Below are positions 1 to 64,000 of a DNA stretch of 64,000 nt, in pieces. Position numbers and translations under genes: made by a program. The DNA is from a virus. Its lineage: Duplodnaviria > Caudoviricetes. The DNA lies in IMG/VR virus record IMGVR_UViG_3300042940_001591; one strand, written 5' to 3'. The notes beneath the pieces are model-generated. The model worked only from the letters and a program-made list of their open reading frames with translations, was not told where the DNA came from and ran no database searches. Numbering within the stretch: the first letter of the stretch is position 1; each line of letters begins with the position of its first letter.

Positions 1-236
1 GAGTTGTCCTTAATGAAATCTTTCATTAATTTCTTTTGGTATTGGTGGTCCAAAATACTATCAGATGCCTCTAAAGACTCCAAACGAGTTTCATTAACAT
101 TCGCTAATGTCTTTGTAATTACTTGTACGTTCTTGGAATTGTATTTCTCCTGAAAGTATGACTTTACTCTCCTGATTTTTTCAGGTGTAAAATTCTCAGG
201 TACATCTTGCCAAGTTACTTTTATAAATGGGTTCAT
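1..236 (-). CDS. 5' part of a CDS running off the left edge; probable SbcC/Rad50 (T4 gp46-like) recombination ATPase subunit
   Basis: ATG at 236-234 overlaps the upstream TAA (TAATG); open frame MNPFIKVTWQDVPENFTPEKIRRVKSYFQEKYNSKNVQ...KDN to base 1. Product inferred only from context (SbcD-like gene 1.6 kb upstream); no Walker A in the window. Confidence 0.45.
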   Translation of the reverse strand, partial: MNPFIKVTWQDVPENFTPEKIRRVKSYFQEKYNSKNVQVITKTLANVNETRLESLEASDSILDHQYQKKLMKDFIKDN

Positions 237-949
237 TAATTTAATTGTTTGTTTCTAGCAGCTAAAATATATTCATTTAATCGTTTGTGTTTTTCGTTTT
301 CATGATATTCATTATATTCTCTTGTGTATCGTTCATGTAGTTCTTCATATTTTTCTGTCCCAAAATTGTAAGAATAATCTGGTACAAATATATTATGTTT
401 ATTTTTAATGAACATATCGGGAACACCCACTTTAAAACATAACCAATGTTCTGGTCTACCTGCGGTAACTGTATCAGTTTCCCATAAACCTCTAATTAAT
501 TTATTTGTATCTCTAACAACTTCACTAAAATTATCTATATGCCAAAAATGCGAAAAATCTTTGTTAAATCTTGAAAAACTATTGAATTCATAATCAGGGT
601 CGTAGTGTATATATGGTTTTCCATTTCTATCAAAACACGGAAAAGACGGATGTCCATATTTTTCTTTTCTTTCTGCCGGCACATTGAATGTCGGGTACGG
701 TAATGTGAATTTATTAAAATTTTCACATGGTTGTTCTAAATAATGTCCACGATGTTTACCGGCCTCATCTTCATTACCTCCTCTTCTATTGGTGTGAATC
801 AAATCAATACCCATTTTATTTGGGTTATTTTTTAAAATATACCCATGTGTTTGGTATAATGCAGGAATCGCAACTAACCTAACTGGTTTATCTTCATATG
901 ATACGGATTCGTTGGTTCCTCTGTAGTTTCCTGTTAAATGTACTGCCAT
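236..949 (-). CDS. hypothetical protein, possible PD-(D/E)XK-like endonuclease
   Basis: 237-aa ORF coupled by TAATG overlaps at both ends; NPNKMGIDL...GGNEDE...PYPTFNVPAERKEKY pattern resembles restriction-endonuclease-fold phage proteins. Confidence 0.5.
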   Translation of the reverse strand: MAVHLTGNYRGTNESVSYEDKPVRLVAIPALYQTHGYILKNNPNKMGIDLIHTNRRGGNEDEAGKHRGHYLEQPCENFNKFTLPYPTFNVPAERKEKYGHPSFPCFDRNGKPYIHYDPDYEFNSFSRFNKDFSHFWHIDNFSEVVRDTNKLIRGLWETDTVTAGRPEHWLCFKVGVPDMFIKNKHNIFVPDYSYNFGTEKYEELHERYTREYNEYHENEKHKRLNEYILAARNKQLN

Positions 950-1260
950 TATTTGATTCTACTTTCTTCAAAAAATTCTATGATTCCGTTTATTGCCCAA
1001 ACTATCCCCGCGGTAAACATACCATCGAAGAAAAGATTGATAATCCAAAGGGTATCAAAATACTTTGTTGTTATACTACCCAAAACAAGTGACATAAAAA
1101 ATCCAACCCAAGTTGAAGTACACAATGTACAACTTATTAAGTCACCAAAAAACTTTGAGTGTGCTTTTATCCATATACGTTGGTTTTCAAAAATTGCTCC
1201 CCAAACAAGTATACTTGTCATTCCGTAGGCCATAAATGCCCATAATAATAATGTTCCCAT
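949..1260 (-). CDS. small membrane protein, DUF1360-like
   Basis: 103 aa with three hydrophobic segments and a CxxCxxxW motif (ISCTLCTSTWVGF). Confidence 0.7.
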   Translation of the reverse strand: MGTLLLWAFMAYGMTSILVWGAIFENQRIWIKAHSKFFGDLISCTLCTSTWVGFFMSLVLGSITTKYFDTLWIINLFFDGMFTAGIVWAINGIIEFFEESRIK

Positions 1261-1308
1261 GTTTTATATATTTTAGTTAATATAAGAAAATTTATTGTTA
1301 AAAACAAA

Positions 1309-1854
1309 CTATTCGTCATATAAACTATTCAAATCACTATTCTTCATAAAAGAACCCTTGTTGAATTTATTTAATGCGTTTGTTAATTTTTCTAATTCTT
1401 CTTTTAATTTTATGTTTTCTTCACTTAATCTATCAACCTCTTTTGTGTCTACAATTTTTAATGGTACCTCAACAATAACTTCTTTGATTATTTCAATAGG
1501 GACTTCTTTTATAACTTCATTAGTAATAATTTGTGTGTCCCCCTTTACTTCTATGGGTACTTCTTTAATAACCTCTACTATTTTTTCAATTGGTACTTCT
1601 CTAATAACCTCAACAATTTTCTCGACAGGAACTTCTTTTATTATTTCAACTATCTTTTCAACCATCACCTCCTTAATAACTTCAACTATTTTTTCTTTTT
1701 CTGTTGAATTTCCAAATGGTGTTTCCCCATACTTCAACAAGGAAAATCCTTTATTGAAGGTTTCATTTGCAATTTTATTAATGTCTTTTATATTATTTAA
1801 CTCACAATAAAGAAGAAATTCTTTATCCAAGGTTAACGTGTGCTTCTTCTCCAT
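1309..1854 (-). CDS. hypothetical protein with EVPVEKIV-type (alveolin/IMC-like) repeats and C-terminal coiled coil
   Basis: ATG at 1854 (ORF track starts at TTG 1860); about 12-aa periodic KEVPVEKIVEVI repeats, then LSEENIKLKEELEKL. Confidence 0.75.
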   Translation of the reverse strand: MEKKHTLTLDKEFLLYCELNNIKDINKIANETFNKGFSLLKYGETPFGNSTEKEKIVEVIKEVMVEKIVEIIKEVPVEKIVEVIREVPIEKIVEVIKEVPIEVKGDTQIITNEVIKEVPIEIIKEVIVEVPLKIVDTKEVDRLSEENIKLKEELEKLTNALNKFNKGSFMKNSDLNSLYDE

Positions 1855-2647
1855 TTTCAATGTCTTTTATGTCTGATATGGTGAAATGTAGGAATGGTTG
1901 TTCGTTTGGTAAATCGTGAAATGTGTACTCATCAGTAGTAACATCGTATATACCGTATCCGTGATGTTTAACCGTTTCACCAAAATTTTGTTGAATTAAA
2001 CTACCTACCATTATTGCTTTACCACCATTTGGTAATGTAAATTGTTGTCTCTTGTGGATATCTCCACATAATAATAAATCCAAATCAACAAAGTTTAATT
2101 GGTCATATGCATCTTCAAACTCATAACCTAAGTCAGTTGACAGCCCCATAATTGGTCCGTGAAATAATCCAACAGTTAATAACCCTTCTTGTTTTGTGAA
2201 ATCAGGTCTTGCGTTGTGTTGATATAATGAATAAACAACCCATTGAACGCTACCATCGGTATCAATATAATCACCACTATCTTTTAGGTATGTGATGTGT
2301 TGATTGTCTAATAATTGAACGACTGGTGTTATACTATCCATACGTTGTGTATTATTCTCCAAGAAATCGTGATTACCCGGTATGATTACAACCTTACCAA
2401 AACGAGTTAACTCTTTTAAAAACCAACTCGTTAATAATAATTGTTCATTTGAGATATTAATTTTTTGATGTGCGATATCACCCGCAACAACAATTCTAAT
2501 TTCGTTATGCGATATATTTTCATCTGCCCATTCTAAAAATTTTACACTTAATTCGCCCAACAGTTTTTCAAATTGATTCTTATATAAATCGTGCATTTGA
2601 ATTGTACGAATGTGTAAATCAGCAATGTGTATGATTTTCTTTACCAT
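1823..2647 (-). CDS. SbcD/Mre11-like (T4 gp47-like) metallophosphoesterase nuclease
   Basis: Calcineurin-like motifs HIADLH, VAGDI, PGNHD, GLFHGP, CGDIH in order; 274 aa. Confidence 0.9.
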   Translation of the reverse strand: MVKKIIHIADLHIRTIQMHDLYKNQFEKLLGELSVKFLEWADENISHNEIRIVVAGDIAHQKINISNEQLLLTSWFLKELTRFGKVVIIPGNHDFLENNTQRMDSITPVVQLLDNQHITYLKDSGDYIDTDGSVQWVVYSLYQHNARPDFTKQEGLLTVGLFHGPIMGLSTDLGYEFEDAYDQLNFVDLDLLLCGDIHKRQQFTLPNGGKAIMVGSLIQQNFGETVKHHGYGIYDVTTDEYTFHDLPNEQPFLHFTISDIKDIENGEEAHVNLG

Positions 2648-3501
2648 CTTTTAATATAATTTGATAAGTCCATTGTTAAAATTGCATTGTTAATTTGTGA
2701 CGGGACTTTATATTCCACAAATGTTGCATCATCTTTTAATAAAACCACCACATTACCTAACAATTTAGTATCGTTGTATTTTGTTTCTTTTAACATTTTA
2801 CGTAACAACCTACCATATAATGGAAGTTGTAAATAATAATGACCTAATGCATTATCATGATAATTGTTAAATGGTGGGTACAATTTACCAGTATAATGAT
2901 GTACTTCAAAGTTTTTTGGTTGATTTGTTTTCCAATCGGTAATAACAAACCCAAAATTATCTTTCTCTTTAGTTTCCATTAACCACACCTTATCAGGTTG
3001 TCCTGTGTATTGTTCTTCAGGATCACCTAATACGATTTCAGTATCTAATAATACTCCACCTCTTTCTAACATTAAATCAAGAAATTGTTTTCCCGCAATA
3101 ATCATATTATCACTCTTACGTTGTTGTTCTTCGTTGATTTCGAATATCGGTTGTCTAACTTCTTTGTAATTATCAAACCTACCAATCAAATCGGATTCCA
3201 ATTCAAAGTGAACTCTACTACCCATGTTGGTTGATAGGTCACCTGCTTGTTTCCATTCCGCGAGTAATTGTGCTTGACCTTCGGGGTCTCCTTTTGACAT
3301 ACGAAGTGCCATACCTTCAGCATCAAATGGTTTATGAAATTTCTTTATGATTTTAGAAACTGAAGGAAAATTCTTTTTAACAACACCGTCAACATCTTTC
3401 ATGTGATAGATATGTTGTTCTTCTATGAATGTTAATTCTAATTCTTGTCTTTTCTTTTCTAATAAGTCGTTAATCTCTAATGAGATGTCTTTTAAATTCA
3501 T
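2641..3501 (-). CDS. PD-(D/E)XK (RecB/Cas4-like) exonuclease
   Basis: GSRVHFELE, GQPDKVW, ITDWKT, YYLQLPLY motifs; 286 aa. Confidence 0.85.
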   Translation of the reverse strand: MNLKDISLEINDLLEKKRQELELTFIEEQHIYHMKDVDGVVKKNFPSVSKIIKKFHKPFDAEGMALRMSKGDPEGQAQLLAEWKQAGDLSTNMGSRVHFELESDLIGRFDNYKEVRQPIFEINEEQQRKSDNMIIAGKQFLDLMLERGGVLLDTEIVLGDPEEQYTGQPDKVWLMETKEKDNFGFVITDWKTNQPKNFEVHHYTGKLYPPFNNYHDNALGHYYLQLPLYGRLLRKMLKETKYNDTKLLGNVVVLLKDDATFVEYKVPSQINNAILTMDLSNYIKRW

Positions 3502-4445
3502 TAATCTAGTTGTTTTATTTTATAATTTTCTAATTTTCCTTGTAAGTCGGCAATATCTTTATCACCCTCTAATTTAATTGCAAAAACCCTACCCATTAAT
3601 TTACCACAATTTAATTTATGATATAATCTTTCGGCATCATTCCAAGCATCTGGATCAAGAACAATAATTATTTTACCTTTAACCTTTTCATATAGAGTGT
3701 GAAATAAATGCTCACTCATAAATTTTCCTAACAATGGAATTGCGTTAGGTATGAATATACTATCAAATGCACCCTCCACAATGTATATTGTTTCATTCCA
3801 ATCAACCAAGTACTCGTTGAATATGATGAGTTCCTTTTGTGCCTCAGGATTCTTATATTTCATCTTTGTTCTATTCAAATAAGAACGTGCAATAAAATAA
3901 TTAATTCTCCTTTCACAATCATACGATGGGATGATAATTCTATTTTCGTAGATACCTCTATAACAAAAACCAATGTTGTACATCTGTACCATTAAGTCAG
4001 TTATGTTTCTACTTTTTATATAGTTGTATGCTTGTTTATAATATGGTGTCATTTTAAGACCCTCACTCGCTTCTTTAAATGGTATGAAGTCTTGAGGTAG
4101 TTTTACTGTCTTATAAACACGTTTACTAAAATCTTCACCTTCGTCAGGTTTCAATAATAGATAATTTTTTAATTGTTTTGGATTACCGAATTTTTTAACC
4201 AATTTAAAAATTGATCCGTGAGTTTCGTGTGATTCGGCACACACCCAACATTTAAAAACATTGTATTTGTAGTTGACCTCTAAATTTCCTTTTCCGTCAC
4301 CGTGGTCCAATCCTTTTATGTCATATGAACACACTGGACAATCAAAAGACATCTGTCCTTTATAATCATTATGCATGTTAGAGTCACCCAAAATATCTTC
4401 GAGAATTTCAATAACAGGAGAATAGTCAACTTCTTGATTTACCAT
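3501..4445 (-). CDS. DNA primase (zinc finger + TOPRIM)
   Basis: CPVC...CWVC zinc finger, RIIIP, YIVEGAFD, LDPDA, DIAD. Likely start is ATG 4445 (MVNQEVDY); the GTG extension to 4499 crosses a terminator. Confidence 0.9.
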   Translation of the reverse strand: MVNQEVDYSPVIEILEDILGDSNMHNDYKGQMSFDCPVCSYDIKGLDHGDGKGNLEVNYKYNVFKCWVCAESHETHGSIFKLVKKFGNPKQLKNYLLLKPDEGEDFSKRVYKTVKLPQDFIPFKEASEGLKMTPYYKQAYNYIKSRNITDLMVQMYNIGFCYRGIYENRIIIPSYDCERRINYFIARSYLNRTKMKYKNPEAQKELIIFNEYLVDWNETIYIVEGAFDSIFIPNAIPLLGKFMSEHLFHTLYEKVKGKIIIVLDPDAWNDAERLYHKLNCGKLMGRVFAIKLEGDKDIADLQGKLENYKIKQLD

Positions 4446-4474
4446 ACTATAGAAATATATGTAAAAAAATTGAT

Positions 4475-4508
4475 AAAAAAAAATCCCCCGGAACACCACC
4501 TCCGAGGG
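4475..4508 (-). terminator. intrinsic terminator upstream of primase
   Basis: Minus strand CCCTCGGA-GGTGGTGT-TCCGGGGG (8-bp stem with one G.U) followed by A and nine T. Confidence 0.75.
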
Positions 4509-4549
4509 AAACCAACCAAAAGTGTATTTCTACACTTCCCGTCTTCTTT

Positions 4550-4582
4550 TATAAATATATGATAAACAAACCGTAAAGTAAA
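4550..4582 (-). promoter_or_regulatory. putative promoter TTTACT-N17-TATATT overlapping TATTTATA motif
   Basis: -35-like 4582-4577, -10-like 4559-4554, 17-nt spacing; TATTTATA at 4557-4550. Confidence 0.5.
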
Positions 4583-4585
4583 ATG

Positions 4586-5203
4586 TTAGTTGCCGGATTT
4601 TTCTAATCTATTCATGTTAACATAACCAATCACACAAGTTGCGGCATCAGCCATATCGTAATTTTCTTTTTTAAGATTACCTGTTTTACCATATAACCAA
4701 TTAACATCAGGACATACTGCATTTACATGTTCCCAAATTACATGTTTCTTATCTATGTCTCTTGGGTAACCACCAAATAAAACATTACGACCTTTGTCAT
4801 TTGCCCCAACTAAATCAGGGAATGCAAATTTTCTTGAATTATATGTCGAAATAAATGTTGGTAAAATTCCCAATACATCATAACATGACTTGAGAATCAA
4901 TGTGTTATATCTTAATAAGGTTCCAATTGTATACACATTATTCGATTGTAATAATGGTTCCTCAATTATGACACGGGTAATACCAACATCTTTATATCCT
5001 AATAAATGTTTTTTAAACGCTTCCGCCTTTAAGATTAATTCTTCAATCTTATCTTCAGGTTGAGGTTTAATTTTTGGGGAAAAATGTGTTAATTCTAATA
5101 ATTTAGACCCTGTCATATCGAACAGTGCCCACCCAATTGTCTTGGTCGAAATATCGAGTCCTAAGATTTTTGGCTTGTTTTTTAATTTTACATCTATACT
5201 CAT
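4586..5203 (-). CDS. RuvC-like Holliday junction resolvase
   Basis: ILGLDISTKTIGWALFD, IIEEPL, DMADA acidic triad pattern; 205 aa. Confidence 0.85.
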   Translation of the reverse strand: MSIDVKLKNKPKILGLDISTKTIGWALFDMTGSKLLELTHFSPKIKPQPEDKIEELILKAEAFKKHLLGYKDVGITRVIIEEPLLQSNNVYTIGTLLRYNTLILKSCYDVLGILPTFISTYNSRKFAFPDLVGANDKGRNVLFGGYPRDIDKKHVIWEHVNAVCPDVNWLYGKTGNLKKENYDMADAATCVIGYVNMNRLEKSGN

Positions 5204-5210
5204 ATAACAA

Positions 5211-5239
5211 TATATAATGAATATTTTTAGAAATGTAAA
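5211..5239 (-). promoter_or_regulatory. putative promoter TTTACA-N17-TATATA for the RuvC-like gene
   Basis: TTTACA 5239-5234, TATATA 5216-5211, ATG at 5203. Confidence 0.5.
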
Positions 5240-5242
5240 GCC

Positions 5243-6859
5243 TTAGAAATCAAGTTTTACATTAAACACTTGAATAGCGTCTCTTTTTGTGGGTGCACTA
5301 AACTTACCCGTAACCATCGTTTCTTTATTTGAATTTAATAAAGCAACTTCTGTAATATATTTATATCCAGATTTTTCAGTACCGTCTGGATTATATTTTG
5401 TTGGATTTTGAGATGTTTCGAATTTACCAGCGGGTAAATTAATAACGAAATTCATTACTTGAACATCCGTCCCAATTACAGTACTTACGGTCCCTTCCGT
5501 ATATGTTCTTTCTTTTCCAAAATTAGTTAAAGAAGATGTGTATTGTGTTGTTCCACTTAAAGTAATTTTACTTTGATTGATTGTAAATGTGTGTCCGTTT
5601 TGTAAATCTGTTATACTACTTAATTCTCCTGTGAAATTTATTGAGTTCCAATCATTTGGGAGTGGTTGCTCTCCGTTATCTGTAAATTGATACAGTATGT
5701 GAATTTGTGTTGCATTATAACCACTATTTAAATGTTTAAATCCCCCACTATTAAATTTAACAGTAACATTCTCATCATTAGTTGTACCCGTTACTTTCAT
5801 AAAATAACTACAAGGTAAATCTCCTGACACTGTACCTCCACTTAAAACATATGTTACCCATAACGTTTGACCTGTTGTTAAACCTGTAATTGGGTTATCA
5901 TTTGTAATATAACTACTAACTTTTGGTGCTGTTAGAGTATAATTTCTGGTAGAACCTGTATCTAAAACCGCAACAATTTCTTGATCATCAAATACTATAA
6001 TTTTTTGATTAAAGAAAATTTTACCGACACTATATTCATTAACGTCTAATAAATCAACATAATCAAGTTGGAAGTCTGAATTATATTCACTTGTTACTGA
6101 TTTTGTTTTTCCCGTACTCATATGAAATATTGTACCTGTGGAATTATCACTTAATCTATGATACATTAAATTTGGTATTGTAACTTCAAAAAAATCAACA
6201 TCTTTTTTATTACTAGGATTTTTAGTTGTATCATATATTGGAGTACCACTATAGTTACTAATATAGTCATCATATTTAAAAAACTTATACGGATCAACTG
6301 TAGTACCACTTTCTGAATAATGTAAAATTGCAATTGAATTTTGTTCTTCAGGTAATATTTCAACCTCTTCTAACATTGTGTTTCTTATTGTTGTACCTGT
6401 TATTGTTCCTCCCGAATAGTTAACAAAAGTTTGACCTGTTGAAGATGTGTATCCTAAATAACTTTTAACACCACTATAAACATTGCTTTGATAGTCTTTT
6501 AATGCTATTGTATCACTAACACCTAATGGTTTATTTTCCCAAACTGTGTTTAATGTCCATCCACTATTCGCTGTGATTATATTTCTACATTGTTGATTTT
6601 CATCATCTGGACTTTCAACGGGGATACCATAAATTGTGGAACCGGTTGCTGAATATAAAAATGGGTACTTAACATGTGTATTTTTATCAAGTGGTGCGAA
6701 TACTCGTTGACTTGTAAGACCGCTTAAATTATAATTATATTCAGAATCACCTATAGAAAAATAACTAATTAAGAAATCACCTTTGGCAATGGCATTTCTA
6801 CCTGCCTTAGTTAATCTTGCTGAAACTGTGGGTGTAAACCCTGTATTTAAGAAACTCAT
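5243..6859 (-). CDS. putative virion structural (tail/baseplate-associated) protein
   Basis: 538 aa; N-terminal ARLTKAGRNAIAKGDFLISYFSIGDSE and C-terminal YITEVALLNSNKETMVTGKF segments resemble tail-fiber attachment/collar folds; preceded by TATTTATA motif. Confidence 0.6.
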   Translation of the reverse strand: MSFLNTGFTPTVSARLTKAGRNAIAKGDFLISYFSIGDSEYNYNLSGLTSQRVFAPLDKNTHVKYPFLYSATGSTIYGIPVESPDDENQQCRNIITANSGWTLNTVWENKPLGVSDTIALKDYQSNVYSGVKSYLGYTSSTGQTFVNYSGGTITGTTIRNTMLEEVEILPEEQNSIAILHYSESGTTVDPYKFFKYDDYISNYSGTPIYDTTKNPSNKKDVDFFEVTIPNLMYHRLSDNSTGTIFHMSTGKTKSVTSEYNSDFQLDYVDLLDVNEYSVGKIFFNQKIIVFDDQEIVAVLDTGSTRNYTLTAPKVSSYITNDNPITGLTTGQTLWVTYVLSGGTVSGDLPCSYFMKVTGTTNDENVTVKFNSGGFKHLNSGYNATQIHILYQFTDNGEQPLPNDWNSINFTGELSSITDLQNGHTFTINQSKITLSGTTQYTSSLTNFGKERTYTEGTVSTVIGTDVQVMNFVINLPAGKFETSQNPTKYNPDGTEKSGYKYITEVALLNSNKETMVTGKFSAPTKRDAIQVFNVKLDF

Positions 6860-6863
6860 ATTT

Positions 6864-6871
6864 TATAAATA
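6864..6871 (-). promoter_or_regulatory. TATTTATA putative late-promoter motif
   Basis: Exact motif 4 nt upstream of ATG 6859; the same octamer precedes several other structural genes. Confidence 0.55.
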
Positions 6872-6895
6872 TTATTTGTAATTGTTTTATTTTTA

Positions 6896-9800
6896 TCAAC
6901 CTCCTGGAAGTGGGTCACCTCCTCCACCGCCGCCAACCACACATTCGGCGGTGTCTGTGTTTTGAATTGTTCCATCATTACTAAATATTCTTTGATGTGA
7001 CCCATTTTGGTCGTTAAAAAACCATTCGCCTTGCATAGCTAATCCCGCATCTTCCCATTCTGTTGGGGTGGTTCCATTTAAAAAATATTTATAAGTACCA
7101 TTTAGTACAAACGATTGGTACGGGCTAGTTAATGATTTGGCATTGGCACATGTTAAATAATAAAGATCGGACATTTGCCAACATGTTGAATTATTACCTG
7201 TTACAACTGCATTCGTCGTATTATATGTTGATGAACATGGATTATTATCAATTTTTAGTTGATATTGAATCCCTGTTGAGCAATATGGTGAACCCGAATC
7301 AATCCAATTAGCTGAGGTACTTGGTGCTGAGGTTAACATTGAATCTATTGATGTAAATGTTTGGGCTCCGCTTGTTCCGTTACTAAATTGATTTCCCGTA
7401 AAGTTTGAATTTGTATTTTCATATATATCGTATTGGTAAACAGTACCACTATTACATTCCCATCTTGCCCCACGAGATGTTAAATAAGTAGGTGCTGTTG
7501 ATACTGGTGTTTGTGTTGGTGTTGGTGTCATTGATAATGATGGTACAGGTGTGTCACATGGAGTCCAGTCTTGTATAATTCCACTACTATTAATTGATGC
7601 TACCATTGTAAAGTTACCTGAAGTTCCTTGTATTTTAATTGCATACCATTTACCCGCACCATTAGGTGTTGTACCATCGGTTGTTACATTACCAGTGTAT
7701 AATTGATATGTTATTCCTGATGTGATACTTGTTTCATTTACATAAAGGTTACCACTATTTAATTGGGTATATCCAAGATTTAAGGCTAGTTGTTGTTCGT
7801 TTACGCCACATACTTCCGACTTAATTGTTGTTAAATCAACCGTATCTCTTGTCCACGCAGTAACATATGCGGTTCTATTTTCAGGTGGTGGTGTTGGGTC
7901 AGTACAGCCTGTGTAGGTTGTTTTCTGAATATTTCCATTATACGTGTTTGGTACTTCTCTTTGTGTTGTATATGAACCTGTATATGTAAATTTAACACTA
8001 TCACTTGGTCTTACATATCGTTGTCCAATACCTAAATTAGGAATAATAGTTGTAAATGCATATTCCGTACCAGGTGAGCACTCAGACAATTCATAATATG
8101 TAATTAAAATTGTTGGTGTTGGAGTTGTAGTTGGCGTTGGCGTTTGGCTTTGTGTGGCCGCTGGCGTGGCTGCAGGTGTTGATGTTGGCGTTTGGGTTTG
8201 TGTAGCCGCAGGTGTTGCCGTTGGCGTTTGTGTTGGCGTTTGGCTTTGTGTAGCGGCTGGTGTTGCTGTTGCCGTTGGTGTTGCCGTTGGTGTTGCCGTT
8301 ATAGTGGCTGTTGGTGTTGCCGTTATAGTAGCTGTTGGTGTAACCGTTAGAGTAGGTGTAGGTGTTGGTGTTTTAGTTTGCGTTGGTGTCGGTGTTTGAG
8401 TTTTGGTTTGTGTTGGTGTAGGTGTGGGTGTTAACGGCATTATATCATCACATTGGTAATCTAAACCGTCTCTTGAATTGTCATTAGGTATTGCATATCT
8501 TGGTCTAGGATATGTGTGTTTTGATCTATTAAATAAATTATTTTCAGTTAAATTTCCTCCTGTCCATAAAGTCGTTGCTGGAATAAATTGTTCAATAATT
8601 TTCATCCAATTAGGACTCATTTTAGTTATGAACGCATTTAAATCAACATCAGTATAAGGAGTAAAATTTGTATTCTTTACATATTCATTATAAACCTGTT
8701 CTAATGTAAAGTATGATTTATTATATTTTGATTCACTTGTAGAAATAAAACCATTTAAAACTTCTTTAGTAAATTCTTCGAATGTTACACCTGACGTATA
8801 TTGTGGTGTAATTCCCCCGATTGAAATTTCTAAATTTCTTGATTGTCTATAAATGTCATATTCGATGCATTGCGCGGAAGATAAATAAACCCCAATATTC
8901 TTTCTATTAAGAATTAATTTAGAATCGTATTCGTCATCACTAACACTTATTTTTAAATTGTCTATTTTAGGTTCTAATTCAAAACCATATTCTAATCCAG
9001 GTAAAATTCTAAAATAATTAAAATAATCCTCACCGTATGTATAATCTTTAGGTTTAGTTTTTATAGTTTTAGTTCTTCCTGTTAATTGGAAAACTCCATT
9101 GATAGTTGTACCACTAGATGTACTTTCATCTAAAACATCTGAAGACCTATGACTTAATGTTAAATCATACCAACCTGAACCCTTTTGGAAAAATATATCA
9201 TCTTTTTCGTTTGTTATTTTTCTAGGTAATCCATCAGTATCGACTGGATATTCATCTCTTGTTAAATTAGTTGTTCCCGTTATTGTATTTTCAGTAAATC
9301 CTGTTCCATTATAACCCGTAATAACAAATTCGGTTTTTGTACCTTGTATTAAATTATAAACGTCATTTTGTACGTTATCATTTAATTTAGATTTTACTTT
9401 ATAAACGTATTCGTTTATTTTAATCATTGGTTCGGGTGCTCCTAAAAATCTTAAAAAGAATTCGATTGAGTTCCTTGTACCTTTTGATTTATAAATGTGT
9501 GAAAGATTAACTAATAATCTTCTATAAAATTCATGTTCAGATTCAATTAAGTTTTTACCAATTGACTGTCCACCATATACACTATCTTGTCTTGTGTATA
9601 AAGTATCTTCTATATTTTGTTCATTGAATAAATTATGTGAATCTAACCCTAAATTATCTGATAAGTTTTTTAATAGTAAATCTGGAACGTTATTAATACC
9701 ATCATATGTAACATTTCTCATGTTAGCGATGTTATCAATATATTTCTTTACCCTATCAAAACTTTGTCCATATAATTGAAATATTGTTTCTCCCTTTTTG

Positions 9801-10834
9801 TCATTTGTGTCGAATTCAAATAACTGTGGTGCTGCTAAAAATCTAACAACTAAGTTAGATTTATAATCATCTATCTCGTCAGCTAAATCACTTAATTTTG
9901 AAATGTAATCATCAAAATCTAAACCTACAGTTTGTAAGTTCCATCCATCTAACGCTAACGGCCAATTAACTTCAACAGTAATAATATCTGTTGTTCCTCC
10001 ATCAGAACTATCTCTTGGTACTTTAAAACTTGCCTCGTATTTTGGATTGGTTTCTCTATTAAGTAAAAGTTCTTCTAAGTCATCTAAATTATTAAAGAAC
10101 TCTTCAGTTACCCCATTATTGGGTCTAATTAAAAAACTATTTGTAGTTCCTGTAACTCCACTAAATGGATTACCTGAAACCTTTAAAGTAATATTTGTAG
10201 TACTTGTTGGTTCGGAATATGATAATATATCATAAGTTGTTCCACTATAATCTACAACGTATTTTTTATATGTGGAATAAAAATTTCTAAAATTGTTACT
10301 TGTCTCACTAATCGTTAAACTTTGTGGTTCGTTAATAACAATATCAAATGGATTATATAAACTTGATTTTTCTATCTCAAACTGTGTTGTTTTTGATATT
10401 GTATCGTATGTGATGTTCTGTGCAGTATAATCTGAAATTCTAACAGGTATTGTACCATCAACATAAAGAGCTGCTGGAAACTTTTTTACAATTCTTGAAA
10501 TTGATACGTTTAATCTTTGTTTTAATGAACCGAATAAAGATTTACCGGCATCGTCAGTACTACCTTTGAATTTAATACTTTCTTTTTTCTCTGCAACACC
10601 GTCTTGTGTAGTTACAGCAGTTGTCTCTTCTTTTAATGAATCTAACGTTAAGAAATCCGAAAATGGTGACGTTTTAAAATTTTTACTATCTCTTTGTGGG
10701 ATAATTTTATCTAACGCAAAATTGGTATTGGTTAATTGACTGCTACCGTCGGTAATTTGTACACCGACTAAACTATCACTAAACGTTTGTAATCCATTCG
10801 CCGCTTGGCTTGGTACCTTTGTAAATTTTGCCAT
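6896..10834 (-). CDS. baseplate wedge-like protein (P2 gpI/T4 gp7-like core) with Thr-Pro linker and variable Cys-containing C-terminal modules
   Basis: [10 protein letters not shown]...[28 protein letters not shown] wedge signature; TP repeat near aa 800-910; 1312 aa. Confidence 0.7.
8110..8435 (-). repeat. Thr-Pro/Thr-Ala-Pro low-complexity coding repeat
   Basis: Degenerate GTTGGTGT/GTTGGCGT units encoding [24 protein letters not shown]. Confidence 0.9.
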
Positions 10835-11760
10835 TATTCGGTAATGTTGTCAAAGTCTAAACTTTCATCAATGATTTCTCTCTCTTCTCTAACCTCATAC
10901 ATTGTTTCATTGAATTCGTCTTTAACTTCAAACAAGTTATATTGTTTGTATATTGCGTTATTGTTATTATTATCATAGATGGTGTAGATACCCGGAGTAA
11001 TCGCCTTCGTTTGATTACCGTAAAGAGCGTGAGCCAATGTACTTGCATCGTGTTCTACCATTTCTATTTCAAGTGTAGTTGGGTTAAAAAATGTATTTGT
11101 TAAAATAATGTTTTGTCCTGGTTGTCCAATAAATGGAACCACGTTTGGTCTACTTGATGGTGATGACGATGGTGTTATTGTTAAAAAAACCAAATTTGAT
11201 GTTTGGTCTGTATATTGATAACGTATTGCTTTGTCCGTTGAATTAGACAAATTTGACACTATTGGTTGACAATAAAATGAAGATGTAACAACTCTATAAA
11301 AGTTTGGTATTTTTTGAAAAGTACCATTTGTATTAATATACTCAATTCTATATCCAACTAAACCTTGTGGTGTAAATCTATTTCTATATGCAGCAGGTAC
11401 GTTATTTAAATCAATAACTAAACCCCTTACAGATGGTAATGACGCTAAAACTCCACAATCTGTAATTGATGTTCTAATTTGTTTTGGTCTAAGATGTAAT
11501 GTGTAAACACCAAGTTCTGAGAATTTCTCAGATGTTAACTTCAAATTGTATAAACCTCCCAAGATTTCATTTCCTTGTACATTAGAATCGTCAACAGTAT
11601 TCTGATTATGATATACCGGTGTTAAAACGTCCTCAGCATTTAATCTTGTCAAGGTAATTGGTGCTGTGGTTGTTCTACCAGAAGTATAATGATATAAAAT
11701 CTCAACATCTTCTGGTGATACATCTGCGGGTCTTACAATACCATAACTTCCTACTGCCAT
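10834..11760 (-). CDS. putative virion structural protein
   Basis: 308-aa ORF, TAATG-coupled to the next gene, preceded by TATTTATA at 11779-11772. Confidence 0.6.
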
Positions 11761-11771
11761 ATCTTTTTATT

Positions 11772-11779
11772 TATAAATA
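11772..11779 (-). promoter_or_regulatory. TATTTATA putative late-promoter motif
   Basis: Exact octamer 11 nt upstream of ATG 11760. Confidence 0.5.
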
Positions 11780-11785
11780 TAATTT

Positions 11786-12466
11786 TTATTGTTTTTTCAC
11801 TTTAAAATACCCACCACTATACACACTTAGTTCTCCCATGTTATCAACTTCACCTAATCTTAGGTTCACTTCCATCACTCCTTGTTTACCTCTTTCAACA
11901 AAAACATCAGAATAAACGGTTGGTTGTTCCACAAATCCCAAGAAATGTTCGTTTCTCGTTAATATAGAGTCATATATCGTTTCTTTAGTAAATCCCGAAG
12001 TATTTCCTGTTATCATCGTATAACCGTCCTCATAGTCCCTATAATAAAGATGTTGTGAACCCATTGTTTGCCCCGTATATGTAAATGTATAATCTTTGTA
12101 TTTTAACCCTTCATTTGTTGTACCCGTAGTTACTCCAACATATTCGGTTGACCCATATTTTCTTTTTTCTTCAATTCTACTTCCACCAACCGCTAAAAAC
12201 GTTGTTCCGGTATAACCTGTAATTACACTTATTACCGTCCCGTTTGTTGTATAACCCGTAGTGGTACCAGATGGTAAATGTTGTTCATATGGATATGGTG
12301 TGATTGGTGACTGTCCCAAAGTGGTATTATCGTGTTGATAATAACCCGAATCTCTAAAATCTAAAAAACTTTGTGTTACCGAATCGATAGATGAATACGT
12401 ACCATCTTCCAAAAGGAATGATGGGATAACGAATGACATTGTTGCAAAACTACCGAAATTTGACAT
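11786..12466 (-). CDS. putative virion structural protein (possibly the C-terminal half of a split gene)
   Basis: 226 aa, Thr/Gly-rich, ends VFVERGKQGVMEVNLRLGEVDNMGELSVYSGGYFKVKKQ. Confidence 0.6.
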   Translation of the reverse strand: MSNFGSFATMSFVIPSFLLEDGTYSSIDSVTQSFLDFRDSGYYQHDNTTLGQSPITPYPYEQHLPSGTTTGYTTNGTVISVITGYTGTTFLAVGGSRIEEKRKYGSTEYVGVTTGTTNEGLKYKDYTFTYTGQTMGSQHLYYRDYEDGYTMITGNTSGFTKETIYDSILTRNEHFLGFVEQPTVYSDVFVERGKQGVMEVNLRLGEVDNMGELSVYSGGYFKVKKQ

Positions 12467-12545
12467 AATTTAAATTGTACACTAGTAAATATCTTTACTA
12501 TGTATTTGGTACAATATAAACAATTAATTACTTTTAATAAATGAA

Positions 12546-13154
12546 TTATTCTACGAACCAATAAAAATTAACATCTCTTGATAATCCTGATGGGGTATAT
12601 GTCAATCTATACGCTGAGGTGTTAATTGACTGGTCTGGTGTATAAGTACTTCTTGTCATCCCGAACATTTGTAAAGTTGTAGACCCTATAATACGAGCAC
12701 CTAAAGTACCAGCTAAAAAAGCTCCTGTACTGAGTCCACCTGATGTTGATACGTGTGTAACTGTAAAATCTGTCTCACTTATAAAAGAATAAACATCCGT
12801 CTCCCCAATTATTACTTCATAACTACCACCTCCACCATCACGTCCACCAGCCGCGATAAAAGTTTCAGGTGATGCTCCATATGTGGTGGCTTCTATTGGG
12901 CCTGGTCTATATGATTGTAAAGCCTCTATTGATATATTAATATCCGCCGAGCTACTACAAACACCAGTACTTGTTACTCTAATTGTAACATCTCCCGGAT
13001 TAACCGTAACATTATATCCACTTATTAATGATGCTCTAGAAACACTTGTTGCGTACTGAGTACTTGTACCCAAATGATCAATAATTGCCACTGTAAAATT
13101 ATTTGCTGCCGTTGCCAAATTTAATCCCGTTCCTGTTACTGTTACTACTGCCAT
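12546..13154 (-). CDS. hypothetical beta-rich protein (putative virion appendage)
   Basis: 202 aa; N-terminal module YATSVSRASLISGYNVTVNPGDVTIRVTSTGVC similar in pattern to the N-terminus of the 905-aa protein. Confidence 0.65.
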   Translation of the reverse strand: MAVVTVTGTGLNLATAANNFTVAIIDHLGTSTQYATSVSRASLISGYNVTVNPGDVTIRVTSTGVCSSSADINISIEALQSYRPGPIEATTYGASPETFIAAGGRDGGGGSYEVIIGETDVYSFISETDFTVTHVSTSGGLSTGAFLAGTLGARIIGSTTLQMFGMTRSTYTPDQSINTSAYRLTYTPSGLSRDVNFYWFVE

Positions 13155-13158
13155 ATTC

Positions 13159-13166
13159 TATAAATA
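13159..13166 (-). promoter_or_regulatory. TATTTATA putative late-promoter motif
   Basis: Exact octamer 4 nt upstream of ATG 13154. Confidence 0.55.
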
Positions 13167-13199
13167 TTTGTTTTTTTTTTGTTTTATTCTTTTTTTTAA

Positions 13200-16100
13200 T
13201 TAGTTAATTTCTTCCAAATCACTACAGTTCATTAAACCTAACGATGCACACGGTGAAGTGTAATCACTACAAAATCCACCAGGTTCAGCTTTACACGAAT
13301 AAGTAGTAGTACCTCCACCACCTCCACCAGTTGGTGCTACATAAGGGTCGTTACCTCCACACCATTGGCTATTATCACATTTTCCACCTATTCCAATTAC
13401 CATTCCAACATCTTCAACAAATTGGAATCCAGAAACACCATATCTAAATGATACCGATATGGTACTACAAATGTTAATTAATATACCTCCACCTGGACCA
13501 ACAGCTTGTTCGAAATCACCATAAGGTCGAGTAACGTATGTATTATCAGTTTTTCTATATTCAATATATAAGTCTTGACCATTATTCGTTAACATACTTG
13601 TTGGGATGTAAATACTATAACAATTTCCTATACAAGCAGTAGTACCAACCACTCCACTAGTTGTAACACAACCATTAGCATCGGTAACTTCAAGACAGTA
13701 TCCATATTCATCAATACTACTAACAGAAACAGATGGTGACCCTGAAGTTACACCTGTATATGTTCCAACTAAAGTTCCTCCACAGGTATTATAAGGTGCT
13801 GACGTGTCAGCATATAATCTATATGTTTTAGGGAATACTCCTCCAGATGACGACAATGTAATTGCACCATCCGCGGTTCCGTTACAAGTTGCAAATGTAT
13901 CAACCGTAATAGTTGCAGTTTGTTCTGCAGGTTGAGTAATTACTATTGTTGTAATAACATTTACACAACCAGCTCCGTCTTTAACGTATATTGAATATGT
14001 CCCGATACTTAAATTACTGAACAAACCGCTTGATTGGTAATTTTCTCCGTCTCTTGAATAGGTATATCCAGAACCACTTCCACCTGATGGACTTGATACG
14101 GTAATTGAACCGTTAGATCCACCATAACAACTTACATTAGCGGCTAATGTATTTGCGGTAGGTGCGGATTTAGATAATGTTACACTGTTAGAAAATGCAA
14201 CACATCCACCATCTGAAACCATTACCGAATATGTTCCGGTTGGTTTATCTGAGAATGTACCACTTGCCTGTGGACTTCCATAACTTATACCATCGGTACT
14301 AATATAATATGTAAGACTTGCAACGCCGCCAGATGCTGTGGCAACAACTGAACCTGTATTACCTGTCCAACATGTTGGGTGATTTCCCACCGCCAACGAT
14401 ACCGTTATTTGTCCTGGTTGTGTCACCGTTACTGAATACCAATCACTTTCACAACCTTGACCGTCTTTTATTTTGTAATAATAGGTTCCTGCTGGTTTAC
14501 TACCGTATGACCTACTTGTTGTGGTCTCTTGATAAGATCCTCCTGATTGTGTATTAACATCACTAAGTTTAATCGAATATGGTCCTCCTTGTCCTCCACC
14601 CATGGAAGAAATAACAATAGTTCCTGATGAATTACCATAACAATCAACATTAGTAACACTAGTCGATGCTGATGGTTGACTTCTAGCTAAATCAATTCCA
14701 AAAACAGATGAAATACAACTTGGTGTGTTTCTATCTCTTATTTTAGCATAATAATATCCACTAGATAAACTATTAAATGTTGCACTTGTTTGCCATGTTC
14801 TACTAGCATTAGCCGTATCGACATTTAATGAAATTGAATAATCGTATAAACCTGAACTACCAGACCCAGACAATATTATTTGTCCTGTTGTACCTGTCCA
14901 ACATGTTGGTATAGTTGTTGAAGATGTTGTTACACTAAGTTGTGATGGTTGTGTTACGGTTGCATTTGTGCTACCAACTTCACCATATGTATCTTTTGCA
15001 TATATATCATAACTACCAGCGGTTAAATTGGAAAATGTTGCACTAGCTTGGTAATTTGTTCCGTCTTTAGAATATGTATAATTTGCGGTACCTCCAGCAA
15101 CGCTACTTACAACAATTGAACCCGTACTACCATAACATGTTGCGTTAGTGACTGACAATGATGGTGTAATTGTTACGTCGGTAATTGATATTGTTATTGT
15201 TTTATCAAATGTTAAACTTGTACTATCAGTTACTCGTACTCTAATATAATATATCGCCTGTGCTTCGTAGTTAAACACTGCAGCACTTTTTAATACTCCC
15301 GATGTAATTGTGAAACTACTATTATCAGGATAATTTACAGTATCGTGTAATGCAAATGTCATTACACCACCTTCAGGGTCTGTAGCTGAGAATGTACCGA
15401 TTGTTGTACCTGTTGGTACATTTTCGGATATTGACGCTGAACTTATTGAGATATCGGTTGGTGCCTCGTTTACGTTTGTAACTGTGATTGTAAATGTTGC
15501 TTCGTGATATAATCCACCTGCATCTGTTGTTCTAACTCTAATTGAATATGTTGATGGTGATTTAGCCTCATAGTTAAACACAGATGTATTTCTTAAATTC
15601 GCACCACTAATATTAAATGATGCATTATCTGTGTCGCCAGTACCTGCAACTAAACTATATGTAAATGTATCTCCACTATCCACATCCGATGTTGAGAATG
15701 TGCCTATTGTTGTATTTGATGCCGTATTTTCAGCTTGTGATGTATTACTTAATAATAATGCATATGGTGTTTCATTAACATTATTTATAGTAATTGTAAA
15801 TTGTTTTTCAGTATATTGTCCAATGCTATCCGTACTTCTAACTCTAATTAAGTATGAAGTTTTTGATTCGTAGTTTGGTATAAATCCATTTTTTAACGAT
15901 GAACCTGTTATTGTAAAACTACCATTGTTATCATCTCCTGTGCCCGCAACTAATGTATAAGTGTATGTATCACCCGGATCAAGACTTGTTGAACTAAATG
16001 TACCTATGGTTGTACCTGTTGCAGTATTTTCATTTATTGAACTATTACTTAATGAAATATCCGTTGGTGGGTAGTTTGGTGTTGCGGAAGGTGTTGGAGT

Positions 16101-19100
16101 TGGGGTTGGTGTTAGTACTTGAACCGATAAACCAAATTCGCAGACGGTTGTTGGTGTCGGCGTTTGAGTTTGAGTAACTGTTGGTGTAACTGTATTTGTT
16201 GGTGTTACAGATGGAGTTATAGTTGGTGTAACCGTATTGGTAGGTGTTGGAGTTGGAGTTGGGGTTAATACAACCACTGATAAACCAAATTCACAAATAG
16301 TTGTTGGTGTTGGTGTTTGAGTAGGTGTTAATGATGGAGTAACAGTATTAGTAGGTGTAACGCTAGGTGTAACAGTATTTGTTGGTGTAACGGTGGTTGT
16401 TGGTGTTGGTGTTGGTGTTAACACAATTACAGATAATCCAAATTCACAAACTGTTGTTGGTGTTGGCGTTTGAGTAGGTGTTAATGTTGGTGTGACTGTA
16501 TTTGTTGGAGTAACTGTAGGTGTAACCGTATTGGTTGGTGTTGGAGTAACGGTTGATGTTACAGTTGGGGTTGGTGTAGGTGTTGGTAATAAGTAACAAT
16601 CTCCAGTTTCTAAAATTCTAATATTTGCAACAGGATAATAATTAACTTCGTCCTGTGAACCTTTTAAAGATTTATATGCAATTGGTTCATTTATTATGTA
16701 TATACCTTCGGTAACGTTTGAATAAATTGTATCAACAATTCCCGTACTTATGTTATATTCATCATATTGTACAAAACCATATGAATCAACAATGTATGTT
16801 GTTCCACTATAATATTCACATGGGGTAACACCCGCGCTTTGTGCAAATGATCCTTGTTCAAATGTTGTTTTATTATATGGGTTTGGTGAATCCCAACTTG
16901 TAATATTAACACTTGTAATTGTTCCTCCTGTATATGGAATATTTAATTGGACGAATTTAGTTGTTTCATTTGGTTCAATTGTAACGTTTTTTGTTGTAAA
17001 TAAAACGGTACTTCCCGTGTAAATGTTTACAGTAAATGTAATCCCAACATATGTTGGTGATACATTTCCATTAGAATCAAAAACGTTAAAATTTAAACCA
17101 TTATCATCATTATCTAAATCAGAAACTTCTTCTACATTAATAAAAAGTGTTTGTGGTTTATAATATGTAAATACATTACTATCAAAAGGATAAACTTCTC
17201 TGTATGAGGATTCATTTGCCTCACTATATGTTGTTGCAGTTAAGTTGTTATCATAAATATAAAAACCGTCAGGATTTGTTCTATTTTTTATTATACCTTT
17301 ATTAATCGTATCACCAGTATAAAATAAATTTGTGTTCCAGTTTGTTATAAGACCGTCAAAATCATTTCCAAATGATAATGATAAATCACTTGGGTTATAT
17401 GAGTCTATAAACCAAGCACTTGTATAATCAAAATCATCACCATTCAAATTATAAGTTCCACCATTTAATTGTGATGTTAAAGAATTTGTTCCTGAAAAAA
17501 TATCAGTAACAATACCATATTGAACTTTATAAAATACTAAATTATTCTTTTTATAATCTCTATAATATCCATTTAATGCTGATAGTTTACCATCAACATC
17601 ATAATATAATTTTTTATTTATTGTTATACCTAAAGAATCTGAATTATCATACCAAAGTGAAAAATAATTTGGTGACGTTTCCAATTTTAATTCATGTGTA
17701 AAATATGTTTCAATATTAATTACGCCTGGTTTTTTCTCTGCAGATATTGTATTTGTACTTAATGAAGTTGTTAAACTATCAAGATAAGCCTGTGCTTGAT
17801 TATCAGCATCTTGCTGTGATACCATTGATACGATATATCCCTCAGGGAGTGAATATGATAATGGTACAGGATTATTTAATTCACCAATTGTTGTTGAGTC
17901 TTGTCCGTCGCCAATTAACGAAATTGCACTACTACTATATAGTGTTGGATTGGTTGAGTATTTTTCAGGGAAACCAAAAACATAAGATAGAAAGAATAAT
18001 CTATGTACGTCGGTAATATATTCTCTTTTTGTTACATCATTTAGAATATCAACTTCATTATATGTTTTAATTCCGTCAACATATTTGTATGACAATTTTC
18101 TAATTGTTGATAACCCTGTTGTTGATTCATTCGGTACAAAATAGATATATCCACCATCTGAATAGTACCCACTTATAATTCCAGTTAAATCATCATATAA
18201 TTTAATAACAGAATCATCATCATTTAAGAAAGGTCTATTTGAATATCGTTTTCTAAAATATTTTGGTTTTTGTACAAATAATTTTTGTTGTGGAATTATT
18301 AAATAAACAAGTGCGGCAAAAACTAAAAGAGGCCAAATAAATCTAATTAACGTTACTGCAATTTTATTCCACACTCCACTTAATCCATTTGAAATTAGAG
18401 CCGTATTTGTGGCATCTGTAAAAAGACCTAAAGTATGAGTTTCAAAGTAATTAGCCGCAAGACCTCCTCCACCAGCCCACAATTTGAACTTATTGTCTGG
18501 CATGTATTTTTTCAAATCTGGTATGTTACTTCCACCAACATACCCTCTAGTCATGTAATTCACACAATGTTCAAATCCTGTGGCAGGTATGTGTCTTTCA
18601 TTTCCAAAATCATAAGTTGTAAATGTGTTATTATTAACATCATACTCATTTGATGTTAATCCGCTCCAACCTAACAAATATGAATAAACAGATGGTTGTA
18701 ATAAATCCGCACCATTTATTATTTTATTTAGAGTTCCAACACCAACCATTGTGGGTTGTACGTCTGCAGGTACATATCTTCTTCTTATGTCGAATGTGTA
18801 ATCCGCAGGTGGATTTGTAAAAAATTCTCTAAAGTTGGTCATTGCCTTATTTTCAGGTCCATCTATAACTTCATTAGTATGTCTTGGTCCGAATAACCAT
18901 TTTGTAACAACGTAATTTACTTGTACCCCAAAATCTCTTTTTAATAAATTACCTACTTGATAGACTTTATTCGTTGGTGAAGTCCTTACACTATCTCCAT
19001 AAAAATATGGTAAAGCTGGTGTTGCCAATAAGTCATCCATCCAAATGTAATTACCTTTTACAGAATAATTATTCGTTGAACCTGACCATTGTGATATTGG

Positions 19101-20444
19101 TATCTTAGACCAAATTTTAGTAACAAATGTTGGATTATGATACGCGTCATATGGTGAGTAGGGATTTACACCCATATCATAACCATATATCTCATTACCG
19201 CAACCAATTGTAACTTTCACATTAGTTGTGCCTCCATTGAATGATTTATTTTGACCCACAGCCAATCTAAGATTAACCATTCCACTTTTTGTAACAACAT
19301 AAAATGTTTTAGAGGTGTTAAAATTTCTTGGTCCAATTTTTATAAAAGCACCTTCACCAAGTTTATATCTTACTTTTATTAAACTATAAGGTGTTACAAC
19401 ATTATATGCGCCAGAATTTCCAGAATTATATGAATATGAAACTTCACCAATTTGACCACCATATAATCCATCAGTTATTAATAATGATACATCTTCAGCA
19501 CTATCTGTGGCGGTAACTGTTACAGGTACTATTCTATTTTGAGTTGCAGTACCCGCTAATACATTCTTAATTGCGTATTTTAATCCATTTGGTTTAATAC
19601 CTTCCGTTCCGGGTATAAAAGGGGTACTTTCAGTATAATCACTTAAATTAAACGGTATTGTTAATTCCCCTGTACCGCAACCATAACCGTCACCAAAACA
19701 GTTACCTAAATATTCAAATTTGTGTGTTGTTGAATTATAACTATATTTTGTTCTATTATTTAAATCTCCAATACTTAATGTTAAAGTTTCATTACTGCTA
19801 ATTTCAGTTTGTAAATATGGATCAACGTACCATGGTCCAACTGTAAATGGTGTATAATCGGTAATGTTTTTATTCACTAAACCAACAATTGGTGAATTAG
19901 GTAATTTTTCTCTATAATATGTAACTATTTGTGGGCAAGTTGAACAATGTTGGGTTGACGATGTAAACCCTCTACAAAATTCAGCAAAAATTAATGATGG
20001 GTTACAATCTAATTCTACGTTGATCGCTCCACTTGTTCCATCGGACGTAATAACATCTAACATAATAAAACCATTATCTTCGATATTTGCATCCATCAAA
20101 AATTGGTGATATTTTATTGTTTGTGTAGATATATTACCTAAATCATATTCATCTAATATTCTTAGAACTCCGTCTACTTTGTATTTTACTCTTACTTTAA
20201 CTTTTGTTGACCCAATATTTGGAGATATTGGTGTGAATATAAATTTTAAAAGTTTTAATACTTTTGGTATTTTAAAAACATATGTTAGTTTTAAGTCAGA
20301 TAATTGTGATCTTAATAAATAAAATGAAAGTCCACTATGTGTACCGTTTCCGGACCATGTTAAACTTTTGGTGACACCACATTCGTGTGATAGATTATCT
20401 GGTGCCTCCCCCGCTACTGTACAATTTATTTCAAATGAACTCAT
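13200..20444 (-). CDS. giant adhesin-like protein: unknown N-terminal half, Thr-Pro linkers, 3 cadherin-like repeats, about 6 SprB-like repeats
   Basis: 2414 aa; [14 protein letters not shown]...NYE...IRVRSTD...TITINNVNE x3 (cadherin signature); [12 protein letters not shown]...YTYSKDG...[15 protein letters not shown]...TVTQP-type repeats. Confidence 0.85.
16080..16585 (-). repeat. three about 150-bp diverged units encoding TP-rich linker ending in CEFGLSV
   Basis: PTQTPTPTT(V/I)CEFGLSV occurs three times (near 16115-16170, 16265-16325, 16420-16475). Confidence 0.85.
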
Positions 20445-20459
20445 CTACTATAATTACTT

Positions 20460-20750
20460 TTAACTTGTTTTTAGTCCGTAAATTGGTGAATTTAATCCGG
20501 GAGTATGTTTTATTTTTATTGTCTCATTAATAATACCACTATTTGACGACTTTAGGTATGTTTTATTAAAACGTTCTTCTTTTGTTGAATAATTGAAAAC
20601 GCTAACAGTAGTATCTAAAGATTGGCTAGGTGTTATGAAAAGATTAATACTATATGTACCTTCAATATCAGACACATTAAACCAAATTATTTTATCTACC
20701 TTATTAAAATTGTTCGATATTTCAGGAACTTTTAATGTTGTTATTGCCAT
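20460..20750 (-). CDS. hypothetical protein
   Basis: 96-aa ORF filling the gap between two large genes on the same strand. Confidence 0.6.
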   Translation of the reverse strand: MAITTLKVPEISNNFNKVDKIIWFNVSDIEGTYSINLFITPSQSLDTTVSVFNYSTKEERFNKTYLKSSNSGIINETIKIKHTPGLNSPIYGLKTS

Positions 20751-20763
20751 TTTTCAGTTAATT

Positions 20764-23481
20764 TTATAAACATGTATAATTTTGTAATCCAACTTCACCA
20801 GTTGTTTTATTATAATCATATCCAGATTTACCTCCAAATAAACCATGTACAAAATAATTTAAATTGAATGGTAATGTACCGGCAGCATCTTGGAAAACAT
20901 AACTTGGTGGTGAAAATAAAGTAGGTCCTGGTACGTAATAGAAACTAATTGGATACCCTCCACACATATTATTATTATCTTTAACATTACTAAAATATCC
21001 AACCATATAATATTCAGCTGAGGTATCATTGTAATATATATCGGCAGGTGTTACCGTTCCTGAACATGAATCACCTTGTGAAATTGAAACTCCTTGTCCA
21101 TATCCGCTATCTTTTATTCCACAAGTTGTGAATATTTCACCAGCGGTTAATATTCTAGTTCTCCAAGCTCCAACACAACTAACCCACCCAATTGTGGTTT
21201 CTATCTCACTATTAGAAACAAATGTTATTTCTAAACAATCGTCAGTTCCGGCATTACATGAATAACCACTATATAACTCAGTGAATGACGCCAAATCGAC
21301 ATATGGTGTACCGCCGGTCAATGATTCATAAACGTAACAATCATCTATTCTGTGCATTCCCGTTGATGATATAAACTTATAAACGGTATCAGTATTAGTA
21401 TCGTATTTTATATAACCAGGATCTGTTACATTTATTTGAGTTCCGGTAATGTATGTTTTAGTAACTAAATTACTACCACAATCTAATGTACTTGGACATT
21501 CAATTTTTATTGTTAATGTATAAGGTATAAAGATGTTTTCATATGCTGTTGAATACACAACCACATCCATTGTTGTTTTTTCTTTTGTACTATAAAAACC
21601 AACAACATCTTCTTGGTAAACAACTTGTCCGAGTGTTGATGAGTATGCTTCACCTATTTTTTCATCATAATTACCCACAAATACTTCATCCGATGAATTC
21701 AATGAGGTATATGATACAGTTACAGGTACGTTACCATAAGTTTGACCAATGTCAAATTTAGTGTTTATGTATGTATAACCTGGTGATGATATAGTAAATT
21801 GATATTCCGTATTACTACATGAAACACTTTTAAATATATTACTTAAAGTTGCACAATCTCCATCTCTTTCTACTAATCTTGAATTATTTTGTGGTGATGC
21901 ACATTCTTCACCATTTTGTATACAAACATATGCTTCTGTTGAACAGTTGTCCGTACAAATATAATCTACATATGTACCTGGATTTGAGAACGTTAGGTAA
22001 TCCATATCTCCGGTAGTTGTTCCGCATGGATAATAATAAACATATACTTTACCGTCAGTACTTAAATTAATATCTCCTTGTGTGATAACGATATCATATG
22101 AAGTACATCCAGCACAATCTCTTGGTGTACTTGTTGGTGTAGGTGTAAGAGTTTTGGTTGGTGTTGGTGTTATAGTTGGTGTTGGTGTTATAGTTGGTGT
22201 TGGTGTTATAGTTGGTGTTGGTGTTGGTGTTGGTATAATTGTTCCACAATCAAGATATTCAGTCTTAACACAACGATAGTTACTCGGATTGGACGTATCT
22301 AATAGGTAACCAGTAGGGCAAGAGTAATTAGAACAGAATCCTTGACCTGCCTTAGAACCTCCAGGTAAGTAATCTCCTGTTGAGAATACTCTTGTTATCA
22401 TGGAAGTACTTGTGGCATTTGATAATTCTGATAATGTATTGTTGTAAATTTCCGCAGAAAATGAACCTACACTACTTCTATTCCAGTTTTCTAATTCAAT
22501 AATATTATCTCCAGCATTTAATTGGTAAGGGTATACGTGCCAAAACTTAAAGTTAGATTGTGGTGAATTATCCGCTTGGTCAACTATTGTTGTCCCATTA
22601 ATTTTTATTGTAACATCATTATCACCAGCAATACCGATATAATAAGTTTTTGTTTCTGTTAATGTAATTGTGGTACAAAAACTAACCATCCCCATATATG
22701 TTGGATTACCACTAACCCAAACATTATTATCATTCATTCTTGTAGACCAAAAAGTTTCTACTGTAGTTGTTGATGAACCGTCGTAAAGGGCAGTATTACC
22801 TTCAAAACCATACGTTCCACTTATTGAGTTACCCGTACCATTAAAATCATTTAAATTATAAATTCTAACTCCCCATTGACCGTAGTTTACGTTATCATCA
22901 CCAGCCGCAGGTGTGTCATATGTGTTTAAAGTTGGGTTAGTTGTAACCACTTTATAACATCCAGAATGGTCTGGTTTCATAGTATAACCTTCAGGACAAA
23001 TACATGGTGTTGGCGTTGGTGTAAGAGTTCTAGTTGGTGTTGGTGTAGTAGTTTTGGTTGGTGTTATAGTAGGTGTAACCGTTGGTGTAACTGTATTCGT
23101 AGGTGTTAATGTAATAGTTGGTGTAACTGTCGGTGTTACGGTATTTGTTGGTGTTAAAGTAATAGTTGGTGTAACCGTATTGGTAGGTGTAATACTTGGT
23201 GTAACTGTCACCGTTGGGGTAGGTGTTGGAGTTAATGGCGCTAAAGTAATATCTAACGTATTTTCACAAATAAAATCTATATTTTTAACAATAATTTTAG
23301 TTGTTTCTAATGGTACAGAAACTAAAACTCCATCATAAAAAGTTAATTGACTTAATGTTAAACCAGTGGCTGGACTATTTTCATAGTACAGAGTCGCCAA
23401 TGTAGACAAATCATCATAGTAGATGTTGTAAGGTCCATTTGCGGAGTTCCCCTGAAGTTTAACATATATATACCTTACCAT
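20764..23481 (-). CDS. modular adhesin-like protein with Thr-Pro linkers, PA14-like beta-sandwich and Cys-rich modules
   Basis: 905 aa; two TP tracts; CPEGY...YYIGIAGDNDVTIKING...YQLNAGDNIIELENWN...CPTGY. Confidence 0.7.
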   Translation of the reverse strand: MVRYIYVKLQGNSANGPYNIYYDDLSTLATLYYENSPATGLTLSQLTFYDGVLVSVPLETTKIIVKNIDFICENTLDITLAPLTPTPTPTVTVTPSITPTNTVTPTITLTPTNTVTPTVTPTITLTPTNTVTPTVTPTITPTKTTTPTPTRTLTPTPTPCICPEGYTMKPDHSGCYKVVTTNPTLNTYDTPAAGDDNVNYGQWGVRIYNLNDFNGTGNSISGTYGFEGNTALYDGSSTTTVETFWSTRMNDNNVWVSGNPTYMGMVSFCTTITLTETKTYYIGIAGDNDVTIKINGTTIVDQADNSPQSNFKFWHVYPYQLNAGDNIIELENWNRSSVGSFSAEIYNNTLSELSNATSTSMITRVFSTGDYLPGGSKAGQGFCSNYSCPTGYLLDTSNPSNYRCVKTEYLDCGTIIPTPTPTPTITPTPTITPTPTITPTPTKTLTPTPTSTPRDCAGCTSYDIVITQGDINLSTDGKVYVYYYPCGTTTGDMDYLTFSNPGTYVDYICTDNCSTEAYVCIQNGEECASPQNNSRLVERDGDCATLSNIFKSVSCSNTEYQFTISSPGYTYINTKFDIGQTYGNVPVTVSYTSLNSSDEVFVGNYDEKIGEAYSSTLGQVVYQEDVVGFYSTKEKTTMDVVVYSTAYENIFIPYTLTIKIECPSTLDCGSNLVTKTYITGTQINVTDPGYIKYDTNTDTVYKFISSTGMHRIDDCYVYESLTGGTPYVDLASFTELYSGYSCNAGTDDCLEITFVSNSEIETTIGWVSCVGAWRTRILTAGEIFTTCGIKDSGYGQGVSISQGDSCSGTVTPADIYYNDTSAEYYMVGYFSNVKDNNNMCGGYPISFYYVPGPTLFSPPSYVFQDAAGTLPFNLNYFVHGLFGGKSGYDYNKTTGEVGLQNYTCL

Positions 23482-23512
23482 TATTTGTTTATATTAAATA
23501 TTTTTTTTAACA

Positions 23513-26500
23513 TTATCCACACGTTATTTTATTTATTACTAAATCATATGTTAAGAAACCTGTTGATGTTTTAGTTATTAGTTCACCGCTAACCCATTTA
23601 CCATCTAATCCCATAAATTTATAACAATTACCCACGGTTAACGTTTGTACCGACCTTAATTGTACTCCTTTCAAATATTGTCTATCTGACCTAATATCTG
23701 TAGGGTTTTTGATACTTCTAAATCTGTTATCAATGCTTGATTTTAAGAAAGCAGAATCACAAGCTCCAACTTCTATAGATTCGACAATACCTATTGAATT
23801 GACGTTGTATTTGTTTCCGTTAGGTAATAAATAACTACCTGCTCTGTAAACATTTATGTAACCACCTCTTGGTCCTTGTTGATATAATTGTGAACCTACA
23901 ACTAAAGGTGCTCCACTAGGAATAGATGTTTGTCCGATATTATATTTTAAGAATATAAGTTCATTAGTATGGTTACAAATTTCTTGTCCTGTTGGTGCAT
24001 ATAAGAATGGTGATGTTGCTTCAGTACCTATTGATTGATTACCCATCCAAATAATATTATTACTTCCTCCATGACAAGCTCCCGTATAACTAATACCATA
24101 TTGCCCCGATGATGCCACAATAGGTGTTGCAAAACTTACATCATTATCATAATTGAGATGAGTAGATAAAGTAGAACCATTGAACGCATATAACGTGAAA
24201 TTAGTTGGTCCGTTATAGAATCGTATCATATCTGACCATCCATCGTAATATCCAAAATATAATTCTTTTAATTGTGGATCATAATCACAACACATAGTAG
24301 TTACTTCAATTGTTGTTGGTTCAACACATCCACTAAATATTTGTGTTGTTGTTGGTGTTGGCGTTGGTGTTAGTGTTAATTCCAATCCAGCTGTTGGTGT
24401 AACCGTACTGGTTACAGTCGGTGTATTTGTATTAGTTGGTGTAACCGTAGGTGTTGGGGACGGTGTAATAGTTTGGGTTGGTGTATTTGATGGTGGTGGT
24501 ACCGTACAATCTGAACATGTTGAGTATTCTCCAACAATAACTCCAGAACTTTCTGGTGACATTGACGTTATTCCAATAATTGTGTAACAATTTCCATTAC
24601 TACTTCTTACAATTTGACCATAAGCAGGTCCAAAATTATTAGGTCCATTATATCTTATTACACCTGTATAAACTGATTCGTCTTCAGGAGTATATTGGTC
24701 ATCACATCTTTGTACATCATAATATGTTATTGATGGTACCAAAATTTCTGTAATATCACAATCAAATCCACAGTTTGGTGTAGATGACGGTGTAATTGTA
24801 GGTGTCGGTGTTATAGTCGCTGTTAGTGTAACAGTCGGTGTAGGTGTTGCCGTATTGGTGGGTGTTGCTGTTTGCGTTGGTGTAACAGTTTGTGTTGGGG
24901 TTGGGCAAGTAGTGACTGATGAAATATATGCATTTCCCGATACTCCAAATTCACTAATTTCTAAGATATTTGATAATCCTCCTCCCGATAAATAAAATAC
25001 GGTTGCGCTTGATGATAATGTAATTTGAATATCTTCAATTGTCCATTTTTCAGAACCATCAGGTCCTTTATATAAAAACTCTCCAGCTTCCATTGGTTGG
25101 TCCGCATCATAAATTAATATGTTGCTAGAATAACATTCAAAACAAGATGCATTTAACGAATCTTTAATACAATAACCACTACTATCTAATGGGTTAGTTG
25201 GTGTAGGTGTAACCGTTGGCGTTTGTGTAGGTGTCTCCGTTGGCGTTTCAGTCACCGTTGGTGTAACAGTATTTGTAGGTGTTACAGTATTCGTAGGTGT
25301 AACAGTATTTGTAGGTGTTACAGTATTCGTAGGTGTCTGAGTTGGAGTCTCCGTAGGTGTTTGCGTTGGTGTAACAGTATTTGTAGGCGTTTGCGTAGGA
25401 GTCTCTGTTGGCGTTTGCGTAGGAGTTTCTGTTGGTGTATTCGTTGGCGTTTGCGTAGGAGTTTCTGTTGGTGTAACAGTATTCGTAGGTGTCTGAGTTG
25501 GTGTCTCCGTAGGTGTTTGCGTTGGGGTTTCTGTTGGTGTTTGTGTTACGGTATTTGTAGGCGTTTGGGTAGGTGTCTCTGTCACCGTTGGTGTAACAGT
25601 ATTTGTTGGTGTATTGGTAGGAGTCTCTGTTGGCGTTTGCGTAGGAGTTTCTGTTGGTGTAACAGTATTCGTAGGTGTCTGAGTTGGTGTTTGCGTAGGA
25701 GTCTCTGTTGGCGTTTGCGTAGGAGTTTCTGTTGGTGTAACAGTATTGGTAGGTGTTTGCGTAGGAGTTTCTGTTGGCGTTGGTGTAACAGTATTTGTAG
25801 GTGTAACCGTTGGCGTTACTGTTGATGTTGGTGTTGGTGTTGGCACGTATTCAATAAATGCCTCTACTAAATAATTGTCTCCCGAAAATATACTTTGTGT
25901 AATTTCTAACGAATTACTATTATCAACAACAACAGATTGATCATAAATAACTGTGTTTGTTACAACATCAGTTATTTTAATTCTGTGTCTCCAATAAAAT
26001 TCACCAGTTGTAACCCACTGTGCTAAAAATATTCCTCCATCTCCACCATTAACATATGGTAGTAAATCGTAATTTGCCTCAAATTGAAGATGTGGTGTTG
26101 TTGTTGAAGGTAATGATGATGAGTTCGGATCCCAAATTTTAAATATATCTCCATTTCCGGTTATTAATCTTAATGTGAATGTACTATTATCATCAGGACT
26201 ATCTACTTCGTCATATATTTTAAGAGTAATATTTGAACTTTCCGGTGTTGGTGACGGTGATAATGTTGGCGTTACACTTGGTGTAACAGTGGTTGTTGGT
26301 GTAACTGTAGGTGTAGCAGTTGGTGTAACTGTATTGGTAGGTGTAACTGTAGGTGTAGCAGTTGGTGTTTTGGTTTGTGTTACGCTTGGTGTTATAGTTG
26401 GTGTAACTGATGCTGTTGGGGTTGGCGATGGGGATATTGAAACTGTTGGTGTTACGGTTGGTGTCATCGACATTGTTGGTGTAGGTGTTAAATTTTGAGC

Positions 26501-27121
26501 ACATTCCACCGTAACAGCTTTGATTACTTCTTGAGTAAACCAAGGTTCATTAAGACTTATTTTAATATCTTTATTGCCGTTTGTTGAATATGCCTTTACT
26601 GCGGTGCCATTAACACTAATCGGTGTTGTACTATTATCCCCCCAATGTATTGTAAATTGCAATTCGTCGAATAATCTCGTAGAATTTGCGTTTGTAGTTC
26701 CTGTTATGGAAACAACATTACAATCAACTGAATAGTTGAAATTAATGGATACGGACTGACTTTCATTTCCGATGTTTTTATCAAATCCAACCATTGAACC
26801 ATATTCATCAACTTTAGAATCTAAGAATAATGGTATTTGGTAGTTGTCATAAATTTGTGTTTTAATATATGACTCCGTACCTGTGATTGCATTCCAAGTG
26901 TTTGGTGTTGGTGTTCCCCATCTATAGTAACCAGATGCAACTGTTCCTCCGCTTACATTATAAATTGTGTCTCCAGTTGATGGTCCTACATAAGCATTAC
27001 CTGTATTTCCGGTCCAAGACATAAGTTCTTCGTTAGAGTCATACCAAAAACGACCGGTTAATGAAACCAGTTTTGTTTGTGGTATGTTTTTTCTCTTAAT
27101 AGAATGCCTTATTCTTTTCAT
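23513..27121 (-). CDS. putative virion protein: N-terminal anchor with PKD-like segment, long Thr-Pro repeats, variable modules
   Basis: 1202 aa; FTIHWGDNST...KAYSTNGNKDIKISL PKD-like motif; four TP tracts. Confidence 0.75.
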   Translation of the reverse strand: MKRIRHSIKRKNIPQTKLVSLTGRFWYDSNEELMSWTGNTGNAYVGPSTGDTIYNVSGGTVASGYYRWGTPTPNTWNAITGTESYIKTQIYDNYQIPLFLDSKVDEYGSMVGFDKNIGNESQSVSINFNYSVDCNVVSITGTTNANSTRLFDELQFTIHWGDNSTTPISVNGTAVKAYSTNGNKDIKISLNEPWFTQEVIKAVTVECAQNLTPTPTMSMTPTVTPTVSISPSPTPTASVTPTITPSVTQTKTPTATPTVTPTNTVTPTATPTVTPTTTVTPSVTPTLSPSPTPESSNITLKIYDEVDSPDDNSTFTLRLITGNGDIFKIWDPNSSSLPSTTTPHLQFEANYDLLPYVNGGDGGIFLAQWVTTGEFYWRHRIKITDVVTNTVIYDQSVVVDNSNSLEITQSIFSGDNYLVEAFIEYVPTPTPTSTVTPTVTPTNTVTPTPTETPTQTPTNTVTPTETPTQTPTETPTQTPTQTPTNTVTPTETPTQTPTETPTNTPTNTVTPTVTETPTQTPTNTVTQTPTETPTQTPTETPTQTPTNTVTPTETPTQTPTNTPTETPTQTPTETPTQTPTNTVTPTQTPTETPTQTPTNTVTPTNTVTPTNTVTPTNTVTPTVTETPTETPTQTPTVTPTPTNPLDSSGYCIKDSLNASCFECYSSNILIYDADQPMEAGEFLYKGPDGSEKWTIEDIQITLSSSATVFYLSGGGLSNILEISEFGVSGNAYISSVTTCPTPTQTVTPTQTATPTNTATPTPTVTLTATITPTPTITPSSTPNCGFDCDITEILVPSITYYDVQRCDDQYTPEDESVYTGVIRYNGPNNFGPAYGQIVRSSNGNCYTIIGITSMSPESSGVIVGEYSTCSDCTVPPPSNTPTQTITPSPTPTVTPTNTNTPTVTSTVTPTAGLELTLTPTPTPTTTQIFSGCVEPTTIEVTTMCCDYDPQLKELYFGYYDGWSDMIRFYNGPTNFTLYAFNGSTLSTHLNYDNDVSFATPIVASSGQYGISYTGACHGGSNNIIWMGNQSIGTEATSPFLYAPTGQEICNHTNELIFLKYNIGQTSIPSGAPLVVGSQLYQQGPRGGYINVYRAGSYLLPNGNKYNVNSIGIVESIEVGACDSAFLKSSIDNRFRSIKNPTDIRSDRQYLKGVQLRSVQTLTVGNCYKFMGLDGKWVSGELITKTSTGFLTYDLVINKITCG
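25195..25845 (-). repeat. about 650-bp coding tandem repeat (TPTE/TPTQ/TPTN/VTPTNT units)
   Basis: 12- and 18-bp sub-units such as GTTGGCGTTTGCGTAGGAGT and GGTGTAACAGTATTCGTA repeated many times. Confidence 0.95.
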
Positions 27122-27141
27122 TTATTATAATTAGTTAATTA

Positions 27142-28689
27142 TTAGGAACAACTTGACCATTCGCTTATTGTTCCTACCTCTGAAATAGTTGCTATATATG
27201 ATATTTTAGATTTTCCTGGTAATAAAATTGCATATAATTTACCATTTCCATTAAATGTTTGTCCTCCCGTATTTGAGTCCCATAGTGTATATGTTGTTGG
27301 TGGTGTAATAGATGTCTCATTAACATATAAAGGTCCATATTGTGTATAACCAGCGCCCTGTAAAACATGTGGATATTGATTACAATATTGTTGTAGTTGT
27401 GTTGAGGTTGGGTAACCGCTATTTAATGTATATGCAAATATTTTTTGTGTTCTAATAACTGGAGGTGCAACATAATCACAATTATAAAGTTGTATTTCTT
27501 CTCCGTTAATTATTGTTTTTGCCTTTGTTACCGTATATAACGTGTTACTAGGTTCACCTAAAGAGGCTGATTGTGATCCAACAATAACATAAAAATATCC
27601 TGATGACCCCTCAACTCTTTCTCCACTATTAAATGCAGTTGATAAAACGCTAATTGACCAAACATCGTAATTACCGTCCAAATATCCGGCACTGTTTTGG
27701 AATTCACATGGTCTAAGTTTAAAATAGGAATTAGTAGATTCGGTCCCACTCACTGGCGTTGCAGAAGGTGTTGGAGTTGGGGATGGAGATAATGCAATTC
27801 CTATCGTTGGTGTTGGTGTTGGGGTTAAAGTCATTGTTGGTGTTGGTGATGACGGTGGTGTAATCGTTCCTCCTCCACTTTCATAAAATTTAATAGGTGT
27901 TGCTGTTGTTCCTACTTGAGCACCTTTCGTTCCGTTAAATTTATATATCTTATATGAATAATCTCTTTTATCTATATCAACTTGAAAATACATATCCTCA
28001 TTCTCTTTAATTTCACGAGATGTTGCATATACGTCATTATAAAAATCCGTTATTAAACCATCTTTAGCATTAAAGAATTTAGCAGTCATAAAAAAAGTAT
28101 TACCTGTAGTGGTACCACTTAAATTAGTTTCATCTAAAACACTCTCATCTTGAAACCAAAAAAGATACATGTTTTCCTTGTTTGTATAATTTGAACCGTG
28201 GAAAACAGGTACGTGTATATTTTCTTGTAATGGTGTATAAAAATATTTTTCACCTAACGGTAATGTTAAATTTTTTGTGAATATTAATTTTCTATTTTGT
28301 CTTGTCGGTGCAGTATAACCTGTTACATTACCATTAACATCTAATAAATTTGGTGTTTTATAAAACTCTAATCTAAAGAAACTCTCTGTTGATTGTCTCA
28401 ACATTTTAGCATTTTCCTTGGGTTCTATACCAACTAAACTATAATCTAATCCCTTACTATAATTTCCATTATTAGAAAAATAAAAATAGAACCATATATC
28501 AGATTCACTAATACCATCTGGTTTATGAATATATCTAACAGTTTCATAATTGTCAATTGGGTTAATGATGTCATTCAACACTTCATCTTCAAATTGTTCC
28601 ATGTTTTCTTGCCATCCCAAATTCATTTGGAAGTCAAGTTCGTGGTTCAATACAAGATTTAAATCAGTGTTTTGTCTTAATATTTTCAT
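27142..28689 (-). CDS. putative virion protein with Thr-Pro linker and two C-terminal Cys-containing modules
   Basis: ATG 28689 overlaps the upstream TAA; about 515 aa; C-terminal modules homologous to those in 6896..10834. Confidence 0.7.
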   Translation of the reverse strand: MKILRQNTDLNLVLNHELDFQMNLGWQENMEQFEDEVLNDIINPIDNYETVRYIHKPDGISESDIWFYFYFSNNGNYSKGLDYSLVGIEPKENAKMLRQSTESFFRLEFYKTPNLLDVNGNVTGYTAPTRQNRKLIFTKNLTLPLGEKYFYTPLQENIHVPVFHGSNYTNKENMYLFWFQDESVLDETNLSGTTTGNTFFMTAKFFNAKDGLITDFYNDVYATSREIKENEDMYFQVDIDKRDYSYKIYKFNGTKGAQVGTTATPIKFYESGGGTITPPSSPTPTMTLTPTPTPTIGIALSPSPTPTPSATPVSGTESTNSYFKLRPCEFQNSAGYLDGNYDVWSISVLSTAFNSGERVEGSSGYFYVIVGSQSASLGEPSNTLYTVTKAKTIINGEEIQLYNCDYVAPPVIRTQKIFAYTLNSGYPTSTQLQQYCNQYPHVLQGAGYTQYGPLYVNETSITPPTTYTLWDSNTGGQTFNGNGKLYAILLPGKSKISYIATISEVGTISEWSSCS

Positions 28690-30473
28690 TAACAATCAGT
28701 TATTTTTTTATTTTTGAATTTTGAAATTCCGTCTTGTTTATTTGTGTGGAATCTCTCATTTCTTAAATAGAAGTTTATGTCATTTTTTACATAATGAATA
28801 CCGTTTGTAAATGGAAACTTTGTACCATATCCATCAATATCGACATATCCATGGTCATATAAATCTCTCCATCTCCATACACCTTCGGCAGAATCGTACT
28901 TGGCGTTTTCAGGTAAATTAAAAATGTCTTTAGTTTTAGCACTTTCAGTATATGGTGATAATTCTCTTAATTTAACTCTGTGATGTGGTTGGTAGTATAA
29001 TCCAAACATATTTGTTGCAGAAGAACCTGCAAAAATTGTACTTCCAGTTTGCCCATAATCAAAAATTGTTGTTGGGTTTGTTAATTTTTGAAAGGATTCA
29101 CAGATAATTCTTTCTTTTAATTCTTTTCTATTATATTCAACAAATGCACCATTTAATACTGTTCCTTTTGTTAATTCATTTCCACTTGTAAATGTTATAC
29201 CTTGTCTAATAAAAGGTGTTCCCGTACCCATTGAACTTTCGTTAGACGTTGTACCATTAAAATGGTCATCAATCCAAGTGTCGTGGAAATTAAACTTGTG
29301 TCCTACTTTTGGTGGATAACTAAAATATCCATTTCCATTTCTAAATAAAGTGGTTACATAAACTTCTGTTGGTGTATATCCTAAATTGTTTGTTAATCCA
29401 GTTAAAACAAAAGGTTCTTTGAAATCATATAGAACAGATTCCATTCTATTTCTTTCAACAATTGTGTCATTTGCACCAACCGCATTTTCAAATAATATTT
29501 TTTTCTCCTCTTCCCATATCGGTGATTCGAATCCAATATTATCCATTATGTAATCACCAGTTGTTGTAAGTAACTTATGTTTATGTACATAATATTGTGA
29601 TGTTGACCCCGTTGTATTATTTTTATCAATACATCTTTTACCGATAACTAATGTCGGTATTGTTGTGGCGGTCTTAAGTTCTTTTTTCAATATGTTAATT
29701 ACATATTTTTCAGAATTATATGTTTCATTACCAACACTGTCAATATAATATGTTCTTCCTGAAACTTCTCCTGTTATTGTTGTACCTGAAAATGTTACGA
29801 ATTCACCAGAAGCCATTCCGTGTTCTACAGGTGCGGTAAATTCATAATATGAATTAAAAGTATTTGATAATCTAAATGGTATTCCGTCACCACTTTTAAA
29901 TGATATTTTAGTTCCACCAGTTAAGGTGTATGTCATTTGATAATTTGTATCACCAGAATAAACATAACTCAAATAGAGATTCCAATTATGATATGGCGCT
30001 GTAATAGGTGTAATTGTTGTGTGATCGGTTGATCCTGTGAGTACTAACACCGAATCGAGATTTTCAGGGTAATATCCTAAAGTGTCTCCACTAATCGAAC
30101 TTGATGGCATTATTTTTCTTCTTAAATCTCGTCTTAAAAATGCAAATTCATCATATGGTAAAAAACCCCCTAATGTTGGGTTATCCAAACCATCTCCCCT
30201 TCCATTTAAATAAACTCTCTCTTGTAAATAATCATATGAAGTATCTCCACTATACATGTTACGAAAAACCATTTTAAGTTTTCCATAAATTTTATATTTG
30301 TTACTTTGATTTCTTTCTTTATCATATAGTTTATCAATATCTAAAATAATATCCTTATCCCCAATTCTTAATAAAGTTTGTGAGGTCTCTAAACCTATGT
30401 TTAAATTTAAATCTTGTTCTTCCGCCTTTTTGTACCTTTTACTAGGTAATAATATTTCTTTTTTATTTTCCAT
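28689..30473 (-). CDS. putative virion structural protein
   Basis: 594-aa ORF TAATG-coupled on both sides within the structural operon. Confidence 0.65.
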   Translation of the reverse strand: MENKKEILLPSKRYKKAEEQDLNLNIGLETSQTLLRIGDKDIILDIDKLYDKERNQSNKYKIYGKLKMVFRNMYSGDTSYDYLQERVYLNGRGDGLDNPTLGGFLPYDEFAFLRRDLRRKIMPSSSISGDTLGYYPENLDSVLVLTGSTDHTTITPITAPYHNWNLYLSYVYSGDTNYQMTYTLTGGTKISFKSGDGIPFRLSNTFNSYYEFTAPVEHGMASGEFVTFSGTTITGEVSGRTYYIDSVGNETYNSEKYVINILKKELKTATTIPTLVIGKRCIDKNNTTGSTSQYYVHKHKLLTTTGDYIMDNIGFESPIWEEEKKILFENAVGANDTIVERNRMESVLYDFKEPFVLTGLTNNLGYTPTEVYVTTLFRNGNGYFSYPPKVGHKFNFHDTWIDDHFNGTTSNESSMGTGTPFIRQGITFTSGNELTKGTVLNGAFVEYNRKELKERIICESFQKLTNPTTIFDYGQTGSTIFAGSSATNMFGLYYQPHHRVKLRELSPYTESAKTKDIFNLPENAKYDSAEGVWRWRDLYDHGYVDIDGYGTKFPFTNGIHYVKNDINFYLRNERFHTNKQDGISKFKNKKITDC

Positions 30474-33400
30474 TATTCAGCTGGTGGGAACACCCCTTTA
30501 GGTCCGTAATATTTTATTAGTCTATCAAATGCAGATTTACCCGGTCTTATACCAAAGTAAAATTGTAGTCCTGTAGACAATACTTGTTTATTACCGCTAT
30601 AATTTTTAGCAGTTCCGAAAATAAATAATTCCTTACTATTGTGTACATAACTTATTGGTGATGACCAAGTTTGTCCAGAAACAATATAAATGTTTCCCGT
30701 TGATGGTGATTTAACATCTCCTGTTAAAACTTCTAACCATATGTCACCTTCCGTATATCCTGAAGCAGGGTCTGTTGGTGCCGTTGTTTCTATTCTATCA
30801 AACCTATCCATCATATCCGTATAATTTCCATCATATGAGTATGTGGGATGTTGTTTAGTCATTGGTAATAATAAAAACTCTTCTTCTCCGTCAGGGAACA
30901 AATAGTTTGTGTTTGTTTCGGTTTCACCAGATATTGATATAATCCTTTGGATTCTTTGGGTTGCAATTTTAGTTCTATCCCATCTTTGTTTATCTGAATT
31001 CGCGGTATAAGGTCCAAAATCTTCACCCTTTTTATCCCACAAGAAGAACGGAACTTTTTGTGAGTAATCCCCCAATCTATTATTTAAACATAATCTAACA
31101 AATCTACCGTTATCATCTAATTTAAAATCAATAGGTGTTGGCCCATAATTTCCTGTTCCTCCCGTAAAATAAGTTATTGTTAAAGGGTCTTCAGGGTCTA
31201 AGAATTCACCATTGAACATGAAGTATTTTGATGAGTCTAAATCAAAAGCCTCAATACCCGCCTCATTATTAATAGACATTAATTGAGTTATATCACCATC
31301 CAATACTTGTCCAAAATTGTAACTTGAATCACTAAAAAAATCACCGACATCAAATTTTGCGTTTGAAACATCCATTCTATAGTTAATAACGTGTTCAATA
31401 ATATTAGCTGGGTCTTGGTATGTGGTTGGGGTTAAATCTCTAACAACAGAACAGGTTGGGTCAATCCTTGGGTCATAACAAATTTCATACATAAATTCAT
31501 CTCTAACACCTACATCATAAAATGTTGTTGGGTGTAACAATTCTAAGTAGTTACTATATTGTTGACCAATAAATCCACTTGTTGGATTATATGGTGTTGA
31601 CCTATAATAGAATTTTTTATGTAAAACATTATAAAAAACCAATTCTCTTGGGAATTTTGAACCTCTTTGATTTAAATCTAAAACTTGTTGATTATCCCAT
31701 TTAATCCTATATTCAAATTTAAAGAAATATAATAACCCATTTAACCAATTATCTATAAATGAAAAATTAGTTACTCCTCCACAGAAAAATAAACCAACTC
31801 TTTTTCTTTTATACCATTCTGTTAATAAATCAATATTTTTTGATGCTCCTTGAATAACGGGTATAATTGTAAAAACACCGTCTCTTATTTCTGAATAACC
31901 CGATTTAGTTTTTCTATCATAATATTTGTTACCAATTTTTGACCATATTTTAAAGTACGGCATTCTTTCTGAACCCCCACCTGCAATAATATCAGCCATA
32001 ATTGTAGAACCAGCAACAGGTGTTGAGGATTCGACTAAACCAGCGGCATATCCTGTTGATGGGTTTATTGGTGAGTGTGAATCTCCATATGAAGAATCTG
32101 GTGTTGCCCACAAATATTTGTATGATAATGCCTCATTATATGCTTTGTCATATTTTTGACAACCTACTTCTGTTGCAATTTCTGTTCTTATTTGGTCAGC
32201 CGGATTTTTCTTTCTAACTGTTCTATCATAAATTCTCATGATAACGAAAGTTCCTCTATCTGCGAAATTACCCACTCCATTATGTCCTCCCTCATATCCT
32301 GCATAGTTAACACCACATAGATTTGTCCATTCCTCATGACTAAATGCTAACACTTCCATATAGTTTTTCCAAATACCAACAACGTTTGTCCATTGTTGTA
32401 TTTTACTACTTAGTCTTGTTGGTCCATTTGAAGCACCATATGCTTCCCAACTATCTTCTTTATCTGGACCCAAAAATGTTGCTTTCCAATGATCTCTAAA
32501 TTGAGCAGCTCTAAAATAACTTTTATTACCTAAAGCATTATTTGACTTATTAAAGTTTAAAATAAAATTTGAGAATGATATTGATGTTATACCCGCTTTG
32601 TCTGGAGGCACTGTGTACGGAATAATTGTATCATCAACCAAAGGATACATATCCGCAATAAATCTACTATCGTTTATGTCTCCTTGTAATGGTATAACTT
32701 TTGCAGTGCTCAGATATTCTAATATTGTTTTTTGTGTTGCCTTTGTTGGGTTTGTTAATTGGAAATTGTTACTATATAGTGGTGATGATGTGTCAGAACT
32801 ATAATCTCTTGCCTGTGCATCTGGATAAAATGATTGTAGCCAAGATGAACCGTTTGTGGTTGATGTGTTAAATTCTATTGGTATTAACATTACCGAGCCA
32901 GCACCTTGACCAATACCGACTACTTTTAATTTTATCTCTCCAACAGACGCATATTCAGATTCAGTTGATAAATCGGCAAATGCTGATGTATCTTCAGAAC
33001 ACTCTTCACAATCGGGATAAACCGTTAATGGAAGTACTTTTGTTCCTTTATCTTGCATACTATATGCCGCACTCATAAATTGTTCACCAATTCTCGCAAA
33101 CGGTCTCCAATTAAATGGCCATCCAAAATATATTCCGAATAGACCTTGACCTACTGAAAATAAAAATGAACCAATAAATTCAAAAAATTTGACAATGATG
33201 ATTGCAAAAACGAATTGTATAAATGTTACAATAGAAGATATTAATAAACTAAATTTAATTCTATTTCTAAATGCGAAGTTTGTTGGTATATAATTTGCAT
33301 TACCTGTACAATCATCTTCTTGACTTGGTCTAATTTGTTTAATACCTAAAAATGCATCTCTTCTTGATAAACCAAAAAATTGTTCGGCGGTTGAAACTTC

Positions 33401-34837
33401 ATAATGTGACCCTTGAAAAGACGTTGGTGTGTAAACTTTACCATAAATAAATTTATAGAAAACGTCTTCGGGAACTCCTCCGTTATTTGTCCCCAACATT
33501 GCATTTAATTTGTCATTAACAAATGTTGTTGCCATTGTTGAACCAGTTGTACCGGCTGGCCATGCGATATTTAAATAATCTTCAAATACATTTGAAAATT
33601 GATAAGTTGTTAATAATTCTTCATCATACTCACCTAAATTATTTGAACCATTTGCATTTTTATTATATTCTCTAATTTGTGGTATTAAATAATGTGCCGA
33701 TGTTGTTCCCTTTGTTGATTCGGTATTTCCTTCACCTAAACCAATTCTAAGTCTTGCAATTGTTGTTGTTGGAATACCTTTATTTCGGTCGTTTGTAATT
33801 TCTTCTTCACCAAATTCGTTTGTGAAGGTATATTCCATATTCATTGGAATGACAGCCATTGCTGTACCATCATCTTCAATAACACCCGGATTAAAATACT
33901 CTAATTCAGGATACAATGTTGTTCCATCTGAACCATATACTTTATTTCCTGTATATCTTACACCTTCAATTTTACCACCACTAGTTTGTAAATTACATTT
34001 ATATCCAGTGTTCGTTCTAATAACACCAGTTTTCTTAACCGCATCTGAATCACTATCTGTTACAGATGAGATTAAAATTAATGAAATTGGTTCTACCTTA
34101 ACACCTTTATCTGATAAGTCAAAATCTACTCTTGATATACCTATTTCACATAAATCTTGATTTCCCCAAAATGGAAAAACCTCAATTTTTTTATTAAATG
34201 CTACAATTTGTTCTAACCCGTCTAAATCTTCATCAGATTTAAAATTATAAAATCTATCAAATCTTTTTTCGTCAATTCCTTGTCTAATAAAATCATATGG
34301 TCTAATTGAAAAACATCCCATATCTGACAAGTCAACTTCAGCATGAATTGTTTGTTCACCTAATGGAACTCCCCAAATCATAAAGTCACCAGCACTATTG
34401 GTTTTTACAGTATAATTGTAATAAGTTTCATAAACTTCTAAAACTTCCTCTCTTGATAAGATTTCTTGTTGGTCAAAAAATGTACCTGTTGGTACATGTC
34501 CTCCGTGTTGTTTCCTTGATGGTAAAAGATTATAACGATATCCATCATCATTTTTATCTACGACTGACGTATAGGGATATAAAGCGGATATAACGGGGTC
34601 TGTTGAATCTGTGTCTTTTTGTGGTACAAAAACCGATACTTTAACATTTGGTATACCTAAACCATTATTTGCAGTAACTCTACCACAAACCACTCCATAA
34701 TCCGAGCATAACGATGTATATGCCTGTTGTTGGGTAAATTTTAATGATAAAACCTCCAATAAGTCGTAGTCTTGTTTTAACTCAACCGTAACCCTTTGGT
34801 CTTTTCCAATATTTGTTGAAATTCTATGTTTTTGCAT
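30473..34837 (-). CDS. large putative baseplate-associated protein with N-terminal carboxypeptidase-regulatory-like (transthyretin-fold) domain and a hydrophobic segment
   Basis: 1454 aa; GVVCGRVTANNGLGIPNVKVSVFVP; follows the gp6-like wedge gene. Confidence 0.65.
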   Translation of the reverse strand: MQKHRISTNIGKDQRVTVELKQDYDLLEVLSLKFTQQQAYTSLCSDYGVVCGRVTANNGLGIPNVKVSVFVPQKDTDSTDPVISALYPYTSVVDKNDDGYRYNLLPSRKQHGGHVPTGTFFDQQEILSREEVLEVYETYYNYTVKTNSAGDFMIWGVPLGEQTIHAEVDLSDMGCFSIRPYDFIRQGIDEKRFDRFYNFKSDEDLDGLEQIVAFNKKIEVFPFWGNQDLCEIGISRVDFDLSDKGVKVEPISLILISSVTDSDSDAVKKTGVIRTNTGYKCNLQTSGGKIEGVRYTGNKVYGSDGTTLYPELEYFNPGVIEDDGTAMAVIPMNMEYTFTNEFGEEEITNDRNKGIPTTTIARLRIGLGEGNTESTKGTTSAHYLIPQIREYNKNANGSNNLGEYDEELLTTYQFSNVFEDYLNIAWPAGTTGSTMATTFVNDKLNAMLGTNNGGVPEDVFYKFIYGKVYTPTSFQGSHYEVSTAEQFFGLSRRDAFLGIKQIRPSQEDDCTGNANYIPTNFAFRNRIKFSLLISSIVTFIQFVFAIIIVKFFEFIGSFLFSVGQGLFGIYFGWPFNWRPFARIGEQFMSAAYSMQDKGTKVLPLTVYPDCEECSEDTSAFADLSTESEYASVGEIKLKVVGIGQGAGSVMLIPIEFNTSTTNGSSWLQSFYPDAQARDYSSDTSSPLYSNNFQLTNPTKATQKTILEYLSTAKVIPLQGDINDSRFIADMYPLVDDTIIPYTVPPDKAGITSISFSNFILNFNKSNNALGNKSYFRAAQFRDHWKATFLGPDKEDSWEAYGASNGPTRLSSKIQQWTNVVGIWKNYMEVLAFSHEEWTNLCGVNYAGYEGGHNGVGNFADRGTFVIMRIYDRTVRKKNPADQIRTEIATEVGCQKYDKAYNEALSYKYLWATPDSSYGDSHSPINPSTGYAAGLVESSTPVAGSTIMADIIAGGGSERMPYFKIWSKIGNKYYDRKTKSGYSEIRDGVFTIIPVIQGASKNIDLLTEWYKRKRVGLFFCGGVTNFSFIDNWLNGLLYFFKFEYRIKWDNQQVLDLNQRGSKFPRELVFYNVLHKKFYYRSTPYNPTSGFIGQQYSNYLELLHPTTFYDVGVRDEFMYEICYDPRIDPTCSVVRDLTPTTYQDPANIIEHVINYRMDVSNAKFDVGDFFSDSSYNFGQVLDGDITQLMSINNEAGIEAFDLDSSKYFMFNGEFLDPEDPLTITYFTGGTGNYGPTPIDFKLDDNGRFVRLCLNNRLGDYSQKVPFFLWDKKGEDFGPYTANSDKQRWDRTKIATQRIQRIISISGETETNTNYLFPDGEEEFLLLPMTKQHPTYSYDGNYTDMMDRFDRIETTAPTDPASGYTEGDIWLEVLTGDVKSPSTGNIYIVSGQTWSSPISYVHNSKELFIFGTAKNYSGNKQVLSTGLQFYFGIRPGKSAFDRLIKYYGPKGVFPPAE

Positions 34838-34894
34838 TGTTCTTATAATAAATAGAAAGCATGAGATTTTCTACTATTATAACGAAAAAACATT

Positions 34895-36724
34895 TTAGTA
34901 TGTAGTCGTTCCTAAAGATTTAGTTCTCACTTTGATATCTACATTTGGGAATCTGATTTGGAAAATTTGATTGGACTTCATGAATATCGTTAAATCAGTT
35001 TGTGTTATTAATCCTGTTGTTGCATTTACGTCTTGTGAAACTTCAGAACTTGAGTAGTTTCCACCTTTTTTGTTAAAAACTCTAACGTCGACAACATTTA
35101 CAACTCCTGAAACCGCACCAATTTCTCTCATTAAATCTCCTACGAATAATGGGTCACCCATTTTACGTTTTTCAATTGCGAAAAATTCTACTGTATTTTG
35201 AATCGTTGTTCTTAAAATATCACTTGTTTTTTCGTTCTTATCGACAATTAAATCAATTTCTAACCCTAAATCAATTACCTGACCACTTGTAATATCAATG
35301 TAATCATTTATCATTCTATATTCAGAAAGATAACTTAATATGTTGTTTTTCAATGTGTTAGAAACAATATCAGTTAAATTACCATTTTCATCATATGATA
35401 AAAGTTTAATCTTAACCTTATTATCTTCTTCCATTACATTTACTTTAGCAGGTGCACCATAAGTAGATGGCATTGTCTCAATCAATGATTTGTAATCATT
35501 TAAAGTTACTGCTCTATCTTGTGCGGAAAAATTATAAGATACCATATTTCTTAACTCTTCTATTGTAGGTTGGTCAGCTCCACCGATTGCGGGAGTTACG
35601 TTAGTAACTCTCAATGATTGTTGAACTTGTGAATTAAAGTTCTCATTTGGACCATTAACCTCAAATTCAACGTCATCTACACTTGTTATAATATTAACCC
35701 CTAAATTCGAGTCTTTACCACCGCCAATACGATATTTGATGAATATTGTGGTGTTGGCCTTTGGTACCGCACCCAATGACATATTATTTAGATATGTTGA
35801 TAGATTAACCTTTAAAGAACCATTCATATAGTTATCTAAATTATCTAATGGGTTAACAGTTCCTGAACCAAATGTTATTGAAAAATAACCCTCGGGAGTA
35901 TATTCGGTTACAAATTTGTTGTTTACATCGAGATATTTTCCCGCCTTAAAATTATCTGAATCTGAAGCTGCAGTTGGGTCTGGTATAAAAACTTTATCTT
36001 GAATTAATGTTTTTACTTCATACCATTTATTTGAAATGTTTGTAAATTCAGAAGATGATGGATTTGCCCCAAATGAGGTTCCATCTTTATGAATAATAGA
36101 TGTTACACCTAACACATCTTGTTCGGGTAAGTAAAGTTTAAGAAATGGTTTTTGATCTAATTCTGAAATTACTCTTCTATAAATTCTTGTAACTCCGTTA
36201 ACAACGGGTTCTCTTTTTGTTATAGTGTATGAAATCAATCTATTATTATTATCAAAATTAGGTATTTTAAGTCTATTTGGTTCTCCTCTACTATTGAATG
36301 GGTCAGAAAAATCAATATCTTCTAACGTTTCAAATATTTGTCCTCCTCCTGAAACCTGAGCACCTGCTTTAACAACACCCAAATATCTATCATCCTCTTT
36401 ATCTCCCCTTACCGGCACGTTAATAGAAAAATCACATAAAGAAACGGATGGTCTATTACCGGGTATTTTAATACCATAAGTTTTTGCAATATGAAATAAC
36501 GATTGTCTTTGTTGAGCAAAGTCTAACATTGTTTCTTGCCAAACCCTATCAATATGAAAGTGTAAGTTATCTGCAACTGCCGCGTTTAAATCTAACAATA
36601 CAGAGAATATTGATGCGTCGTTGGTATTTTTAACCAAATCAGGATAATATTCTTTTGTTAAATTTACTAATTCTTGTCTAAGTCCCGCAAAATCTCTGGT
36701 TGCGTATGATATCTTTTTTCCCAT
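34895..36724 (-). CDS. baseplate wedge subunit (T4 gp6 / baseplate J-like)
   Basis: ISYATRDFAGLRQEL, FHIDRVWQETMLDFAQ, YRIGGG..SN, AIGGAD, QDRAVTLNDY motifs; 609 aa. Confidence 0.9.
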   Translation of the reverse strand: MGKKISYATRDFAGLRQELVNLTKEYYPDLVKNTNDASIFSVLLDLNAAVADNLHFHIDRVWQETMLDFAQQRQSLFHIAKTYGIKIPGNRPSVSLCDFSINVPVRGDKEDDRYLGVVKAGAQVSGGGQIFETLEDIDFSDPFNSRGEPNRLKIPNFDNNNRLISYTITKREPVVNGVTRIYRRVISELDQKPFLKLYLPEQDVLGVTSIIHKDGTSFGANPSSSEFTNISNKWYEVKTLIQDKVFIPDPTAASDSDNFKAGKYLDVNNKFVTEYTPEGYFSITFGSGTVNPLDNLDNYMNGSLKVNLSTYLNNMSLGAVPKANTTIFIKYRIGGGKDSNLGVNIITSVDDVEFEVNGPNENFNSQVQQSLRVTNVTPAIGGADQPTIEELRNMVSYNFSAQDRAVTLNDYKSLIETMPSTYGAPAKVNVMEEDNKVKIKLLSYDENGNLTDIVSNTLKNNILSYLSEYRMINDYIDITSGQVIDLGLEIDLIVDKNEKTSDILRTTIQNTVEFFAIEKRKMGDPLFVGDLMREIGAVSGVVNVVDVRVFNKKGGNYSSSEVSQDVNATTGLITQTDLTIFMKSNQIFQIRFPNVDIKVRTKSLGTTTY

Positions 36725-36725
36725 T

Positions 36726-37178
36726 TTAAATGTTTAATATTATAAAATCTGAAGACGAAAACGCTCCATTATTAACTGTATATTCAATCTTTACTTTAGC
36801 CGTGTACGGTTTATTTTTACTATCTGATACTCTAAAAAGTCTTTCGTCCTCATCAGAAGAAAATGTTCTTACATTATCAGGATCATCTTCCGCAGAAATT
36901 ACTTCAAGATTTGTTATGTCTAAATTAGGTATGTATCTTTTTACCGATTCCCTAATTTCTTCTTCAATTAAGTTCCAAGTTACCATGTCGTTTTGGTCGA
37001 ATATAAATTGATATAATCTTGTACCAAAATCAGGTAAGAAATAACGACTACCTCTTTTTGTTAATAATAAATGTATTAAATTAGCTCTAACTTCCCTATC
37101 GGGTGCTGAGGTCATTTTTAAATAACTACCTTCTAAACTGTCTCTAAAAGGAAAATCAATTCCATATTTTACCGCCAT
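36726..37178 (-). CDS. baseplate wedge subunit gp25-like (GPW/gp25 family)
   Basis: GIDFPF, NLIHLLLTKRGSRYFLPDFGTRLYQFIFD signature; 150 aa. Confidence 0.9.
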   Translation of the reverse strand: MAVKYGIDFPFRDSLEGSYLKMTSAPDREVRANLIHLLLTKRGSRYFLPDFGTRLYQFIFDQNDMVTWNLIEEEIRESVKRYIPNLDITNLEVISAEDDPDNVRTFSSDEDERLFRVSDSKNKPYTAKVKIEYTVNNGAFSSSDFIILNI

Positions 37179-37214
37179 ACCAATAAATATAAACTATTAT
37201 AAAATGGTAATAAA

Positions 37215-37240
37215 TAAAAAACCCAGCCGAAGCTGGGTTA
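37215..37240 (-). terminator. intrinsic terminator after nrdA with C(UUCG)G tetraloop
   Basis: Minus strand AACCCAGC-TTCG-GCTGGGTT followed by T-run. Confidence 0.85.
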
Positions 37241-37268
37241 AATTTATAGTAAAATATACCTAATTTTA

Positions 37269-39701
37269 TTACGAACCACATCCCTCACACTCAAATGGTG
37301 AATCGGTGGGTCTTTCTGATGTCATTACAACTTCAGGTGTTTGTTCACTAATCAATGTATTATTTGTTGGAACTTCAACATTATTCACAGATGATGTTTG
37401 TTCGACTGGTTTTGATGCTGACATATCAACCCCCAAACCTTTCAACGCATCAACTGCCGCTCTTGTTCTTAAATAATACATACCAGTTTTTAAACCTAAT
37501 TTCCATCCAAATAAGTGTGCTGCTAATAATTTAGGTTTAGTTGCATTATCCACAAATAAATTTAATGATTGTGATTGGTCAATAAATACACTTCTGTTTG
37601 CTGCCATTTGTAAAACTCTCTTTTGAGACATTTCCCAAACGGTCTTATATACTTCTTTCATTTCAGTTGGAATTTCAGGAATATTTTGAACCGAACCATT
37701 TTCCATGATTAACTTGTTCTTAATCGTATCATTCCATAACCCTAACTTCAATAAATCGGCAACCAAATGTTTGTTAATCATGACAAACTCACCACTTAAT
37801 GTTCTACGTGAATATAAATTTGTTGTGAATGGTTCAAACGCTTCATTATTACCTAAAATCTGTGCTGTAGATGCTGTTGGCATCGGTGCAACTAATAATG
37901 AATTTCTAACACCATAGTTAACAACATTCTTCCTTAATTTTTTCCAATCCCAACGACCAGATAAATCTTTGGCAGTTTTACCCCACATCTCAAATTGGAA
38001 AATTCCTTTTTCGATTGGTGAACCTGCAATTGATTCATATGGTCCAAACTCTTTCGATAAGTCATTTGAAGATGTCATCGCCGCAAAATATATTGTTTCA
38101 AAAATATCTGTTTGTAATTTATCAGCATCTTCAGATTCAAATGGTAAATTTAACATACAAAACACATCGGCTAAACCTTGAACTCCTAAGCCAACTGGTC
38201 TGTGTTTAAGATTTGAACGTTTTGTTTCTTCTGTTGGGTAATAATTTAAATCAATCACATTGTTTAAGTTTTTTACAACTTGATATGTGTATTCATATAA
38301 TAAATCGTGATTAAATTCACCGTTTAAAATATACTTAGGTAAAGCAATTGATGCTAAATTACAAACCGCTTGTTCAGTTGGTGAACTGTATTCAATAATT
38401 TCAGTACATAAGTTTGATGACTTGATAGTACCTAAATTTTTTTGGTTTGATTTATAATTGGCAGGGTCCTTATATAACATATAGGGTGTACCTGTTTCAA
38501 TTTGTGCAGTTAAGATAGCATCCATTAATTTTCTTGCTTTAATGACTTTTCTACCTAAACCTTGTTGTTCGTATGATTCATATAAACGAGTAAACGCCTT
38601 ATCTTCAGGACTATCATATGCATCAGATAATCCAGGTGCCTCATCAGGTGAGAACAATGTCCAATCACCATCTTGTTCGACACGTTGCATAAACAAATCA
38701 GGAGTCCACATTGCTAAGAACAAATCTCTTGCTCTCATTTCCTCTTTACCGTGATTTTTTCTTAAATCAATAAATTCAAATACATCAGAATGCCATGGTT
38801 CTAAATAAACAGCGAACGAACCTTTACGTTTTCCTCCTTGGTTAATCCAACGAGCAACTTCGTTATATGTTTTCATCATTGGTAACAATCCATCAGATTG
38901 TCCACCTGTTCCTTTAATATATGCTCCTTTAGCACGAACATCATGAACGTGTAAACCGATACCACCAGCCCACTTAGAAATCTTTGCAACGTCTTTAATT
39001 GTGTCAAACAAACCATCAATATCATCACCTTTGTTTCCAATTAAAAAACAAGATGACATTTGTGCTCTACGTGTACCAGCATTAAATAATGTTGGTGTTG
39101 CGTGAGTATAAAAATGTTGTGATAAGTCATCATAAATTCTTAACGCAGTATCTAAATCACCCTTACATATACCAACCGCAACTCTCATATAAAGATATTG
39201 TGGTCTTTCAATAACTCTATCTCCAATCTTTAAAAGATAAGAACGTTCTAATGTCTTATAACCAAAATAATCAAAATCAAAATCTCTTTCTTGATGAATT
39301 GCACCATCTAAAGTTTCTCTATTATCAATCACAAACTTGTAAACGTCATCACTTATTAATGAAGATTCTTTACCTGTTTTTGGTTCAACAAAAGAATATA
39401 GTTCTTTAACACATTGTGAGAATTTTTTATGTGTTGTTTTATGTAAATTAGAAACTGCCAATCTACCAGCTAACTTAGCATAATCTGGATGTGTTGTAAC
39501 CATAGCAGCAGCTGTCTCCGCCGCTAACACATCTAACTCAGTTGTTGATATTCCGTCATAAATTCCTTGTGTTACTTTTAATGTAACATATGTTGGGTCA
39601 ATATATTCTAAATTTAAATCACTACAGAAAACACTAATTCTTCTCGTGATTTTATCATACCTCATTTCCTCTAAGGAACCGTCTCTTTTTTTTACTTTCA
39701 T
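37269..39701 (-). CDS. nrdA: ribonucleoside-diphosphate reductase class Ia alpha subunit with ATP cone
   Basis: VKKRDG ATP cone, QMSSCFL, SNLCTEI, AVCNLAS, GMYYLR, C-terminal CEGC; 810 aa, uninterrupted. Confidence 0.97.
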   Translation of the reverse strand: MKVKKRDGSLEEMRYDKITRRISVFCSDLNLEYIDPTYVTLKVTQGIYDGISTTELDVLAAETAAAMVTTHPDYAKLAGRLAVSNLHKTTHKKFSQCVKELYSFVEPKTGKESSLISDDVYKFVIDNRETLDGAIHQERDFDFDYFGYKTLERSYLLKIGDRVIERPQYLYMRVAVGICKGDLDTALRIYDDLSQHFYTHATPTLFNAGTRRAQMSSCFLIGNKGDDIDGLFDTIKDVAKISKWAGGIGLHVHDVRAKGAYIKGTGGQSDGLLPMMKTYNEVARWINQGGKRKGSFAVYLEPWHSDVFEFIDLRKNHGKEEMRARDLFLAMWTPDLFMQRVEQDGDWTLFSPDEAPGLSDAYDSPEDKAFTRLYESYEQQGLGRKVIKARKLMDAILTAQIETGTPYMLYKDPANYKSNQKNLGTIKSSNLCTEIIEYSSPTEQAVCNLASIALPKYILNGEFNHDLLYEYTYQVVKNLNNVIDLNYYPTEETKRSNLKHRPVGLGVQGLADVFCMLNLPFESEDADKLQTDIFETIYFAAMTSSNDLSKEFGPYESIAGSPIEKGIFQFEMWGKTAKDLSGRWDWKKLRKNVVNYGVRNSLLVAPMPTASTAQILGNNEAFEPFTTNLYSRRTLSGEFVMINKHLVADLLKLGLWNDTIKNKLIMENGSVQNIPEIPTEMKEVYKTVWEMSQKRVLQMAANRSVFIDQSQSLNLFVDNATKPKLLAAHLFGWKLGLKTGMYYLRTRAAVDALKGLGVDMSASKPVEQTSSVNNVEVPTNNTLISEQTPEVVMTSERPTDSPFECEGCGS

Positions 39702-39716
39702 CTTTATAATAATATT

Positions 39717-40694
39717 TTAAAAATCAATGTCGTCACCAAATGCTGAATCTAAATCTTCAGTTGCTACGTTATTAACACCAGCTTTTTGATATTCAGCCAC
39801 TCTTTTCTCAAAAAAATTAGTTTTACCTTGTAATGCAATGTTTTGCATAAAATCAAAAGGATTTTCTGAATTATAAACTTTAGGAGCACCTAATGCAACC
39901 AATAATCTATCTGTTACAAACTCAAGGTATTGTGACATTAAATCTGAGTTCATACCGATTAAACGAACCGGCAATGCTTCGAGAATAAATTCCTTTTCAA
40001 TTTCTAACGCACCACAAATAATTTCTTTAATTCTTTCTGGTGATATTTTATTTTCAATATGGTTGTTATAAAGATGACAAGCAAAATCACAGTGTACACC
40101 TTCGTCACGAGAAATCAACTCATTTGAAAAAGTTAAACCTGGCATTAAACCTCTTTTCTTTAACCAAAAAATTGAACAGAACGAACCTGAAAAGAAAATA
40201 CCCTCCACCGCAGCAAACGCTAATAGTCTATCTACGAATGATTCTGAATTAATCCATTTAAGTGCCCAATCCGCTTTCTTCTTAATTGCGGGAATAGTAT
40301 CAATTGCATTAAACAATTTATGTTGTTCTTCCTTATCTTTTACCAATGTATCAATTAATAATGAATACGTTTCACTATGAATATTCTCCATCATAATTTG
40401 GAATCCATAAAAGAATTTAGCTTCAGTATATTGAACTTCATTAACAAAGTTCATTGCCAAATTTTCATTTACTATACCATCAGATGCCGCAAAAAATGCT
40501 AACACGTGTTTTACGAAATGTTGTTCATCGTCATTTAATTTATTCTCCCAGTCATTTACATCTTGAGTTAAATCAATCTCTTCCGCAGTCCAAAAAGACG
40601 CTTCAGATTGTTTATAGAACTTCCATAAGTCATGATGTTCGATAGGAAAAAGGACAAACCTTCCTGGGTTGTCTTGTAAAATTTTTTCAGTCAT
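39717..40694 (-). CDS. nrdB: ribonucleoside-diphosphate reductase class Ia beta subunit
   Basis: [29 protein letters not shown] (radical Tyr), [16 protein letters not shown]; 325 aa. Confidence 0.97.
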
Positions 40695-40701
40695 TTTTTT
40701 T

Positions 40702-42081
40702 TTAGTTTTGTTTGTTTGCTACTTCTTGTCTCTTTAAAAAGGCTTCTCTTGCTCTAACTTGGTTATTTTGAACTTTTTGTTCTTCGTGACCTAATAGAGT
40801 ATTTTGTGATTCTGTATCAATAAGTAAGAACTCATTGTTGAATTTACAGTTTTGCCATATGATACCATCCTTACCTATACGAGATTTAAGTAAAGTTAAA
40901 GTTGCTAAGTTGTGTTCTTTTTGTTCTAATGTTTTACCAATAGATAATATAACGTGAGCAATTTGTGCCTTCTTGATTGAACCTCCCATTTGGTCTCCTG
41001 TTACAACTTCAGATGAAATTGATTCACGATTACCTTGAGTTGCTGTCCATATTGCCATATCAAACTCACCTGTCATTGCTTCTAAACTTCTCATTACCGA
41101 ACCCTCACCTTTCCATTCTTCTCCGTTTGTTGATTTATCTGAAGATACACAATCAATATAATCAATAATTAATAAATCAATTTTGAATCCATCTGAATTC
41201 AGTTTTCTAACTTTAGATTTGATATCGGCTATTGTAACATTATCACTAGCTAATTTTAATAATCTTAAATTACCTTTTGATTTTTCTTGTACTTCCTCAA
41301 CCTTTTTCTTAACTATGTCCTTAAATTCTGGTTGTTCGTCCGCAGTAATGTCAGTCCAAATTGTATAGTGTTTTCTCTTAATGTTACCCGGATTATCTTC
41401 AAAAAATATTTGAAGTACGTTAAAGTCTAAATTATATGCTGTATTGGCAAATTTAGTTAATAATGTGGTTTTACCAGTACCAGTTGGTGCAAGAACTACT
41501 CCTAATTCACCTCTACCTAATCCACCCTTAAGAACTTTATCAACTCCAACAATTCCAGTTGCAATTGGTAGACGATAGTCGCTTTCTAACGCCTCATCAA
41601 TATTATGAAATACGTCAGTTGCATCATCATTACTGATACCAACTTGTAATGCCTTTTGAATGATTTGTTCAATTTTACTATAAGATTCGAACTCACCGCT
41701 TTCAATAATACTTTGTACACTTTTAAGTTCTCTTTTTAAATTTTGTTGTTTACAAAAATTAAGTGCCGTGTCTTTAATATATTCAGTTTGACCCTCTCCT
41801 TCACTTATAGCCGTTAATGTGTCTAAATGTACTTTAGAAGAATCACGGTTACCTCCTTCAGCCATGATTTTTTGTGCTAACGTATCGTAATTAGGTATTT
41901 TACTATATATTTTGTACAATTCCTTTGTGTTCTCCATAATAAATCTAAATGAATTATTATCAAAAAACTTAGCTTCAATTACATCAATAATCGTTTCTCC
42001 GTACTTCTTATCCTCAATTATTGCCTTTATTAGTGATTGTTGAAATGTAAATCCCAAATACCCAAAATTCCTTTCTTCCAT
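40702..42081 (-). CDS. dnaB: DnaB-like replicative helicase
   Basis: [15 protein letters not shown] Walker A, LLIIDYID Walker [15 protein letters not shown]; 459 aa. Confidence 0.9.
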
Positions 42082-42106
42082 GTTATGTTTTATTATATAT
42101 TAAAAA

Positions 42107-42556
42107 TTATAGTTCGTAATGTAGATATGTTGTTTCCAATTCTTCAGATGATAAAATGTCAGTTAAGTCTGACAAAATACGCTTAAGTTTTGGACGAATA
42201 TCAACCGTATACCTAACCTTTGGATGGTAATAATATGCGGGGAATATCCTTTGAATAAATACATCGTCATTCAACTTAATGACTAATAAAAAATGTTCTC
42301 TGTCCTTCTCCGGAGCATCTTCCACATAGTCCGAAGATAGGAAATAATTTTGATTTTCACACAAATAATCGGAACTTTTTATTTTTAAATCCTCCGCAAT
42401 ATCTTCACAAATATTTCTTATATAATAATGTAAATCCATAGAACGGCGGGATTGTTCTACATGATCCTTAACATTGAAGAATCGTTGACAGATTATGTTT
42501 CCTTCTAATGTTAAAAGAAACTCAAATTTTGTGATGTCAAGTTGTTGGTTACTCAT
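42107..42556 (-). CDS. hypothetical protein
   Basis: 149-aa ORF overlapping the exonuclease stop by 8 nt (ATGAGTAA). Confidence 0.7.
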   Translation of the reverse strand: MSNQQLDITKFEFLLTLEGNIICQRFFNVKDHVEQSRRSMDLHYYIRNICEDIAEDLKIKSSDYLCENQNYFLSSDYVEDAPEKDREHFLLVIKLNDDVFIQRIFPAYYYHPKVRYTVDIRPKLKRILSDLTDILSSEELETTYLHYEL

Positions 42557-43571
42557 AGATTTTTACTTTAATTGTTTTTTTTTTATTTTTTTCTTTTGTT
42601 GTTAATCGAAGAAATGGGTTTATAAATTTAATCCACGAATCGTCAGATTTTGATAATAGATTGAATATTCCATCGTCCCTCATCATTCTCATAGCATTTT
42701 TATATGACCTACCTTCTTGGTCTAAATTTTCATTTATTAGTAAATTTATATTTTCTTTAGCCTCATCAGTTAAAAAAGGTTCTTCCAAACTTACGATACG
42801 ATTGTTAATATCGAAAAATTCCTCACCTAATACTCCGTGTTTGGTAACACCTGTTAGTAAATTTGCAATAAGTTTGTTGTGTTTGTCTTGTTGAAAGATT
42901 TCCTCACATTTGTTTTTAACTCGTTCAACAGAAATTTGTTGTGTTTTTAGTTCAGGGAAAACTGATAAAAATCTTTTTACTCCCATTCCTCTTATACCGG
43001 CAATGTTGTCTGAAGAATCACCACACATCATCTTAACCAATTTAACATTTTCGATTAAAATTTCTTCATGGTTGTATAGAATAGTATCGTTTTTTTTGTA
43101 AAGTTTTCCGTGTGAGGGATTGTAAATTTGTGTGGTTTCTGAAACGAGTTGAGTTAAATCTCCGTCTGAAGAATAAATTATTTTATTTTCGTCAGGTGAA
43201 TTTTGAGTATAGTAAGCGATGTTGTCATCAGTCTCACAATACTCATATTCTCCCTGTCTTACAAATAACTCCTCGAGATATTGTTTTACTCTATCTCTTT
43301 GGTAGTTATAGGAATTTAATTCTTCTTCACTTCTAATTCTTTGTCTTCTATTTTCCTTGTAATGGATATAGATTTTCTTTCTGGTTTGTGAACCTTCCAA
43401 TCCATCCCAAAATACCACTATTTTATCTAAATGATATGTTTCAAATGATTTTCTAAGAGTATTGAGAAAATGATAAATTCCTCCAATATGTGCTCCTTTA
43501 TGAAAGGCGTTCTTAACACCATAAAAACCAATCGTGAGTAAATTGTCTCCATCAACAAGTAATACCGACAT
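42549..43571 (-). CDS. 5'-3' exonuclease / T4 RNase H-like flap endonuclease
   Basis: LLVDGDNL, ETDDNIA, SSDGDLTQL, GDSSDNIAGIRGMGVK helix-hairpin-helix; 340 aa. Confidence 0.92.
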   Translation of the reverse strand: MSVLLVDGDNLLTIGFYGVKNAFHKGAHIGGIYHFLNTLRKSFETYHLDKIVVFWDGLEGSQTRKKIYIHYKENRRQRIRSEEELNSYNYQRDRVKQYLEELFVRQGEYEYCETDDNIAYYTQNSPDENKIIYSSDGDLTQLVSETTQIYNPSHGKLYKKNDTILYNHEEILIENVKLVKMMCGDSSDNIAGIRGMGVKRFLSVFPELKTQQISVERVKNKCEEIFQQDKHNKLIANLLTGVTKHGVLGEEFFDINNRIVSLEEPFLTDEAKENINLLINENLDQEGRSYKNAMRMMRDDGIFNLLSKSDDSWIKFINPFLRLTTKEKNKKKTIKVKIYE

Positions 43572-43581
43572 TTAAAATTAA

Positions 43582-44562
43582 TTATAGATCACTCTCTTCT
43601 GTTACAACTTCTACGTCCGTAATGTCTGTAACATTAACACCTAACATCTTACTGATGTAATCACCACTTTCTTTTTTGTACTCTTCAAGAGATTTTTTTT
43701 CTTCTCCTTCCTCTCGTCCAGCCATAAATCCGTGTGATGTAACCAAGATACGTCCGTCTTCATATCCTAAACCATTGATGTGGTTTTTCATGATAGAGAT
43801 TTTTGTTCTTGTTGCTATTTTTACTTTTCTCTTATCTTTAGTGATAGAGATTTTAGTCGTTCCTGCACCTTTTTGATTACCAAATAAGAATACGATACTT
43901 GAGTTTAACCAAATGGCTTCACCACCTTTTGCTTTAATCTTCGGTTGTCCGAAAGGATTATCAGGTAATTCTACCCAAGGTTGGTTAACAATGATTAATG
44001 TGTTCGTATAAGACTTATCTGTTCTTCTTGAACCTGAGATACGTTGGTTGATACCCATTCCAATTTTGTCAGCTAAAACTGATGCATTGTGTTGTTTACC
44101 ACCTTTACCATCGTAAGTCATTTTACATGGAACCGAACCTACTGAATCCCATAAGATTAATAAATCGTGAGGTAAATCTCCTTTCTCTTGTGCATCTAAT
44201 AATTCATTGATATAATCTGTGATTTGTTCAATGTACTCAAAATCACTGTTGAAAAGATAATCTCCTCCTTTATCGAATCCCATTAATTCAGCATGGTCCC
44301 AACTCCATTTTTGTTCTGTGATAATAAACACGGGAACAATACCTTTCTTTTGAGCATCTACCGCTGACTTTACAAGTGCGGTTGTTTTACCTGTATCACT
44401 ATGTCCTAACAACATATTGATGTGACCCATTGCGGGGCCAGGTATACCTGTAGCGTCTAAGAAGGCACTACCCAAATCGAAAAAACGGTCTGGTTTATAT
44501 TCTGCCTCTTTTGAGAATTTCTTCTTAATAGAAGAAAAATCTGTTTTTTTAATTCCTGCCAT
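43582..44562 (-). CDS. recA: RecA/UvsX-like recombinase
   Basis: GHSDTGKT Walker A, ILWDSVGS, IIVNQ, KGGEAIW, KIATRTKISIMKN; 326 aa. Confidence 0.92.
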   Translation of the reverse strand: MAGIKKTDFSSIKKKFSKEAEYKPDRFFDLGSAFLDATGIPGPAMGHINMLLGHSDTGKTTALVKSAVDAQKKGIVPVFIITEQKWSWDHAELMGFDKGGDYLFNSDFEYIEQITDYINELLDAQEKGDLPHDLLILWDSVGSVPCKMTYDGKGGKQHNASVLADKIGMGINQRISGSRRTDKSYTNTLIIVNQPWVELPDNPFGQPKIKAKGGEAIWLNSSIVFLFGNQKGAGTTKISITKDKRKVKIATRTKISIMKNHINGLGYEDGRILVTSHGFMAGREEGEEKKSLEEYKKESGDYISKMLGVNVTDITDVEVVTEESDL

Positions 44563-44618
44563 GTTTTTGTTTTTTAAAGGATGTTCCCGACAACAATGTC
44601 GGGAACATCATAAATTAA

Positions 44619-45464
44619 TTAGAATGGTAAATCTCCATCAACATCATCTTCTTCTTGTGGGTCAACCACAGGAGTAGAAGTTTTTGGTGATGCAATTACC
44701 TCATCACTTGTAGATGATGAAACGTATCTTTTTTGGTCTGAATCCCAACGTGGGGCTTCACCTCTTGCAACTAACTCTAAGTAGTCTTCACCCTTCTTAG
44801 CATATACATCTGACCAAGTTAATTCATCCTCTAACCATGTTTTTGCAACATCTGCATCCGTGTGTAAAACACCTGAATCTTCAGGGATGATTGAATTAAT
44901 TGTTGTGTATTCCTTACCGTTACCTGATTTAGTTAATGCCAAAGAAAGAATCAAATCACGTCCTGTTTCTGCATTAGTGATATCTCCTTTGTTACGGAAA
45001 ATTGGGAATACTTTATCCATAATACCATCACCTTTGTGGTTATGTTTAAATCTCCAAAATTTAACTCCGTCATTTTCATGGTCACGGTCAATAACCTTTA
45101 CAATGTAAAATTTACGAGAACGGTATGTACGTGCTAATTCTTTATCAGAATCAACACCAGTCATCATTAAACCTTCATAAACCTCGTTTAATGGTGAACG
45201 CTTACCTTCTTGTTTAGGGTCGAATAATTTAACCCATTTTCCATCCACTTGAACTTCGTGGAAATAAGCCTCTACAAATGGTGAACTACCATCTTTTGTA
45301 GGTAAAATACGAATACGTCTTTCTTCACCTTTAGAACCCTTAGGTAATACGGTTGTGAAATACTTCTTCATTCTATCCTCTTGGGATACCTTGTTTGCAT
45401 TGCCACTTGTGGCGTTGTTCTTGTTTTTCTCGTACTGTGCTAGTACTGCGTCAAATGTAGACAT
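44619..45464 (-). CDS. single-stranded DNA-binding protein, T4 gp32-like
   Basis: IRILP, YFHEV, FYIVKVIDR, GRDL, acidic C-terminus DDVDGDLPF; 281 aa. Confidence 0.85.
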   Translation of the reverse strand: MSTFDAVLAQYEKNKNNATSGNANKVSQEDRMKKYFTTVLPKGSKGEERRIRILPTKDGSSPFVEAYFHEVQVDGKWVKLFDPKQEGKRSPLNEVYEGLMMTGVDSDKELARTYRSRKFYIVKVIDRDHENDGVKFWRFKHNHKGDGIMDKVFPIFRNKGDITNAETGRDLILSLALTKSGNGKEYTTINSIIPEDSGVLHTDADVAKTWLEDELTWSDVYAKKGEDYLELVARGEAPRWDSDQKRYVSSSTSDEVIASPKTSTPVVDPQEEDDVDGDLPF

Positions 45465-45510
45465 AATTGTTAAAATTTAAGTTTTTAAAACGTTATAGTA
45501 AAATATACAT

Positions 45511-45539
45511 AAAAAAACCCAGACTTGGAAATCTGGGTT
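45511..45539 (-). terminator. intrinsic terminator upstream of SSB
   Basis: Minus strand AACCCAGA-TTTCCAAG-TCTGGGTT followed by T-run. Confidence 0.8.
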
Positions 45540-45571
45540 AAATTATTTTTAAAGTTTTTTTTAAGGTTGAA

Positions 45572-45799
45572 TTACCAAGAAATCACATATCTTGGATAGG
45601 TTCCCATAGTGTCATATGTGGTATCCACCGTAAAACCATAAGATTTTAATGTGGTAATCATTTGTGGGTTTACTCTTGCTCCATCCACCGTTATAGAGTA
45701 TAAACCTTGAGCAGTTGCTCCAGTTACTAAACTATCTATGTAAGATAATGAACTTGTTGCTGTGTTTGATGCAATTCTTGCCGCTGAACCTGATATCAT
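45572..45799 (-). CDS. hypothetical protein
   Basis: 75-aa ORF with ATG, same strand as neighbours, followed by a terminator. Confidence 0.65.
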   Translation of the reverse strand: MISGSAARIASNTATSSLSYIDSLVTGATAQGLYSITVDGARVNPQMITTLKSYGFTVDTTYDTMGTYPRYVISW

Positions 45800-45825
45800 T
45801 TAATTTGGTTTTTTTAATAATTTTA

Positions 45826-46197
45826 TTATTCTAATGTTAAAAGATAAGATAATTTATTCAATTCTCCTAAGATTTCGTCACGAATATTTAATAAATCGGT
45901 ATCTGACGAGTCTAATTGCTCACTCATTTGAACCAACGCATCTCTTACTGTTGAAATCATACCCTTCATATCTAATTCAGATAAGTTACTTAATTGAATT
46001 GTTTTTGTTTCCTCATCTAATGTAAATCTACCATATTTTCCCATTGCGGACTCAATAAATGTGTCGATTAAATCACTTAATGAATCATAAAATCCACCAA
46101 ATGCGTTGTGTCTAGCATAACCTTTGGTTTGCCAATGATTAATCTTCATTTGTGTTTGTAATCCCAATAAAAAGTTTACGTTAGAACTTATATTCAT
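45826..46197 (-). CDS. Dps/ferritin-like protein (DUF5856-type)
   Basis: INHWQTKGYARHNAFGGFYDSLSDLIDTFIE matches the Dps HW...H...D...E ferroxidase pattern; 123 aa. Confidence 0.8.
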   Translation of the reverse strand: MNISSNVNFLLGLQTQMKINHWQTKGYARHNAFGGFYDSLSDLIDTFIESAMGKYGRFTLDEETKTIQLSNLSELDMKGMISTVRDALVQMSEQLDSSDTDLLNIRDEILGELNKLSYLLTLE

Positions 46198-46828
46198 CTT
46201 CTTGTTGTTCTGGATTAAATGAGGTTTTTATAGTATCTGTTGGATAATTATCAACTTCATTTTTGGTTAATACATATTCATTTTTACCACTTACTTGCAT
46301 TTCACCTTGTTTATGTGCGAAAAATTCTTGTGGTTTTTCATTAAACGGATATGAATCCAATGAACGCATTTCAAGTTTCTCAACTCCCGTTTTTGGTTTT
46401 GACGCTTCAACTTTAGCACCCAATTCGTCAATTTTAGCCATAACTTGGTCCATTTGAGATAATTTAGATTCTAAATCACTTAATTTGGTAAACACATCAT
46501 CCATCTTTCCGATAACATCTCCATTTTCGTTTTTACTATCCTCAACATCTTTTTTAAGACTTTTAGTCATATTAACTAAATCTGTAATATCAATCTCTTC
46601 TGTTGTATCGGTTTCAGCCGGTACATCAGCAGGTGCAGCTGCAGGGTCAATAGGTGCCGCGGGGTCAATAGGTGGTGCCACTGCATCTAATGCTGGGTCA
46701 GCTGGTGGTGCCACCGCATCTAATGCTGGGTCAGCTGGAGGAGCATCTTGCTCCATTATCATCGTTTTACCATATTTGTTAATGGCTTTGTAACGATTTA
46801 ATTCTTCTTGTAGTTTTTGTTCTAACAT
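46181..46828 (-). CDS. acidic coiled-coil protein with Pro/Ala/Asp repeat (possible scaffold/internal virion protein)
   Basis: 215 aa; APPADPALDAV duplicated; central heptad pattern. Confidence 0.6.
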   Translation of the reverse strand: MLEQKLQEELNRYKAINKYGKTMIMEQDAPPADPALDAVAPPADPALDAVAPPIDPAAPIDPAAAPADVPAETDTTEEIDITDLVNMTKSLKKDVEDSKNENGDVIGKMDDVFTKLSDLESKLSQMDQVMAKIDELGAKVEASKPKTGVEKLEMRSLDSYPFNEKPQEFFAHKQGEMQVSGKNEYVLTKNEVDNYPTDTIKTSFNPEQQEDEYKF

Positions 46829-46831
46829 GGC

Positions 46832-47032
46832 TTAATCTTGTAATAATTGTCTTCCGTCGTTTGTAACGTATTTTTTATTTATTCTTTCAACAATTCCGTC
46901 TTTTTCTCTGATTGTGTAACATTCTCCCGTTACCATATCACATTCTTCTCTTTCCATTCCGTCATTAGAAACCTTTCTAACTTTTTTTGGATTTAAGAAT
47001 TGATCTACTGCATTAATTTTATTATTTTCCAT
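46832..47032 (-). CDS. hypothetical protein
   Basis: 66-aa ORF preceded by TATTTATA at 47057-47050. Confidence 0.65.
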   Translation of the reverse strand: MENNKINAVDQFLNPKKVRKVSNDGMEREECDMVTGECYTIREKDGIVERINKKYVTNDGRQLLQD

Positions 47033-47049
47033 AATATTCTTTTATATTG

Positions 47050-47057
47050 TATAAATA
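47050..47057 (-). promoter_or_regulatory. TATTTATA putative late-promoter motif
   Basis: Exact octamer in a 45-bp intergenic gap. Confidence 0.5.
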
Positions 47058-47077
47058 TCCCAAATTTGTTAATATTC

Positions 47078-50000
47078 TTATGTCATTGTGAAATAAACAA
47101 CATCTCCATCATATAATCCCAATTTGGTCATTAATGATTGTGATAATGCGATTCCATATCCATCGAGATTTGGTCCAACATTTATTGGTCCTGTTATATT
47201 ATCCTTTGTGATGGGGTTACTTCCATTTGGTGTTATTGTTATTTTTTTATTTGTTTTGGGGTTAAGAAAATGAGTGGTTGCTCCGGCATGTGTTATATTA
47301 ACTCCTTGTGTTTTATTAACTGTTCCAATAATAATATCCGCAGATGCAACACTCAAATCAAATCTTAATGAATAAAAGTCTTTTTCTTTGTTAATATCCC
47401 CCCAAGTTAAATAACTAACATATTCTCCATTATTATTCATCGTCGTACCCTGTATGGTTTTTGATTTTAGTCGAGACAATAAATTCATTTGAATTGCATC
47501 TTCAGGTTTATATGTTTTACCTCCCATCCCAACAGCAATTGCTCTAAAGTATTCATTCTTGTTATATGTTACTTTTTGGATGTATTTCTCACCATTATAT
47601 CCGTTATATCTAACACCAAATACATTGACCCCCGTTTCTTTTGTTAATTGTTCTCCTTTAATTTCTTGTTCCTTACCCCCCATATCAATAGTAAATGTAC
47701 CTTGGTCAGTACTAATTGATTTTTCATTTTTAGTCGAACCTGTTATGTTTAAACTATCTTGTTTAACTCGAGCAACCGCACTTTTGGTAATTCTATCGAA
47801 TAACGCCCTATAACTTGCCATGAATGAATCTTTAGGGTCTGGTAATGAAGCATATGGTATTCTTGTACCCTTAAACGAAGTTGTTATGTTGTTGTTATTG
47901 ATTTTATGTGATACCTCTGTAATCCAATATGAACCTTTGAACATTGGTATGTTTTTCAAATAAAAATACATTGTTGGTTGTATCATTACATTACCTAAAC
48001 ACGTAACATCACAAGTATATGACGCTTGTCTGTATATGTCAAATAATCCAATATCTACTTGGTGTGCTCCCGATCCTGATTCGGACCTACCTAAATTTTC
48101 TTGAGCAATAAATGATTCCGTAGTATTTCTTATTGAACTTTGGTCTAAACTAACCCCTTTGAAAATACTTTGGTTTTGGTCTCCAAAATTAACTTCAAAC
48201 GCAACCACCTTATTTGATTTTGATAAATCAGCATTGCTGAATATATCAGGTATGGTTATGACTAAAGGATTTTTATTTGCATTACCAACATTAAAACTGT
48301 CGTCATTAAAATTGTATTTTTTACTAACATCAGCCATTTCCAAATGTTTGGAAGTTGGTCCCGTATATTGTAAAATCATCTTTGGAGACGATTCTTGATA
48401 ATCTACCTCTAAAAACGTACCAAATAAATTTTGAGCCACCTTTTTAGATGGTGTTAATTTAGATTTGGTTGTTAAATTTGTTCCATAAAAATTTACATAT
48501 GCTGGTAAACCTCTCATATCAAATCCAGTACCATTTATCAACATACCAATAAGACCGTATAGGTTTTGTTTGTCGTTTTCCGGTTCTTCTAACGGTATTA
48601 GTTTTTCTAAACTAAAATACGCTTTATCTCCAATATCTCTATTTGCTTTATCTAAAAATAAAAATTCCTCTAATAACAATCTTTGTCCTATAGAATTACC
48701 TGCAATCCATTTATCATTAAATGATTTAAAATAATTATATTGTTCAAGTTTCATGGGACTGTCATTGTACCCATTTAAAATTGTTTGTTGTATTGTTTTT
48801 GTTTCACTCTTAAGACCAACAAGTTTAGATATAATAGTATTCAAATATAAATCTTGTCTATTTTGAATTCCGTTATGGAATATAGTGTTATATGAAAGTA
48901 TGTTACTAATTAGATATTGTTGGAATGCTCCTTTTGTATTTGTACCTCCATTTTTTCTATAACCCGCATAGATGTAAACTAAAGGTCTAAAAATTCTAAA
49001 ATATTCTTCAGTAAATTCTACATTATTAGTACTGAAAAATTCCACATAATAATTTGTCGGTGTTCCCGTATATGGTTCTGTACCAATTATTAATTTTAAA
49101 TCCTTTTGATTTGTTGTGTCTCCTGTTTGTACAATATCAAAATTATTATATGAGAAACTTTTTACGCTTCCACTTTCCGCAAATCCATTCCAAGTGTATA
49201 AATCAATTTCTTTCGGGTTACCAATAGTTATCTTTATTAAATTAGAATCAGATAAAATATCTTTTGTTATTGTTTTTAAATTTTCTAATTGTTGTTCTCT
49301 TAAAGTTTTTATTAACAAATTTGTGTTTGTTGGGTCGCTATCTTTCTTTTTAACCGTTACAATAGATTTTAATAAATTTTGAAAGTTATCCTGTTTTACG
49401 GATTTAAATTTTTTGTATGGGGTTTCCTCGATAACTCTTTCAGTTGCAAAGTCTAAAAAGTATTCCTCAAATTTATCTAAAATATCAGGACTAAAAGTTG
49501 CAATTAAATCATTAACCTTTTTAAATTTAATAGAACTATCCATCACTAAGTAATCTCCAAAATTAACATCAATGTGATATTCATCATAAGATGGAAACGT
49601 TTTACCCGTATAAGTTGTATAAACAGTTTCATCTGTCCACACTATTCTAAATGAATTTTGTCCTTTATTAAAGTTTTTTTCTGAATCTGAACCTGTTGTT
49701 AAATCTAAATTTGAAGATGAGTTTGCTCCAACTGATGGTAATAATGTATAGTGTGTATCTGTTGATTTTAATTTAGAATTATCAACAAATGATGTCCAAT
49801 ATCTAAATTCATCTCCGTTTGATACTCTATCAAAATTTATTGTATTACTTGTTGTTCTACCAGTAAAAGAATTAACACCGCTTGGTGCATTAATATCAAA
49901 ATGACTATAATCATTTATAAATTGGTGGTAAAGAGCGTCGTAGAATGGATGAACTCCTGTATCAAGTACATCACTAACAGTTTCATTACCAATTTCAATT

Positions 50001-52873
50001 TCGCCAGGAACGTTAAATCCGGGGCAAGTGAAAAATGCTCCTGTATCAATCGAAGATGTTATTCCACTTATAATATCAACATTTTCAGTTAGATACTTTT
50101 TATATCTATGATATTGGGAACCCCACTTTAACATTAAATGATATGGAATATAGTGTGAAGAACTTACTTCTTTAAATAACGAAGAAGGTCTTGTACTTGA
50201 TAATCCAAAGTTAACCATTTCATCTAAATCAACAAATGGTAATGAGTTTAATAAAAGATACGCGGAACCCACATATTTTCCGTATGATGATGTTTTATGT
50301 AAATCGTTATATAATTGTTTATGAAAATATGGTGTGTTTAAAATATTAACAGAACTAAATAAACCATCAGAAGTATCTAAATCTAATTTTCTTGCAAAAA
50401 TATCTGTTGTATAACCATCTTTAATCCAAAACAATGAATTGATTGGTGAACTAATTAACCCTTCTTTAGTGTTTACCTGTAAAATACCTTCAAATTTAAA
50501 TTCTTGAGGTTCAAATTTTGGTTTTTTAATATAAGACAAGTATTGTTCAGAATTGAATGGGTATATTTTTGTTCTATATGGTTCCGCTAAATATGAAAAT
50601 AAATTACTATTTAAGTTTTTATAAAGATTCCCTGACTCACCACTTTTTTTAGATGTTGTATATTCTTCTATTTGAAATGGTTTTGCCAATAATTGGTTAA
50701 CATATTCTACCGTTGGTAATTGGTCTTGTACATATGGATATCTTTCAAATGGTGAAAACGATAAAAGGTATTGTTCCATTTTTTCTTTACTATCTATCGT
50801 ATTTAAAATATCTATAATATCATAATCTTCTTTTAATAGTTTCTCCAAATTAGAAAAATCAATTAATGCCAATTCTTTTATTGATGCATTATTAAAAGTG
50901 TCAATTGCCATCGTATATCTAGACCTTTCATATATTTCATATATAAGAGAAGAAATAGATTTATTTGAATATGGAACATTTGGTGTTAAACTTAATAACG
51001 TTGATATATTATTGAAATTTTGTTCTTGTGAATTTTCTTCAAAAATGTAACTAATATTACCAACATTACCTTCTTTTTGTGCTAATGAGTCGAGTCTTTT
51101 AGTTGCAACTCCGTGGTAGTTTTCAAGAAAATCTATTTCAGGCCAAAGTGATCTGTTAAAACTTTGTAATTTTTGTTGTAACTCAGGGTCTCCTGGATAC
51201 GCCAAAACTTTTTGTTTGTTTGGTGTTTGTTTTTTAATTTCAGGCCATGGGTAAATTTGTCCGTCTTTTGACTCATCTTCTAAATTACCTATTATTTTTT
51301 TTCTTCTTTCCGCAACTTCAAATGCTCTATTATGAACATCTTTCATTAATCTAATGTAAACATCTGCATTTGCAAGAATAACACCTATAATATTTCTTAT
51401 TGTAGGTTCAAAACCAATTCCACCCTTTGTTGGGTCTTTAATAACTTCATTAATTTTTTGTTCAACTTTAGCCTCTAACTTGTCTCTTTGTGCAACAAAT
51501 GATTTTTGTATGTTGAATATGTCCGTTAAAATTGCATTTAAGTTTACAATTATTTTACCTTCGTGAGGTGCAAAACCATTACAGTACTCACCAACTTTTT
51601 TAATTTGATTAATAAAAGAAAATGTTTCTTTTTTAAAATCAGCCCCTGTATCGTTAATGTATTTTTGGGCAAATAACTGTGTTTTTAATAGTTCTTTTGG
51701 GTATTCTATTAATATTTTTTCTAATGTTCCGGCTTTTTCTGGATTTATTAATTTAGTTGTACTTGTTTTTTCCTGTCCTGAAAGATAACTATATGTAACT
51801 CCTGTGACTCCATTTATTTCAAATGTGTTTTTTTCTAAGTTAATTGAACCCCAAGTTCTAACCGCAGTTTCAAAATTCTGTACTGTTTTTTCAAATTCCT
51901 TTAAACCTGCAAATATTTTATAATCAACCACTTGGTTGAATATTTCCTTTTCTAATATTTTATCTAAACTTCTTGCAACCGTAATAACTTCTCTTAGTGT
52001 TTTCGTTGGGAAGTTTTTAGGTAATAATCCCTTTGCAATATATTCATCATATACCGACCTCAACATTGTATAACCTCTTGAAGATTTTGAAACCTTCTTC
52101 TCGTATCTACCCGTTTTTTCGTTAAAAGATGTGTTTGTTTCTTTTTCAATTGCATACATATACGGAGCATTTAATATACCCGTTAATGGTATGTCGTTTA
52201 GATATGCATATGTTGAACCAACAAATGTGGTTGAAACTTCAAAATTACCATTTGATTCGTTGTATTTTGTATTAAATTTAACTAAATGTAAACGATATCT
52301 AATTGCCTTACCATAATATCCTTTTACTGTTAAGTAAAATATTGGCCAAGGCATGTGAAAAAACGCATTATATGGTGAATTCTCAGGAGACTCAAATAAA
52401 GTCTTACCTCTAACATCGATAAAGTTTATGTTAATTTGTGGTATGAAATTTGCACCTTTGATATTGATGTTAATACTGTCAATACCAAAAGATTGTGCGG
52501 TTCCATCATAACCTTTATTTTCAACACCTTTATAAATTTGATTACCGTTAGAATCTTTTTCAGTAACAACGTTGTCACTACCATTATATGCCTCGGTCCA
52601 TGACGTATCGTAATCTCCTGTTTTTGGTTTTAGAATGTTGAGTGTTCCTTTTGCAACAGAGACCAATGTGGTTTTATTACCCGAATCAACTAATGTGGTT
52701 CTTGGAATTAAATCAGCCTCTAAATTAACATACATCACCAAGTTTTCTTGTTTAACCCCTCTTTCTTCAACAACGCCATTGTTCACAACGCTGTTTGGGT
52801 CGATGTATATTAAATTGTTTTGGTCAACTTTGACTAATATATTTTCACCACTGTTTAACTTATTGTTCGCCAT
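47078..52873 (-). CDS. very large baseplate hub-like protein
   Basis: 1931 aa; late gpD/gp27-like C-terminal signature YTCDVTCLGNVMIQP...GSYWITEVSHKI...TTSFKGTR; follows the LysM-like gene. Confidence 0.7.
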   Translation of the reverse strand: MANNKLNSGENILVKVDQNNLIYIDPNSVVNNGVVEERGVKQENLVMYVNLEADLIPRTTLVDSGNKTTLVSVAKGTLNILKPKTGDYDTSWTEAYNGSDNVVTEKDSNGNQIYKGVENKGYDGTAQSFGIDSININIKGANFIPQININFIDVRGKTLFESPENSPYNAFFHMPWPIFYLTVKGYYGKAIRYRLHLVKFNTKYNESNGNFEVSTTFVGSTYAYLNDIPLTGILNAPYMYAIEKETNTSFNEKTGRYEKKVSKSSRGYTMLRSVYDEYIAKGLLPKNFPTKTLREVITVARSLDKILEKEIFNQVVDYKIFAGLKEFEKTVQNFETAVRTWGSINLEKNTFEINGVTGVTYSYLSGQEKTSTTKLINPEKAGTLEKILIEYPKELLKTQLFAQKYINDTGADFKKETFSFINQIKKVGEYCNGFAPHEGKIIVNLNAILTDIFNIQKSFVAQRDKLEAKVEQKINEVIKDPTKGGIGFEPTIRNIIGVILANADVYIRLMKDVHNRAFEVAERRKKIIGNLEDESKDGQIYPWPEIKKQTPNKQKVLAYPGDPELQQKLQSFNRSLWPEIDFLENYHGVATKRLDSLAQKEGNVGNISYIFEENSQEQNFNNISTLLSLTPNVPYSNKSISSLIYEIYERSRYTMAIDTFNNASIKELALIDFSNLEKLLKEDYDIIDILNTIDSKEKMEQYLLSFSPFERYPYVQDQLPTVEYVNQLLAKPFQIEEYTTSKKSGESGNLYKNLNSNLFSYLAEPYRTKIYPFNSEQYLSYIKKPKFEPQEFKFEGILQVNTKEGLISSPINSLFWIKDGYTTDIFARKLDLDTSDGLFSSVNILNTPYFHKQLYNDLHKTSSYGKYVGSAYLLLNSLPFVDLDEMVNFGLSSTRPSSLFKEVSSSHYIPYHLMLKWGSQYHRYKKYLTENVDIISGITSSIDTGAFFTCPGFNVPGEIEIGNETVSDVLDTGVHPFYDALYHQFINDYSHFDINAPSGVNSFTGRTTSNTINFDRVSNGDEFRYWTSFVDNSKLKSTDTHYTLLPSVGANSSSNLDLTTGSDSEKNFNKGQNSFRIVWTDETVYTTYTGKTFPSYDEYHIDVNFGDYLVMDSSIKFKKVNDLIATFSPDILDKFEEYFLDFATERVIEETPYKKFKSVKQDNFQNLLKSIVTVKKKDSDPTNTNLLIKTLREQQLENLKTITKDILSDSNLIKITIGNPKEIDLYTWNGFAESGSVKSFSYNNFDIVQTGDTTNQKDLKLIIGTEPYTGTPTNYYVEFFSTNNVEFTEEYFRIFRPLVYIYAGYRKNGGTNTKGAFQQYLISNILSYNTIFHNGIQNRQDLYLNTIISKLVGLKSETKTIQQTILNGYNDSPMKLEQYNYFKSFNDKWIAGNSIGQRLLLEEFLFLDKANRDIGDKAYFSLEKLIPLEEPENDKQNLYGLIGMLINGTGFDMRGLPAYVNFYGTNLTTKSKLTPSKKVAQNLFGTFLEVDYQESSPKMILQYTGPTSKHLEMADVSKKYNFNDDSFNVGNANKNPLVITIPDIFSNADLSKSNKVVAFEVNFGDQNQSIFKGVSLDQSSIRNTTESFIAQENLGRSESGSGAHQVDIGLFDIYRQASYTCDVTCLGNVMIQPTMYFYLKNIPMFKGSYWITEVSHKINNNNITTSFKGTRIPYASLPDPKDSFMASYRALFDRITKSAVARVKQDSLNITGSTKNEKSISTDQGTFTIDMGGKEQEIKGEQLTKETGVNVFGVRYNGYNGEKYIQKVTYNKNEYFRAIAVGMGGKTYKPEDAIQMNLLSRLKSKTIQGTTMNNNGEYVSYLTWGDINKEKDFYSLRFDLSVASADIIIGTVNKTQGVNITHAGATTHFLNPKTNKKITITPNGSNPITKDNITGPINVGPNLDGYGIALSQSLMTKLGLYDGDVVYFTMT

Positions 52874-53186
52874 AATATAACTTGTACAATTCTACAGCAC
52901 TTTTGTAATCTTGTAAAGTGCTAATCAGAGGAAATGGTATTCTAATAAAAGAATTATCAGGTATTTCAAATTCCACACTACCAAGTAATGGATTTGCTTG
53001 TAATATAATCCAACCAAATAATGGTGAGTTATAATACTCTTGTGATATTTTATCTAATCTATCTTTACCCCTTTTGTATTGCATATACTTATCACTTCCC
53101 TTTATAGGAATTTCAATGCCAGGGACAATTCTAAATTTACCGTCCGCTAAAAAATATTGGTACCTGTCAAAATAGTCCCTACTCAT
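52860..53186 (-). CDS. LysM-like baseplate wedge protein (T4 gp53/P2 gpX-like)
   Basis: KRGKDRLDKISQEYYNSPLFGWIILQANP...IRIP; 108 aa. Confidence 0.8.
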   Translation of the reverse strand: MSRDYFDRYQYFLADGKFRIVPGIEIPIKGSDKYMQYKRGKDRLDKISQEYYNSPLFGWIILQANPLLGSVEFEIPDNSFIRIPFPLISTLQDYKSAVELYKLYYGEQ

Positions 53187-56100
53187 GGTTTATAATAATT
53201 TAGTTTATCACCTATTTTATTCTTTGTATTAAATATTTTCTTCAAATCTGTTTTCGCTTCCGTGGTTAACTCCCCCGTTACTACCTCAAATTCAATTTCT
53301 TTATCATTTTTCTTAACAGGAAATTTATCTAATTTAAACTTCTTCTCTGTTGGTTTTGTAATAAAATTATCAAATTTCTTTTCTAATTTTGTTTTTATCT
53401 TATCTGTAAAGTTTACAGTATCAACGTTATATAAATCTAAAATACTTTTCTTTTCATCTTTAAGTAATACAGATAACATATCATTCATATCTTGTGGTGA
53501 TAATGCTGAATAATCTAATGTAGTTGTAAAATCTTCTGTAAAATGTTGGAAGTTATTTTTAATATATGTTATAACGCTTGAATAGTTTGAATAAAAACCT
53601 TCATTTGTAAATCCCACACTAAAAGTAACTCCACTATAATTTTCCTTTTCTATTTTACCATCTCTTTCGTATTTTGTAATAAAATTAACTTTGTCTAATG
53701 CCTCAATCACCTCTTTTCTAACATCTTCTACTTTTTTCATTTCCTTAAAATCACTAATCTTTTGTGTCTTATCTGAAATTAATTTTTTAACATATGGTTT
53801 TAATAAGTCATTTGAATTAGATACTAATGATGATGGTAATACGTCTGAAAATCCTAAAACACTAGTTAAATCCGCAGTATTGGAAACATAATTAACTAAT
53901 GAGTCAGTTAATCTTATTTTTAATTTATTTAAATCAAGAGAAGGTTTATATTCTCCCAATAGTTTTATGTCTTCTGCAGATGTTGTATTGGTATTAACAG
54001 TATATCCAGTTATTGTTCTAAAATTTTGTGATAAAAACATTTGACCTATTTTTGGACCAAAGTTCTTTATAACTTCATTATATGCGGTTTGGTATGTATT
54101 AAAGTAATTTCCAACACTACTATAAACCATATCAATGGTGTTAGTATATTTCATCTTATTTCCATTTGGGGTTCCGATATATGTTCCCTCAACTGTTTTG
54201 TTTGAGTTTGCTGAATCGTTTTTACCTTCTAACGAAAATCCGTTTCTTTTTTGTAATTCTTCTAAAAAATCTTTTGTGAATTTTTCAGCGTCTTTTCCGT
54301 CTATTTTAGTTGTTGTAGAAATTGCTCTTTCATCATACATTTCTGTATTTGCAAAAAAGTTTGACGATAATGCATTTTGTAATCTCTCAACAGGTTTTTC
54401 TAAACCTTGTCCTCCAATAAATGAAACTTGTAAACTTACATTAGCAATCATTGGTTGTACACCAATTCCTTCTGGATTTAAATCCCAAGTACTATCTTCA
54501 TATGTAATTCCAACATCTCTAATAATAACTTTAGAATGGTAAAAATCACCAATTCTTAAAACACAAATAGGTGGTGGACCAAATGAAGTATTTCTTGCTC
54601 CCACATCTAATGGGTCCGAAACTCCTTTAATTGGGATTGTATCTCCAGGTCTTACACATTGCAATAAGAATGTTAATCTACTATTTAATCCTTCGGGTGT
54701 TGTTGAATGGAAACCCGGATGGAAATATCTTAATTTTTCTTTTAATGAGGTAAATGCAACTGGTGAATCTTCTTCTAACTTTTTAAAGTAATGACACTCC
54801 GATAATGTTTTCATAATGATTCTCTTCATCACATCTATAGTAGGTTTCCTATTCGGTACAGTCGTTGTACCATCTGGTTCAATTGTTGTTATTGGAACCG
54901 GTATATTTGGTACTGTAATTTCCTGTGGTTGTTCAGGTTTCTTCTTATAATCAAATTTAACTCTAGCTTGTCTACAATAAAATGCAATAGGTGATGTATC
55001 TTTAAGACCTTGTCTTGTTAATATTTTTTGATTACAATTTAAATTATCTTTACCACCTGTGTTTTTTAAAGTGGTATCTTCACCATTTGTATTAAATTTA
55101 AAAATAAACTTACCATCTACGTCATAACCAAAATCCTTAAATGTAAATTCTTTTACAAATTCTCCTGGTTTTTGATTGGTTCCTGTTTTTTCATATGGTT
55201 TTAAAACGGTATCGTTAAACCATTTTAGTTCAGGTGTTTTACCATTTGATATTCCTTTGAATATATCTTGAAAAATACTATGTCCTCTTCTAACACCTAA
55301 ATAAAAATTATATGTACTATCTGCAACTTCTGAAGTTGATGATGAAATTGAAAAAGTAACTTCGCTAACCGTCTTACCTGTAATATCAGATTTTAATGCA
55401 GCTAATTTTGTATTGTATTCTGTATACCCACTTGTTAATTCATCAAACCCTGTTGCAATTTTTTGTGCTTCTTTACTAATTGTGGCTCCACTTGTTGCAG
55501 AATCAATAGATTCTTTACCAAAAATAACCAATCTATCTTTTTTATGATTTTCGGTTGTTCCTACCACTAATTCACCTAAATCGATAACAGTATTTCCAGT
55601 GTATGTTACTTTTTGTTTAACATACTGTTCATATAATTGTGTGTACGTTAAATTTGTTGATCCTTTTGTTGAACCATCTTTTTTAGGATAATCGTTTGCA
55701 AAATAAAATCTCTTATCAAATTGTACCGTTGTGTCTTTACCTCCATTTTGTCCTTTATCGGGTTTAGGAAATGTAACTGGTGTTGTGGTATATTTGTATT
55801 TTTTAATTTCCTGTGGTGGTTTAGAAGAATTTAAATATAGTTTTATTAGATTAATATCGTCACTATCTAAAGTTGTATATGTTTGTATTAAACTATAAAA
55901 ATCAATTTCTTCACATCCAGCAAAAAATGCATTAATGTAATTATCCGCCTCTTCATCCGACATTCCTTTGAAGTGTTCTCTAACTAATAAATTTAAAATA
56001 CTTGGGTGATCAACAACAACTTTAAAAGATATTGTACCACTTCTTGATGTATTTTGATAAGTATAAATTGGTTCCGGTCTTCCTAAAAAAGAGTTCTCCT

Positions 56101-57934
56101 CCCATCTTGCACTATTCTGTTCGTTCATTTTTAAATCATATGGTGGGAACCACATAACACGACCTCCGTTATTACCCCTTTCACAAGCCGGTAAATCGGT
56201 AACTTTAAAACCATCTCTATTAGATGTTTTCCAAGCCAAATTCTCAATTGAGAACATATACTTTTTAGCGTAAAAACCTCCTCCATATGGATACTTGTCA
56301 ACTATATTTGTTGAACCATCAAAAGATTTATTACCGTTAGACATTGGTGCATAATTTAAATTCCACGGTGTACTTCCTCCTCCCATTACACTACCGTCAA
56401 ATTTTCTTACATTACCTGTTCTTTTCATGGTATCGGAATAGTGCATATATGACCTATCCTTTGTCCATACTCTACAATATTCAACACCACTTTCTTCACC
56501 TGAAAATTTATTTGTGTATTTGATTGCAGAACCTTTTGATATTCTTAAATCACCTTCTCCAAATACTCTACTTGTTTGGTCGATTACATTTCCAACATGT
56601 GAAATTGATCCTCCGTCGGATGGCATCGAATTTAAAATTTCCTGTGTAGTTCCTAATATAGAATCTTCTCTAAAATTAAATGCGGTGGATTTTGAATCGT
56701 CAAATGTTGATGATTCACTACCCCATTCTTTATTACCTGAACCTAATTTATTTTTAGAATTTTTACTAATCCATGTAAGATTACCGGTAATTTTACCTCC
56801 CTCAGTAATGTTTTTACTTCTGTGAAATAATTCGGCAGAAACTCTATCAAACATTATTGAAAGATAATATGGACTTCTAACGGGTCTATCATTAAAATCA
56901 CCCATCGCATATTTTACATCTTCACCTCTATCGTCCCCTATATATGCTATTCCCGCAGGTGCTTCAACACCTAAAATATTTTTTACACCTTGTGCTGCTC
57001 TGTCAATAAAATTAAATAATTTTGAGGTGTTTTGTGATCTTGCGGTTGTTGTATAATTTGGTGCATATTTGTTAAATGTTAACGTATCAAATAATCTATT
57101 TTTTTGACCGTCACCCATATATTCGATTAATAAGTCCGAAGGTTTTCTTGATAACCTTGGTCTTCTTTTTATACCAATTAATGAACCTAGTACACCTGTA
57201 ACATCTTGAAATAATTTACCAACTTCAGTTCTTGCTTGTGGTCTTATATTTACAGGATTTGCTGGATTCGATAAATAATCGCCAGGTATTTCACTAAATG
57301 GTAATTGTGTTCCTGAAATGGTTTGTAAAAAATCAATTGCTTTACCCGGTAAAGTTCTTGCTACTGTAATTTTATTATTAGGGTCAACCAATGGTTCTCT
57401 ACCCGTAACTATGTTAAACGCAGTTGCGGTATTACCATTAAGAGCATCCAATAATCTTAATCTACCATTTGTTGCTGTATCAATATTTCTTGATATTCTT
57501 GAAAGAACAGGTCCATCAGGATTGTTTTTAATATTGTTAGCCGCAAATTTAAATAATTCAGATTCATTATCATATTTTGATGAACCCATAATACCAACTA
57601 AATTATACGTTGGTGTATTTGTTGGGAAATAAGGATAAAGATTTAAACCATTACTTCTTCTTTGTATTAATACTGTATTTAAATCTTCAACAATTAAATA
57701 ATTGTCAGAAGGTTGATTAACATTTAAATTAGATATGTTATCAACTTGTGTCTTTCTACTTGTAGAATCGTTTAAAACAACGTCTCCATTGTCTTTATTA
57801 GACATGTCACTTAACTTATCAACTGAAAATGATGCATTACTAAAAGTCTGTGGACCATTAGGTACATTAAGTGTTTTACCTAATATATAATCTCTGAATT
57901 TTTTAGTCGAATTAAAGTCTAAGTAACTTGGCAT
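53183..57934 (-). CDS. tail tube initiator-like (T4 gp48/gp54, CIS tube-type) protein with inserted OmpA-like segment
   Basis: WFPPYDLKMNEQNSARWEENSFLGRPEPIYTYQNTSRSGTISF and PICVLRIGDFYHSKVIIRDVGITYE...PMIANVSL; 1583 aa. Confidence 0.7.
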   Translation of the reverse strand: MPSYLDFNSTKKFRDYILGKTLNVPNGPQTFSNASFSVDKLSDMSNKDNGDVVLNDSTSRKTQVDNISNLNVNQPSDNYLIVEDLNTVLIQRRSNGLNLYPYFPTNTPTYNLVGIMGSSKYDNESELFKFAANNIKNNPDGPVLSRISRNIDTATNGRLRLLDALNGNTATAFNIVTGREPLVDPNNKITVARTLPGKAIDFLQTISGTQLPFSEIPGDYLSNPANPVNIRPQARTEVGKLFQDVTGVLGSLIGIKRRPRLSRKPSDLLIEYMGDGQKNRLFDTLTFNKYAPNYTTTARSQNTSKLFNFIDRAAQGVKNILGVEAPAGIAYIGDDRGEDVKYAMGDFNDRPVRSPYYLSIMFDRVSAELFHRSKNITEGGKITGNLTWISKNSKNKLGSGNKEWGSESSTFDDSKSTAFNFREDSILGTTQEILNSMPSDGGSISHVGNVIDQTSRVFGEGDLRISKGSAIKYTNKFSGEESGVEYCRVWTKDRSYMHYSDTMKRTGNVRKFDGSVMGGGSTPWNLNYAPMSNGNKSFDGSTNIVDKYPYGGGFYAKKYMFSIENLAWKTSNRDGFKVTDLPACERGNNGGRVMWFPPYDLKMNEQNSARWEENSFLGRPEPIYTYQNTSRSGTISFKVVVDHPSILNLLVREHFKGMSDEEADNYINAFFAGCEEIDFYSLIQTYTTLDSDDINLIKLYLNSSKPPQEIKKYKYTTTPVTFPKPDKGQNGGKDTTVQFDKRFYFANDYPKKDGSTKGSTNLTYTQLYEQYVKQKVTYTGNTVIDLGELVVGTTENHKKDRLVIFGKESIDSATSGATISKEAQKIATGFDELTSGYTEYNTKLAALKSDITGKTVSEVTFSISSSTSEVADSTYNFYLGVRRGHSIFQDIFKGISNGKTPELKWFNDTVLKPYEKTGTNQKPGEFVKEFTFKDFGYDVDGKFIFKFNTNGEDTTLKNTGGKDNLNCNQKILTRQGLKDTSPIAFYCRQARVKFDYKKKPEQPQEITVPNIPVPITTIEPDGTTTVPNRKPTIDVMKRIIMKTLSECHYFKKLEEDSPVAFTSLKEKLRYFHPGFHSTTPEGLNSRLTFLLQCVRPGDTIPIKGVSDPLDVGARNTSFGPPPICVLRIGDFYHSKVIIRDVGITYEDSTWDLNPEGIGVQPMIANVSLQVSFIGGQGLEKPVERLQNALSSNFFANTEMYDERAISTTTKIDGKDAEKFTKDFLEELQKRNGFSLEGKNDSANSNKTVEGTYIGTPNGNKMKYTNTIDMVYSSVGNYFNTYQTAYNEVIKNFGPKIGQMFLSQNFRTITGYTVNTNTTSAEDIKLLGEYKPSLDLNKLKIRLTDSLVNYVSNTADLTSVLGFSDVLPSSLVSNSNDLLKPYVKKLISDKTQKISDFKEMKKVEDVRKEVIEALDKVNFITKYERDGKIEKENYSGVTFSVGFTNEGFYSNYSSVITYIKNNFQHFTEDFTTTLDYSALSPQDMNDMLSVLLKDEKKSILDLYNVDTVNFTDKIKTKLEKKFDNFITKPTEKKFKLDKFPVKKNDKEIEFEVVTGELTTEAKTDLKKIFNTKNKIGDKLNYYKP

Positions 57935-57955
57935 TATATTTTATAATAAATAGAT

Positions 57956-59884
57956 TTATTTAGTTTTTGGTGGTGCTGTATATTCATCATTACCTGTGTT
58001 TATAAAATCTTCTTTTACACTTGCATCTCTGATAATTTGTCTAGTCCAACCATCCATTAATGCTTCAGATGATTTAGCTGAAACTTCAACTTTCACAACT
58101 TTTGTTGATGAGGTATTTGCGGCCGCTTGTTTAGCTTCCGCAGCTTTCTTTTCTGCCTCCGCAACATTCATCGCATTTGTTTGTGTTGTAGCAGTACCTT
58201 GTGATTTTGGTTTTTCACCTTTAAGTTCGCTAATGTAATTACCAACCAACTTATTAAAGTTATCACTCATTTGAACCGTACCCTTTGAGACATTATCTGC
58301 AGTTTCTTTGACGAATTTCTGAGCATCTTCCCCCGTTAAACCCGCAGCTTCGGCTGCAGATTTAGCCATATTAACTACACGACCTCTTGTTGTAGCGGCC
58401 ATGAATCCAATATCTCTTTCTATGTTTTCCATAGCACTTAACTGTCCTCTTGCAATGTCTTCTGTAGACATTTTTTCAAATGCGGCTTGGTTTGCTAATA
58501 ATGTAGTTTTTTGTGCATTTGTTAAATCTTCTAAAATAACTTCTGTTTGTCCACCTAATTCACTCATTAAAGATTTAGGAACTTCAATAACCATTTTACC
58601 ATCTTTCATTTGTGATAAGTTAGTTAAGAATTCCCTTTCTTTATCTTCCATTACTAATCCACTTGTCATTAAAGCACTCGCAGCGGCAGTTCTTTCTGAA
58701 GCCGCTATTGCACCTTTAGCCAATTCTTGATACGATATACCCAATTCACTTGCCATTGCTTTGGCCTTTCTTAGGTTAACACCTGTAATTTCAAATCTAC
58801 CTTGTTCTTGATTATATGTGGTTAATGAACCCGCAGCACCAATTAATGCGTCTTGTAATCCTTCCACATTATTGGTTGCCATGTACATTAATTTTATTGG
58901 GTCACCAAAGTCACCCATAGCACCTCCCAATACCGATAAATTTGCACTTAATTCTAACGCACCTTCAGGACTAAACACTTTATCCGCAATCTGATAAACA
59001 GAATCCATACTTATTCTAAATTCATTGGCCTTTTGAACCATTCTATTTAATCCTTGTACACCATTTGCAAATCCAAATTCATTTAATTTTCCTAAATTGT
59101 CTCTTAAATCTTGTGTTGTTTTTTTACTATTCAAACCTAAAGATAATGAAGATTTACCAGCAGTATCAATGGCCTTGGTTGCGTCTGAAGCACCTAAACC
59201 GACTTTTTCAAATTGACCAAATACTCTACCCATTTCACTTAAATCTCCAACAAAAGACCTTGCGGTTGCTGCCGCTTGACCTATTGTTTCTTTTGATATG
59301 AGATTAAATCTACCCGATTCTGACATCATGTTTGTCATCATATCAGTTAGTTGTTGCATCCCATATCCTAATCTAAGTGTTGATGGATATGCGTCTATTA
59401 TTTCTTCTCTTAGACCTTTTGAAAGTTCCCCTTGCATACCAACTTTTTCGTTGATATCTGTTCTTAATTGAGCTTCTTGTTTTAATTGAGTTGCTATTCC
59501 ACCACCAACTTCTTCAACCAATCTACTAGCCATCCCCATTAGTCCTCCAGTTACCTGTCCTTTTTTATTAATAATATCTAACATATTACTAATTCTAAAC
59601 ATTTCACCTTCGGCGTATTGTGATGATTGTGTTTTTTGTGTGTCTATTGTTCCTCTTACAAAATCAACAGCCTTATTTCCAAAATTTTGTTTGGTATCCG
59701 TTATTGGTGTATTTGTTGTACCTAATTTTTCATTATATAACTTCCATGTACCTGCTAATGATGCTCCATCGGAGCTGTCTCCCTTATATGCTTTACCAAA
59801 TTCTTTTTGATACGCGTCGGCAAACGCAATTTTGAAAGCGCTTTCATTTGTAATTCCACTAGGTATTCTGCTTAATAATCCCAT
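57956..59884 (-). CDS. tail tape measure protein
   Basis: 642 aa, Ala/Gly/Leu-rich helical; located after tube and chaperone genes. Confidence 0.8.
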   Translation of the reverse strand: MGLLSRIPSGITNESAFKIAFADAYQKEFGKAYKGDSSDGASLAGTWKLYNEKLGTTNTPITDTKQNFGNKAVDFVRGTIDTQKTQSSQYAEGEMFRISNMLDIINKKGQVTGGLMGMASRLVEEVGGGIATQLKQEAQLRTDINEKVGMQGELSKGLREEIIDAYPSTLRLGYGMQQLTDMMTNMMSESGRFNLISKETIGQAAATARSFVGDLSEMGRVFGQFEKVGLGASDATKAIDTAGKSSLSLGLNSKKTTQDLRDNLGKLNEFGFANGVQGLNRMVQKANEFRISMDSVYQIADKVFSPEGALELSANLSVLGGAMGDFGDPIKLMYMATNNVEGLQDALIGAAGSLTTYNQEQGRFEITGVNLRKAKAMASELGISYQELAKGAIAASERTAAASALMTSGLVMEDKEREFLTNLSQMKDGKMVIEVPKSLMSELGGQTEVILEDLTNAQKTTLLANQAAFEKMSTEDIARGQLSAMENIERDIGFMAATTRGRVVNMAKSAAEAAGLTGEDAQKFVKETADNVSKGTVQMSDNFNKLVGNYISELKGEKPKSQGTATTQTNAMNVAEAEKKAAEAKQAAANTSSTKVVKVEVSAKSSEALMDGWTRQIIRDASVKEDFINTGNDEYTAPPKTK

Positions 59885-59888
59885 ATCA

Positions 59889-59896
59889 TATAAATA
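59889..59896 (-). promoter_or_regulatory. TATTTATA putative late-promoter motif
   Basis: Exact octamer 4 nt upstream of ATG 59884. Confidence 0.55.
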
Positions 59897-59901
59897 GATG
59901 T

Positions 59902-60056
59902 TTAATTATTTCCATTTTCTAATGATATTAAATATTGTATATAATAACGTCTGATATAGACGGGCATAGAAAGGATATCTCCATATGAGAATCCTCTTTT
60001 AACTAAAAATAAAATCTCGTCTAACTGTCCCTTTTTATAATCCGTAGAAAGGACGA
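59902..60056 (-). CDS. C-terminal extension of tail assembly chaperone (gp51-like), probably reached by frameshift
   Basis: Frame reading F-V-LSTDYKKGQLDEILFLVKRGFSYGDILSMPVYIRRYYIQYL has no credible ATG start and overlaps the end of 60035..60784 across a TTTTTTC run. Confidence 0.7.

Positions 60057-64000: not shown

Follow-up and report, generated by a model that had tools for sequence, protein, structure and literature searches.

In a large, T4-like lake-water phage, which probably infects Bacteroidota, an island of genes behind the baseplate wedge genes likely encodes baseplate-associated modular adhesins that bind receptors or other surfaces, organized as a cassette system with threonine-proline (TP) tracts as joints. 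The conserved N-terminal part would fix each TP protein to the tail, the long TP tracts would, judging from their composition, act as extended flexible spacers, and small, independently folding, beta-rich modules would bind the surface of a host or a particle. The TP-coding repeats also serve as joints: modules are swapped, gained or lost there, both between paralogous genes and between phages, with a product that is always in frame. Such a cassette system would diversify tail display with the attachment parts unchanged.

The island lies in a block opened by baseplate wedge genes

We analysed a 64,000-nt stretch (the window) of a 151-kb fragment, IMG/VR record IMGVR_UViG_3300042940_001591, from an uncultured large phage of lake water. 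The island directly follows gp25- and gp6-like wedge genes, in a block of co-oriented genes with 0-90 nt between neighbours; the window also contains tail sheath, tube and hub genes. From the gp25-like gene to the strong terminator-like hairpin at which it ends, the block reads as follows.

36726..37178, minus strand: gp25-like baseplate wedge gene, 150 aa (Pfam PF04965 GPW_gp25), opens the block
34895..36724, minus strand: gp6/J-like baseplate wedge gene, 609 aa (PHROG and Pfam matches)
30473..34837, minus strand: 1454-aa gene without TP tract, kept in all relatives after the gp6-like gene
28689..30473, minus strand: 594-aa gene without TP tract, conserved core, 52-64% identical in relatives
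27142..28695, minus strand: TP protein of 517 aa from TTG, or 515 aa from ATG at 28689; anchor aa 1-275, TP tract aa 276-315 (nt 27751-27870), module aa 316-517 with four Cys
23513..27121, minus strand: 1202-aa TP protein; anchor aa 1-210, four TP tracts (aa 211-286, 425-646, 737-783, 873-930; nt 26264-26491, 25184-25849, 24773-24913, 24332-24505), five modules
20764..23481, minus strand: 905-aa TP protein; 77-aa anchor, two TP tracts (aa 78-163, nt 22993-23250; aa 412-455, nt 22117-22248), two modules (PA14-like, aa 164-411; 450-aa Cys-rich, all-beta, C-terminal)
20460..20750, minus strand: 96-aa gene that goes along with the 2414-aa gene; 90-93% identical in relatives, missing from compact relatives
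13200..20444, minus strand: 2414-aa TP protein; 1282-aa N-terminal region, TP tract aa 1283-1461 (nt 16062-16598) carrying three CEFGLSV mini-modules, then three cadherin repeats, at least five SprB repeats and a Cys-rich end
12546..13154, minus strand: 202-aa gene, variable, no TP tract, 67-93% identical in near relatives
11786..12466, minus strand: 226-aa gene; C-terminal domain aa 83-226
10834..11760, minus strand: 308-aa core gene, 98-100% identical in near relatives
6896..10834, minus strand: 1312-aa TP protein; anchor aa 1-796, TP tracts aa 797-912, 1102-1116 and, short, 972-984 (nt 8099-8446, 7487-7531, 7883-7921), modules aa 913-971, 985-1093, 1118-1312
5243..6859, minus strand: 538-aa gene, variable, no TP tract, 82-86% identical
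4586..5203, minus strand: 205-aa conserved gene, 100% identical in relatives, closes the block
4484..4509, minus strand: intrinsic terminator-like hairpin, 10 pairs (6 GC), T-run

The 150-aa protein passes the PF04965 cut-off (47.3 bits against 27.2). The 609-aa protein matches PHROG 6 and PHROG 219, 'baseplate wedge subunit' (E 2e-21), scores 21.2 bits with Pfam Baseplate_J and is 28% identical to the wedge protein of Flavobacterium phage immuto, in whose genome annotation tail fibres and spikes follow the gp6-like gene. Next after the gp6-like gene, the 1454-aa gene occupies the position of T4 gp7; Pfam, PHROG and PDB searches gave no match to its product.

The preliminary description of this DNA had placed the TP proteins on the baseplate or tail. 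Gene context, in the same block behind the wedge genes, agrees with this placement, but none of T4 gp8-gp12 or wac detectably resembles the anchors. Searches of PHROGs and PDB sequences likewise found nothing similar to the anchors; among GenBank phages neither the 1312-aa anchor nor the 1454-aa protein has a match, and no cultured relative exists. From synteny and domain types, we infer that the island products are tail or baseplate parts with a binding role.

Five proteins combine an N-terminal region, TP tracts and modules

Five genes had been described as sharing one design, and their reading frames and coordinates are as claimed: each product has an N-terminal region, TP tracts, and Cys-rich or adhesin modules. 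TP tracts occur in neither the 594- nor the 1454-aa neighbour, again as described. Calling the N-terminal region globular suits the set less evenly. Such a region is found in all five, from 77 aa in the 905-aa protein to 1282 aa in the 2414-aa protein, but the latter contains a conserved transmembrane-like helix near aa 693-725. This longest region is also highly variable among relatives, and helix and variability together fit a simple baseplate plug poorly.

Summed over the five proteins, the TP tracts comprise 883 residues, of which T and P make up 66%, and are encoded by ACN-CCN repeats in constant frame with a G+C content above the rest of the genome. They are not compositional background, because long TP tracts in the 151-kb record are confined to the five genes and one 387-aa ORF outside the window. 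As polyproline II (about 0.3 nm per residue), tracts of 116 and 222 aa would reach about 35-70 nm at most.

The 1312-type anchor belongs to a family of 1898 representative clusters, in which its position is always N-terminal; the family's members in Atlas clusters are exclusively viral. The anchor structure model is poor (pLDDT 50).

Modules are exchanged at TP tracts among relatives

The TP repeats had been proposed as recombination points for module swapping. The swapping itself is strongly supported by comparison with 40+ related IMG/VR loci, in which orthologues clearly vary at their C-termini. Some relatives match the flanking genes at 96-100% identity; in these, the 1312-type anchor is 94-96% identical up to aa 795 and the proteins are unrelated beyond, with ORF lengths of 864, 1110 and 1186 aa; nucleotide homology stops within the TP tract, at aa 830-887. 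For one anchor family, 23 orthologues carry 23 BLAST-distinct module clusters.

Insertions and deletions follow the same borders. An extra 284-aa module sits between two TP tracts in L005, and the 905-type gene of L043 lacks the PA14-like module, the edges of the deletion being exactly its two TP tracts. Either side of a tract can diverge: compared with L046, the 2414-aa protein is 44-59% identical in its N-terminal part and 91.6% identical over the 952 aa after the TP tract, and compared with L043 the pattern is reversed. Modules also move between anchors. A 1202-type anchor in L045, an 1833-aa protein in L044 and unrelated short N-termini elsewhere all carry the 905-aa protein's 450-aa C-terminal module, and SprB repeats occur on the 905-type anchor in L022 and L018. 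Within the window, the module end of the 517-aa protein shares 38% identity with the stretch from aa 985 to aa 1093 in the 1312-aa protein.

Other relatives are reduced. The 517-type anchor occurs alone (269-277 aa, without TP tract or module) in L028, L030, L032, L036 and L039-L041, and homologues of the 1202-type anchor are found in proteins of 309-957 aa. The 905- and 2414-aa genes are missing altogether from compact relatives, some of which have no post-anchor module at all; in compact relatives the 226-aa protein's C-terminal domain (aa 83-226) is found as a fusion with the 1202-type anchor, and makes up the C-terminal half of a 310-400-aa protein.

Repetitive TP-coding DNA might lead a short-read metagenome assembly to jump among repeats and so produce a mosaic, and Logan contigs do break at two TP tracts and contain many repeat-mediated joints. 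We consider this explanation extremely improbable. Mosaicism is not an assembly artefact, because the replaced modules are embedded in synteny, with the correct genes on both sides and no second repeat through which an assembly could return, and because a 17,108-nt contig from a lake run matches window positions 6800-22155, two TP regions included, with 0 differences. The same architectures also recur in independent samples and in protein databases.

Whether the tracts promote exchange or only tolerate it is a separate matter, and this part of the earlier proposal goes further than the exchange pattern at the tracts, which the relatives do show. Recombination could be random, with selection keeping linker junctions, so that breakpoints pile up without any mechanism. 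The exact stretches common to tracts are short, and mosaic boundaries are also found away from them, in a divergent patch of the 2414-aa N-terminal region, the SprB array and small genes; distant anchor-family members moreover vary their C-termini without any TP tract. Even so, a TP tract is found no more than 60 nt from 10 of the 18 homology-block ends, tracts being 18% of the island (binomial 5e-4). The exact in-frame stretches shared by tracts of different genes, at 17-29 nt, compare with a control mean of 8.7, and these tracts align at 65-85% identity across 50-340 nt, in frame every time. Indels bounded by two tracts are what unequal crossing-over would give, and tract length differs even among near-identical phages. 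We thus regard selection alone as possible but rather doubtful, and favour the TP tract as a probable recombination substrate, beyond a tolerated junction.

Predicted modules are of binding types

The modules include cadherin, SprB, PA14-like and jelly-roll/CBM-like kinds, many Cys-bracketed, which would be the binding parts. Pfam scans of the 2414-aa protein gave 68.6 bits for cadherin, which also matched PDB cadherins, and 79.5 bits for the SprB repeat; PA14 in the 905-aa protein, at 19.8 bits, is under the cut-off of 24. An AF2 model of the 905-aa protein's C-terminal module (pLDDT 77) is all-beta, with beta-sandwich domains. Its jelly-roll domain matches GOLD, CUB, CBM and the PRD1 P5 head at Z 7-9, a range that is commonly reached, and the folds matched are generic beta-sandwiches. 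Among distant members of the anchor family there are a BNR propeller and a weak CBM5/12 match.

The preliminary description had favoured tethered modules over trimeric fibres. Low-complexity linkers and small all-beta, cadherin and SprB modules are compatible with this picture, and no trimeric beta-helix or fibre repeats were detected in the island proteins. Of the likeness to a cellulosome only the Pro-Thr linkers stand, as a Pfam scan of the TP proteins found no cohesin, dockerin or catalytic domain.

At 40-55% identity, the cadherin repeats resemble those in giant surface adhesins of bacteria, among them gliding-motility and T9SS proteins of Bacteroidota. Together with the helix of the 2414-aa protein, this could suggest that the TP proteins are not virion parts, and are instead exported or membrane-anchored during infection, altering the cell surface (superinfection exclusion, aggregation or gliding interference). 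We hold this to be very unlikely: an N-terminal signal peptide or lipobox is visible in none of the five proteins, Pfam scans gave no T9SS C-terminal domain, the genes are packed directly behind the wedge genes, and the 1312-type anchor family is purely viral.

Alternatively, the TP proteins may decorate the virion and attach it to environmental surfaces such as organic particles, mucus or biofilm matrix, a role that has been suggested for Ig-like Hoc-type decorations, and not act as receptor-binding proteins that set host range. Cadherin, SprB and beta-sandwich domains are generic adhesion domains, and the modules are dispensable for infection in compact relatives, because the 905- and 2414-aa genes, and in some all post-anchor modules, are absent there. 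Yet the genes lie within the baseplate block and not beside head genes, their extreme turnover among near-identical genomes is the expectation for host-recognition determinants, and the BNR propeller of distant members is typical of receptor-degrading tail spikes. Purely environmental decoration therefore appears unlikely, and we retain baseplate-associated adhesins as the preferred reading.

Relation to known modular systems

Tailspike and depolymerase proteins of Klebsiella and other phages are modular, with a conserved N-terminal anchor and an exchangeable C-terminal domain. Lactococcal phage baseplates carry accessory carbohydrate-binding modules, such as BppA of Tuc2009 (PMC4742702) and evolved Dit/Tal (PMC7533335). 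The island resembles these systems in that the attachment part is constant and the binding part variable, in having extra modules on baseplate proteins and in exchange among relatives. It differs in that its parts are joined by TP tracts of 40-222 aa (up to 554 aa in relatives), and in its multi-module, beads-on-a-string chains, with five or six such genes per genome. Pfam and PHROG searches found no homology between island proteins and known modular receptor-binding or BppA-type proteins.

In the gp38 adhesins and distal tail-fibre genes of T-even phages, hypervariable segments are bordered by conserved glycine-rich motifs, at which recombination is proposed to occur (PMC3157838). There too, repetitive conserved motifs in a host-recognition gene mark swap points; however, gp38 motifs are structural parts of one compact domain, whereas the island repeats are long unstructured linkers between which whole folded domains are swapped. 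Pro-Thr 'box' linkers, as in bacterial glycoside hydrolases such as Cellulomonas fimi CenA/Cex and in cellulosomal proteins, connect carbohydrate-binding modules with catalytic domains, and the native host O-glycosylates them. They share with the island (PT)n spacers and a multi-modular string of independently folding, often Cys-containing beta-sandwich modules, but those enzymes are secreted bacterial proteins, and the island encodes phage proteins without signal peptides in a baseplate block.

'Moraphages' are large aquatic phages (200-307 kb) with predicted Bacteroidota hosts, T4-like gp25, gp6, sheath and tube core genes, glycosyltransferases, PhoH and dUTPase (PMC12619734). This phage and a 324-kb relative match them in gene content. 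The main text of that paper does not contain 'proline' and has 'repeat' once, for direct terminal repeats.

Xanthomonas jumbo phage XacN1 likewise has gp25/gp6-like wedge genes followed by a giant TP protein, ORF325 (3313 aa, with Cys-flanked TP tracts), and further TP-tract proteins. Its GT60-family glycosyltransferase is 50% identical to that of G001, a relative in the clade studied here. XacN1 virions are reported to contain PAS-stained glycoproteins, without assignment to proteins, and to show no visible classical tail fibres (PMC5852040). XacN1 differs in its gamma-proteobacterial host and in the short TP tracts of ORF325 (22-35 aa), which by BLAST has no similarity to the window's proteins.

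Cysteines and putative glycosylation

Cysteines are rare in the 275-, 210- and 796-aa anchors (0-2) and dense in the post-linker modules (for example, 19 in 450 aa), where they are conserved and concentrated at both module ends. The enrichment agrees with the earlier claim that paired Cys imply disulfides; the disulfides themselves are plausible from this pattern. The TP tracts may be glycosylated: a 97%-complete relative carries a protein-glycosylation operon with a GT60 polypeptide GlcNAc-transferase, and GT60 and TP tracts co-occur on viral contigs.

Five genes of one island share an anchor, Thr-Pro tract and module architecture

Every long open reading frame (ORF) between 4.5 and 37.2 kb of the window lies on the minus strand. 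ORF coordinates and a tract scan confirm that five of the genes in this stretch share the design proposed in the preliminary description, in which an N-terminal anchor is followed by one or more Thr-Pro (TP) tracts and later modules:

6896-10834, minus strand: 1312-aa TP protein, N-terminal part of 796 aa
13200-20444, minus strand: 2414-aa TP protein, N-terminal part of 1282 aa
20764-23481, minus strand: 905-aa TP protein, N-terminal part of 77 aa
23513-27121, minus strand: 1202-aa TP protein, N-terminal part of 210 aa
27142-28695, minus strand: 517-aa TP protein (TTG start; 515 aa from ATG), N-terminal part of 275 aa

In a window-based scan of the five proteins, the tracts measured 13-222 residues and summed to 883 residues, 380 Thr and 202 Pro among them, and split each protein into an N-terminal part followed by between one and five modules. 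The same scan found no TP tract in the neighboring 594- and 1454-aa genes, as had been claimed, or in the small intervening genes. Apart from these five genes, the 150,872-base record has long TP tracts in a single ORF, of 387 aa, which lies beyond the window. This sixth TP-linker protein (G000:C1:105404-106567 of the whole record, minus strand) is encoded 9 kb past the window's end, and consists of a 34-aa N-terminus, a TP tract of about 210 aa and a 140-aa C-terminal module without Cys.

At the DNA level the tracts are imperfect tandem repeats with units of 6, 18, 24, 48 and 153 nt, and their G+C content is 41-49%, versus 32-37% for their genes. The 153-nt unit, present in about 2.9 copies in the linker of the 2414-aa protein (window 16085-16572), encodes three times a TP stretch plus a small, conserved, hydrophobic, Cys-containing mini-module, T(V/I)CEFGLSV(I/V/Q)VL. 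As in Pro-Thr boxes, low-complexity Thr/Pro-rich tracts part modules that are independently conserved.

Natural variants exchange modules at the Thr-Pro tracts

The TP-coding repeats had been suggested as points of module swapping, and natural variants bear this out: IMG/VR relatives combine constant anchors with exchanged ends. When the first 796 residues of the 1312-aa protein were scanned against IMG/VR, this anchor matched 38 loci at 50-98% identity, in ORFs of 797 to more than 2182 aa, and in all of them BLAST similarity to the 1312-aa protein ends at residue 775-799, where the TP tract starts. Across these orthologues the C-termini are not invariant, and homology blocks end in TP tracts. 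Four of the loci come from very close relatives, which match the window at 96-100% identity in their 308-aa, 205-aa and primase genes. Even among these, a 1312-type anchor at 94-96% identity is joined to an unrelated post-linker part (ORFs of 1186, 864 and 1110 aa); the upstream DNA homology block stops within the main TP tract (window 8184-8346, in the tract at 8099-8446) and returns only at the stop codon. The related locus L005, with an anchor 98% identical, retains two window modules at 82-88% and has a 284-aa module inserted between two TP tracts. Altogether, 23 BLAST-distinct module clusters are found on the anchor among 23 non-redundant orthologues, and two proteins with anchors about 58% identical share a module, M4, at 72% identity. 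At the extremes, orthologues have TP tracts of up to 554 aa, consist of the anchor only, or end in a bare TP stub.

Exchange is also seen in the other genes of the island. Compared with its homologue in locus L046, the 2414-aa protein is 44-59% identical over the N-terminal 1282 aa and 91.6% identical over the 952 aa after the TP tract; compared with that in L043, it is 92% identical before the tract and 75% after it, where a different SprB array follows. L046 keeps the PA14-like module (aa 164-411) of the 905-aa protein at 99.6% identity and L043 lacks it; the DNA blocks around it end in both flanking TP tracts. The 450-aa C-terminal module of the 905-aa protein recurs at 86-92% identity in three other settings: after a 1202-type anchor (L045), at the end of an 1833-aa protein (L044), and in many database proteins that have unrelated N-termini of 75-85 aa and no TP tract. 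In L022 and L018 the 905-type anchor carries SprB repeats resembling those of the 2414-aa protein, and the anchor of the 517-aa protein stands alone, at 269-277 aa, in seven relatives.

More distant relatives have a compact locus in the order gp6-like, 1454, 594, 517-anchor only, a 310-400-aa protein, 308 and 1312 homologue, without the 905-, 96-, 2414- and 202-aa genes. Its 310-400-aa protein joins a 1202-type anchor to the 226-aa protein's C-terminal domain:

L028:8082-9011, fused protein
L031:7845-9050, fused protein
L041:8123-9055, fused protein
L029:7952-9052, fused protein
L030:8102-9049, fused protein

The presence of this compact locus in distant relatives suggests that the island of the window is an expanded, derived state. 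In the window the 1202- and 226-aa genes are separate, about 11 kb apart, and the 905-, 96-, 2414- and 202-aa genes lie between them.

By a hand count of the major DNA blocks in four relatives, 10 of 18 homology-block ends fall within 60 nt of a TP tract, tracts and margins making up 18% of the island (binomial 5e-4, on a rough count of non-independent events). The remaining ends lie in the N-terminal region of the 2414-aa protein, the SprB array and small variable genes, indicating that TP tracts are the main joints and not the sole ones. Tracts of different genes share exact in-frame matches of 17-29 nt (control mean 8.7) and can be aligned at 65-85% identity along as much as 340 nt, suggesting that they could support, by promoting or simply by tolerating it, homologous or homeologous exchange with the frame always kept.

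Misassembly at the repeats was rejected as the source of these variants, as the genes expected downstream do follow the exchanged modules, and an assembler would have lacked another repeat by which to return. The same architectures occur in independent samples and in protein collections, and a 17,108-nt contig from a lake-water run matches window 6800-22155 with 0 differences, the TP regions of both the 1312- and the 2414-aa gene included. Contig joints linking TP tracts of different genes were discounted: their sides are 21-39 nt at 90% likeness, attributable to repeats or other organisms. Little in phage biology is as hard to predict as host recognition, and the natural variants offer a clear example of entire binding domains passing from one constant attachment part to another through a simple joint that is recognizable in both DNA and protein.

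The anchor belongs to a large family with constant N-termini and variable ends

Profile searches of Pfam, PHROG and PDB gave no match for the 1312-aa anchor. A fold assignment was dropped because the AlphaFold model of the 796 aa was poor (pLDDT 50); for its one confident part, aa 101-325, the best matches reached only a Z of about 5, and ESM Atlas returned only unnamed viral clusters and weak wedge-family leads under the reliable score. DNA and protein searches of 50,697 GenBank phages found no match for the island, the 905-aa protein, the 1312-aa anchor or the 1454-aa protein. A PDB sequence search with the 1454-aa protein was empty, and the only PHROG matched by the island proteins was phrog_15511, on low-complexity tracts.

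The anchor family itself comprises 1898 representative clusters. Among the best 150 of these 1898, nearly all matches start in the first 80 or so residues; the proteins are as long as 3037 aa, the shorter entries looking like fragments. TP tracts are present in 20 of 51 full-length proteins in the first 60 representatives versus none of 79 in the next 90; within the family they are confined, among the 150 listed, to the closest subclade. Distant members bear a BNR propeller or a weak CBM5/12. Since these members lack TP tracts and have varied ends, the combination of constant N-terminus and variable C-terminus is old in the family, and the Thr-Pro joints are a clade-specific version of this older scheme. 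Both the anchor with an exchangeable binding domain and swapping bounded by motifs are already well known (PMC3157838, PMC4742702). A literature search on Thr-Pro linkers in phage proteins, of incomplete coverage, found no description of the present design.

The modules include cadherin and SprB repeats

The 2414-aa protein contains three cadherin repeats along with five or more SprB repeats. The cadherin match (PF00028, 68.6 bits, cut-off 28.8) spans aa ~1469-1758, with PDB cadherins found at E down to 4e-15. Giant adhesins of bacteria, among them gliding-motility and T9SS proteins of Bacteroidota, have cadherin repeats 40-55% identical to these. SprB (PF13573) was found in 5 stretches at 79.5 bits. 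Unlike its bacterial SprB-like homologues, which carry the T9SS type B sorting domain PF13585, the phage protein is without this domain (Pfam scan, E up to 0.01). As a separate observation, all 2414-aa homologues compared (L043, L044, L046, L027, L026 and L045) retain a markedly hydrophobic, TM-like segment near residue 650-725 (window 18270-18370, aa ~693-725) with a Kyte-Doolittle value of 2.1-2.7 over 19 aa in every homologue. The surrounding sequence is merely 34-92% identical, and such a segment is unexpected for a presumed tail protein.

In the 905-aa protein, PA14 (PF07691) scored 19.8 bits, below the cut-off of 24, as a partial match at aa 265-307. The model of its 450-aa module, built with 18 homologues (pLDDT 77), is all-beta with four or five small domains. 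Residues 94-212 of the model form a jelly-roll with Z of 7-9 to GOLD, CUB, carbohydrate-binding and PRD1 P5 head domains; Z scores of such size are common, and the module is predicted to have a binding-type fold, no more specific than that. Foldseek with this model gave just low-TM matches, to strings of beta-sandwich domains.

The likeness to a cellulosome in the preliminary description extends no further than the Pro-Thr linker: Pfam (E up to 0.01) gave no cohesin or dockerin hit in the five proteins. As for its contrast with classical trimeric fibers, Pfam and PHROGs detected no fiber repeats, triple beta-helix or C-terminal chaperone domains, the anchor model being too poor to judge.

The paired Cys had been taken to imply disulfides. 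Across 18 aligned sequences of the 450-aa module, 13 Cys are fully or almost fully conserved. More broadly, in 15 of 37 post-linker modules from the window and its orthologues each end has a Cys no more than 12 residues away, where within-module shuffling predicts 3.4 (0 of 2000 shuffles reach 15). This pattern fits a disulfide clasping both module ends, an arrangement that would suit an insertable cassette. A search for an Erv1-type sulfhydryl oxidase gave no match, control genomes being equally without one, and neither this nor the thioredoxin present carries any weight.

Gene context places the island next to baseplate wedge genes

The IMG/VR record, estimated at 45% completeness, encodes a T4-like replication set (gp41-, gp61-, UvsX- and gp32-like proteins), ribonucleotide reductase, and tail sheath, tube and hub proteins. 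Immediately upstream of the island and co-oriented with it are a gp25-like wedge gene (PF04965, 47.3 bits, cut-off 27.2) and then a gp6/J-like wedge gene (PF04865, 21.2 bits, cut-off 21.1; PHROG 6, E 2e-21). Judged by the gp6-like protein, Flavobacterium phage immuto is the nearest cultured phage (28% identity); the genes behind its wedge gene, annotated as tail fibers and spikes, are free of TP tracts. In the block that runs from the gp25-like to the 205-aa gene the inter-ORF gaps are 0-90 nt, and a strong terminator-like hairpin follows at 4509-4484. These short gaps and the closing hairpin suggest, as the simplest reading, that the island and the wedge genes form a single late unit. Scans for T4 late promoters (TATAAATA) and sigma-70 promoters found no excess over chance, and pieces from RNA runs that match the window (42-151 nt) have 1-7 differences each and were not counted as evidence of expression.

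From this gene context, we consider it probable that the five proteins are on the tail and have a binding role. Comparison by hhalign of five family alignments, for anchors and the 594- and 308-aa proteins, with T4 gp8, gp9, gp10, gp11, gp12 and wac, of low sensitivity with single-sequence targets, gave nothing significant (best probability 4%, 517-aa anchor versus gp11). If the proteins are on the tail, Thr-Pro tracts would be an easy marker of hypervariable adhesin genes in uncultured large Bacteroidota phages, with the anchor family alone (~1,900 sequence clusters) within its reach, and the island would be a natural blueprint for exchanging binding modules.

Elsewhere in the window, ribonucleotide reductase, DnaB-like helicase, exonuclease, UvsX-like and gp32-like genes (37269-46828) separate the hub/tube/sheath genes from the gp25/gp6 group, and the tail module is thereby split. 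Between the hub/tube/sheath genes and the replication genes are large minus-strand ORFs of 1931, 1583 and 642 aa (47078-52873, 53183-57934 and 57956-59884) with no PHROG match, and among them a 108-aa gene with a weak wedge-subunit match.

Relatives encode a candidate glycosylation pathway

The phage's own fragment encodes a GT2 protein (28 bits, over the cut-off) and two weak GT1-like ORFs, 15-20 kb past the window. Known members of the GT60 family (PF11397) transfer GlcNAc onto protein Thr, Ser or hydroxyproline. PF11397 is absent from this 151-kb, 45%-complete fragment and present at 232 bits in the relative G001 (323,865 bases, 97% complete; L175:1657-10936), where the operon continues with HAD hydrolase, PLOD-type GT-like, FkbM methyltransferase, GT10-like and TylF/HtrL-type genes, a candidate pathway by which a phage of this clade would synthesize and cap protein glycans. 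The window's record lacks a counterpart to every one of the 26 ORFs in G001's 20-kb GT60 region, suggesting that the region falls in the missing half of the genome.

PF11397 was found in 8 of 20 IMG/VR records of at least 50 kb selected solely by a (TP)6-coding tract (73-210 bits), and in 4 of 50,697 GenBank phage records. Four of the 20 have a full-length anchor-family match, three of these being among the eight with PF11397, and in two such records the GT60 gene is 4-6 kb from the anchor gene. As the anchor family is common to several GT60 records, the association of GT60 with TP tracts is partly shared descent.

Among the four GenBank phages is the cultured Xanthomonas jumbo phage XacN1, which resembles the present clade in its wedge genes, giant TP protein and GT60 gene. 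Behind its gp25/gp6-like wedge genes lies ORF325, which encodes 3313 aa and has TP tracts flanked by Cys; the GT60 gene is ORF334, and there are several further TP-tract proteins:

AP018399.1:203370-213311, giant TP protein of XacN1
AP018399.1:222135-223508, GT60 gene of XacN1

XacN1 virions have at least two periodate-Schiff-stained (PAS) glycoproteins and no visible tail fibers (PMC5852040), and the phage could act as an experimental proxy. Glycosylation of the TP tracts is a reasonable hypothesis for the clade and a candidate modification in the present phage. If the proteins are on the tail, the GT60 operon and the stained glycoproteins of XacN1 make phage-encoded mucin-type virion glycosylation directly testable.

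A bolder and distinctly tentative reading would make the proteins mucin-like tail appendages, with tracts O-glycosylated in the cytoplasm by the phage GT60-type polypeptide GlcNAc-transferase operon, modules disulfide-stapled end-to-end after release, and TP-coding repeats dedicated to in-frame cassette exchange that gives many module combinations per population. This reading is described in no paper found; if true, it would give phages an equivalent of the mucin-domain adhesins of eukaryotes and the cellulosome-type modularity of bacteria.

Thr-Pro-coding DNA is widespread in lake water

At least 17 metagenome runs on lake water, dated 2020-2024, contain DNA near-identical to the window, and an identical 2414-aa protein is encoded on a contig of 206 kb. 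In gene content and habitat the present phage resembles the moraphages, aquatic phages of large size with Bacteroidota as their predicted hosts (PMC12619734). (TP)6-coding tracts are present in more than 120 IMG/VR contigs, many of them in long Cys-rich ORFs and on contigs of 31-37% G+C; together with the over-covered TP-coding bins in lake metagenomes, this suggests that the design is widespread among uncultured phages. With lake-water contigs at 90% likeness, TP-coding bins reached 2-12 times the flanking depth (window 7467-8800, 16138-16804, 22141-22807 and 24142-26142), an excess suggesting that similar TP-coding DNA is abundant in other members of the community.
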